Of a stretch of 64,000 nucleotides of DNA, positions 1 to 64,000 are shown one piece after another. The stretch comes from Eledone cirrhosa (Eukaryota), in the NCBI GenBank assembly GCA_964016885.1, contig OZ024743.1, positions 322,462,001-322,526,000 on the forward strand, given 5' to 3'. The notes under the pieces are model-generated. The model saw only the letters and a program-made list of their open reading frames with translations, made no database searches and was not told the DNA's origin. How positions within the stretch are numbered: the first letter of the stretch is position 1; each line of letters begins with the position of its first letter. The position numbers were made by a program, and so were the translations under genes.

Positions 1-3000
1 GGAGCTACAGTATAACACATTTACCCACCTCGATCTGGGACCTTAACTTGGAGCTACAGTAAATCACACTTACCCACCTCGATCTGTGTCCTTAACTTGG
101 AACTACAGTAAAACACACATACCCAACCTAGATCTGGGTCTTTAACTTGGATCTACAGTAAAACATATTTACCCATCCCGATCTGGGTCCTTAACTTGGA
201 GCTACAGTAAAAGACACTTACCCACATTGATCTATGTCCTTAACTTGGAGCTGCAGTAAAAGACACTTACCCACCTTTTCTGGGTCCTTAACTTGGAGCT
301 ACAGTAAAACACACTTACCCACTTTGATCTGGGTCCTTAAATTGGAGCTACAGTTAAACACACATAACCAACCTAGATCTGGGTCCATAACTTGGAGCTA
401 CAGTAAAACATACTTACCCACCTCGATCTGGGTCCTTAACTTGGAGCTAAAGTAAAACATACTTACCCACCTTGATGTGGGTCCTTAACTTGGAGTTACA
501 GTAAAAGACACTTACCCACCTCGATCTGGGTCCTTAACTTGGAGCTACAGTAAAACACACTTACCCACTTTGATCTGGGTCCTTAAATTGGAGCTACAGT
601 TAAACACATATAACCAACCTAGATCTGGGTCCATAACTTGGAGATACAGTAAAAGATACTTATCCACCTCGATCTGGGTACTTAACTTAGAGCTACTGCA
701 GAAGACACTTACCCACCTCGATCTGGGTCCTTAACTTGGAGTTACAGTAAAAGACACTTACCCACCTCGATCTGGGTCCTTAACTTGGAGCTACAGTAGA
801 ACATACTTACCCAACCTAGATCTGGGTCCTTAACTTGGAGCTACAGTAAATCATACTTACCCACTTTGATCTGGGTCCTTAACTTGCAGCTACAGAAAAA
901 CACACTTACCCACCTAGATCTGGGTCTTTAACTTGGAGGTACGATAAAACACACTTACCCACCTCGATCTGGTTCCTTAAATTGGAACTACAGTAAAACA
1001 TATTACCCACCTCGATCTGGGTCCTTAACTTGGAGCTACAGTAAAAGACACTTACCCACCTCGATCTGGGTCCTTAACTTGGAGCTAAAGTAAAACATAC
1101 TTACCCACCTTGATGTGGGTCCTTAACTTGGAGCTACAGTAAAAGACACTTATCCACCTCGATCTGGGACCTTAATTTGGAGCTACAGTAAAACACACTT
1201 ACTCACCTCGATCTGGGTCATTAACTTGGAGCTAGAGTAAAAGACACTTACCCACCTCGATCTGGGTCCTTAACTCGGAGCTACTGTAAAACACGCTTAC
1301 CCACCTGATCTGCGTGCTTAACTTAGAGCCACAGTAAAAGACACTTACCCACCTCGATCTGGGTCCTTAACTTGGAGATACAATAAAACACACATACCCA
1401 CATTGATCTGGGTCCTTAACTTGGAGCTACACTAAAAGACACTTACCCACACTGATCTGTGTCCTTAACTTGGAGCTGCAGTAAAAGACACTTACCCACC
1501 TCGTCTGGGTACTTAACTTGGAGCTACAGTAAAACACACTTACCCACATCGATCTGGGTCCTTAACTTGGAGCTACAGTTAAACACACTTACCCACCTTG
1601 ATTTGGGTCCTTAACTTGGAGATACAGTAAAAGATACTTATCCACCTCGATCTGGGTACTTAACTTGGAGCTACTGCAAAAGACACTTACCCACATCGAT
1701 CTGGGTTTAACTTGGAGCTACAGTAAAACATACTTACCCACCTCGATCTCTGTCCTTAACTTGGCGCTACAGTAAAACACACTTACCCACCTCGATCTGC
1801 GTGCTTAACTTAGAGCTACAGTAAAAGGCACTTACCCACCTCGATCTGGGTCCTTAACTTGGAGCTACAATAAAACACACTTACCCACATTGATCTGGGT
1901 CCTTAACTTGGAGCTACAGTAAAAGAAACTTACCCCCACCGATCTGGGTCCTTAACTTGGAGCTAGAGTAAAACACACTTACCCACCTCAATCTGCGTGC
2001 TTAACTTAGAGCTACAGTAAAAGACACTTACCCACCTTGATCTGGGTCCTTAACTTGGAGCTACAATAAAACACACTTACCCACCTCTATCTGGGTCCTT
2101 AACTTGGAGCTACAGTAAAAGATACTTATCCACCTCGATCTGGGTACTTAACTTGGAGCTACTGCAAAAGACACTTACCCACCTCGATCTGAATACTTAA
2201 CTTGGAGCTACAGTAAAAGACACTTATCCACCTGATCTGGGTTTAACTTGGATGTACAGTAAATCACACTTACCCACCTCCATCTGGTTCCTTAACTTGG
2301 AGCTACAGTAAAAAACACTTACCAACCTGATCTGGGTCCTTAACTTGGAGCTACAGTTAAACACACATAACCAACCTATATCTGGGTCCATAACTTGGAG
2401 CTACAGTAAAAGATACTTACCCACCTCGATTTGGGTCCTTAACTTGGAGCTACAGTAAAAGACACTTACCCACCCCGATCTCTGTCCTTAACTTGGAGCT
2501 ACAGTAAAACACACTTACCCACCTCCATCTGGGTTCTTAACTTGGAGCTACAGAAAAAGACACTTACCCACCTTGATCTTGGTTTACCTTTGAGCTACAG
2601 TAAAACATACTTACCCACCTCTATCTGGGTCCTTAACTTGGAGCTACAGTAAAACACACTTACCCACCTCGATCTGCGTCCTTAACTTAGAGCTACAGTA
2701 AAAGACGCTTACCCACCTCTATCTGGGTCCTTAACTTTGAGCTACGATAAAACACACTTACCCACCGTGATATGGGTCCTTAACTTGGAACTACAGTAAA
2801 ACATATTACCCACCTCGATCTGGGTCCTTAACTTGGAGCTACAGTAAAAGACACTTACCCACCTTGATCTGGGTCATTGACTTGGAGTTACAATAAAAGA
2901 CACTTAATCAACTCGATCTGGGTCCTTTACTTGGAGCTACAGTAAAACACACTTACCCACCTTGATCTGCGTCCTTAACTTAGAGCTACAGTAAAAGACA

Positions 3001-6000
3001 GTTACCCACCTTGTCTGGGTCCTTAACTTGGAGCTACAGTAAAACACACTTACCCACCTGATCTGGATCCTTAACTTGGAGCTACAGTTAAACACACATA
3101 CCCAACCTAGATCTGGGTCCATAGTTTGGAGCTACAGTAAAACATACTTACCCACCTTGATCTGTGTCCTTATCTTGGTGCTACAGTAAAAGATATTTAC
3201 CCACCTCGATCTGCGTCCTTAAATTGGAGCTACAGTAAAAGACACTTACCCACCTCGATCTCTGTCCTTAACTTGGAGCTACAGTAAAAGACACTTACCC
3301 ACCTTGATCTGGGTCCTTAACTTGGAGCTACAGTAAAACACACTTACCCACGTCGACCTGGTACTTAACTTGGAGCTACAATAAAACGCGCTTACCCACC
3401 TCGATCTGCGTCCTTAACTTAGAGCTACAGTAAAAGACAGTTACCCACCTCGATCTGGGTCCTTAACTTGGAGCTACAATAAAACACACTTACCCACATT
3501 GATCTGGGTCCTTAACTTGGAGATACAGTAAAAGACACTTACCCCCATCGATCTGGGTCCTTAACTTGGAGCTACAGTAAAACACACTTACCCAAGCGAT
3601 TTGGGTCCTTAAATTGGAGCTACAGTATAACACATTTACCCACCTCGATCTGGGTCCTTAACTTGGAGCTACAGTAAATGACACTTACCCACCTTATCTG
3701 GGTCCTTAACTTGGAGCTACGGTAAAACACACTTACCCACCTCGATCTGGGACCTTAACTTGGAGCTACAGTAAATCACACTTACCCACCTCGATCTGGG
3801 TCCTTAACTTGGAACTACAGTAAAACACACATACCCAACCTAGATCTGGGTCCTTAACTTGGATCTACAGTAAAACATATTTACCCATCCCGATCTGGGT
3901 CCTTAACTTGGAGCTACAGTAAAAGACACTTACCCACATTGATCTATGTCCTTAACTTGGAGCTGCAGTAAAAGACACTTACCCACCTTTTCTGGGTCCT
4001 TAACTTGGAGCTACAGTAAAACACACTTACCCACTTTGATCTGGGTCCTTAACTTGGAGCTACAGTTAAACACACATAACCAACCTAGATCTGGGTCCAT
4101 AACTTGGAGTTACAGTAAAACATACTTACCCACCTCGATCTGGGTCCTTAACTTGGAGATACGGTAAAAGATACTTATCCACCTCGATCTGGGTACTTAA
4201 CTTAGAGCTACTGCAAAAGACACTTACCCACCTCTATCTGGGTGCTTAACTTGGAGCTACAGTAAAAGACACTTACCCACCTCGATCTGGGTCCTTAACT
4301 TGGAGCTACAGTAGAACACACATACCCAACCTAGATCTGGGTCTTTAACTTGGAACTACTTTAAAACACACTTACCCACCTCGATCTGGTTCCTTAAATT
4401 GGAACTACAGTAAAACATACTTACCCACCTTGATGTGGGTCCTTAACTTGGAGCTACAGTAAAAGACACTTATCCACCTCGATCCGGGACCTTAATTTGG
4501 AGCTACAGTAAAAGACACTTACCCACCTCGATCTGGGTCCTTAACTTGGCCCTACAGTAAAACACACTTACCCACCTGATCTGCGTGCTTAACTTAGAGC
4601 TACAGTAAAAGACATTTACCCACCTCGACTGGGTCCTTAACTTGGCGCTACAGTAAAACACACTTACCCACCTTGATCTGCGTGCTTAACTTAGAGCTAC
4701 AGTAAAAGACACTTACCCACCTTGATCTGGGTCCTTAACTTGGAGCTACAATAAAACACACTTACCCACCCTGATCTGGGTCCTTAACTTGGAGCTACAG
4801 TAAAAGATACTTATCCACCTCGATCTGGGTACTTAACTTGGAGCTACTGCAAAAGACACTTACCCACCTCGATCTGGATACTTAACTTGGAGCTACAGTA
4901 AAAGACACTTACCCACCTGATCTGGGTTTAACTTGGATGTACAGTAAAACACACTTACCCACCTCTATCTGGTTCCTTAACTTGGAGCTACAGTAAAACA
5001 CACATAACCAACCTATATCTGGGTCCATAACTTGGAGCTACAGTAAAACATACATACCCACCTCGATCTGGGTCCTTAACTTGGAGCTACAGTAAAAGAT
5101 ACTTACCCACCTCGATCTGGGTCCTTAACTTGGAGCTACAGTAAAAGACACTTACCCACATCGATCTCTGTCCTTAACTTGGAGCTACAGTAAAACACAC
5201 TTACCCACCTCATCTGGGTCCTTAACTTGGAGCTACAGAAAAAGACACTTACCCACCTTGATCTGGGTTTAACTTTGAGCTACAGTAAAACATACTTACC
5301 CACCTCTATCTGGGTCCTTAACTTGGAGCTACAGTAAAACACACTTACCCACCTCGATCTGCGTCCTTAAATTAGAGCTACAGTAAAAGACGCTTACCCA
5401 CCTCTATCTGGGTCCTTAACTTGGAGCGACGATAAAACACACTTACCCACCGTGATATGGGTCCTTAACTTGGAACTACAGTAAAATATATTACCCACCT
5501 CGATCTGGGTCCTTAACTTGCAGCTACAGTAAAACACACTTACCCACATGATCTGGGTCCTTAACTTGGAGCTACAGTTAAACACACATACCCAACCTAG
5601 ATCTGGGTCCATAACTTGGAGCTACAGTAAAACATACTTACCCACCTTGATCTGTGTCCTTATCTTGGTGCTACAGTAAAAGATATTTACCCACCTCGAT
5701 CTGCGTCCTTAAATTGGAGCTACAGTAAAAGACACTTACCCACCTCGATCACTGTCCTTAACTTGGAGCTACAGTAAAAGACACTTACCCACTTTGATCT
5801 GGGTCCTTAACTTGGAGCTGCAGTAAAACACACTTACCCACGTCGACCTGGTACTTAACTTGGAGCTACAATAAAACGCACTTACCCACCTCGATCTGCG
5901 TCCTTAACTTAGAGCTACAGTAAAAGACAGTTACCCACCTCGATCTGGGTCCTTAACTTGGAACTACAATAAAACACACTTACCCACATTGATCTGGGTC

Positions 6001-9000
6001 CTTAACTTGGAGATACAGTAAAAGACACTTACCCCCATCGATCTGGGTCCTTAACTTGGAGCTACAGTAAAACACACTTACCCAAGCGATTTGGGTCCTT
6101 AAATTGCAGCTACAGTATAACACATTTACCCACCTCGATCTGGGGCCTTAACTTGGAGCTACAGTAAATGACACTTACCCATCTTATTTGGGTCCTTAAC
6201 TTGGAGCTACGGTAAAACACACTTACCCACCTGATCTGGGACCTTAACTTGGAGCTACAGTAAATCACACTTACCCACCTCGATCTGTGTCCTTAACTTG
6301 GAACTACAGTAAAACACACATACCCAACCTAGATCTGGGTCCTTAACTTGGATCTACAGTAAAACATATTTACCCATCCCGATCTGGGTCCTTAACTTGG
6401 AGCTACAGTAAAAGACACTTACCCACATTGATCTATGTCCTTAACTTGGAGCTGCAGTAAAAGACACTTACCCACCTTTTCTGGGTCCTTAACTTGGAGC
6501 TACAGTAAAACACACTTACCCACTTTGATCTGGGTCCTTAACTTGGAGCTACAGTTAAACACACATAACCAACCTAGATATGGGTCCATAACTTGGAGCT
6601 ACAGTAAAACATACTTACCCACCTCGATCTGGGTCCTTAACTTGGAGATACAGTAAAAGATACTTATCCACCTCGATCTGGGTACTTAACTTAGAGCTAC
6701 TGCAAAAGACACTTACCCACCTCGATCTGGGTCCTTAACTTGGAGTTACAGTAAAAGACACTTACCCACCTCGATCTGGGTCCTTAACTTGGAGCTACAG
6801 TAGAACATACTTACCCAACCTAGATCTGGGTCCTTAACTTGGAGCTACAGTAAATCATACTTACCCACTTTGATCTGGGTCCTTAACTTGCAGCTACAGA
6901 AAAACACACTTACCCACCTAGATCTGGGTCTTTAACTTGGAGGTACGATAAAACACACTTACCCACCTCGATCTGGTTCCTTAAATTGGAACTACAGTAA
7001 AACATATTACCCACCTCGATCTGGGTCCTTAACTTGGAGCTACAGTAAAAGACACTTACCCACCTCGATCTGGGTCCTTAACTTGGAGCTAAAGTAAAAC
7101 ATACTTACCCACCTTGATGTGGGTCCTTAACTTGGAGCTACAGTAAAAGACACTTATCCACCTCGATCTGGGACCTTAATTTGGAGCTACAGTAAAACAC
7201 ACTTACTCACCTCGATCTGGGTCATTAACTTGGAGCTAGAGTAAAAGACACTTACCCACCTCGATCTGGGTCCTTAACTCGGAGCTACTGTAAAACACGC
7301 CTACCCACCTGATCTGCGTGCTTAACTTAGAGCCACAGTAAAAGACACTTACCCACCTCGATCTGGGTCCTTAACTTGGAGATACAATAAAACACACATA
7401 CCCACATTGATCTGGGTCCTTAACTTGGAGCTACAGTAAAAGACACTTACCCACACTGATCTGTGTCCTTAACTTGGAGCTGCAGTAAAAGACACTTACC
7501 CACCTCGTCTGGGTACTTAACTTGGAGCTACAGTAAAACACACTTACCCACATCGATCTGGGTCCTTAACTTGGAGATACAGTTAAACACACATATCCAA
7601 CCTAGATCTGTGTCCATAACATGGAGCTACAGTAAAACATACTTACCCACCTTGATTTGGGTCCTTAACTTGGAGATACAGTAAAAGATACTTATCCACC
7701 TCGATCTGGGTACTTAACTTGGAGCTACTGCAAAAGACACTTACCCACATCGATCTGGGTTTAACTTGGAGCTACAGTAAAACATACTTACCCACCTCGA
7801 TCTCTGTCCTTAACTTGGCGCTACAGTAAAACACACTTACCCACCTCGATCTGCGTGCTTAACTTAGAGCTACAGTAAAAGGCACTTACCCACCTCGATC
7901 TGGGTCCTTAACTTGGAGCTACAATAAAACACACTTACGCACATTGATCTGGGTCCTTAACTTGGAGCTACAGTAAAAGAAACTTACCCCCACCGATCTG
8001 GGTCCTTAACTTGGAGCTACAGTAAAACACACTTACCCACCTTGATCTGGGTCCTAAAATTGGAGCTACAGCAAAAGACACTTACCCACCTCGATCTGGG
8101 TCCTTGACTCGGAGCTACAGTAAAACACACTTACTCACCTCGATCTGGGTCCTTAACTTGGAGCTACAGTAAAAGACACTTACCCACCTTGACTGGGTCC
8201 TTAACTTGGCGCTACAGTAAAACACACTTACCCATCTTGATCTGCGTGCTTAACTTAGAGCTACAGTAAAAGATACTTACCCACCTTGATCTGGGTCCTT
8301 AACTTGGAGCTACAATAAAACACACTTACCCACCTCTATCTGGGTCCTTAACTTGGAGCTACAGTAAAAGATACTTATCCACCTCGATCTGGGTACTTAA
8401 CTTGGAGCTACTGCAAAAGACACTTACCCACCTCGATCTGGATACTTAACTTGGAGCTACAGTAAAAGACACTTATCCACCTGATCTGGGTTTAACTTGG
8501 ATGTACAGTAAATCACACTTACCCACCTCCATCTGGTTCCTTAACTTGGAGCTACAGTAAAAAACACTTACCAACCTGATCTGTGTCCTTAACTTGGAGC
8601 TACAGTTAAACACACATAACCAACCTATATCTGGGTCCATAACTTGGAGCTACAGTAAAACATACATACCCACCTCGATCTGGGTCCTTAACTTGGAGCT
8701 ACAGTAAAAGATACTTACCCACCTCGATTTGGGTCCTTAACTTGGAGCTACAGTAAAAGACACTTACCCACCTCGATCTCTGTCCTTAACTTGGAGCTAC
8801 AGTAAAACACACTTACCCACCTCCATCTGGGTTCTTAACTTGGAGCTACAGAAAAAGACACTTACCCACCTTGATCTTGGTTTACCTTTGAGCTACAGTA
8901 AAACATACTTACCCACCTCTATCTGGGTCCTTAACTTGGAGCTACAGTAAAACACACTTACCCACCTCGATCTGCGTCCTTAACTTAGAGCTACAGTAAA

Positions 9001-12000
9001 AGACGCTTACCCACCTCTATCTGGGTCCTTAATTTTGAGCTACGATAAAACACACTTACCCACCGTGATATGGGTCCTTAACTTGGAACTACAGTAAAAC
9101 ATATTACCCACCTCGATCTGGGTCCTTAACTTGGAGCTACAGTAAAAGACACTTACCCACCTTGATCTGGGTCATTAACTTGGAGTTACAATAAAAGACA
9201 CTTAATCAACTCGATCTGGGTCCTTTACTTGGAGCTACAGTAAAACACACTTACCCATCTTGATCTGCGTCCTTAACTTAGAGCTACAGTAAAAGACAGT
9301 TACCCACCTTGTCTGGGTCCTTAACTTGGAGCTACAGTAAAACATACTTACCCACCTTGATCTGTGTCCTTATCTTGGTGCTACAGTAAAAGATATTTAC
9401 CCACCTCGATCTGCGTCCTTAAATTGGAGCTACAGTAAAAGACACTTACCCACCTCGATCTCTGTCCTTAACTTGGAGCTACAGTAAAAGACACTTACCC
9501 ACCTTGATCTGGGTCCTTAACTTGGAGCTACAGTAAAACACACTTACCCACGTCGACCTGGTACTTAACTTGGAGCTACAATAAAACGCGCTTACCCACC
9601 TCGATCTGCGTCCTTAACTTAGAGCTACAGTAAAAGACAGTTACCCACCTCGATCTGGGTCCTTAACTTGGAGCTACAATAAAACACACTTACCCACATT
9701 GATCTGGGTCCTTAACTTGGAGATACAGTAAAAGACACTTACCCCCATCGATCTGGGTCCTTAACTTGGAGCTACAGTAAAACACACTTACCCAAGCGAT
9801 TTGGGTCCTTAAATTGGAGCTACAGTATAACACATTTACCCACCTCGATCTGGGTCCTTAACTTGGAGCTACAGTAAATGACACTTACCCACCTTATCTG
9901 GGTCCTTAACTTGGAGCTACGGTAAAACACACTTACCCACCTAGATCTGGGACCTTAACTTGGAGCTACAGTAAATCACACTTACCCACCTCGATCTGGG
10001 TCCTTAACTTGGAACTACAGTAAAACACACATACCCAACCTAGATCTGGGTCCTTAACTTGGATCTACAGTAAAACATATTTACCCATCCCGATCTGGGT
10101 CCTTAACTTGGAGCTACAGTAAAAGACACTTACCCACATTGATCTATGTCCTTAACTTGGAGCTGCAGTAAAAGACACTTACCCACCTTTTCTGGGTCCT
10201 TAACTTGGAGCTACAGTAAAACACACTTACCCACTTTGATCTGGGTCCTTAACTTGGAGCTACAGTTAAACACGCATAACCAACCTAGATCTGGGTCCAT
10301 AACTTGGAGTTACAGTAAAACATACTTACCCACCTCGATCTGGGTCCTTAACTTGGAGATACAGTAAAAGATACTTATCCACCTCGATCTGGGTACTTAA
10401 CTTAGAGCTACTGCAAAAGACACTTACCCACCTCTATCTGGGTGCTTAACTTGGAGCTACAGTAAAAGACACTTACCCACCTCGATCTGGGACCTTAACT
10501 TGGAGCTACAGTAGAACACACATACCCAACCTAGATCTGGGTCTTTAACTTGGAACTACTTTAAAACACACTTACCCACCTCGATCTGGTTCCTTAAATT
10601 GGAACTACAGTAAAACATACTTACCCACCTTGATGTGGGTCCTTAACTTGGAGCTACAGTAAAAGACACTTATCCACCTCGATCCGGGACCTTAATTTGG
10701 AGCTACAGTAAAAGACACTTACCCACCTCGATCTGGGTCCTTAACTTGGCGCTACAGTAAAACACACTTACCCACCTGATCTGCGTGCTTAACTTAGAGC
10801 TACAGTAAAAGACACTTACCCACCTCGATCTGGGTCCTTAACTTGGAGATACAATAAAACACACTTACCCACATTGATCTGGGTCCTTAACTTGGAGCTA
10901 CAGTAAAAGACACTTACCCACATTTATCTGTGTCCTTAACTTGGAGCTGCAGTAAAAGACACTTACCCACCTCGTCTGGGTCCTTAACTTGGAGCTACAG
11001 TAAAACACACATAACCAACCTAGATCTGGGTCCAGAACTTGGAGCTACAGTAAAACATACTTACCCACCTCGATCTGGGTCCTTAACTTGGAGATACAGT
11101 AAAAGATACTTATTCACCTCGATCTGGGTACTTATCTTGGAGCTACTGCAAAAGACACTTACCCACATCGATCTGGGTTTAACTTGGAGCTACAGTAAAA
11201 CATACTTACCCACCTCGATCTCTGTCCTTAACTTGGCGCTACAGTAAAACACGCTTACCCACATTGATCTGCGTGCTTAACTTAGAGCTACAGTAAAAGA
11301 CACTTACCCACCTCGATCTGGGTCCTTAACTTGGAGCTACAGTAAAAGACACTTACCCACATTGATCTGGGTCCTTAACTTGGAGCTGCAGTAAAGACAC
11401 TTACCCACCTCGTCTGGTTCCTTAACTTGGAGCTACAGTAAAACACACTTAACCACAATGACCTGGGTCCTTAACTTGGAGCTACAGTTAAACACACATA
11501 TCCAACCTAGATCTGTGTCCATAACTTGGAGCTACAGTAAAACATACTTACCCACCTCGATTTGGGTCCTTAACTTGGAGATACAGTAAAAGATACATAT
11601 CCATCTCGATCTGGGTACTTAACTTGGAGCTACTGCAAAAGACACTTACCCACATCGATCTGGGTTTAACTTGGAGCTACAGTAAAAGATACTTACCCAC
11701 CTCGATCTCTGTCCTTAACTTGGCGCTACAGTAAAACACACTTACCCACCTCGATCTGCGTGCTTAACTTAGAGCTACAGTAAAAGGCACTTACCCACCT
11801 CGATCTGGGTCCTTAACTTGGAGCTGCAATAAAACACACTTACCCACAATGATCTGGGTCCTTAACTTGGAGCTACAGTAAAAGAAACTTACCCCCATCG
11901 ATCTGGGTCCTTAACTTGGAGCTACAGTAAAACACACTTACCCACCTTGATCTGGGTCCTTAAATTGGAGCTACAGCAAAAGACACTTACCCACCTCGAT

Positions 12001-15000
12001 CTGGGTCCTTAACTCGGAGCTACAGTAAAAGACATTTACCCACCTCGATCTGTGTCCTTAACTTGGCGCTACAGTAAAACACACTTACCCACCTTGATCT
12101 GCGTGCTTAACTTAGAGCTACAGTAAAAGACACTTACCCACCTAGATCTGGGTCCTTAACTTGGAGCTACAGTAAAACATACTTACCCACCTCGATCTGG
12201 GTTCTTAACTTGGAGCTACAGTAAAACACACTTACCCACCTCGATCTGGGTCCTTAACTTGGAGCTACAGTAAAACACACTTACCCACCTCGATCTGGGT
12301 CCTTAACTTGGAGCTACAGTAAAACACACTTACCCACCTCGATCTGGGTACTTTACTTGGAGCTACAATAAAAGACACTTACCCACCTCGATCTGGAACC
12401 TTAACTTTTAGCTACAGTAAAACACACTCACCCACCTGTATCTGGGTCCTTAACTTGGAGATACAATAAAACACATTTACCCACATTGATCTGGGTCCTT
12501 AACTTGGAGCTACAGTTAAAGACACTTACCCACCTCGATCTGGGTCCTTAACTTAGAGCTACAGTAAAACACACTTACCCACCTTGATCTGGGTCCTTAA
12601 CTTGGAGCTACAGTATAACACACTTACCCACCTCGATCTGCGTCCTTAACTTGGAGCTACAGTAAAACACCCTTACCCACCTCGATCTGGGTCCTTAACT
12701 TGGAGCTACAGTAAAACATACTTACCCACCTGATCTGGGTCCTTAAATTGGAGCTACAGTAAATGACACTTACCCGCCCCTTGATCTGGGTCCTTAACTT
12801 GGAGCTAGAGTAAAACACATTTACCCACCTAGATCTGGGTCCTTAACTTGGAGCTACAGTAAAACATACTCACCCACCTCGATCTGGGTCCTTAACTTGG
12901 AGCTTCAGTAAAAGACACTTACCCACCTCTATCTGGGTCCTTAACTTTCAGCTACAGTAAAACATACTTACCCACCTGATCTGGGTCCTTAAATTGGAGC
13001 TACAGTAAAAGACACTTACCCACCTCGATCTCTGTCCTTAACTTGGAGCTACATTAAAACACACTTACCCACCTCGATTTGGGTCCTTAACTTGGAGCTA
13101 CAGTAAAACACACTTACCCACCTCGATCTTGGTACTTAACTTGGAGCTACAGTAAAACATACTTACCCACCTCTATCTGGGTCCTTAACTTGGAGCTACT
13201 GTAAAACACACTTACCCACACCGATCTGCGTCCTTAACTTAGAGCTACAGTAAAAGACACTTACCCACCTCGATCTGGGTCCTTAACTTGGAGCTACAAT
13301 AAAACACACTTACTCACATTGATCTGGGTCCTTAACTTGGAGATACAGTAAAAGACACTTACCCCCATCGATCTGGGTCCTTAACTTGGAGCTACAGTAA
13401 ATGACACTTACCCACCTCATCTGGGTCCTTAACTTGGAGCTACAGTAAAACACACTTACCAACCTAGATCTGGGACCTTAAATTGGAGCTACAGTAAATC
13501 CCACTTACCCCCCTCATCTGGGTCCTTAACTTGGAGCTACAGTAAAACACACATACCCAACCTAGATCTGGGTCCTTAACGTGGATCTACCGTACAACAT
13601 ATTTACCCACCCTGATCTGGGTCCTTAACTTTGAGCTACAGTAAAAGACACTTACCCACCTCGATATGGGTCCTTGACTTGGAGCTACAGTAAAAGACAC
13701 TTACCCATCTCGATCTGGGTCCTTAACTTGGAGCTAGAGTAAAACACTTACCCATCTCTATCTGGGTCCTTAACTTGGAGCTACAATAAAACACACTTAC
13801 CCACCTCAATCTGGTTCCTTAACTTCGAGCGACAGTAAAACACACTTACCCACCTTGATCTGGGTCCTTAACTTGGAGCTACAGTAAAACACACTTACCC
13901 ACCTCGATCTGGGTCCTTAACTTGGAGCTACAGTAATACACACATACCCAACCTAGATCTGGGTCCTTAACTTGGAACTACAGTAAAACATACTTACCCA
14001 CCTCGATCTGTGTCCTTAACTTGGAGCTGCATTAAAAGACACTTACCCACCTTTTCTGGGTCCTTAACTTGGAGCTACAGTAAAACACACTTACCCACCT
14101 CGATCTGTGTCCTTAACTTGGAGCTACAGTTAAACACACATAACCAACCTAGATCTGGGTCCATAACTTGGAGCTACAGTAAAACATACTTACCAACCTC
14201 TATCTGGGTCCTTAACTTGGCGCTACAGTAAAACACACTTACCCACCTCCATCTGCGTGCTTAACTTAGAGCTACAGTAAAAGACACTTACCCACCTCGA
14301 TCTGGGTCCTTAACTTGGAGCTACAATAAAACACACTTACCCACCTCAATCTGGTTCCTTAACTTGGAGCTACAGTAAAACACACTTACCCACCTCGATC
14401 TGGGTCCTTAACTTGGAGCTACAGTAAAACACACTTACCCACCTCGATCTGGGTACTTTACTTGGAGCTACAATAAAAGACACTTACCCACCTTGATCTG
14501 GAACCTTAACTTTTAGCTACAGTAAAACACACTCACCCACCTGTATCTGGGTCCTTAACTTGGAGATACAATAAAACACATTTACCCACATTGATCTGGG
14601 TCCTTAACTTGGAGCTACAGTTAAAGACACTTACCCACCTCGATCTGGGTCCTTAACTTAGAGCTACAGTAAAACACACTTACCCACCTTGATCTGGGTC
14701 CTTAACTTGGAGCTACAGTATAACACACTTACCCACCTCGATCTGCGTCCTTAACTTGGAGCTACAGTAAAACACCCTTACCCACCTCGATCTGGGTCCT
14801 TAACTTGGAGCTACAGTAAAACATACTTACCCACCTGATCTGGGTCCTTAAATTGGAGCTACAGTAAATGACACTTACCCGCCCCTTGATCTGGGTCCTT
14901 AACTTGGAGCTAGAGTAAAACACATTTACCCACCTAGATCTGGGTCCTTAACTTGGAGCTACAGTAAAACATACTCACCCACCTCGATCTGGGTCCTTAA

Positions 15001-18000
15001 CTTGGAGCTTCAGTAAAAGACACTTACCCACCTCTATCTGGGTCCTTAACTTTGAGCTACAGTAAAACATACTTACCCACCTGATCTGGGTCCTTAAATT
15101 GGAGCTACAGTAAAAGACACTTACCCACCTCGATCTCTGTCCTTAACTTGGAGCTACATTAAAACACACTTACCCACCTCGATTTGGGTCCTTAACTTGG
15201 AGCTACAGTAAAACACACTTACCCACCTCGATCTTGGTACTTAACTTGGAGCTACAGTAAAACATACTTACCCACCTCTATCTGGGTCCTTAACTTGGAG
15301 CTACTGTAAAACACACTTACCCACACCGATCTGCGTCCTTAACTTAGAGCTACAGTAAAAGACACTTACCCACCTCGATCTGGGTCCTTAACTTGGAGCT
15401 ACAATAAAACACACTTACTCACATTGATCTGGGTCCTTAACTTGGAGATACAGTAAAAGACACTTACCCCCATCGATCTGGGTCCTTAACTTGGAGCTAC
15501 AGTAAATGACACTTACCCACCTCATCTGGGTCCTTAACTTGGAGCTACAGTAAAACACACTTACCAACCTAGATCTGGGACCTTAAATTGGAGCTACAGT
15601 AAATCCCACTTACCCCCCTCATCTGGGTCCTTAACTTGGAGCTACAGTAAAACACACATACCCAACCTAGATCTGGGTCCTTAACGTGGATCTACCGTAC
15701 AACATATTTACCCACCCTGATCTGGGTCCTTAACTTTGAGCTACAGTAAAAGACACTTACCCACCTCGATATGGGTCCTTGACTTGGAGCTACAGTAAAA
15801 GACACTTACCCATCTCGATCTGGGTCCTTAACTTGGAGCTAGAGTAAAACACTTACCCATCTCTATCTGGGTCCTTAACTTGGAGCTACAATAAAACACA
15901 CTTACCCACCTCAATCTGGTTCCTTAACTTCGAGCGACAGTAAAACACACTTACCCACCTTGATCTGGGTCCTTAACTTGGAGCTACAGTAAAACACACT
16001 TACCCACCTCGATCTGGGTCCTTAACTTGGAGCTACAGTAATACACACATACCCAACCTAGATCTGGGTCCTTAACTTGGAACTACAGTAAAACATACTT
16101 ACCCACCTCGATCTGTGTCCTTAACTTGGAGCTGCATTAAAAGACACTTACCCACCTTTTCTGGGTCCTTAACTTGGAGCTACAGTAAAACACACTTACC
16201 CACCTCGATCTGTGTCCTTAACTTGGAGCTACAGTTAAACACACATAACCAACCTAGATCTGGGTCCATAACTTGGAGCTACAGTAAAACATACTTACCA
16301 ACCTCTATCTGGGTCCTTAACTTGGCGCTACAGTAAAACACACTTACCCACCTCCATCTGCGTGCTTAACTTAGAGCTACAGTAAAAGACACTTACCCAC
16401 CTCGATCTGGGTCCTTAACTTGGAGCTACAATAAAACACACTTACCCACCTCAATCTGGTTCCTTAACTTGGAGCTACAGTAAAACACACTTACCCACCT
16501 CGATCTGGGTCCTTAACTCGGAGCTACAGTAAAATACACTTACCCACCTCGATCTGGGTACCTAACTTGGAGCTACAGTAAAACATACTTACCCACCTCG
16601 ATCTGGGTTCTTAACTTGGAGCTACAGTAAAACACACTTAGCCACCTCGATCTGGGTCCTTAACTTGGAGCTACAGTAAAACACACTTACTCACCTCGAT
16701 CTGGGTCCTTAACTTGGAGCTACAGTAAAAGTCACTTACACACCTTGATCTGGGTCCTTAACTTGGCGCTACAGTAAAACACACTTACCCACCTCGATCT
16801 GCGTGCTTAACTTAGAGCTACAGTAAAAGACACTTACCCACATTGATCTGGGTCCTTAACTTGGAGCTACAATAAAACACACTTACCCAGATTGATCTGG
16901 GTCCTTAACTTGGAGCTACAGTAAAAGACACTTACCCACATCGATCTGGGTTTAACTTGGAGTTACAGTAAAATATAGTTACCTACCTCTATCTGGGTCC
17001 TTAACTTGGAGCTACAGTAAAACACACTTACCCACCTCGATCTGCGTTCTTAACTTAGAGCTACAGTAAAAGAGACTTACCCACCTTGATCTGGGTCCTT
17101 AACTTGGAGCTACAATAAAACACACTTACCCAGATTGATCTGGGTCCTTAACTTGGAGCTACAGTAAAAGACACTTACCCACATCGATCTGGGTCCTTAA
17201 CTTGGAGCTACAGTAAAACATATTTACCCACCTTGATCTGGGTCATTAACTTGGAGCTACAGTATAACACATTTACCCACCTCGATCTGGGTCCTTAACT
17301 TGGAGCTACAGTAAAACACACATACCCAAACTAGATCTGGGCCTTAACTTGGAGCTACAGTAAAACATACTTACCCACCTCGATCTGGGTTCTTAACTTG
17401 GAGCTACAGTAAAACACACTTACCCACCTCGATCTGGGTCCTTAACTTGGAGCTACAGTAAAACACACTTACCCACCTCGATCTGGGTCCTTAACTTGGA
17501 GCTACAGTAAAACACACTTACCCACCTCGATCTGGGTACTTTACTTGGAGCTACAATAAAAGACACTTACCCACCTCGATCTGGAACCTTAACTTTTAGC
17601 TACAGTAAAAGACACTCACCCACCTGTATCTGGGTCCTTAACTTGGAGCTACAATAAAACACATTTACCCACATTGATCTGGGTCCTTAACTTGGAGCTA
17701 CAGTTAAAGACACTTACCCACCTCTATCTGGGTCCTTAACTTAGAGCTACAGTAAAACGCACTTACCCACCTTGATCTGGGTACTTAACTTGGAGATACA
17801 GTAAAAGACACTTACCCCCATCGATCTGGGTCCTTAACTTGGAGCTACAGTAAATGACACTTACCCACCTCATCTGGGTCCTTAACTTGGAGCTACAGTA
17901 AAACACACTTACCAACCTAGATCTGGGACCTTAAATTGGAGCTACAGTAAATCCCACTTACCCCCCTCATCTGGGTCCTTAACTTGGAGCTACAGTAAAA

Positions 18001-21000
18001 CACACATACCCAACCTAGATCTGGGTCCTTAACGTGGATCTACCGTACAACATATTTACCCACCCTGATCTGGGTCCTTAACTTTGAGCTACAGTAAAAG
18101 ACACTTACCCACCTCGATATGGGTCCTTGACTTGGAGCTACAGTAAAAGACACTTACCCATCTTGATCTGGGTCCTTAACTTGGAGCTAGAGTAAAACAC
18201 TTACCCATCTCTATCTGGGTCCTTAACTTGGAGCTACAATAAAACACACTTACCCACCTCAATCTGGTTCCTTAACTTCGAGCGACAGTAAAACATACTT
18301 ACCCACCTCGATCTGTGTCCTTAACTTGGAGCTGCATTAAAAGACACTTACCCACCTTTTCTGGGTCCTTAACTTGGAGCTACAGTAAAACACACTTACC
18401 CACCTCGATCTGTGTCCTTAACTTGGAGCTACAGTTAAACACACATAACCAACCTAGATCTGGGTCCATAACTTGGAGCTACAGTAAAACATACTTACCA
18501 ACCTCTATCTGGGTCCTTAACTTGGCGCTACAGTAAAACACACTTACCCACCTCCATCTGCGTGCTTAACTTAGAGCTACAGTAAAAGACACTTACCCAC
18601 CTCGATCTGGGTCCTTAACTTGGAGCTACAATAAAACACACTTACCCACCTCAATCTGGTTCCTTAACTTGGAGCTACAGTAAAACACACTTACCCACCT
18701 CGATCTGGGTCCTTAACTCGGAGCTACAGTAAAATACACTTACCCACCTCGATCTGGGTACCTAACTTGGAGCTACAGTAAAACATACTTACCCACCTCG
18801 ATCTGGGTTCTTAACTTGGAGCTACAGTAAAACACACTTAGCCACCTCGATCTGGGTCCTTAACTTGGAGCTACAGTAAAACACACTTACTCACCTCGAT
18901 CTGGGTCCTTAACTTGGAGCTACAGTAAAAGTCACTTACACACCTTGATCTGGGTCCTTAACTTGGCGCTACAGTAAAACACACTTACCCACCTCGATCT
19001 GCGTGCTTAACTTAGAGCTACAGTAAAAGACACTTACCCACATTGATCTGGGTCCTTAACTTGGAGCTACAATAAAACACACTTACCCAGATTGATCTGG
19101 GTCCTTAACTTGGAGCTACAGTAAAAGACACTTACCCACATCGATCTGGGTTTAACTTGGAGTTACAGTAAAATATAGTTACCTACCTCTATCTGGGTCC
19201 TTAACTTGGAGCTACAGTAAAACACACTTACCCACCTCGATCTGCGTTCTTAACTTAGAGCTACAGTAAAAGAGACTTACCCACCTTGATCTGGGTCCTT
19301 AACTTGGAGCTACAATAAAACACACTTACCCAGATTGATCTGGGTCCTTAACTTGGAGCTACAGTAAAAGACACTTACCCACATCGATCTGGGTCCTTAA
19401 CTTGGAGCTACAGTAAAACATATTTACCCACCTTGATCTGGGTCATTAACTTGGAGCTACAGTATAACACATTTACCCACCTCGATCTGGGTCCTTAACT
19501 TGGAGCTACAGTAAAACACACATACCCAAACTAGATCTGGGCCTTAACTTGGAGCTACAGTAAAACATACTTACCCACCTCGATCTGGGTTCTTAACTTG
19601 GAGCTACAGTAAAACACACTTACCCACCTCGATCTGGGTCCTTAACTTGGAGCTACAGTAAAACACACTTACCCACCTCGATCTGGGTCCTTAACTTGGA
19701 GCTACAGTAAAACACACTTACCCACCTCGATCTGGGTACTTTACTTGGAGCTACAATAAAAGACACTTACCCACCTCGATCTGGAACCTTAACTTTTAGC
19801 TACAGTAAAAGACACTCACCCACCTGTATCTGGGTCCTTAACTTGGAGCTACAATAAAACACATTTACCCACATTGATCTGGGTCCTTAACTTGGAGCTA
19901 CAGTTAAAGACACTTACCCACCTCTATCTGGGTCCTTAACTTAGAGCTACAGTAAAACGCACTTACCCACCTTGATCTGGGTACTTAACTTGGAGCTACA
20001 GTATAACACACTTACCCACCTCGATCTGGGTCCTTAACTTGGAGCTACAGTAAAACACTCTTACCCACCTCGATCTGGGTCCTTAACTTGAAGCTACAGT
20101 AAATGACACTTACCCGCCCCTTGATCTGGGTCCTTAACTTGGAGCTACAGTAAAACACATTTACCCACCTAGATCTGGGTCCTTAACTTGGAGCTACAGT
20201 AAAACATACTCACCCACCTCGATCTGGGTCCTTAACTTGGAGCTTCAGTAAAAGACACTTACCCACCTCTATCTGGGTCCTTAACTTTGAGCTACAGTAA
20301 AACATACTTACCCACCTCAATCTGGGTCCTTAACTTGGAGCTACAATAAAACACACTTACCCACATTGATCTGGGTCCTTAACTTGGAGATACAGTAAAA
20401 GACACTTACCCCCATCGATCTGGGTCCTTAACTTGGAGCTACAGTAAATGACACTTACCCACCTCATCTGGGTCCTTAACTTGGAGCTACAGTAAAACAC
20501 ACTTACCAACCTAGATCTGGGACCTTAAATTGGAGCTACAGTAAATCCCACTTACCCACCTCATCCGGGTCCTTAACTTGGAGCTACAGTAAAACACACA
20601 TATCCAACCTAGATCTGGGTCCTTAACTTGGATCCACCGTAAAACATATTTACCCACCCTGATCTGGGTCCTTAACTTTGAGCTACAGTAAAAGACACTT
20701 ACCCACCTCGATATGGGTCCTTGTATTGGAGCTACAGTAAAAGACACTTACCCATCTCGATCTGGGTCCTTAACTTGGAGCTAGAGTAAAACACTTACCC
20801 ATCTCTATCTGGGTCCTTAACTTGGAGCTACAATAAAACACACTTACCCACCTCAATCTGGTTCCTTAACTTCGAGCGACAGTAAAAGACACTTACCCAC
20901 CTTGATCTGGGTCCTTAACTTGGAGCTACAGTAAAACACACTTACCCACCTCGATCTGGGTCCTTAACTTGGATCTACAGTAATACACATATACCCAACC

Positions 21001-24000
21001 TAGATCTGGGTCCTTAACTTGGAACTACAGTAAAACATACTTACCCACCTCGATCTGTGTCCTTAACTTGGAGCTGCATTAAAAGACACTTACCCACCTT
21101 TTCTGGGTCCTTAACTTGGAGCTACAGTAAAACACACTTACCCACCTCGATCTGTGTCCTTAACTTGGAGCTACCGTAAAACATACTTACCCACCTCGAT
21201 CTGGGTCCTTTACTTGGAGCTACAGTAAATGACACTTACCCACCTCGATCTGGGTCCTTAACTTGCAGCTACAGTAAAACACACTTACCCACCTAGATCT
21301 GGGCCTTTAACTTGGAGCTACGATAAAACACACTTACCCACCTCGATCTGGGTCCTTAACTTGGAACTACAGTAAAACATATTACCCACCTCGATCTGGG
21401 TCCTTAACTTGGAGCTACAGTAAAAGAAACTTACCCCCATGATCTGGGTCCTTAACTTGGAGCTACAGTAAAATACACTTACCCACCTTGATCTGGGTCC
21501 TTAACTTGGAGCTACAGCAAAAGACACTTACCCACCTAGTTCTTGGTCCTTAACTCGGAGCTACAGTAAAAGACACTTACCCACCTTGATCTGGGTCCTT
21601 AACTTGGAGCTACAGTAAAAGACACTTACCCACCTCGATCTGGGTCCTTAACTTGGCGCTACAGTAAAACACACTTACCCACCTTGATCTGCGTGCTTAA
21701 CTTAGAGCTACAGTAAAAGACACTTACCCACCTCGATCTGGGTCCTTAACTTGGAGCTACAATAAAACACACTTACCCACCTCGATCTGGGTCCTTAACT
21801 TGGAGCTACAGTAAATGATACTTATCCACCTCGATCTGGGTACTTAACTTGGAGCTACTGCAAAAGACACTTACCCACCTTGATCTGGGTCCTTAACTTG
21901 CAGTTACAGTAAAAGACACTTACCCACCTCAATCTCTGTCCTTAACTTGGAGCTACAGTAAAACACACTTACCAACCTCGATCTGGGTCCTTAACTTGGA
22001 GCTACAGTAAAACACACATACCCACCTCGATCTGGGTACTTAACTTGGAGCTACAGTAAAAGACACTTACCCACCTCGATCTGGGTTTAACTTGGAGCTA
22101 CAGTAAAACATACTTACCAACCTCTATCTGGGTCCTTAACTTGGCGCTACAGTAAAACACACTTACCCACCTCGATCTGCGTGCTTAACTTAGAGCTACA
22201 GTAAAAGACACTTACCCACCTCGATCTGGGTCCTTAACTTGGACCTACAATAAAACACACTTACCCACCTCAATCTGGTTCCTTAACTTGGAGCTACAGT
22301 AAAACACACTTACCCACCTCGATCTGGGTCCTTAACTCCGATCTACAGTAAAATACACTTACCCACCTCGATCTGGGTACCTAACTTGGTGCTACAGTAA
22401 AAGACACTTACCCACCTCGATCTGGGTTTAACTTGGAGCTACAGTAAAACATACTTACCCACCTCTATCTGGGTCCTTAATTTGGAGCTACAGTAAAAGA
22501 CACTTACCCACCTCGATCTCCGTCCTTAACTTAGAGCTACAGTAAAAGACACTTACCCACCTTGATCTGGGTCCTGAACTTGGAGCTACAATAAAACACA
22601 CTTACCAACCTCAATCTGGTTCCTTAACTTCGAGCGACAGTAAAACACACTTACCCACCTTGATCTGGGTCCTTAACTTTGAGCTACAGTAAAACACACT
22701 TACCCACCTCGATCTGGGTCCTTAACTTGGAGCTACAGTAATACACACATACCCAACCTAGATCTGGGTCCTTAACTTGGAACTACAGTAAAACATACTT
22801 ACCCACCTTGATCTGGGTCCTTAACTTGGAGCTACAGTAAAAGACACTTACCCACCTCGATCTGTGTCCTTAACTTGGAGCTGCAGTAAAAGACACTTAC
22901 CCACCTTTTCTGGGTCCTTAACTTGGAGCTACAGTAAAAGACACTTACCCACCTCGATCTGTGTCCTTAACTTGGAGCTACAGTTAAACACACATAACCA
23001 ACCTAGATCTGGTTCCATAACTTGGAGCTACAGTAAAACATACTTACCCACCTGATCTGGGTCCTTAACTTGGAGATACAGTAAAAGATACTTATCCACC
23101 TCGATCTGGGTCCTTAACTTGGAGCTACAGTAGAACACACATACCCAACCTAGATCTGGGTCCTTAACTTGGGGCTACAGTAAAACATACTTACCCACCT
23201 CGCACTGGGTCCTTTACTTGGAGCTACAGTAAATGACACTTACCCACCTCGATCTGGGTCCTTAACTTGCAGCTACAGTAAAACACACTTACCCACCTAG
23301 ATCTGGACCTTTAACTTGGAGCTACGATAAAACACACTTACCCACCTTGATCTGGGTCCTTAACTTGGAACTACAGTAAAACATATTACCCACCTCGATC
23401 TGGGTCCTTAACTTGGAGCTACAGTAAAACACACTTACCCACCTTGATCTGGGTCCTTAACTTGGAGCTACAGCAAAAGACACTTACCCACCTCGTTCTT
23501 GGTCCTTAACTCGGAGCTACAGTAAAACACACTTACCCACCTTGATCTGGGTCCTTAACTTGTAGCTACAGTAAAAGACACTTACCCACCTCGATCTGGG
23601 TCCTTAACTTGGCGCTACAGTAAAACACACTTACCCACCTTGATCTGCGTGCTTAACTTAGAGCTACAGTAAAAGACACTTACCCACCTCGATCTGGGTC
23701 CTTAACTTGGAGCTACAATAAAACACACTTACCCACCTCGATCTGGGTCCTTAACTTGGAGCTACAGTAAAAGATACTTATCCACCTCGATCTGGGTACT
23801 TAACTTGGATCTACTGCAAAAGACACTTACCCACCTCGATCTGGGTCCTTAACTTGGAGCTACAATAAAACACACTTACCCACCTCGATCTGTGTCCTTA
23901 ACTTGGAGCTACAGTAAAAGATACTTATCCACCTCGATCTGGGTACTTAACTTGGAGCTACTGCAAAAGACACTTACCCACCTTGATCTGGGTCCTTAAC

Positions 24001-27000
24001 TTGGAGTTACAGTAAAAGACATTTACCCACCTCTATCTCTGTCCTTAACTTGGAGCTACAGTAAAACACACTTACCCACCTCGATCTGGGTCCTTAACTT
24101 GGAGCTACAGTAAAACACACATACCCACCTCGATCTGGGTACTTAACTTGGAGCTACAGTAAAAGACACTTACCCACCTCGATCTGGGTTTAACTTGGAG
24201 CTACAGTAAAACATACTTACCAACCTCTATCTGGGTCCTTAACTTGGCGCTACAGTAAAAGACACTTACCCACCTCGATCTGGGTCCTTAACTTGGAGCT
24301 ACAGTAAAACACACTTACCCACCTCGATCTGGGTCCTTAACTCGGAGCTACAGTAAAATACACTTACCCACCTCGATCTGGGTACTTAACTTGGAGCTAC
24401 AGTAAAACATACTTACCCACCTCGATCTGGGTTCTTAACTCGGAGCTACAGTAAAACACACTTTGCCACCTCGATCTGGGTCCTTAACTTGGAGCTACAG
24501 TAAAACACACTTACCCACCTCGATCTAGGTCCTTAACTTGGAGCTACAGTAAAACACACTTACTCACCTCGATCTGGGTCCTTAACTTGGAGCTACAGTA
24601 AAAGTCACTTACACACCTTGATCTGGGTCCTTAACTTGGCGCTACAGTAAAACACACTTACCCACCTCGATCTGGGTCCTTAACTTGGAGGTACAATAAA
24701 ACACACTTACCCACCTTGATCTGGGTCCTTAACATGGAGCTACAGTAAAACACACTTACACACCTCGATCTGGGTCCTTAACTTGGAGCTACAATAAAAC
24801 ACACTTACCCACCTCAATCTGGTTCCTTAACTTGGAGCTACAGTAAAACACACTTACCCACCTCGATCTGGGTCCTTAACTCCGATCTACAGTAAAATAC
24901 ACTTACCCACCTCGATCTGGGTACCTAACTTGGTGCTACAGTAAAAGACACTTACCCACCTTGATCTGGGTTTAACTTGGAGCTACAGTAAAACATACTT
25001 ACCCACCTCTATCTGGGTCCTTAATTTGGAGCTACAGTAAAAGACACTTACCCACCTCGATCTCCGTCCTTAACTTAGAGCTACAGTAAAAGACACTTAC
25101 CCACCTTGATCTGGGTCCTGAACTTGGAGCTACAATAAAACACACTTACCAACCTCAATCTGGTTCCTTAACTTCGAGCGACAGTAAAACACACTTACCC
25201 ACCTTGATCTGGGTCCTTAACTTTGAGCTACAGTAAAACACACTTACCCACCTCGATCTGGGTCCTTAACTTGGAGCTACAGTAATACACACATACCCAA
25301 CCTAGATCTGGGTCCTTAACTTGGAACTACAGTAAAACATACTTACCCACCTTGATCTGGGTCCTTAACTTGGAGCTACAGTAAAAGACACTTACCCACC
25401 TCGATCTGTGTCCTTAAGTTGGAGCTGCAGTAAAAGACACTTACCCACCTTTTCTGGGTCCTTAACTTGGAGCTACAGTAAAAGACACTTACCCACCTCG
25501 ATCTGTGTCCTTAACTTGGAGCTACAGTTAAACACACATAACCAACCTAGATCTGGTTCCATAACTTGGAGCTACAGTAAAACATACTTACCCACCTGAT
25601 CTGGGTCCTTAACTTGGAGATACAGTAAAAGATACTTATCCACCTCGATCTGGGTCCTTAACTTGGAGCTACAGTAGAACACACATACCCAACCTAGATC
25701 TGGGTCCTTAACTTGGGGCTACAGTAAAACATACTTACCCACCTCGCACTGGGTCCTTTACTTGGAGCTACAGTAAATGACACTTACCCACCTCGATCTG
25801 GGTCCTTAACTTGCAGCTACAGTAAAACACACTTACCCACCTAGATCTGGACCTTTAACTTGGAGCTACGATAAAACACACTTACCCACCTTGATCTGGG
25901 TCCTTAACTTGGAACTACAGTAAAACATATTACCCACCTCGATCTGGGTCCTTAACTTGGAGCTACAGTAAAAGAAACTTACCCCCATGATCTGGGTCCT
26001 TAACTTGGAGCTACAGTAAAACACACTTACCCACCTTGATCTGGGTCCTTAACTTGGAGCTACAGCAAAAGACACTTACCCACCTCGTTCTTGGTCCTTA
26101 ACTCGGAGCTACAGTAAAACACACTTACCCACCTTGATCTGGGTCCTTAACTTGTAGCTACAGTAAAAGACACTTACCCACCTCGATCTGGGTCCTTAAC
26201 TTGGCGCTACAGTAAAACACACTTACCCACCTTGATCTGCGTGCTTAACTTAGAGCTACAGTAAAAGACACTTACCCACCTCGATCTGGGTCCTTAACTT
26301 GGAGCTACAATAAAACACACTTACCCACCTCGATCTGGGTCCTTAACTTGGAGCTACAGTAAAAGATACTTATCCACCTCGATCTGGGTACTTAACTTGG
26401 ATCTACTGCAAAAGACACTTACCCACCTCGATCTGGGTCCTTAACTTGGAGCTACAATAAAACACACTTACCCACCTCGATCTGTGTCCTTAACTTGGAG
26501 CTACAGTAAAAGATACTTAGCCACCTCGATCTGGGTACTTAACTTGGAGCTACTGCAAAAGACACTTACCCACCTTGATCTGGGTCCTTAACTTGGAGTT
26601 ACAGTAAAAGACATTTACCCACCTCTATCTCTGTCCTTAACTTGGAGCTACAGTAAAACACACTTACCCACCTCGATCTGGGTCCTTAACTTGGAGCTAC
26701 AGTAAAACACACATACCCACCTCGATCTGGGTACTTAACTTGGAGCTACAGTAAAAGACACTTACCCACCTTGATCTGGGTTTAACTTGGAGCTACAGTA
26801 AAACATACTTACCAACCTCTATCTGGGTCCTTAACTTGGCGCTACAGTAAAAGACACTTACCCACCTCGATCTGGGTCCTTAACTTGGAGCTACAGTAAA
26901 ACACACTTACCCACCTCGATCTGGGTCCTTAACTCGGAGCTACAGTAAAATACACTTACCCACCTCGATCTGGGTACTTAACTTGGAGCTACAGTAAAAC

Positions 27001-28367
27001 ATACTTACCCACCTCGATCTGGGTTCTTAACTCGGAGCTACAGTAAAACACACTTTGCCACCTCGATCTGGGTCCTTAACTTGGAGCTACAGTAAAACAC
27101 ACTTACCCACCTCGATCTAGGTCCTTAACTTGGAGCTACAGTAAAACACACTTACTCACCTCGATCTGGGTCCTTAACTTGGAGCTACAGTAAAAGTCAC
27201 TTACACACCTTGATCTGGGTCCTTAACTTGGCGCTACAGTAAAACACACTTACCCACCTCGATCTGCGTGCTTAACTTAGAGCTACAGTAAATTGATCTG
27301 GGTCCTTAACTTGGAGCTACAATAAAACACACTTACCCAGTTTGATCTGGGTCCTTAACTTGGAGCTACAGTAAAAGACACTTACCCACATCGATCTGAG
27401 TTTAACTTGGAGTTACAGTAAAACATACTTACCCACCTCTATCTGGGTCCTTAACTTGGAGCTACAGTAAAACACACTTACCCACCTCGATCTGCGTTCT
27501 TAACCTAGAGCTACAGTAAAAGACACTTATCCACCTTGATCTGGGTCCTTAACTTGGAGCTACAATAAAACACACTTACCCAGATTGATCTGGGTCCTTA
27601 ACTTGGAGCTACAGTAAAAGACACTTACCCACATCGATCTGGGTCCTTAACTTGGAGCTACAGTAAATCCCACTTACCCACCTTGATCTGGGTCCTTAAC
27701 TTGGAGCTACAGTATAACACATTTACCCACCTCGATCTGGGTCCTTAACTTGGAGCTACAATAAAACACATTTACCCACATTGATCTGGGTCCTTAACTT
27801 GGAGCTACAGTTAAAGACACTTACCCACCTCGATCTGGGTCCTTAACTTGGAGCTACAGTAAAACACACTTACCCACCTTGATCTGGGTCCTTAACTTGG
27901 AGCTACAGTATAACACACTTACCCACCTCGATCTGGGTCCTTAACTTGGAGCTACAGTAAAACACCCTTACCCACCTCGATCTGGGTCCTTAACTTGGAG
28001 CTACAGTAAATGACACTTACCCCCCCTTGATCTGGGTCCTTAACTTGGAACTACAGTAAAACACATTTACCCACCTAGATCTGGGTCCTTAACTTGGAGC
28101 TACAGTAAAACATACTCACCCACCTCGATCTGGGTCCTTAACTTGGAGCTTCAGTAAAAGACACTTACCCACCTCTATCTGGGTCCTTAACTTTGAGCTA
28201 CAGTAAAACATACTTACCCACCTCGATCTGGGTCCTTACATTGGAGCTTCAGTAAAAGACACTTACCCACCTCTATCTGGGTCCTTAACTTTGAGCTACA
28301 GTAAAACATACTTACCCACCTTGATCTGGCTCCTTAACTTGGAGCTACAGTAAAAGACACTTACCCA
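1..28367. repeat. 49-bp tandem satellite array (about 580 monomers, open at the left edge) with higher-order repeats
   Basis: Consensus GGAGCTACAGTAAAA(C/G)ACACTTACCCACCTCGATCTGGGTCCTTAACTT recurs every 49 nt (starts at 1, 50, 99...). Monomers are directly adjacent, with point variants and occasional short deletions. The array stops abruptly after TTACCCA at 28367. Confidence 0.99.
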
Positions 28368-28452
28368 AGAAACCACACTGTGCGATAAAACATAGAACCA
28401 ATGTTTTCTGGGTAAAATTCGATCGACATCAGTCGTATATAGAGAGAAATAT
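28365..28452 (-). other. Candidate 88-nt host exon whose splice donor is the first satellite monomer
   Basis: Minus strand reads tttgtttgtgtgtgtatggtAG|ATATTTCTCTC...GGTTTCTTGG|GTAAGT. It is unique sequence open in two frames (e.g. YFSLYTTDVDRILPRKHWFYVLSHSVVSW). No homology recognised. Confidence 0.3.
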
Positions 28453-28549
28453 CTACCATACACACACAAACAAATGAATGTATATTTATATGCTTGTCTG
28501 TGTAATGTTTATGTTTCTATGTATGTATCTCACTTTCTTTCTACACGCG

Positions 28550-28558
<9 letters not shown>

Positions 28559-28643
<85 letters not shown>

Positions 28644-28837
28644 ATGTATGTATGATGTATGTATGTATGTATGTATATATGTATGTATATATATGTATGC
28701 ATATGTGTATATATATATATATTGAGAGTGTTGAGAATGTGAGAACTCCTGTTTGTATTCTCTCTCATGTTAAGTACATATTCGCTTTGTTAACTTGGTA
28801 GCTTTTTAATCCAAGGTTAGCCGACAATAACATTTAA

Positions 28838-28912
<75 letters not shown>

Positions 28913-28983
28913 TATATACATATATATATACATATATATATACATATATATATACATATATATATATACATATATATATATAC

Positions 28984-29030
<47 letters not shown>

Positions 29031-29047
29031 CATATATATATATGTAC

Positions 29048-29081
<34 letters not shown>
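28559..29081. repeat. (TA)n / (TATG)n / (TACA)-interrupted microsatellites
   Basis: Directly visible. Similar tracts recur throughout 28.5-62.3 kb and produce the YIYI/VCVC/HTHT pseudo-ORFs. Confidence 0.95.
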
Positions 29082-29082
<1 letters not shown>

Positions 29083-29215
29083 CCGATGGGCTGAACGAGT
29101 GTGACTTTTTAGTCCAGCCAGCGACTTGAAAACTCTGGTACAAACACTACACTTGTGACAATTATTGACACATATTGCTGGCACCATGGTACCATGTGAC
29201 GACAAGTGCAAAGAG
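29083..29215 (-). mobile_element. 3' end fragment of an RTE-type LINE ORF (C-terminal C2H2 finger)
   Basis: Minus translation [23 protein letters not shown] matches the CxxC..F.S..GL.SH.R end typical of RTE-clade ORFs and abuts a (TA)n tract. Confidence 0.5.
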
Positions 29216-29577
29216 ATCTCCAGATATAAAGCAATGTCTGTGCCGTGAAGCTTTTATAGTGAGCAAAGGCACTGCACAAAGCCAGTCCCACTCTCTTAAC
29301 CAAGATGATATTTACCAAAAAGAAGAACAAGTCAACAACATTGGATACCATCAGGGTTGCAGGTGTTATATCAGAGTTTTCCTTCTCCTAGAATTCTGCC
29401 TTGACAAAGGCTAAGGGGTTATCGCTCCCGGTGATTTTGGATGGCCATTGACTCTTAAGAGCTCCTTTGCCCTTTGACAGGTTTTGTTTTTAGTCCTGCA
29501 GGATGTCCAAAGTCACCCTCCTCACCAAGAAACCTTGGTGGGGTTGTCAGTTTAGTCGCCAACGACCCGACCATGAG

Positions 29578-29669
29578 ACATACATACATACATACATACA
29601 TACATACATACATACATACATACATACATACATACATACATACATACATACATACATACATACATACAT
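29578..29669. repeat. (TACA)n microsatellite
   Basis: Perfect tetranucleotide run. Confidence 0.95.
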
Positions 29670-29850
29670 AACGATAGACATAGACATAAACGTCTACTCA
29701 TAGCACACATACGCATAAATGCCTACGGACACTCACACAGAGACACACACATATAAATGCTTACAGACTCACAAACACACACACACATACATGTTAGATG
29801 AATCTGACACTGGGTTTGATGATGAGCATTTCTGCTGATTTCATTTCTCA

Positions 29851-30054
29851 TTAAATTACAAAGTGTTCAGTAATCGTTGTACACCTAACACAACCCCTGA
29901 GATAGGCTTCACTATCTTGAGCTTCTGTGTTCTCTCCCTTTGTGTAGCATCGTTGGGAAGTGTCTTTACTATAGTCTCGAGCTGGAACTACTGTTGATGG
30001 AACTGAAGCACTTAACGTCGAATACGGTGGAGGTCCATTTAATAGATTGGTAAA
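29851..30054 (-). other. Candidate host exon with a PPPY motif
   Basis: Pyrimidine-rich acceptor tattttgttcctgtattgttctatgacatAG is followed by 67 open codons FTNLLNGPPPYSTLSASVPSTVVPARDYSKDTSQRCY... in non-repetitive sequence. Confidence 0.3.
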
Positions 30055-30430
30055 CTATGTCATAGAACAATACAGGAACAAAATAACTCTTGCAGATACA
30101 AAAGATGCAAAATCACGTAAAATACACAAACAGTACATTGAACACTCTAAAATCGAAATACACTCTAGCTTCGCCATCAGAAGGCCAGTAATGTTGCCAG
30201 GGTCTTGGCTTGCCTCAAAAAGTATTAGAGGGAGGTCTCGATACTCCTTGTGGTGTGTGACCGATTGCCACATTTAGTGTTGAATTGAAGGGGTGTGTGT
30301 GTGTTTTTTTTTTGCTTTGATTCTATATATTTGTGTATTATATTTATAAGGTTCCATGAATTCTATTTTTATGTGAAACGTCATGATTATACAGGGGTGG
30401 TGGAAGCATTTCTTTAATATTTTTATAATT

Positions 30431-30629
30431 GTTATATTAAATGAATTTAAGGACTATCAAATGTTACCGGTTTCGATTAGTTATGTCCCATCTTATCAAA
30501 TATTTTAAAAATCACATATTTTCGAAATACTCACAGAATAGGAGAACAAACTTTTTAAATATTTGATAAGATTGACATACCAATCGGAACCGGTAATATT
30601 TGATATAACTTAAATCCATTTAATACAAC
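30431..30629. repeat. Diverged inverted repeat (about 80-bp arms), old fold-back or MITE-like element
   Basis: gttatattaaatgaatttaag...tcaaatgttaccggtttcgatt pairs imperfectly with aatcggaaccggtaatatttga...cttaaatccatttaatacaac. Confidence 0.6.
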
Positions 30630-31020
30630 ATATTTATTATAAACATATTTATTAATTATAAATTTATTAATTATAGATTTATTTATTATAAACATATTTA
30701 TTCTGTCGAGTTAAAGAAGAAAACATCTTTAAATACACCTCTGTGCTTTTGCACTTTTACTTTTGGCCAATAATGTTTGATTTGTAAAAAAAACTTTACC
30801 CACTATTTCAAATGTCTATATATGTATGTATGGGTGGATATATACAGGAGTGGTGGAAGAATTTCTGAATTGGGTTGGGGTGCAAATTTGGACAATTTAG
30901 TTGTAGTGGTTAGTTTAGCTCTTTGTAATCTTAAATGGTCAGAAAACTTCGATATGCGATAAATATAACATTGTAGCGCATATACAAATAGATGAGTTTG
31001 GGGAGGAAAATATAATTATG

Positions 31021-31142
31021 CACATTAAAATATAAATTCAAGACGAAAGAAAATATATTATAACAGGGGCTGTGGAACAGCCCTGTTCCACAGCCCCTGT
31101 TATAATATATTTTCTTTCGTCTTGAATTTATATTTTAATGTG
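31021..31142. repeat. Perfect palindrome, 60-bp arms with a 2-nt spacer
   Basis: cacattaaaa...gtggaacag CC ctgttccac...ttttaatgtg. Confidence 0.9.
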
Positions 31143-31548
31143 AAATATTTGTGTAATTAAATATTGTATATATTATTTGTATATATATTTTCATTGTGTA
31201 AGAATTATAAACGATTTGTAATGTTAGTTATAGAATGACTGGATACGTAATTAAAAACTCATAAAACAGAACACGTGTATTACACCGGTGGTAAGAAACT
31301 CTCTGGAGAGCTGAACAGCGAGTCTTCAGAGAAGAAACCCCCTTCAAGCAAGTTTCAGCCCTTAACTCCTTTAAGTCCCATAGTTAGAATACATTTTGGA
31401 AGCATCAGAACTAAAATTCTCTTCGACAACATGAAACCACAACAAACCATATAACGTCTTTTTCATTCTGTCCACCGGGACCACAAGTCGGACTAACCCT
31501 TAAACTGTGTTCATCAGTAGAGCGTCGGACATCCTGCTCCGCGACATA

Positions 31549-31822
31549 GAGTTACGGCCCTTTGCGTTCTGATTTCAAATCCCGCCGAGGTTAGCTTTGT
31601 CTTTCATCCTTGTGGGGTCGGTAAAATAAAACACCAGGTTAGCATTGGAGTCGATTTAATCGACTTTCCCCTCCCCGACAGACGCAAAGAGTTACGGCCC
31701 TTGCCATTCTGAGTTCAAATCCCGCTGAGGTTAACTTTGCCTTTTATCCTTACGGGGTCGATAATATAAAGTACCAGTAATACACTGGTAATTGCTGGCC
31801 TTGTGCCAAAAGTAGAAACAAT
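31549..31822 (+). mobile_element. Two tandem partial copies of a tRNA-derived cephalopod-type SINE
   Basis: B-box-like GAGTTCAAATCC followed by ctttgccttttatccttacggggtcgata and the 3' end gctggccttgtgccaaaagtagaaacaat. Same family as 33526-33715. Confidence 0.8.
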
Positions 31823-32099
31823 TATTTTACTACATCACCCAACACGTTTTCCTCGTGATCATCCGGGTCAATGCCTTCTCCATCCTGCCCACCGGGACCA
31901 CGTGGCGGACTGACCCTTAAACAGTGAGTAGTAAAGTACAGTTCGCACACAGTTTTTGAGTTGTCAGTTATGTGAACATTTTTTTAATATATCATGTAAA
32001 TACAATTTAATAGAAAAAGAAAAAAATTAGATTGATAAGAAAGAATGGAATGTAAAATAGGAAAATATTTTTTAAAAAAACGGAAAAGGAAGGGAAAGG

Positions 32100-32815
32100 C
32101 AAGGGCTCATGTGTCACAAAAGATGGGGAGGAGAGAGGTGAGGGGGATTGGGCTCTGGGTCTAGGGTGGGGTGGTAATGGGGCTGCGCCCCGTGGACAGG
32201 GCCGCAAAAGCATACCCACGGACAATGGCCAGTGACACCCGCTGCAACAGCCACCCCACCTCGCGGGGCTCCTTCCTCAGACGGGCCGCAGACGTTCCGA
32301 TCTTGTGCGGAGGGGCTCGGCAGTACGGGGTCCAAGTACGTCTGAGGTCTCGACGGTGACCAGTGCGAAGAGGAAGCCGCCGGACAATCCTCGGTATTTG
32401 TCTATCTTATTTTGATCTGTATAGCGGGTCGTGGTACCGGGGTTTGTGGCCATAGCGACTAAGTTGGAGGCTGAGAACATGTCACAACATGTGACGTCCC
32501 AGATGAGGTATCTACCTTCTTCGAATGGAAAGAGGATGATTCCGTCGGGGCGCTTGCCATCTCCGCTGGCTCCAATTGTGATGGGAAGCCAGCTGCGTCC
32601 AGGCTCCTTCTCAATATGTCGTTGAGAGAGGGGGCATGTCGCGGGAACCAGCCTACGCTCTGACCGCAAGACAGTGGTTGCAAGCCAAACTTGTCAATGA
32701 CTAGCCCACAACGGCATTTATGTAGCTCACAAACGTGGAGGCCGAGGCGTTGGGAAACTCCGATGCAAGAAGGGTACCGGTTGGCAAGACAGTGGTCAAC
32801 CCGTGATACATAGGC
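32100..32815 (-). mobile_element. Decayed 3' part of a CRE-clade non-LTR retrotransposon (zinc finger + restriction-like endonuclease)
   Basis: Frameshifted minus-strand peptides RHAPSLNDILRRSLDAAGFPSQLEP and DGKRPDGIILFPFEEGRYLIWDVTCCD...KIDKY...VETS match the RH..LND / KRPDG / WDVT RLE motifs. Confidence 0.8.
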
Positions 32816-32994
32816 GAGGTGCCATACAGCAGTGGTGGTGGGAGAGACACGAAACTACATACTTGCAAAGAGAACTCAGTAACAATGCAGTCATGTCACC
32901 CCCTATCACACACACTCACACATTCGATCCTATACATAACTGCGCCCATTTATACACACGCACATATTCAGGGAAAGTTGTGTGTGTGTGAGAG

Positions 32995-33106
<112 letters not shown>

Positions 33107-33525
33107 AAGAGAAAGAAAGAGCAGAGAGGGAGTGATCTGGGATGGAGAGAGAGAGAAAGAAAGAGCAGAGAGAGAGGGGAGAAAGAGATTGGGGGGGGGG
33201 GAAAGAAATGAACGAATTACGAGGGCAGCAACAGACAGACAGATGGTATTAGTAAAGAGAAGGAAAGATAGGAAAGGTGTGTAGAGGGCGTGTAAGTTTC
33301 TATGAATGAATGGTTGAACACGGATATACACTCTTGTTATTTGATAGTCTATATATATGTATGGGGACGGTGTGTGGAATATAGACGAGCTTTTTTTAGT
33401 TCTTTCTTTATTCCTGCTGGTGCGCTTCAATGATTTAACTATATATATATGTGTGGGGGGAGGGGGGGGGGTGCGTGTGTGTGTGTGTATGTATATGTAT
33501 GGTTAAATCATTGATATATATATAT

Positions 33526-33715
33526 AATTGTTTCTACTTTTGGTACAAGGCCAGCAACTATCACAGTGTATTACTGGTATTTTATTTTATCGACCCCGTA
33601 AGGATGAAAGGCAAAGTTAACCTCGGTGGGATTTGAACTCAGACCATAAAGAGCCGTAACTCTTTGCTGCAAAGCATGGCGTCAGACTCTCTACCGATAC
33701 TGCCAATCCACCGCC
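33526..33715 (-). mobile_element. Near full-length tRNA-derived SINE (octopus-type)
   Basis: Minus strand begins GGCGGTGGAT TGGCAGTATCGG (A box), then GAGTTCAAATCC (B box), then the body ctttgcctttcatccttacggggtcgataaaat shared with copies at 31.6, 45.9 and 60.8 kb. Confidence 0.85.
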
Positions 33716-33766
33716 CTATATTGATATATATATATAATGGTTTCTTATATAGGCACAAGGCCAGCA

Positions 33767-33929
<163 letters not shown>

Positions 33930-34640
33930 GCAAAAGGAAAACCAAGGTTGTTATTCAACTTCCATCTTTAATTTCTACAATTGTTTCTATGTAGATAAGT
34001 GGAGCGCCGGTATACAGAATCTATCAATTAATTAGTCCAACAATAAATAATAATTTCAATGGCACTCAAGCATAAACGCTCATATCCTCAGGAAACAGAG
34101 ATGGACGTATTTACTTAGACAAAACATCCCGAAGCGAACAGAGCACGTGAAAAATATTAAGCAAGTGATTAGTATGGTCAGAGAGTAGTGTATTAATATA
34201 AGCATTAAAGGTGAAGTTGTATGGTTAAAAAGCATATTGCTAGAAAGTGGAGTGTTTATATTTAGAACAATAATATTTAAATTATGTGTAAACATGAACA
34301 TTTCAGTGTACTGCTTACATTCATCGAACAAAGTATTTTACTCACACAGAATTAAAAGAGAGGGAGTCATTTTCCGCATACCATGCCAAGTACATGTTTA
34401 TATATAAGCAAAACTTCGACGGGGCTTATGACGCCTCAAATTTAGAACGTTATGGGCGTAATTTGCAAATAAAAATTGTATTATTTGGGCCCAAAGCATT
34501 ACGGGATCATTTTTTCTGTGGACAACGTATTGGACCCTATTTACACTTTGTAACAAAAATTTAAACAAAATACGTTTTAAAAACGGGTGGAAAAAAACTT
34601 ATAGGACGTCCAATGTAAACAAGAGCAATGTGCAAGTATT

Positions 34641-34826
34641 TTGACTTGGAAAATGTGGAAGTTGAGAGCTAAAATAATACCAGTGGTTGTAGGCGCTTTA
34701 GGAATGATAATTCAGTGGTCTAATGTTTACTTATCCCAAATTACAGGAAACCCGTGTATAGAAGAAATATTAAATATAGCACTAATGGGAACTGCCCATA
34801 TACAAAGGAAAACTCTGTCGATATAA
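34641..34826 (+). mobile_element. C-terminal fragment of an R4/NeSL-type RLE non-LTR retrotransposon ORF
   Basis: MWKLRAKIIPVVVGALGMI...IALMGTAHIQRKTL resembles the conserved PVV(I/V)GALG...GTA.ILR terminus. Confidence 0.65.
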
Positions 34827-35479
34827 GTTCATCTCACAAGTGTAAAGATCTAAAGATTTGTTTCTCTATTTTCGAACATGGCGGAACTTGTCTCTTGATG
34901 GCACTGGTTGTGATTTGGTGATAACTCGTATGAACAGAAAGTAAATGCAAAACATGATAATAATTCTTTATTAACCACAAGAGTTTACACAAAGATTGAG
35001 AGCGGCATGGGACGACAAGGTGTAGGTTTACACGAATTAGTGTAAAATAACAAAAACAAAGACAAGAATGGGAAACAATAAAAGGAAACAAAGAAACTTG
35101 CGGAAAACCCCACAAAAGCCACCGTCACCTTAATCAGTAATGCATGTGCCTTCTCCCAGTTGTCCATGAATCTACAGGTGCATACTCAGGGCAAGCCTAT
35201 TCACCTGGACCATGCTCGCTAAACTCATATACCTTTCAACAAATTTGCTGGAAGGCAGCACTTCCCTCTCCACTCTCAATTTCCATCGTTGTTGTATCTT
35301 CCTGTAATAGGAACTAACTTCGGTGGAGGTTCTTGTGTCGAATCAGCTCTATTAGGGAGAGCACACGTATGTTGAGAAGGTGCTAGAAAAGATGCATTGA
35401 ACATTACTTGTCACATCAACGTTGGTTAGTTCTCTACGGAAAAGATGAAAGACATGCTAAATTAATTGCAAAAAAGCGA

Positions 35480-37180
35480 GTTAAGCTCAATCTTTGTTGT
35501 TGAAACATTAGAATTACTTTGGATCAGAATTCATGAAACCAGTCAGAAAGAAGAAATTATAACTAAGGAACGTCAAAGTCTGTGTATAGATATTATAGCT
35601 CTCCAAAAAAACGTGTTTGTCAGATGAAGATCAGTTGGCTGAAGTATCATTAGGATATACACTTTTCTGGGCTGGTAAGCCTAAAGGTGAGAGTGGAGAA
35701 AGTGGGGATGGTTTTGCAATCAGAGGATGTTTTGCGACAATCCTTTCAGTTTATACTCCAACTCTCCAAGCCAACGAAGGAACTGTTATGACTTTCTATG
35801 AAAATATCATTACTTCCACTTCGAATGATAACAAGCTAATTTTTCTTGGTAACTTCAATGCACATATTGATAGGACTGTGAAATTTGGAGTGTTCTTGGC
35901 CGGCATGGCATTGATAAAAGGAATGAAAATGGTCTGAAGTTTCCTGAACTTTGCTCAGAACTCAATTTGACGATTTCTAACACTTTCTTTTTATCATCAT
36001 CCGTAAATGTGATCTTACTGATGTGTGTAATGTACGTGTGATATGTAGTGTGGAATGTGACACAGATTACAAGCTGGTTTGAGGAAAGTTTAAATTCCAT
36101 ATCCGTAAACAGATTCGTATGAGTGAGGTCAAGATTCCGAATCGTATTTATGTTAGTAAACTGACGCAGTCTGGTGTTTGTCAAACCTCACCCAAACGGT
36201 TTGATGGTCAAGAACTGGATGGGACATGAAAATATTTTAAAACCAAGTTTATTCCATTAGGAGTAGATGTGCTTGGTTATAGTGTGAAAAAAACATAAAA
36301 ACTGGTTTGATTAATAATAATCCTATTGTCAACCAGTTACTGAAAAGAAGACAGATACTTTATGAAAAGATCCTTGGTGAGAATCCTTCAAACCGACCTA
36401 CAGAGAAGATATATAAAGAATACAAAGCCACATTACAACGTGAACTGAGAAGGATGAAAAATGATTGGTGATCAAAGGTATCTCAAGAAATGCCAGCTGC
36501 CTTTAATAGTAAAGATAGTGAAACTTGTCATGTCTTATTCCAGCAATCATTTTGTCTTTAATCATCTTCCCTTGTCCCTGTACAATCGAAGAGTGGTGTA
36601 GTTCTTTATAAAGACCCAGAGAACATTATGAAGAGATGGAAAGAACACTTCTCTTCCTTATTTACAATCCTTCTATTGTCAACTTTGATGTTATTGATGA
36701 TCTCAGCATGATATAATATTATCAACAGACAATCCACCGACTGTTGAAGAAATCAGAATGGCAAACTTACAGGTAAACTCAGGTAAGATACCAGGGTTAG
36801 ATGGGATTCCAGTTGAGTTATTGAAAGCTGGAAGAGTCCACATATCATAGCCTATCCATGCATTTCTCATGAAATGTGGGGAAGGAGCACCAATACCACA
36901 AGATTGGGTTGATGGAATCTTTATCTCCATTTACAAAGGTAAAGGAAAAATTCGAATTGTAACAACTTCCGTGGGATCACAATAGAATCTGTTGGAAAGG
37001 TAATATCTAGGCTGATGCTGAATCGCTTTTCAGAAACTATATGTTCACTAGTTCTTCAAGAAACTCAGTCTGGGTACAAAGGATATGATCTTCTCGGCTA
37101 GACAGCTTCGGGAAAATGCATAGAACAGCATATGCCTTTGTATTAGGTTTATATTGACTTGACCAAGGCTTTTGATGAAA
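35480..37180 (+). mobile_element. Decayed RTE-clade LINE (APE endonuclease to RT motif A)
   Basis: Collinear frameshifted motifs: GYTLFWAGKP..GFAI, SVYTPTL, LIFLGNFNAH, RWKEHF, GKIPGLDGIPVELLK, IPQDWVD, NNFRGIT, IDLTKAFD. Confidence 0.85.
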
Positions 37181-37509
37181 ATCAAAGCTTACCTTGACGG
37201 GATTCGAACCCAGAAAGCAAAGGGTTGGAACAAATACCAAAATATTTAATTCGAAACCGTAACAACTCCGATTTGTTGTTGCACAGACGGTTAAGAAAAC
37301 AATTATTTTAGAAATAGTGATTAGATCTGTAATTACAATTGCTGATTGATCATAATGTTCAAGCCCAGCGGCAGAATAGTGAATAACAGGCAAAAAGACA
37401 TCAGAAAGATATTTAAATGGTTAAATTACAATTTAAATAATCTATTATTATAATTAGCTTTCTTTCTTCCCTATCTATCGCCCCATTAGCAATAAAATCA
37501 TTTCAGAGT

Positions 37510-37579
37510 TAGTAGCAGTAGTAGTAGTAGTAGTAGTAGTAGTAGCAGTAGCAGCAGCAGTAGCAGTAGCAGCAGCAGC

Positions 37580-37609
<30 letters not shown>
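37510..37609. repeat. Compound (AGT)n/(AGC)n trinucleotide repeat
   Basis: Directly visible. Confidence 0.9.
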
Positions 37610-37610
<1 letters not shown>

Positions 37611-37753
37611 ATGGTGGTAGGGGTGTAGAAATATTTTGCTGTGGTTTCATTGTCTGTAGCAAATATGTGTATTAGCCACATAAAACTTTCTTGGACACCT
37701 GGTTGTAAAATTTATTGAAGCAGAAACATTTCAATATTTCAATACACACACAT

Positions 37754-37801
<48 letters not shown>

Positions 37802-37855
37802 TACATTCCCCCACTCCCCCACACACTCTTGGAACACTCTTCCCACACACTTTTC

Positions 37856-37887
37856 GCCTGAAGAAGGGCTTATGCCCGAAACGTCGT
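37856..37887 (+). ncRNA. Minimal type I hammerhead motif in a PLE 3'-end remnant (about 37800-37977)
   Basis: GC CTGAAGA A GGGC-TTAT-GCCC GAAA CG T C GT. Stem III is the palindrome ACGT and stem I is weak. AATAAA and then (TA)n follow. Confidence 0.6.
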
Positions 37888-37972
37888 CCCCCACCACCAC
37901 CCCACTCTCAAGAGCGTGAAACTAATAAACATTTGTTCGTACTGCCTCTCTGTTTTGTTCCCGTACAATTTT

Positions 37973-38079
<107 letters not shown>

Positions 38080-38161
38080 CAATATATATATATAACAATG
38101 TATATATATACATATATATATACATGTACATATACATACACACATACACTGATATATAAAT

Positions 38162-38229
<68 letters not shown>

Positions 38230-38359
38230 TTACATACATATACACACACATATACATATATATATATATAACAATATATATATATATATACAAATACATA
38301 CACACACACACACTGATATATAAATATACATGTATATATATATATTTACATACATATAT

Positions 38360-38453
<94 letters not shown>

Positions 38454-38826
38454 TATGTTTATAATGCATATATATGTATGTGCGTTAATATATATATATA
38501 GAGAGAGGGGGGGGGGAGCAGTGTATGTGTGTGTGTTTGTTTAGTCTGAACGAAATTTGAGCGCTCTATATAAAGTGGAAATATGTGTGTTGGTGGGTGT
38601 ATATAGAAAATTCACCTCAAGGTATATTTTTCAAAATTACGGTAACTATCTTTCTTTAGGATCATAATTATCTTCCTTATACAAATGGGTAGACTTTGTT
38701 TTTATTGTTAGCCTCTTTTGAAGTTAAATATACAAAATGGCGATTACAGCGATCTATATATGAAACCCAGGGTCTGGTCTGTTACAACATTGTTCACTTG
38801 TATTAACTTCATATACACACATACAT

Positions 38827-38899
<73 letters not shown>

Positions 38900-39045
38900 T
38901 GTGTGTGCGTCTATATATATATATATAGATATATATATAGATATAGAGATATGTATATATACATGTATATGTATACATATATATATGTATGTATGTATAT
39001 AAATATATATATACATATACATATGTATATATATATATATGCATG

Positions 39046-39103
<58 letters not shown>

Positions 39104-39236
39104 GAAGTGAGGTTTTTTTACAAAATGAAAAATAACCGAGGTGTCCTACACGAGTAAAAGTATAAAGAAAAAAAGATGAAATCGAAAATGCAACTGGAGT
39201 CTTATTTTTAAAAAAATATACATATTTATTTGGTTC

Positions 39237-39272
39237 CTTTACCGGTTTCGCAGTTCTTCTGCTTTTCAAAAG
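39237..39272 (-). ncRNA. Minimal hammerhead, U3:A8 core variant
   Basis: Reverse complement reads CTT TTGAAAA GCAG-AAGAA-CTGC GAAA CCGG TA AAG. Confidence 0.7.
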
Positions 39273-39329
39273 TAAAGTTGTGATGGAGGGTCTGTGGTTT
39301 TTTCTCAGAGACCCTCCATCTCAAATCTA

Positions 39330-39365
39330 CTTTTGAAAAGCAGAAGAACTGCGAAACCGGTAAAG
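39330..39365 (+). ncRNA. Minimal hammerhead, U3:A8 core variant
   Basis: CTT TTGAAAA GCAG-AAGAA-CTGC GAAA CCGG TA AAG. Stem I CTT/AAG, stem III palindrome ACCGGT, predicted cleavage after A39362. Confidence 0.7.
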
Positions 39366-39430
39366 GAACCAAATAAATATGTATATTTTTTTTAAAATAA
39401 GACTCCAGTTGCATTTTCGATTTCATCCTT

Positions 39431-39502
<72 letters not shown>

Positions 39503-39559
39503 AGCAAGGAGTTATATATATATATGTATGTATATAAATATATATATATATACATATAC

Positions 39560-39650
<91 letters not shown>

Positions 39651-39693
39651 TGTATATATATATACATGTATGTATGTATATATATATATATAT

Positions 39694-39896
39694 AAAAACC
39701 ACAGACCCTCCATCTCAACTCTACTTTTGAAAAGCAGAAAAACTGCGAAACCGGTAAAGGAACCAAATAAATATATATATTTTTTTTAAAAATAAGACTC
39801 CAGTTGCATTTTCGATTTCATCTTTTTTTCTTTATACTTTCACTCGTGTAGGACACCTCGGCTATTTTTCATTTTGTAAAAAAAACCTCACTTTCT

Positions 39897-39899
<3 letters not shown>
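39694..39899 (+). mobile_element. Second insertion of the same PLE 3' end, with hammerhead at 39724-39759
   Basis: Near-identical to the reverse complement of 39101-39302 and flanked by (TA)n on both sides. Confidence 0.8.
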
Positions 39900-39940
<41 letters not shown>

Positions 39941-39950
39941 AACCAGTAAG

Positions 39951-40044
39951 ACCCCGACAGCTGAGCTCAAGCCGTTTCGACGGCTAATTCTGGACTAAAT
40001 GAAAATTTATCCTGGTATTTAAATAGCCGATCTTCTCAAGGGGT
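39951..40044 (-). ncRNA. Type I hammerhead (U3:A8 variant), inverted pseudo-LTR copy
   Basis: Reverse complement of 43203-43296. Confidence 0.75.
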
Positions 40045-40614
40045 AATTCCATATATGGTCAAAGTGATTGTCAAAAATCAGTAGTAATTCTGTGGTTGCA
40101 AATTAGTAGGGGAGATGGTGGCTAAACCTGCCAGTAGGAGAAAGAGGGGAGGGGGTGGAGTAGACCCAATCAAGCGTTGGTAGTGCCAGCTACAGCTGGG
40201 CATGAGGTCAAAGAAGATACAGGGGAGGGGAAGGGGAGGAAGTCGGAACGGTAGGTAGAACAATGGGGGGTAGAAATATATAGGAAAGAAAAAATACTGA
40301 GAGTGAAGAAAAGCAAATAAGTGTAAAGAAAAAAGTAAAGTAAATTAAATTCTACGACCTAGGTCTCAGGCTATTGTTAGGCTAGAATAAAATAAAGAAA
40401 GAAAGAAAGAAGTAAATAAATAAATAAATAAAGAAATAACGAAATAAGTAAAAGAACTAGGTGGGACGGTATAGGCAAGGACCCTTTTAAGAGGTATAAG
40501 TACGTAAATGATACGGTGACGGGTCAACAAAAGGGGCCAAAATACTAAAGAGACTACCACGAAATAAACAATAAAGGTTTCCATCCCGGGCCAGCAACGA
40601 CCCAGTGCAACAAA

Positions 40615-42090
40615 GTGAACTTGTACGAGATAATAATTCTGAGTCTCTGGTTCAGCAATATGGAGGATAAACGAGAAACTAAATTCATACAGTTCGACAT
40701 AGAGAGCTACTATGCTTCAATCACCTTACCGCTACTTACTGCCGCCTTGGACTTCGCCGAAACACTTGTGCCCATCACCGACCAGGAAAGAAAAATCATC
40801 CTCCACGCCAGGAAGACAGTCTTACTCTTTGACGACTCTAAATGGATAAAAAGAGCTCCCGACTCACCCTTCGACGTCAGCATGGGCGCCACGGATTCGG
40901 CGGAGGTCACAGATCTTATAGGATTATTCCTAATAGCCAAACTCACTGATATGTTTCCTGCATTCGGTGGTGGATTGTACCGTGATGATGGGCTCCTTAC
41001 CCTTAAAGGGTACAACCCCAGTAGTACAGATCGGGTCCGGAAACAATTAATCAGATTCTTCCGCGACTGGGGATTTAAAATAACCCTACAAACGTCCCTG
41101 ACCCGAGTAAACTTCCTGGACGTGACCCTCGACCTCGAAAACGACCTGTACTACCCATACAGGAAACCTAATGACAATCTGCACTACATCCACCGCCGAT
41201 CAAACCATCCTAGGAACATCACAAACAACCTGGTCAAAAACATCTCCCTCCGCATATCCCGTTTGTCAGCTAATGAGCGGATATTCGATGAACATGCGCC
41301 TTATTACAACCAGGCCCTCAAGCGGAGTGGTTTCCGGGAGGAAATATCCTACTGTCCAGCTCCCATTAGCGGAACCAGCAGGAGACACCGCCGCTCACGC
41401 AATGTAACATGGTTCAATCCTCCCCACAACGCAGAGGTGACTACTCCCATCGGGAAACTATTCTTTAGGCTCATTGAAAAACACTTCCCATTACAACACC
41501 ACTACCACAACATAATTAACAAAAATACCATCAAACTCTCTTACAGCACTACACCAAACTTCGCACAAAACATCGTCTCCTCTAACAACAAAAAACTCAA
41601 CCCCGATGGCAGAAACAACCTAAATAGCAGTGGAGAACCGACCAGGAGGTGTAACTGCCCGGATAGATCTATTTGCCCACTCGACAATAGATGCAGAGAC
41701 CGTAATGTGATCTACCAGTGCAACGTGAGGACGGATACCTCCAACAAAGCCTATATAGGACTTACCGCATGTGACTTCAAGACCCGGCTATACCAACATA
41801 GACATACCTTCCGAAACCCGGCCCGGCGTCACGCCACTACACTTTCGGGCCACATATGGGACCTCAAGGACAACAACATCACCTATGATCTCACTTGGAG
41901 ATTACTGTCCAGAGCCAATTCTTACACGGGAGGACGCCGTCCGTGCAATTTATGCTCGGAGGAAACTTTACAAATGCTGTTTTCGACGGACCAACTCCTA
42001 AACAAGGAAGATGAACTGGTTACTGCATGTAAACATAGATTGCGTAGGACTTACCTCGCCCTCAAACCCCATAATGACCCGGGGGGTTAG
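40615..42090 (+). CDS. PLE reverse transcriptase + Cys-rich linker + C-terminal GIY-YIG endonuclease (5'-truncated)
   Basis: RT motifs QFDIESYYASI, MGATDSAEVTDLIG, LYRDDG and NFLDVTL; YIHRRSNHP; linker CNCPDRSICPLDNRC; endonuclease VIYQC...YIGLT..FKTRLYQH and CNLC..E...N...CKH. The first 10 codons come from the inverted arm, so the GTG start is an artefact. Confidence 0.93.
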   Translation: MNLYEIIILSLWFSNMEDKRETKFIQFDIESYYASITLPLLTAALDFAETLVPITDQERKIILHARKTVLLFDDSKWIKRAPDSPFDVSMGATDSAEVTDLIGLFLIAKLTDMFPAFGGGLYRDDGLLTLKGYNPSSTDRVRKQLIRFFRDWGFKITLQTSLTRVNFLDVTLDLENDLYYPYRKPNDNLHYIHRRSNHPRNITNNLVKNISLRISRLSANERIFDEHAPYYNQALKRSGFREEISYCPAPISGTSRRHRRSRNVTWFNPPHNAEVTTPIGKLFFRLIEKHFPLQHHYHNIINKNTIKLSYSTTPNFAQNIVSSNNKKLNPDGRNNLNSSGEPTRRCNCPDRSICPLDNRCRDRNVIYQCNVRTDTSNKAYIGLTACDFKTRLYQHRHTFRNPARRHATTLSGHIWDLKDNNITYDLTWRLLSRANSYTGGRRPCNLCSEETLQMLFSTDQLLNKEDELVTACKHRLRRTYLALKPHNDPGG

Positions 42091-43202
42091 ACTAGGGCTA
42101 TAACACCCCACTTGCCGATTTTGCAATGGGTAACCCCTGCTTGCCAAGGAAGACGTAAGATCTTCTTTGTATTCTTTTATCGCTTCCTTTATTTCCTTCC
42201 CCCCTCTCTCCTTTGTCCTTCTACCCCAGCTCTTCTCCCTTGTCGGCGTCTTTTCTCGCCCACCCGAGGCTGCTCTTTGGCCCCATGTAGCCTTAGTACC
42301 CCCACCACCCCCTCCCCTAGTCTATGATAGATTTGGCGGACTCCGCCCTTTATAGCAGTTGGCTTAGACCCCGGATACTTGCCCCCTTTTCCCGACCGCT
42401 CCCACTATTCTCTGTGCCCTCTATATTTCTTAGTGGCACTTATGCCTTATTTTTTCGTTTCAGTATTTCTTGCTTCGCTTTTCTTCTGGGCGGGGTGGAT
42501 TCTGAATTTATTTCTCCGTATTCTACCTTTATTTCGTACGAACTTTCATGTAGCTTGTTTTAGATCTTTTAGAGTTAGCATTAGTATATATTTTTCTCGG
42601 GACTCAGAATTATTATCTCGTACAAGTTCACTTTGCTGCACTGGGTCGTTGCTGGCCCGGGATGGAAACCTTTATTGTTTATTTCGTGGTAGTCTCTTTA
42701 GTATTTTGGCCCCTTTTGTTGACCCGTCACCGTATCATTTACGTACTTATACCTCTTAAAAGGGTCCTTGCCTATACCGTCCCACCTAGTTCTTTTACTT
42801 ATTTCGTTATTTCTTTATTTATTTATTTATTTACTTCTTTCTTTCTTTCTTTATTTTATTCTAGCCTAACAATAGCCTGAGACCTAGGTCGTAGAATTTA
42901 ATTTACTTTACTTTTTTCTTTACACTTATTTGCTTTTCTTCACTCTCAGTATTTTTTCTTTCCTATATATTTCTACCCCCCATTGTTCTACCTACCGTTC
43001 CGACTTCCTCCCCCTTCCCCTCCCCTGTATCTTCTTTGACCTCATGCCCAGCTGTAGCTGGCACTACCAACGCTTGATTGGGTCTACTCCACCCCCTCCC
43101 CTCTTTCTCCTACTGGCAGGTTTAGCCACCATCTCCCCTACTAATTTGCAACCACAGAATTACTACTGATTTTTGACAATCACTTTGACCATATATGGAA
43201 TT

Positions 43203-43296
43203 ACCCCTTGAGAAGATCGGCTATTTAAATACCAGGATAAATTTTCATTTAGTCCAGAATTAGCCGTCGAAACGGCTTGAGCTCAGCTGTCGGGGT
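43203..43296 (+). ncRNA. Type I hammerhead (U3:A8 variant) in the 3' pseudo-LTR
   Basis: ACCCC TTGAGAA GA(T)CGGCTA...TAGCCGTC GAAA CGGCT-TGAGCTC-AGCTG T C GGGGT. Predicted cleavage after C43291. Confidence 0.75.
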
Positions 43297-43387
43297 CTTA
43301 CTGGTTCCTATTACCCACTCTACTACCTCAAGTATTGAGTACTTTGGTGCGTTATGGTCCACCTGGTTCCTTACCACATTTCCTTCG

Positions 43388-43428
<41 letters not shown>

Positions 43429-43569
43429 ACACAGATTCATATACATATATATTTACCTACTGCCGGATAACAAATAATCGCCCCGCCCCTTATTAGGAGG
43501 TGTATGTGTGTTTGTGGGTCTATACACACGCAAACACGCACACACACACACATGCGCGCGCGCGCGCGT

Positions 43570-43724
<155 letters not shown>

Positions 43725-43726
43725 TA

Positions 43727-45181
43727 GCGACGAGCTTCAAAGATCGGTGGTATAACCATCGCCATTCCTTTAACAGAATAGATAAGAGGAAATGTACGGT
43801 CCTTTCTGAATTGATCTGGAAGCTCAAACTTGAAAAGACCCCGCACTGTCTGGTTTGGTCCGTGGTTAGAAAGGCTCCCCCAGACAGAGGCGCGTCTGGT
43901 ATTTGCAGCCTCTGTCTTAGTGAGACACACGAGATTCTTCATGGCGAAACCAAGCTATTTAACAGAAGGGCCGCCTTATTCGGTGCCTGCAGACACCTAA
44001 GGACGGAAACTTTCCTCAATCTATACGGATAAACCCCGGTTACACCCACCCCCTGTAGGTCCCCTACACCCCGTACCAATGACCAATGGACAACAACAAC
44101 CACCCATAGTTTGTGGTCCCTATGGTGGATGGTCCACCGGATCCTCTACTGGTTAGGAGTCATCTAAACCACGTTTTAATGAATCTGATTTTATATATGT
44201 GTGTATGTATCATGTGTATATTTATGTATATTTTATATGTGTATATATGTGTACTTTATATATATGTATGTATATATATGTATATATTTTATATGTATAT
44301 ATTTTATATATATATATGTATGTATGGTTTATGTGTGTATATATTTTATGTTTGTGTGTATTTTATGTATATATATATTTTTATATGTATATATTTTATA
44401 TATATGTATGTTCTGTGTATATATGTATATATTTTATATATATATATGTATGCTTGTGCGTACATACATGCATACGTGTATATATATGCACACCTGTATG
44501 GATTTGTGTGTGTAGATGTGTGAATGTCTGAGGTGGTAGGTGTGTACAAGTATGTACAAGTCAACCAGCATAAACCTTTTATTTCTAAATTTTCTAAACT
44601 ATCTAAGTATTGGACTCTAACCAATATTTTAAGTACTACCACCCCACATTTCGTATGTGTGGATGTGTGTGTGTGTCTGTGGAGGTGGGTGTGAGTGTAG
44701 TGCAAGCCAACCTACATAAGTCTTTTTCTACTCTAACCATAAATTTCAGTAGCACCACTCCACATAAATTCCTCAATTTAAGAATGACCTGTAGTATCTA
44801 TTCATACTATTAACCTTAATTGAATATATATCTGACCAGGAATGCCTTTTGTGAAAATCAGTCATATGGAACTATTGTCATCTTGCCTGACGGTTTGAAC
44901 TTTACAAAACCACCTGCCTCTTTGAGGTCAAATACCAACCCTACTACCATCTACAAACTGACCAATGAGAATCAAGACTATTCCTGCTGACAACATTAAT
45001 TTATTCCTAACAAGCTCATATGTCCCAAGGGTCTGATACCATCAACACTATAAACACAGAGCTGGCATATCTAAGAACTGACTAACTGCCTGATGAGGTC
45101 ATAGCCATTCAATGGCTATCATCGAAATATATATAGCAGTAAATAAAGGATTATGAGTTCATGCAATTGACTTATGTTTCG

Positions 45182-45185
<4 letters not shown>
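43727..45185 (+). mobile_element. Second, more truncated PLE: C-terminal half of GIY-YIG (43727-44032) plus 3' region with hammerhead
   Basis: [13 protein letters not shown]...LSELIWKLK...WSVV...CSLCLSE...FNRR...ACRH aligns with the endonuclease of the 40615 ORF. Both ends abut (TA)n. Continuity across the internal low-complexity tract is inferred. Confidence 0.75.
45085..45140 (+). ncRNA. Canonical type I hammerhead ribozyme
   Basis: ACTGC CTGATGA GGT-C-ATAGCCAT-TCA-ATGGCTAT-C-ATC GAAA TATATA TA GCAGT, followed by AATAAA. Confidence 0.85.
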
Positions 45186-45216
<31 letters not shown>

Positions 45217-45886
45217 GCATACATACAAACATGTCATAAAAGCATATACACATGTATAGTTACAGAAACAGATGTACTATACATGTATACAAATATAACT
45301 TAAAACATTCATATCCACATATGCAATAACATCCATTGCTGCACACACACACACACACACACACACATACATACATACACACATACACACACACATACAT
45401 ACATACATACATACACACAGACACATGCGCGCACACACACACACACAAACACATACATACGTATTTACCTACTCTCGGGTCTCGAATAACCCCACCCCCC
45501 TCACACACATACTTATTAAATTTTGCTAATCTATCTCCGGCAAAATTTTATTTTAAGTGGTAGAATTCCTGCGACAATTAATTTTCTTTATACATTAAAA
45601 ACATTATACACTATATATGACAAACGTTATAAAATATATAGGAAGGGGTGGGGTCTCAAAATATAAGCTAAACGACTAATTCTGAGACAATCGAGAAAAA
45701 TTACTGATTTTTCAACCTTGTACCCGCTTATTCCAACTTCCCATTTTATTGCACTCCCCCCATGCTTATTCACCCCCCCCCCCTATTAATTGTGACCCAA
45801 GTATAGTTGATATTGTCTAACTTCCAATGAAAGAGTCTTGTTTCTTTGTTTGACTCTCTCTCCGAATTGGTGACAATTTATAGAAT

Positions 45887-45988
45887 AATTGTTTCTACTT
45901 TTGGCACAAGGCCAGTAATTACCCAGTGCATTACTGGTACTTTATTTTATCGACCCCGTAAGGATGAAAGGCAAAGTCAACCTCGGAA
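45887..45988 (-). mobile_element. Partial SINE (3' half)
   Basis: Matches 33526-33630. Confidence 0.8.
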
Positions 45989-46309
45989 TACAACTAGAAC
46001 ATACTTGCATACATACATGGATGCGTACATACACACATTCATACATGGATGCGTACATACACACATACATACATATATACATACATAACTGCATGTGCAC
46101 ATGTACAGATACAAAGCATATATACACCTGCATACATATAACTCAAAACATCCACATCCACACATACAATAACATCCATACCTGCACACACATGCACGCA
46201 TGCAGAGATGCATACATATCTACCTAGTTGATGTTGTGTAAATGCTAATGGAAGATTCTTGTGTCTATGTTAGAAACGGATTCTCTCTCTATTAGTAAAA
46301 AATTATAAA

Positions 46310-46375
<66 letters not shown>

Positions 46376-47169
46376 AATCATACATACATGCTTGGGGCAT
46401 TTCTGAATAAAGAATTTCAATAGAATGTCTCTGGAATAATGCTATTTTCCTTGGAATATTTCAAATATTCTGTTTACATCATATAAGGTGGAGAACTGGA
46501 TCTAGATATCCAGACTGTTCAAGTCTTTAAAAATAAACGTCCAGAGATAATTTAGAGAAGAGGGGTGGAGGGGACTAAGGAGGAAACAAGGAGAGGTTGA
46601 GGTAGTTTATATTGTTGTTGGTTTTGCTGTCTTATTTTTTTAATGATGGCAATGTAGAGGAAGGTGTAGGGGTGATTTGGCTGCTATTTTTAGTAAGTCG
46701 AATAACCTTGTAGCAGCCCTCCACTTGAATTAAGGCAGCAAAAATATTTCCAGAACATCAATCAACGTGTAAACATTTTAGGTGGTGAGATATTGGAAAT
46801 GTAAAAGGAACAGCTGATACGTTTCTCAATCTTTGAAGTGTGCGTACGAGTGAGTATGAGTTTGTAAGTGTGTATATGCATGTGTGCTTCTTTCTGTGTG
46901 CATGTGTGTATGCGTATGTGTTTGTGTGTGTTTGTGCTTGTGTGTGTATTGGCATGTTTGTTTGTCTTTTTTCTCTGTGTGGGCTTGTGTGAGCAATTAA
47001 GAAGTTCACTTGACAATGCCAAGGTTCCCGTTTTGAACCACCCTCTTCTTGATACCTTGAGTAACTCTGTATTTTACCATAGCCCCCCAGAATTTCCAGT
47101 GAAATTTCTTTAAACGGAGGTTGGATGAAAGACTATCCGATGGATTTTGCCTTCTTCTTCACCCACATA

Positions 47170-47390
47170 TTACTGAGCGTGTGTGGGGGAGGAGTCCTCA
47201 CGCACTCCACCCAGCCGGTCTTGTCAGAAGCAACCATCTCCAACTGATACAGCTGGATGCCCAAGCGAAAGCAACCCAAGCTCATTGATGTTATCCAACC
47301 ACCTTACTTGAGGTCTAATCTGGGTCTCCTGCCGGTTGGTTTTGCTCATAAAATCTGTCCAGCGATTCCAAACATTCTAACCACATGCCC
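47170..47390 (-). mobile_element. Highly decayed LINE (RTE-like) ORF 3' fragment
   Basis: Minus-strand peptides GHVVRM, KPTGRRPR and EMVASDKTGW resemble the post-RT terminus. Confidence 0.4.
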
Positions 47391-47517
47391 TAATTCTACT
47401 TGTTATTGAAAAATCCAGCTTTGGCAAACATAACCACATATTGAATCTCCTTGAAAATTATGTTATAGGTACAGGTGCCCGTGGAATACTCAGTTATATT
47501 AATCCCGATAATAGGAA

Positions 47518-47590
47518 GGCTCATGGCTTAGTTAGATAATTGGATTCACAATCTGGAGGTTACGAGTTCGATTCTCGGACCAGGCCAGCA
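47518..47590 (+). mobile_element. tRNA-derived SINE head (second family)
   Basis: GGCTCATGGCTTAGT (A box) ... GAGTTCGATTCTCGGACC (B box). Related to the head at 61835-61890 on the minus strand. Confidence 0.6.
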
Positions 47591-48026
47591 ACACTTTATT
47601 TCACGTTGTTCCTTTTTGCTAGGAGTTACGACCGGTAGGCCGGTAGTATCAGCAATGGAAAGACCAATGGAAACATTGTTTCCTTGGTCTGATTTGACGA
47701 GTTCCACCCCACTCATTAAACGAATGAGGTCTGGCATCTTGTCGATCGATGTAAAAAAACTAATTAAAGAATATATAATATCTATTATGTTTGTACTGTT
47801 ATCTGATTTTCACATGACTTTCCATTCCACCTATTTCTATATATATAATATCGATCTGAAATTTAGTTTCTTTTTATTTCCTGGAAACCTTTACGATTTT
47901 ACAAAGTTCTTTGTTAAACAACACCTACACTAAGAAAATAATTTCGTTCTTTCTACGAAATATTTATTACTATATATAAATATGCGTATATGCATGCATG
48001 AATATATATATATATATATATATATA

Positions 48027-48249
<223 letters not shown>

Positions 48250-48457
48250 GTTTCTGAATTTGTTTAGCAAGATTCTTTATCTGTAAACGTGTGTTGAAAC
48301 CGATATTGTTATACTTTGGGAGGGTTATGTTGCCAATAAGAAACACACGCACCAGTTGCTTTCACTCCAATTTATTATAAATTAAATTATAAATTTAAAA
48401 ATTTATAAATTTCCGGTTGGTTGGTTGGTTCCACAACCGGACGGTTGTTCATATATT

Positions 48458-48500
48458 GTCAAAGTTCTTTCGTCACATATTCTGTGACCTCTTCAGTGAC
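48458..48500 (-). ncRNA. Minimal type I hammerhead
   Basis: Reverse complement reads GTCA CTGAAGA G GTCACA-GAATA-TGTGAC GAAA GAAC T T TGAC. Confidence 0.7.
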
Positions 48501-48732
48501 TAGGGATTCTTCTCTTTTATTTGTGCCTCTCCTTTGTTCTGTCCTACGCCATCTTGTTTTTGTGTGCGTTGTGTGCTTAGTTTGCGCATGTGTTACATCC
48601 GGGTGTCTGTGTGTGTTTTTATTTGTTTATTTATTTTTTTATTTACATGTTACTGGTTGGTTGTTTGTTCTATGTGTGTTTTCATTTTGTCCTTAATTGT
48701 AAGTTGTGATGTTGCTATTCCATTCATGTTTT

Positions 48733-49122
48733 CTATTTTGGTTGTAGTTCATTTATGTTTATTGCCTCTGTGATTTGTCTAAACATTGCGTCTTTTCTGT
48801 GTGTAAATTCTATTTTTATTTCTATGTTCTCTAATTTGCCCTTATGTTCTATTTTAGCATGTTGGTGGAGTACTGATGAATCTTTTCTATCTTGAAGCTC
48901 TCGCCAGTGTTCATTCAATCGTTCTCCCATACTACGAGCTGTCTCACCTATGTGCACTATATTCTTATCTTTACATTTTCCTTCAGTACATCTTATACTA
49001 TATACTATGTTTCTAGTTTTACAGTTAATATGGGGGCTTAGTTTACAGATTATGCATTTCTTATCTATACAGGGAGGTCTTTGAAAAGGGTATGTATTAC
49101 TAGTAATACATACCCTTTTCAA
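48733..49122 (-). pseudogene. PLE GIY-YIG endonuclease remnant
   Basis: CIDKKCIIC...NCKTRNIVYSIRC...HIGETARSMGERLNEH...LHQHAKIEH...RQITEAININ. The first 7 or so codons derive from the fold-back arm. Confidence 0.85.
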
Positions 49123-49132
49123 AGACCTCCCA

Positions 49133-49698
49133 GTCTCGAAATTCCCTGCCGCTAAAAGTAGCAGCCTGGCTGACAGGACAATAAAAATTAGCTCTACATG
49201 ATGGAACCGCTTTTTTCTTAGAGCTATTTAATTGCAAGAGACTACCCTGAGTTCTTAACTCAATATATATTTGTCGGCTCCATCATGTAGAGCTAATTTT
49301 TATTGTCCTGTCAGCCAGGCTGCTATTTTTAGCGGCAGGGAATTTCGAGACAAGCTGGGTTCCGAATGACACGTGCGATAATTCATATCGTACACAATTC
49401 ATTCTCTAATATTTTTAGAAGTGAAAGGAACACTAATTTCACAACATCTACTGAGGAGCAGAGAAACGTGAAAACTTCACTTAATAAGTCGTTGCGAAAC
49501 AGTCTCCAACACTGTCTAGTTGTTACCAGGCATATTTGCCCAATATAGGTCTGTTATTTTTCTTAATTTAATATTTAAAGATAAGGATAACAAACTATAT
49601 TGCTGTAGTTAGTATTTTTTCACCCTAGCAAATTTTAGTCCTTACGATTCGAACACATGTATGTTTATATTAGTGTTCATCTCTCTTGTTTATTCAAT

Positions 49699-49702
<4 letters not shown>
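49133..49702 (+). mobile_element. PLE-type 3' end with a 77-bp-arm inverted repeat (49133-49209 / 49275-49351) and a hammerhead
   Basis: The inverted repeat is visible, the hammerhead lies at 49443-49524, and the segment ends at (TA)n. Confidence 0.6.
49443..49524 (+). ncRNA. Canonical type I hammerhead ribozyme
   Basis: AACA-T-CTA CTGAGGA GCA...TGC GAAA CAGT-CTCCAAC-ACTG T C TAG-T-TGTT. Predicted cleavage after C49516. Confidence 0.8.
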
Positions 49703-49732
<30 letters not shown>

Positions 49733-49736
<4 letters not shown>

Positions 49737-49875
49737 AAAAGAGTCAGGATCCCGAAAGGATCCAACTGACGAAGGTCAGCCGTCGGGGTCCTGACTCTTT
49801 TCCCTAAGTACTACCTAAAGAATCGAGTACTCTGGTGCGTTATGGTCCACATGGTATCTTACCACATGTTCTTTG

Positions 49876-49877
<2 letters not shown>
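49733..49877 (+). mobile_element. Ultra-short PLE hairpin plus tail, sister family of 39936-43389
   Basis: ggaaaagagtcagga / tcctgactcttttcc arms, then a tail gagtactctggtgcgttatggtccacatggtatcttaccacat similar to 43337-43379. Flanked by (TA)n. Confidence 0.75.
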
Positions 49878-49944
<67 letters not shown>

Positions 49945-49975
49945 GATATAGATATATATAGATATATATGTATAC

Positions 49976-50067
<92 letters not shown>

Positions 50068-50071
<4 letters not shown>

Positions 50072-50642
50072 TATGTAACCCATGTGCAACCACGCAGTAT
50101 TCTTCTTTCTTCTCATTTTTATTTATATATATTTACCTCGGCTGCGTTTGTCTGTTTCTCTCTTACTGCTTCCCCGTTCTCTCTGTTGCTCTCACCTTCT
50201 TTCGCCCCTCTGTCAGTTACACTTTCTCTCGACTGACCTCTTCCTCGCACTTCCACTCACTCACTCACTGTTTCTCCCCTTCTCACTTCATCCCGTTTGG
50301 CTAGTAGTGGGTTCTATTCTTGCTCACATCTCACTCACGTCGGACGGTCTGTATCCCGATCGCTCATGAAATCCACCCAGCTTATGCTGACCGGATAACC
50401 ATGTTGCTTGTTTATTTCCATCTTTGCGTTGCTTTCATCCTTCTATGTTGTTTACTTGTCTCACTCGCTTTACGCGATTTACTTGTCCCAATAGCTTTAT
50501 TTAGCTATTGCTCGCACCAACCTGAGGTATATGATTTTTAATGCGATGAAATATCAATGATGGTTGGCAAATCACTGACGAAGGACTATTTTTATCATAT
50601 GTAACCCATGTGCAACCACGCAGTATTCTTCTTTCTTCTCAT

Positions 50643-50645
<3 letters not shown>
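50068..50645 (+). mobile_element. Non-coding 526-bp unit with a terminal direct repeat (family also at 52910-53150 -, 55040-55760 +, 60410-60690 -)
   Basis: atcatatgtaacccatgtgcaaccacgcagtattcttcttt occurs at 50068 and 50594. Flanked by (TA)n. Confidence 0.7.
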
Positions 50646-50698
<53 letters not shown>

Positions 50699-51117
50699 AT
50701 AATAATAAAATTGAAGACTAAAATCCAAAGAGGGCTCGATAAGGATAAATATATATCAAATATATAAAAACCGTAGAGCAAATATTTATTAAAATAACAG
50801 ATTAAAGTTTAAGCAAAGAATCGCTGCTTTCACCCTTAACGGGATCTTCTGAAACTAACAAAGTCAATCTGTAAACGCAGAACTGGATATTTCAAAAAAC
50901 GTTGCAACCGGAGGAAGACAGGAAGACGATACTTTGGTTCGTGGAAACGTTCGCTGGCAAAGAACGGGAAAAAACGAATAATACGTCACTAAAAGGAGCG
51001 GTAAAAAACAATTACGCGCAAAGACAGAACCACGTTTAGGTATAAAAGAGGTCGTAGACACTAATGTTCTCTTAGGTGGTGCATAGAGACGTTCTCTGGC
51101 AATGAACGAAAAAACGA

Positions 51118-51206
<89 letters not shown>

Positions 51207-51218
51207 TATATATATATA

Positions 51219-51273
51219 GAAGAAGAAGAAGAAGAAGAAGAAGAAGAAGAAGAAGAAGAAGAAGAAGAAGAAG

Positions 51274-51303
<30 letters not shown>
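51219..51303. repeat. (GAA)n microsatellite
   Basis: Directly visible. Confidence 0.95.
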
Positions 51304-51304
<1 letters not shown>

Positions 51305-51636
51305 TTCGTTTACATGTTTTTATTGTTTAAACCTGTTACACGCGTTTCGCAGAGGATTGGCTCAATGTCATCCATAGAAGTTATGGACTCGACTCCAGTA
51401 ATTCGACAAAAAATTATTTATTTCATGTTATTTTATTTATTATTTTATTTTATGCGGAATCGTCAGTCTGACGAGCAGATCGATACTGGTGGCAGACCCA
51501 TACCTTCCAAGTGTCCATACACAATAAAAGAAGAAATACATGTAAACGGAAAACTTTATCGGTTTTCTTATTATATACACTCTGTGCAACGAGTGCTCAT
51601 ATTGGTACCACCACCAATAATTCGCCCTATTACATA

Positions 51637-51687
<51 letters not shown>

Positions 51688-51691
<4 letters not shown>

Positions 51692-52097
51692 ATCAAAAGA
51701 TGGTTAAATGAGTTCAATGTATTTTATTATGCGCATTTCAAAAACAAATATCATCATGCAATAACATTTGTGTTTTCATCAGATAAAATAGGAGGACATG
51801 ATATGAAGGTTAAAAACACTTGTGGATAGTGCAGTTTTAAATCAACATATCATTTAAACTGCACTATCCACAAGTGTTTTTAACCTTCATATCATGTCCT
51901 CCTATTTTATCTGATGAAAACACAAATGTTATTGCATGATGATATTTGTTTTTGAAATGCGCATAATAAAATACATGGAACTCATTTAACCATCTTTTGA
52001 TCTTATATATTATGTATACTCCAGTCCTACAAACTGTAGAGTGCTTCTTATCCGATATCTGCATTGCTTTATTGTACTACAATAAAACTCACCTCCT

Positions 52098-52098
<1 letters not shown>
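51688..52098 (+). mobile_element. PLE-type fold-back (arms about 150 bp) plus a tail of about 88 nt
   Basis: 51688-51838 is inverted relative to about 51855-52010, and the tail is 52011-52098. Flanked by microsatellite. Confidence 0.85.
51903..51973 (+). ncRNA. Canonical type I hammerhead (mirror copy at 51720-51790, minus strand)
   Basis: TATTTTAT CTGATGA AAACACAAATGTTAT-TGC-ATGATGATATTTGTTTTT GAAA TGCGCA TA ATAAAATA. Confidence 0.85.
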
Positions 52099-52175
<77 letters not shown>

Positions 52176-52180
<5 letters not shown>

Positions 52181-52690
52181 GACGAGAGAAGAAACATTTA
52201 GATATAATTAGTAATAAAATGTATCATACCTAAACTGCTCCTAGATTCCTCGACTACGTAGTTTCGTGGCATAAACAAAAACAATACATCATAAAGATAT
52301 AGAGCTTTTGCGAGGTCTGCCGACTTATCAAGAGGATACCTCGTTTTACTAGCTTCAAGAACGCGTCTATATGACGTGAGAAAGAATCCCGTCATATAGA
52401 CGCGTTCTTGAAGCTAGTAAAACGAGGTATCCTCTTGATAAGTCGGCAGACCTCGCAAAAGCTCTATATCTTTATGATGTATTGTTTTTGTTTATGCCAC
52501 GAAACTACGTAGTCGAGGAATCTAGGAGCAGTTTAGGTATGATACATTTTATTACTAATTATATCTAAATGTTTCTTCTCTCTTCATAATGTACTTTTAG
52601 CTCTGATACTGGTTCAGTCTAATCCAACCGGATTGGTCTGTCCCAGTTATTCATAGAGCAACATCGGTTAAGGTTGGCACCATTAACTCA
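52176..52690 (+). mobile_element. PLE-type fold-back (arms about 200 bp) plus a tail of about 100 nt
   Basis: 52176-52376 is inverted relative to 52390-52590 (one mismatch noticed), followed by an unpaired tail. Confidence 0.85.
52430..52519 (+). ncRNA. Type I hammerhead, U3:A8 variant (mirror copy at 52247-52336, minus strand)
   Basis: TCCTC TTGATAA GT(C)GGCA...TGCCAC GAAA CTACGTAG T C GAGGA. Predicted cleavage after C52514. Confidence 0.8.
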
Positions 52691-52760
52691 AGGATGGATG
52701 TGGATACATTCATGTATATGTGTGTGTCCGCATGTATCTGTGTGTTTCTAAATATATTGT

Positions 52761-52791
<31 letters not shown>

Positions 52792-52856
52792 ATATATATT
52801 TATTAAAATAACAGATTAAAGTTTAAGCAAAGAATCCTCAAATTTATTATTATTAC

Positions 52857-52888
<32 letters not shown>

Positions 52889-53157
52889 GGGGGGGGGGGG
52901 TATGAATGATAAATATAGCGAGAAACAGGACTGTCCATCATCATTGATCTTCTGACTATCATCGATATTTCTTCGCATTAAAGACCAGATATCTCAAAAT
53001 CAGTGCGAGCAATAACTAAAATAAGTTATTGGGACAGAGCGAATTGGGTGGAGTAAGAGGCAGAGTAAACAAACAAAAGTATTAATGCAATGTAAAGAGA
53101 GAAAATGAGAGACAAGTCAATAATACATGTGAACTTAAGTTCGAACAAGTGTGTGTG

Positions 53158-53194
<37 letters not shown>

Positions 53195-53525
53195 ATACAC
53201 ACATATATATATACATATATATATATATGCATGTGTTTGTGCGTGTATATATATATATATACATACATCTGTGCGTGTGCGTGTGTGTGTGTGTATACAT
53301 ATATATATATATATATAAATTTTAGTACAGCATTAACGAAGCTTTAGTTTGCGGCCAAGCTAACGAATGCAAATTCGGTATGTAGCTTTAGCACTCGGAT
53401 GGGGAAAAGTACCCCAGAGTAATGACAATACGTTTAGACAGCTTAGCAAATCAAATAGAGCGATCGGCAGTCCAGCCGCATCACTAGAGCAAAGAGAGTA
53501 CAGGACTCAGGAAATGATATATACA

Positions 53526-53569
<44 letters not shown>

Positions 53570-53858
53570 TTACACTGGATTTTGTTTCTCGCTACTCGAG
53601 TTTCACGCTACTATCAAACGAGAACATTCAGTTAAAAGAAAACATATACGCTACAATATTGAATGTCTCCTTTTTTATTCGTTCAGAAAATCTAATATTT
53701 GAACACACCACATATGTGTGTGTGTGTGTGTATAGATAGATAGATATATATACATGTAAATATGTATATATATATATTTACATATATATGTATATATATG
53801 TATATATGTATATATAAATATATATGTATTTATGTATATCTATATATATATATGTATT

Positions 53859-53998
<140 letters not shown>

Positions 53999-54127
53999 TA
54001 AACGGAATAGAAAATGCTGACAAATTGTTCACAGTTGAAAAATGGTTTAATTAGGAATAAAAGAGTATTAGTGATTGTATGGGTTAGTATTCAGTTGTGG
54101 TTTTAAGTTTTTAAGTTATTACCGGTT

Positions 54128-54229
<102 letters not shown>

Positions 54230-54232
54230 TCA

Positions 54233-54700
54233 TGTGGAAGTCGGACCTTCGTAGAGATCTGCAAATCCGCCTCTTCATTGCTGTAGTGGAGTCTGTGCTG
54301 CTGTATGGGTCTGAGACTTGGACACTGACCAAGAAACTCACTCAGATGGTGGATGGGTGCTACACGAGAATGCTGAGGATGGCTCTGAACATTAATCAGT
54401 ATACACTGAGGATAAAAAAACTCAGAGCTGTATGGGAGCATCCCAAAAGTCAGCTCAAAAGTGACACAGAGGAGACTGAGGCTGGCTGGACATCCAGAGT
54501 TGACATTGCACTCAGTGCTCCTTTGGGAGCCCCTACATGGACACACTAGAAGAGGAAGACCAATGTTAACATATGTTGATGCCCTAAGGATAGACACTGG
54601 TCTATTGGAGATGCAGGATATGGCAGCGATAATGAGGGACAGAGACCGCTGGAGAGAACTCGTCCAAGGATCTCGGGAATTTTACCCGCCTTAGATAGAT
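54233..54700 (+). mobile_element. 5'-truncated RTE-X/RTE-like LINE 3' end
   Basis: [15 protein letters not shown]...[43 protein letters not shown], then a stop and a TAGA/TA tail. Confidence 0.85.
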
Positions 54701-54705
54701 ATATA

Positions 54706-54807
<102 letters not shown>

Positions 54808-54860
54808 TATTCATATATATACATATATATATATATACATAAATAAATATATATATATAA

Positions 54861-54922
<62 letters not shown>

Positions 54923-54936
54923 TTATTTATGTATAT

Positions 54937-55006
<70 letters not shown>

Positions 55007-55039
55007 GCATATATACATATATCTATACATATATATATT

Positions 55040-55752
55040 GTAGTTCTCTTTGTTGTTCTCCTGTCTCACTCGCTTTACGCGTTTCAATTGTCCCAATAAC
55101 TTATTTTGGTTATTATTGCACCGACGTGAGGTATATGATTTTTAATGCAATGAAATATCTATGATCGTCGGCAAATCACTGATGAGGGACTCATTTTATT
55201 ACATGTTATCCATGTGCTACCTGCAGTATTTTTCTCTATATTTTATTACATATATTTACCCAAACTGCGATTCTGTGTTTTTTTCTCTCTCTCTCTTACT
55301 GCTCCCCCATTCTCTCTGTTTCTCCTACCTTCTTTCGCCCCCTCTGTCATGTCAGTTAACTCTTCCTCACACTTTCACTCACTCACTGTTTCTCCTCTCT
55401 TCTCTTCATTTCATCCTGTACACCACGAAGGCTATTTTTCTCTCTTCTCACATGGCCATCGTTCGTGTCAGGTCTTTTTTCTAAAGCCCTCATATATTCA
55501 CCTAGCTTATGCTAAACAGAATAATTTTGCAGCTTGTTTCTTTCCCCTACGGTTAGCTATACTCTTTGTTGTTCTCCTGTCTCACTCGCTTTACGCGTTT
55601 CAATTGTCCTAATAACTTATTTTGGTTATTATTGCACCGACGTGAGGTATATGATTTTTAATGCAATGAAATATCTATGATCGTCGGCAAATCACTGATG
55701 AGGGACTCATTTTATTACATGTTATCCATGTGCTACCTGCAGTATTTTTCTC

Positions 55753-55760
<8 letters not shown>
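55040..55760 (+). mobile_element. 1.4 tandem copies (516-bp period) of the non-coding family seen at 50068
   Basis: ctctttgttgttctcctgtctcactcgctttacgcg... occurs at 55046 and 55562. Confidence 0.75.
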
Positions 55761-55841
<81 letters not shown>

Positions 55842-56155
55842 AATGCATATATATATAGGTTGAAAAAAATGAAAACGAAATTTCATTTCTCACTCTTAGT
55901 ATGGCACTTACTTAAATGCAAGTATGTATGTATACGTACATACATATATGCATACAGACGTACAGTAGCATGCATATATATATATATATATATATATACA
56001 TACACACATGCATATATGTACGCATCAGTTTAGCCGACGTTTATTATAACGCCGGCCGCTTTGTTCGTTTGTTTGTCAACAAACCGAACAGCCTGAATTT
56101 ATGCCATACGGTGTTAAGGCAACCACGTCACCTTTTTGTTCAACACTGACACAGG

Positions 56156-56200
56156 AACGATGTACTAGTTTCAAGCTTGTTAGCTATCATCAGCACCGTT
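56156..56200 (-). ncRNA. Type I hammerhead
   Basis: Reverse complement reads AACGGTG CTGATGA TAGCT-AACA-AGCTT GAAA CTAG TA CATCGTT. Confidence 0.8.
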
Positions 56201-56438
56201 TACCCATCTGCCAGATAGTTGAACGTTCGAAAGTATATACTTTCCTTATGAAAATTAACGGCTGAGCAGCCTAATTTGCATATTGAGTGAGTTAAATCGG
56301 TCAGGCATACCGAAAACGATAAGTTGAAAAAAATGAAAACGAAATTTCATTTCTCACTCTTAGTATGGCACTTACTTAAATGTAAGTATGTATGTATACG
56401 TACATACATATATGTATACAGACGTACAGTAGCATGCA

Positions 56439-56512
<74 letters not shown>

Positions 56513-56579
56513 CACACATGCACACAGGTACACATACATATATGCACGCATCAGTTTAGCCTGTGTGCATGTGTGTGTG

Positions 56580-56619
<40 letters not shown>

Positions 56620-56692
56620 TGCTACTGTACGTCTGTATACATATATGTATGTACGTATACATACATACTTACATATATATATACATAAATAC

Positions 56693-56742
<50 letters not shown>

Positions 56743-56925
56743 TTACATATATATGTATATATTTATATACATATATACATATATATATACATATTTACAT
56801 ATATATATGTATATATATGTATATATATATTACATATTTACATGTATATATATCTATCTATATATATATATATACGCATATATACATATATCTATACATA
56901 TATATACATATATACATATATCTAT

Positions 56926-56970
<45 letters not shown>

Positions 56971-57243
56971 ATATATATAAACGGAAAAAATGAAACGAAA
57001 TTTCATTTCCCACTCTTAGTACGGCTGTTACTTAAATATAAGTATGTACACGTACATACATATATGTATACAGAGGTACAGTAGTATGTATATATATACA
57101 TACATGCACACATATATATATATGTACGTATGGATTCACCGAACATTTATTATAATGCTCGGTGTGTTTGTAAACAAACATCCCGTATTAAGCCGTAGTG
57201 TCCAGCAACCATTGTTGCTCGTTTGTTCAACACTGACAAAGGA

Positions 57244-57286
57244 ACGCTGTACTAGTTTCAAGCTTATTATCTATCGTCAGCAACGT
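57244..57286 (-). ncRNA. Type I hammerhead
   Basis: Reverse complement reads ACGTTG CTGACGA TAGAT-AATA-AGCTT GAAA CTAG TA CAGCGT. Confidence 0.7.
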
Positions 57287-57482
57287 ATACCTTTCTGTCA
57301 GATGATTGAACGTTTGAAAATATATACTTACCTTATGCATATTAACGGCTGAGAAGCCCAATTTGCATATCGAGTGGGTTAATCGGCCGGGTGCACCGAA
57401 AACGATATGCAAATTGGGCTTCTCAGCCGTTAATATGCATAAGGTAAGTATATACGTTCAACAATCTGACAGGAAATTATAC

Positions 57483-57521
57483 GTTGCTGACGATAGCTAA
57501 TAAGCTTGAAACTAGTACAGC
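57483..57521 (+). ncRNA. Type I hammerhead (inverted copy)
   Basis: GTTG CTGACGA TAGCT-AATA-AGCTT GAAA CTAG TA CAGC. Confidence 0.75.
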
Positions 57522-57756
57522 ATTCCTTTGTCAGTGTTGAACAAACGAGCAACAATGATTGCTAGACACTACGGCTTAATATGGGATGTTTGTTTACAAA
57601 CACACCGAGCATTATAATAAATGTTCAGTGAATCCATACGTACATATATATATATATGTGTGCATGTATGTATATATATATATACATACTACTGTACGTC
57701 TGTATACATATATGTATGTACGTGTACATACTTATATATATATATATATATATATA

Positions 57757-58337
57757 CAAATTTTAGTACTGCATTAACTCAGGAAAAGATTTTAGACTGA
57801 CCTGGACAAAACGGTGAGACTGAATGCAAAATATATAATGCATATCGTATAGCACACGATATACATCACATACAGCACACAACATCAGCGCTAGGTTTCT
57901 GCAAATCCAAGATCGATAAATTCCGCTTGCAGGGGTCTGCAAGTTAATGGTTTTTGACGACAGAACAAAGGATTTCCTTCTTCAGCAAGTCTTGTGTTCT
58001 TTAGTCTCTGCGGGTATGCTCTAGCATTAAAATTCGCTATAGACACGTGGTTTTCTCCAAGGGAGGTAACCCCCTCTTTGGCGGTGAATTCCAATTTGAG
58101 ACAAAGGAATGAATTCCTTTAGACAAACCGAATTAAGCACTCAACCAGAAGTTATCAAACAAACATAAACAATTAATCAATCAATAGAATCGTCTAATTA
58201 AATTAATCAGTTAATCGTTAATTCTAGGAGTAAAATACAAATTTTAGTACAGCATTAACGAAGCTTTAGTTCGCGGCCAAGCTAACGAATGCAAATTCGG
58301 TATGTAGCTTTAGCACTCGGATGGGGAAAAATACCCC
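57757..58337 (+). repeat. Unclassified microsatellite-flanked element with a terminal direct repeat; its end is also present at 53318-53410
   Basis: caaattttagtac(t/a)gcattaac occurs near 57757 and 58238. 58240-58330 is near-identical to 53318-53410. Confidence 0.6.
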
Positions 58338-58352
58338 ATATATATATATATG

Positions 58353-58398
<46 letters not shown>

Positions 58399-58423
58399 TA
58401 TATTTATATATATATATATATAT

Positions 58424-58476
<53 letters not shown>

Positions 58477-58495
58477 TACATATATATATTTATAC

Positions 58496-58530
<35 letters not shown>

Positions 58531-58556
58531 CATATATTCATATATATATACATATA

Positions 58557-58602
<46 letters not shown>

Positions 58603-59205
58603 CATATATACTACACAGATATATGTGTGTGTTATGTATGTACGCATGTAGGTATGTATACATACAACACTACACACAGATATAACACAACACAAACAGC
58701 TCTTCCAATGGTTGAAACTCTTAACAAAGTAAGTCTGAAACTGAAGTGAGTGAAGGGCACACCAGGCAGTAATAACTGTGGAAATTTCGTGTGAGAGACG
58801 CGTGAGAAAGGTGAAATGTTTAAGGAAGAAAGTTTTTGATTAGATCATATATATGAACGATTTGAGAAGATAAGCAGCTTCTTAGCTTCTGCTTGTCTGA
58901 GTACTTACTTGCCAGCTCCTTCACATTTACGGATATATCTAGTTAGAGTAATTTGATAAAACATGTGCACAAATATTTATTGTGTTTGTTATTATTTTTA
59001 TTATTTGTGTGTGTGTGTGTTGTGTTGTGTTGTGTTGTGTTGTGTTGTATTGCATATATATATATATATATATATACATATATATATGTATGTGTTGTGT
59101 GTGTGTGTGTGTACATATATATATATACATTTATTAAAATAACAGATTAAAGTTTAAGTTCTATAAAAGGCACGCCAACGCAACCTTTATATATATATAT
59201 ATATG

Positions 59206-59622
<417 letters not shown>

Positions 59623-59633
59623 GTATAGAAATT

Positions 59634-60010
59634 TCGTATTTCTAAAGAAATACGGTTTTAGGAAGCCGTAGCTATGCAAACACAGGGGGACTAACGCCCT
59701 CTCGTGGTGTCCTGCAGAAGCAAGGGGGACAACTATCTATACATTTCAGGCTTGACTGGCCTTCGTCAGGACGGTCCCTCCCACCGCTTGCGACTGCTGG
59801 ACTTGAAAACAGTCGCGGAGTGGGGGTGTCCTAACGAGGGCCAGTCAAGTCTGAAATGCATAGATGGTTGTCCTCCTTGCTTCTGCTGCCCCCCCCCCCC
59901 AATCCTCCGGTGTTTGCATAGCTACGGCTTCCTAAAATCGTATTTCTTTAGAAATACGATACATATTGTATAAAGCTATGCTTGAAGCGAAATCTTATTT
60001 CTTTTATGCA
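59634..60010 (+). mobile_element. Older PLE-type fold-back plus tail, with a hammerhead in each arm (59735-59772 -, 59828-59865 +)
   Basis: Imperfect inverted repeat 59634-59959. Minus arm reads GTC CTGACGA AGGC-CAGTCAA-GCCT GAAA TGTA TA GAT. The plus arm has CTAACGA (G5A). Confidence 0.75.
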
Positions 60011-60042
60011 CACACACACACATACATATATGTATATATATG

Positions 60043-60149
<107 letters not shown>

Positions 60150-60253
60150 ATCAAGGTCTAGCAAATAGAGAAAAAGTTTTAAAATAAATTTTTAAAAATT
60201 CGCTGTACTTATTATATGTGCCTTTACCGCGGTTTCAAGTATATATATATATA

Positions 60254-60288
<35 letters not shown>

Positions 60289-60289
60289 G

Positions 60290-60393
<104 letters not shown>

Positions 60394-60825
60394 TGTGTGT
60401 GTGTGTGAATGAAAAATGGCGTGCTGCGTTGTTGCGAATATGAAAATATGAATGAAAATAGACCGAGAAACAGGAATGTCCATCATCAGTAGTCTGCTGA
60501 TTTTCATTGGTATTTCTTTGCATTAAAGACTAGATACCTAAAATCAGTGCGAGCGATAACTAAATTAAGTTATCGGGACAGAGGAAAGTAAACAAACAAA
60601 TGGAAGTAATGCAACGTAAAGAGAGGAAAAGAGAGACAAGTCAATGAATGTTGTGGGCTTAAGTCCGACAAATCAAATGACGAGAAGAAACTATATATAT
60701 ATATATATATACATGTTTATCCCGGTTCAATCGGGGATAACCACAGTAAGTAAGGTAGCAGAGTATAAATATTTAATTTAATTTAGAAATGGCTTCTACA
60801 GGACTAGAGAGAGAGAGAGAGAGAA

Positions 60826-60950
60826 CGTCGGATGGAATTCTTTATGGTATTCATTCCGGCTTTCTGAGTTCAAATCCCACCGAGGTCAACTTTGCCTTTC
60901 ATCCTTGCGATGTAGATAAAAAAAGTACCAGTCTAGTACTCGGGTCGATT
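60826..60950 (+). mobile_element. Partial SINE
   Basis: tctgagttcaaatcccaccgaggtcaactttgcctttcatcct, same family as 33526. Confidence 0.75.
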
Positions 60951-61299
60951 CTCCCTCTGTCTGGAAGAAAGCTGGTGTACTCAGGCCAGGCTTAAAATGC
61001 TCAGGAAACGGCATATGTCAATACGGCGTCCCTACGTCTCTATCAGGAGTTACGGGACCATACCGTACCTGTATATATATGACAGATTCATACACACATA
61101 TGTACATATATTTAATATATATATAATCTGCCTTGGTGGCCCTTGAAATATGTATAATGAAATAAATATGGTTTTATAAATATAGTTTCCATTTGTTAAT
61201 ATAATATATTGTATATTTACTCCAATAATTTGTTGAGTGCTTTATATCAGTTATAAAAATATTTTGCTTGTTGTATCCCAACAAATTAAATATAACCTC

Positions 61300-61376
<77 letters not shown>

Positions 61377-61639
61377 CAGATCCATATATATATGTACACA
61401 CATACTTAAAAACACATACATGGGTGTATGCGTGCGTGTGCGTGTGTGTGTGTGTGTGTAGGATATCTGTAGATAAAAGGCCAAGGAAACCAATGCTCAA
61501 TCTAGTACAAGAGAGCTTTCTCCTGACGAGGGTGACCAGTTTTAGAATTATATATAACCTGACCCACATGTTGAGTGTATGTAATTTAATGACTACCATT
61601 GAGCATGGGATTTGCACATAGATAGTTCCCCTAGGAGGC

Positions 61640-61890
61640 ACAAGTTTGAGTAAGGTTGTGGAAAACCAGCAGACGCCCATGCATACCAGTCTCCCCTCTC
61701 CACGCCACCAAATGTTGTCCAAGAGAAAAGGCAATAACCGATACAACTTGGCACCAGTGACGTCACAACTCATTTTTACAGTTGAGAAACTGGAGAAACA
61801 TGAAATAAAATGTCTTGCTCAAGGACTCAACGCATCACCCGGTCCGAGAATCGAACTCACAATCTCTCTCTAACCACTGAGCCATGCGCC
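61640..61890 (-). mobile_element. tRNA-derived SINE (second family)
   Basis: Minus strand reads GGCGCATGGCTCAGTGGTTAG...GAGTTCGATTCTCGGACCGG...GTTGAGTCCTTGAGCAAGACA. The left boundary is approximate. Confidence 0.7.
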
Positions 61891-62214
61891 TTCACACTCA
61901 CACGCGCACACCTGATTGTATTTATCGTTGTTGTGGTTCAAACTATGGCCACATTTATTTGCTCGCTTTATTTCTTGGTGTCACACTTTCTTTAACTTTG
62001 TGTTTACTCTGGACGGAAATGGATCAACTTTACGCACCATTGAGTGCTTTGTAACTGCCTCAAACAATTCGATTGGTATCTGCTATATTTATACCTATTA
62101 TATGTAATTGCTGGCCTTGTGCCAATAGTAGAAACAATTATATGTATATATATATATACCTATACATACATATGTATACACACACACATATATATATATG
62201 TATATATATATGTG

Positions 62215-63090
<876 letters not shown>

Positions 63091-63096
<6 letters not shown>

Positions 63097-64000
63097 AATT
63101 CATCAAAGCTGGAGCTGAAGCAATTATCAAAGCACTTCAACATCTCTTTAACTGTATTATCACTACAGGAAAAAGCCAGACATGTTCAAGAAAGCATTAA
63201 TAGTTGTACTCTACAAAAAAGGTAGCAGACTTGATTGTGGGAACTATCATCCTGTCAGCTTACTGAGTCACGTTTACAAGCTTTTCATGATTATCATTGC
63301 ACACGAGTGAAGTCAGGCCTTTACGCCTCATGGCCTGAAACACAAGCTGCGTATCAACCTAGAAGAGGCACCATTGAATAGATCCTAGCTATTGAACAAA
63401 TCATTGAGAAATCAATAGAACTCAACAACACTGTGCACATCACCTTCATTGACTTCACAAAAGCTTTTGACAAGGTGAAACTACCCGGCTTGTGGCAACT
63501 CTTAAACAAAACCTCAATAAACAAAAAGTACATCAACTTATTGAAAGTAACTTACACCAACTCAACAGCATATATCAAGACAGATTTGGGAACTACATGG
63601 TGTATACACATGTTGAAGGGAGTTAAGCAAGGGGGAGGGTGTACTATCAGTACTTCTTTTCTGTATACTTATAGCTGCACTTATCTACCAAACTGAAGAA
63701 GAATGCTCCTCTGGTTATCAAATAGGAAGTAAAATCCTATCAAATCTTAGCTATGCAGACGATCTGGCCATCATGAGTTACTCTAGGACTGATCAGCAAG
63801 ACTTTCTGAATGTACTGGCCAAACATTCGCTGGAGGCTGGCTTACATATCAACATCTCCAAAACAAAATGTATGACAACTGATAAAAACAATGCCAATCT
63901 CCATCTCACGATCTACAACCAGCAAATTGCTCAAGTTACGGAGTCTGTATATCTCGGTCACAAACTATCATCAAACAACAATGGAATGGTGGCTGCGCAA
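63091..64000 (+). mobile_element. RT segment of the same LINE (decayed, runs off the window)
   Basis: SEFIKAG, LYKKG..DCGNYHPVSLLS..YKLF, FIDFTKAFDKV, KGVKQG, YADDL, GLHINISKTKCM and VYLG. Confidence 0.88.

Follow-up and report, generated by a model that had tools for sequence, protein, structure and literature searches.

How does a satellite come to carry a consensus 5' splice site in most of its units, and does it matter for splicing that it does? The question is raised by the left part of a stretch of 64,000 nucleotides ("the window"), the features of which are collected in Table 1. A single head-to-tail tandem array of a 49-bp monomer fills this part in 580.6 copies (581 monomers counted), which bears out the giant tandem satellite described in the first-pass annotation. 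The array occupies at least 28.4 kb and is open at base 1, where it runs off the window's left edge, so that its length and copy number are lower bounds. The modal monomer, read on the minus strand, is TGGGTAAGTGTGTTTTACTGTAGCTCCAAGTTAAGGACCCAGATCGAGG, of which there are 14 exact copies. Identity to this monomer averages 93% over the 581 monomers and pairwise identity between monomers is about 88%; 453 of the 581 are exactly 49 bp long, and the 580 full monomers comprise 288 distinct sequences.

Table 1. Features of the array and its right-hand flank (positions in the window; a slash marks the splice point in donor and acceptor words).
Feature	Position	Strand	Basis or remarks
49-bp satellite array	1..28367	-	repeat detection and monomer alignment
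First donor-like site, TGG/GTAAGT	28359..28367	-	G+1 at 28364; last base of candidate exon 28365; array boundary 3 nt upstream of GT
Candidate 88-nt exon of the first-pass annotation	28365..28452	-	two open frames; acceptor tract TG-repeat-like
Alternative candidate 43-nt exon	28365..28407	-	behind ttttacccag; all three frames open
Candidate 13-nt exon	starts 28377, ends 28365	-	third YAG acceptor; three open frames
Predicted hairpin pairing first donor with 28407 acceptor	28355..28425	-	folding, z about -2.3
Last copy of U12-type 3'-end-like motif	28331..28350	+	TCCTTAACT at 28331-28339, AC ending 28348, AG ending 28350
Rival candidate exon, 61 nt	28351..28411	+	ends TGG/GTAAAA; one open frame
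Recent block duplication, 45 monomers	16497-14295 vs 14392-12190 (span 12190..16497)	.	0.13 differences per monomer
Recent block duplication, 34 identical monomers	19969-18306 vs 17769-16106 (span 16106..19969)	.	monomer comparison

As a long head-to-tail array of a short monomer, the locus agrees with classical satellite DNA, with which it also shares its extent over tens of kb, its level of pairwise identity, nested block duplications and a transposon and microsatellite setting; the sole difference found is the position of the donor-like word at the array end. The remaining window (28368-64000) contains no copy of the monomer (best nhmmer E 7.1), and descent from another repeat of the window was rejected on that result. 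A coding satellite was also rejected, as stops occur on both strands of a monomer trimer. Transposon remains and microsatellites accompany the array; one transposon protein in the window, of 475 aa, has 1751 relatives, the best of them 45% identical. Rfam (gathering threshold) and ARAGORN gave no matches in the whole window, which therefore holds no U1 gene, tRNA or known RNA family.

Sixty-five duplicated runs of 4-45 monomers were found in the array, at irregular lags (43, 45, 51-53, 76, 123 and 127) and with variants shared between copies, as in classical satellites. A regular higher-order repeat was rejected: a fixed period is absent, and identity at the different lags stays between 0.875 and 0.889. 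Neutral unequal exchange would produce such runs if each step copied a block of about 20-45 monomers. The 288 distinct monomers and the different ages of the nested duplications make it unlikely that the whole array is an assembly artefact; the 34 identical monomers in Table 1 could be a local mis-assembly. Across the monomer, variation tracks base identity (A 0.028, T 0.033, C 0.095, G 0.122).

On the minus strand the monomer reads TGG/GTAAGT, with an AG ending 20 nt from the GT, and the plus-strand word ATACTTACC occurs 66 times in the array. The first-pass annotation read this donor consensus correctly; its count of about 580 tandem GG/GTAAGT sites was too high. The minus strand of the array has 406 exact GG/GTAAGT sites and 436 GTAAGT words (401 of the latter with an AG at +19/+20), and the GT itself is intact in 530 of the 580 full monomers and lost in 50. 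The donor is reiterated in the units that follow the first, as in known repeats that span an exon-intron junction. Among 100,000 shuffled monomers, either strand counted, GGTAAGT appeared in 0.8%, GTAAGT in 3% and a site of the strong-donor class in 10%. The site arose once and was then copied, so its 580 copies do not count as independent occurrences.

If the splicing machinery had use for the copies, the donor word might be expected to change less than the bases around it, a check that the first-pass annotation had itself proposed. The check fails. Variation in the donor hexamer is 0.051, against 0.061 at base-matched monomer positions, and the excess conservation has P values of 0.48 (all monomers), 0.56 (the 288 distinct sequences) and 0.67 (parsimony on the monomer tree). 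The hexamer ranks 18th of 49 hexamers in conservation, or 30th of 49 by parsimony, and G+1 varies in 8.6% of monomers (median for G positions, 7.2%). Fifteen base-matched tests of +1/+2, +1/+2/+5, +1 to +6, -3 to +6 and the AG found no excess conservation (P 0.14-0.67). The donor positions mutate at the rate of other positions with the same base. Since the word is preserved no better than the remaining unit, it is likely to be a passenger in an ordinary satellite and not a splicing device; missing conservation in the copies is, however, uninformative about the first donor. The explanation that we moderately favour is that the 49-bp satellite grew neutrally by unequal exchange and that its donor word is a coincidental passenger without a role in splicing. 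The 88 nt beside the array would then not be an exon, and the internal GT sites would never be selected, for want of a defined exon preceding each.

The same results bear on the function proposed in the first-pass annotation, in which the array is a minus-strand splicing element: a U1 sink, an alternative-donor ladder, or a recursive-splicing or telescripting scaffold. The density of donors (436 GTAAGT in 28 kb) would suit such an element, as would the second donor-like site, [ACG]AG/GTGGGT, that lies 4 nt upstream of the main donor in 360 monomers. In local folding the internal donors are no more paired than the first either, with a mean unpaired fraction of 0.35 for 71 sampled donors and 0.20 for the first; silencing of the internal donors by hairpins was rejected on this ground. 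Repeat length at human ABCA7 alters exon skipping and expression (PMC5954066, PMC13747324; extracts). Against these points, the 15 tests give no sign that U1-binding words are kept by selection. Recursive splice sites, or ratchet points, also place AG and GT signals inside a long stretch, but in the extract of PMC8605326 acceptor and donor are juxtaposed, whereas here the AG lies 29 nt from the next GT. The array contains no YAG/GTRAG; there are 86 YAG/GT variants, and the monomer sequence upstream of them is not a pyrimidine tract. Telescripting would call for same-strand poly(A) signals that U1 could suppress, and neither AATAAA nor ATTAAA, the two canonical hexamers counted, occurs on the array's donor strand. 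A GT-AG unit of 20 nt is, moreover, too short for splicing as an intron. The proposed functions are thus unsupported, and we give a functional element almost no credence. Searches of the open-licence literature turned up neither this satellite nor any donor-built satellite that acts as a U1 sink.

The end of the array is harder to dismiss. The satellite stops abruptly 3 nt past the donor, as the first-pass annotation had noted, and of the next 20 bases after 28367 a single one agrees with the monomer in register. The flank is not a decayed monomer: its alignment to the monomer scores no better than shuffles, of which 412 of 1000 and 207 of 1000 reached the observed values. The first five monomers are 2-4 bases off the majority (array mean, 3.4), so that no decayed monomers lie at the end. 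The 85 bases of flank occur nowhere else in the window, although 32% of the flank DNA is present there more than once. If arrays broke off at random, about 5 of the 49 phases would put the donor this close to the edge, and one of two orientations would have it face away from unique DNA; by our own arithmetic, with GGTAAGT in 0.8% of shuffled monomers, an array would end like this by pure chance roughly 4 times in 10,000.

These observations raise the possibility, the main rival of the passenger explanation and in our view less likely than it, that the array arose where an exon of a minus-strand gene really ended and its intron began. Three nucleotides of exon and 46 nt of intron would have been duplicated, followed by neutral growth; the first donor would splice, the second or third might leak, and the rest would be silent, as in F7, CBS and ABCA7. 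The array begins 3 nt before GTAAGT, its first monomer lying at the donor-like site, and this geometry resembles that of the human F7 IVS7 minisatellite, whose first monomer spans the junction with 4 bp of exon and 33 bp of intron (PMC1557585; extract), and of the human ABCA7 intron 18 repeat, whose unit starts at the GT (PMC5954066, PMC13747324; extracts). A real exon beside the array would explain the clean end, the flank is unique within the window, and neutral decay of internal donors is expected here too. In the same extracts, only the first one to three donors of such repeats are used. The CBS, 6-16, lamin B2 and PDGF repeats are listed alongside F7 as donor-bearing; they share with this array a first monomer with a few exonic bases (4+33 bp in F7, 3+46 bp here if the exon is real) and the donor reiterated downstream, but have 5-25 copies and proven exons, as against hundreds of copies here.

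Is there an exon for such a junction? YAG acceptors lie 13, 43 and 88 nt upstream, with three, three and two open frames. The 88-nt exon of the first-pass annotation survives in part: the AG...GT segment (28452-28365) and its two open frames exist, but the acceptor at 28452 has the lowest pyrimidine fraction of the nearest three (0.53, against 0.59 at 28407 and 0.71 at 28377), the look of the segment is common by chance and its frames have no credible homologue. In the flanking DNA, 824 of 1612 random 3' ends have a candidate exon with at least that acceptor quality and one open frame, 105 of the 1612 have one with two open frames and a length of 80 nt or more, and 17 of the 41 other GTRAGT sites have a comparable candidate exon. 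The exon-like look of the 88-nt segment is therefore at background level, which counts against a junction origin.

Protein searches point the same way. Neither frame of the 88-nt candidate has a homologue in a word-indexed search of 5.8 billion proteins, the Atlas, Pfam or PDB, although queries of only 29-30 residues make these searches weak and blind to untranslated or non-coding exons, and the full HMMER library search covered one frame only. The frame DISLYIRLMSIEFYPENIGSMFYRTVWFLG had three HMMER hits (E 5.5e-05 to 2.5e-04), all of them tandem-repeat proteins and two with weak leucine-rich-repeat matches. A leucine-rich-repeat likeness was rejected: the scores are sums over 9-13 repeats, and the best single match is 4.7-5.7 bits. 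None of 200 shuffled queries (132 of which scored at all) reached the real totals on those three targets, which counts against dismissing the likeness, but this control is biased because the real query selected the targets. Of 312 open frames of at least 38 codons between 28.3 and 64 kb, Pfam (E 0.01) recognised two reverse-transcriptase fragments, one zinc finger before a TA run and one weak hit to a bacterial domain; no host-like exon, and no partner exon, was recognised among them in the 35 kb upstream of the candidate exon.

The junction was also read as the end of a transposable element. On this view, which we consider very unlikely, a non-autonomous rolling-circle element (Helentron/HINE) would end in the unique flank, and the array would be its central repeat grown out of proportion. 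Such elements regularly carry short satellite-like arrays in oyster (PMC7492417; extract), and Cg_HINE and DINE-1 (PMC7492417, PMC4067079; extracts) resemble the locus in having a tandem array beside a short inverted-repeat flank. The predicted junction hairpin has outer arms of 13 nt, 11 of 13 complementary. However, the arms are separated by 29 nt, more than the described spacings of 1-12 or 3-22 bp, and one of them reaches into the array; no subterminal repeat with its complement 1-22 bp away is followed by a microsatellite before the array, nor does a microsatellite lie between hairpin and array; and the oyster arrays reach at most 29 monomers. Neither flank nor monomer recurs in the rest of the window. 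The hairpin, whose window was picked after being seen, is equalled in strength by 10 of 150 random windows, and was rejected as a special structure.

The plus strand supplies a second splicing signal. Its monomer carries TCCTTAACT, exactly the published U12 branch consensus (PMC3291851), in 390 exact copies in the array and none in the 35.6-kb flank; an AC is in place in 361 copies and an AG in 330, ending 11-14 nt after the two adenosines, with no pyrimidine tract, and the published branch-to-acceptor distance of U12 introns is 12-15 nt (PMC3291851). The 9-mer arose on either strand in 0.03% of 200,000 shuffled monomers, against 0.85% for GGTAAGT, and is thus about 27 times rarer. Taken literally, a plus-strand gene would have a minor (U12-type) intron whose 3' end was amplified into the array, the last unit leading into an exon at 28349 or 28351, the U12 donor lying left of the window and the minus-strand donor being the coincidence. 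An open frame and a TGG/GTAAAA donor do follow downstream. Yet the motif was met after many motif types had been inspected, it is no better conserved than base-matched positions (P 0.31-0.54), and the 61-nt frame has no match in Pfam or PDB and is absent from an exact protein look-up; a WD40 likeness was rejected, with no Pfam hit at E 10. Minor introns number a few hundred per genome, which leaves this reading a very low prior, and we regard it as highly improbable. With a donor on one strand and the rarer U12 motif on the other, at least one striking motif must be a coincidence.

The balance for the passenger explanation can be stated briefly. The unconserved donor, the background-level look of the exon, the want of a credible homologue and the rarer U12 motif on the opposite strand speak for it; the array start 3 nt from a donor pointing away from unique DNA, and flank bases unique in the window, speak against it. 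Very long introns can harbour satellite DNA that is transcribed with them, as in the satellite-filled giant introns of Drosophila Y genes (PMC6508621; extract), but no link to a reiterated donor appears in that extract, and an intronic position here is only a candidate one.

The first-pass annotation knew of no donor-containing repeat on this scale, a statement weakened by ABCA7, whose intron 18 VNTR has 12 to about 427 units and reaches 10,678 bp (PMC5954066, PMC13747324; extracts). It shares with this array a donor-starting tandem unit, hundreds of copies and slight variation from unit to unit, and so the scale here is not new in kind. ABCA7 differs in its proven exon and junctions, with canonical splicing plus one-unit retention; here the unit is 49 bp, with at least 581 copies over 28.4 kb and a candidate exon.

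An ordinary satellite would be of small interest, except as an illustration that splice signals are easily matched within 49 nt: one strand of this monomer reads as a donor and the other as the branch site of a minor intron. The boldest alternative, a long shot in our estimation, is that 28365 is a real exon end and that transcription of a gene runs across more than 28 kb with over 400 consensus donors; the nascent RNA would load U1, array length would tune splicing or nuclear retention, and the antisense RNA would offer about 330 exact U12 branch-plus-acceptor sites, making a two-way spliceosome decoy. This would be the largest donor-built repeat that we found reported in the open-licence literature. 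If the exon alone is real, the array, which surpasses the longest ABCA7 allele reported in the extracts of PMC5954066 and PMC13747324 about 1.4-fold in copy number and 2.7-fold in length, would extend a known class and not open a new one, and would provide a natural test, in an invertebrate, of first-donor selection among more than 400 competing sites over 28 kb.

The satellite is a single tandem array with a period of 49 bp and 580.6 copies (Tandem Repeats Finder); its length, 28.4 kb, is a lower bound, as the left end of the window cuts through it. Wrap-around alignment divided it into 581 monomers that average 0.93 identity to the modal monomer; 453 are exactly 49 bp long. On the minus strand each unit has the donor-like word TGG|GTAAGT, followed by a T-rich run and then an AG that lies 20 nt from the GT. 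The sharp right boundary reported in the first-pass annotation holds: similarity stops at 28367, and of the 20 bases that follow, 1 agrees with the monomer in register. Aligned as a decayed monomer, the flank (28368-64000) scored no better than shuffles, 412/1000 and 207/1000 of which equalled it, and monomers on the first-donor side resemble the majority sequence as closely as the remaining ones do.

In structure the array is a real, large, ordinary satellite. Distinct monomers number 288 of 580, and because identity stays at 0.875-0.889 whatever the lag, there is no regular higher-order repeat. There are 65 duplicated runs of at least four monomers; the copies of the largest (45, 34, 30, 26, 24 and 24 units) lie 43-127 monomers apart and show 0 to 0.75 differences per monomer. 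Unequal exchange yields nested duplications of differing age such as these and presumably drove the growth of the array; their different ages argue against an assembly artefact.

The earlier figure of about 580 donor sites describes the monomers, not the sites: GTAAGT occurs 436 times (401 with the AG in place), exact GG|GTAAGT 406 times, and 530 of the 580 full monomers retain the GT. In 360 monomers a second donor-like minus-strand site, [ACG]AG|GTGGGT, precedes the main site by 4 nt; it is absent at the first donor. The array's plus strand carries 52 AATAAA, from a single-base monomer variant.

Because all copies descend from one unit, the chance question concerns one 49-mer. Among 100,000 shuffled monomers, read on either strand, 0.8% contained GGTAAGT, 3% GTAAGT and 10% a word of the strong-donor class. 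Only 3 nt separate the start of the array from the donor; the array points away from unique DNA, and about 5 of 49 phases come that close. By our own arithmetic, roughly 4 in 10,000 array ends would place the exact word there by chance, and 5 in 1,000 a word of the broad class. This phase is a better argument than the motif itself for the earlier proposal that the array grew from an exon-intron junction. Arrays truly born at donors are rare too, however, and we therefore judge that phase alone leaves the odds near even.

The proposed 88-nt exon with its own acceptor does exist as an AG...GT segment with two open frames, but its appearance is that of the background. On the minus strand, YAG acceptors precede the first donor by 13, 43 and 88 nt, with pyrimidine fractions of 0.71, 0.59 and 0.53; the fraction at the proposed 88-nt exon is the lowest of the three, and its tract resembles a TG repeat. 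Among 1612 random 3' ends in the flank, 824 had a candidate with an acceptor at least as good and one open frame, and 105 had one of 80 nt or more with two open frames. Such a candidate exon adjoins 17 of 41 other GTRAGT sites, and two or more frames are open in 506 of 2992 88-nt windows. The two open frames matched no Pfam family, no PDB entry below E 0.14, no candidate in a word-indexed search of longer proteins and nothing usable in the Atlas; the third frame, which spans 27 residues from stop to stop, had no match in Pfam or PDB. One frame had three matches among 1.84 billion representatives (E 5.5e-05 to 2.5e-04), which we do not regard as homologues: all are tandem-repeat proteins whose totals add up 9-13 weak matches, none above 5.7 bits. 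Against this view, shuffled queries fell short of such totals on the same three targets. In the flank, 312 unmasked open frames of at least 38 codons gave four Pfam matches at E 0.01: two to reverse-transcriptase fragments, one to a C2H2 finger that precedes a TA run, and a weak one to a bacterial domain. The scan is blind to short exons and also missed a 513-aa transposon protein with 1751 relatives. We count in favour of the exon that the 85 flank bases at the boundary occur only once in the window, whereas 32% of flank DNA has a second copy. None of these tests would reveal an untranslated or non-coding exon. A real exon is less likely than not, as is birth of the array at one, which is the main alternative to coincidence.

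On its plus strand the monomer contains TCCTTAACT, the same sequence as the U12 branch consensus given in PMC3291851. An AC and an AG end 11-14 nt beyond its adenosines with no pyrimidine tract, as that text describes for minor introns. Each intact monomer bears this exact site; the array holds 390 copies, 330 with the AG, and the flank none; in 200,000 shuffles the motif arose in 0.03%, versus 0.85% for GGTAAGT. Beyond the last copy come an open frame, with no Pfam or PDB support, and a TGG|GTAAAA site. The motif is not conserved above base-matched positions (P 0.31-0.54). Minor introns are rare, and we therefore rate such an origin of the array as extremely unlikely. A minus-strand donor and a plus-strand minor acceptor cannot plausibly both have given rise to a single unit, so at least one of these striking matches is due to chance. 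For the donor word, we lean towards coincidence.

A predicted hairpin at the array-flank junction (z -2.3) raised an origin from a rolling-circle (Helentron-type) element. Its strength was equalled by 10 of 150 random windows, and spacing, a missing microsatellite and array length depart from described elements, making this very improbable. The window contains no Rfam family or tRNA.

Features of the window, with positions in window coordinates
Feature	Position	Strand	Remarks
Satellite array	1-28367		
First donor GT	28364	minus	
Candidate exon	28365-28452	minus	
C2H2 zinc finger, single	29092-29157	minus	Pfam E 3e-04; directly before long TA run; same strand as candidate exon and 640 nt upstream of it; presumably LINE 3' end, host exon the alternative
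Young retroelement	39936-43311		711-bp inverted repeats (39936-40645, 42601-43311), 99.7% identical; taken to be Penelope-like (reverse transcriptase + GIY-YIG)
Its 513-aa open frame	40549-42090		Relatives about 40-45% identical; no Pfam match
Fragments	43736-44032, 48733-49227, 59218-59627		Each adjoins TA run; related to ends or coding part of 39936-43311 or similar elements
Short dispersed repeat	31513-31829, 33514-33698, 45876-45986, 60859-60950		78-93% identical; presumably akin to cephalopod SINE
Decayed LINE-like coding pieces	35400-37200, 62300-64000		First judged from translation alone
RVT_1 matches	63382-63693, 63617-64000		
Long near-perfect palindromes (fold-back pairs)	31065-31098, 39231-39400, 51800-51890, 52200-52570, 59250-59360		By eye; may be remains of hairpin-ended transposons or fold-backs made in assembly

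Excess conservation of the donor hexamer, a check set beforehand, was not found. Variation in GTAAGT was 0.051 versus 0.061 at base-matched positions (P 0.48; 0.56 on distinct monomers; 0.67 by parsimony on the monomer tree), and five position sets under three measures gave P 0.14-0.67, in a test of 49 positions and related copies that detects only a strong effect. The hexamer ranked 18 of 49 (30 by parsimony), and G+1 varied in 8.6% of monomers versus a median of 7.2% at G positions. How much a position varies follows from the base it holds (A 0.028, T 0.033, C 0.095, G 0.122). There was no sign of purging of donors either.

The suggested splicing roles fared poorly. At ratchet points, as part of PMC8605326 describes them, the acceptor abuts the donor, whereas in the array the AG and next GT are 29 nt apart; YAG|GTRAG is absent and the 86 YAG|GT variants have no pyrimidine tract, which speaks against a recursive-splicing scaffold. 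Telescripting keeps transcripts from being cleaved too early at poly(A) sites (PMC9909926), and the array's donor strand has no AATAAA or ATTAAA. A functional splicing scaffold is hardly credible.

The annotation knew of no donor repeat on this scale. We found neither this satellite nor a donor-built satellite acting as a U1 sink described in the main texts of open-licence literature; the ABCA7 unit, however, starts at a donor, and alleles are as long as 10,678 bp, which is about 427 units and near the array's copy number (PMC5954066). There one extra donor is used, and greater length brings more skipping of the next exon. According to part of PMC1557585, downstream pseudo-donors of F7 are functional yet unused, even at a consensus value of 91, while CBS and 6-16 make use of two further sites. 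The class is therefore an established one, with copy numbers that approach this one, and as a rule its first donor is the one used. A U1 sink, a proposal only, would require abundant RNA from the array. Whichever origin holds, the array copies carry the donor word as a passenger.
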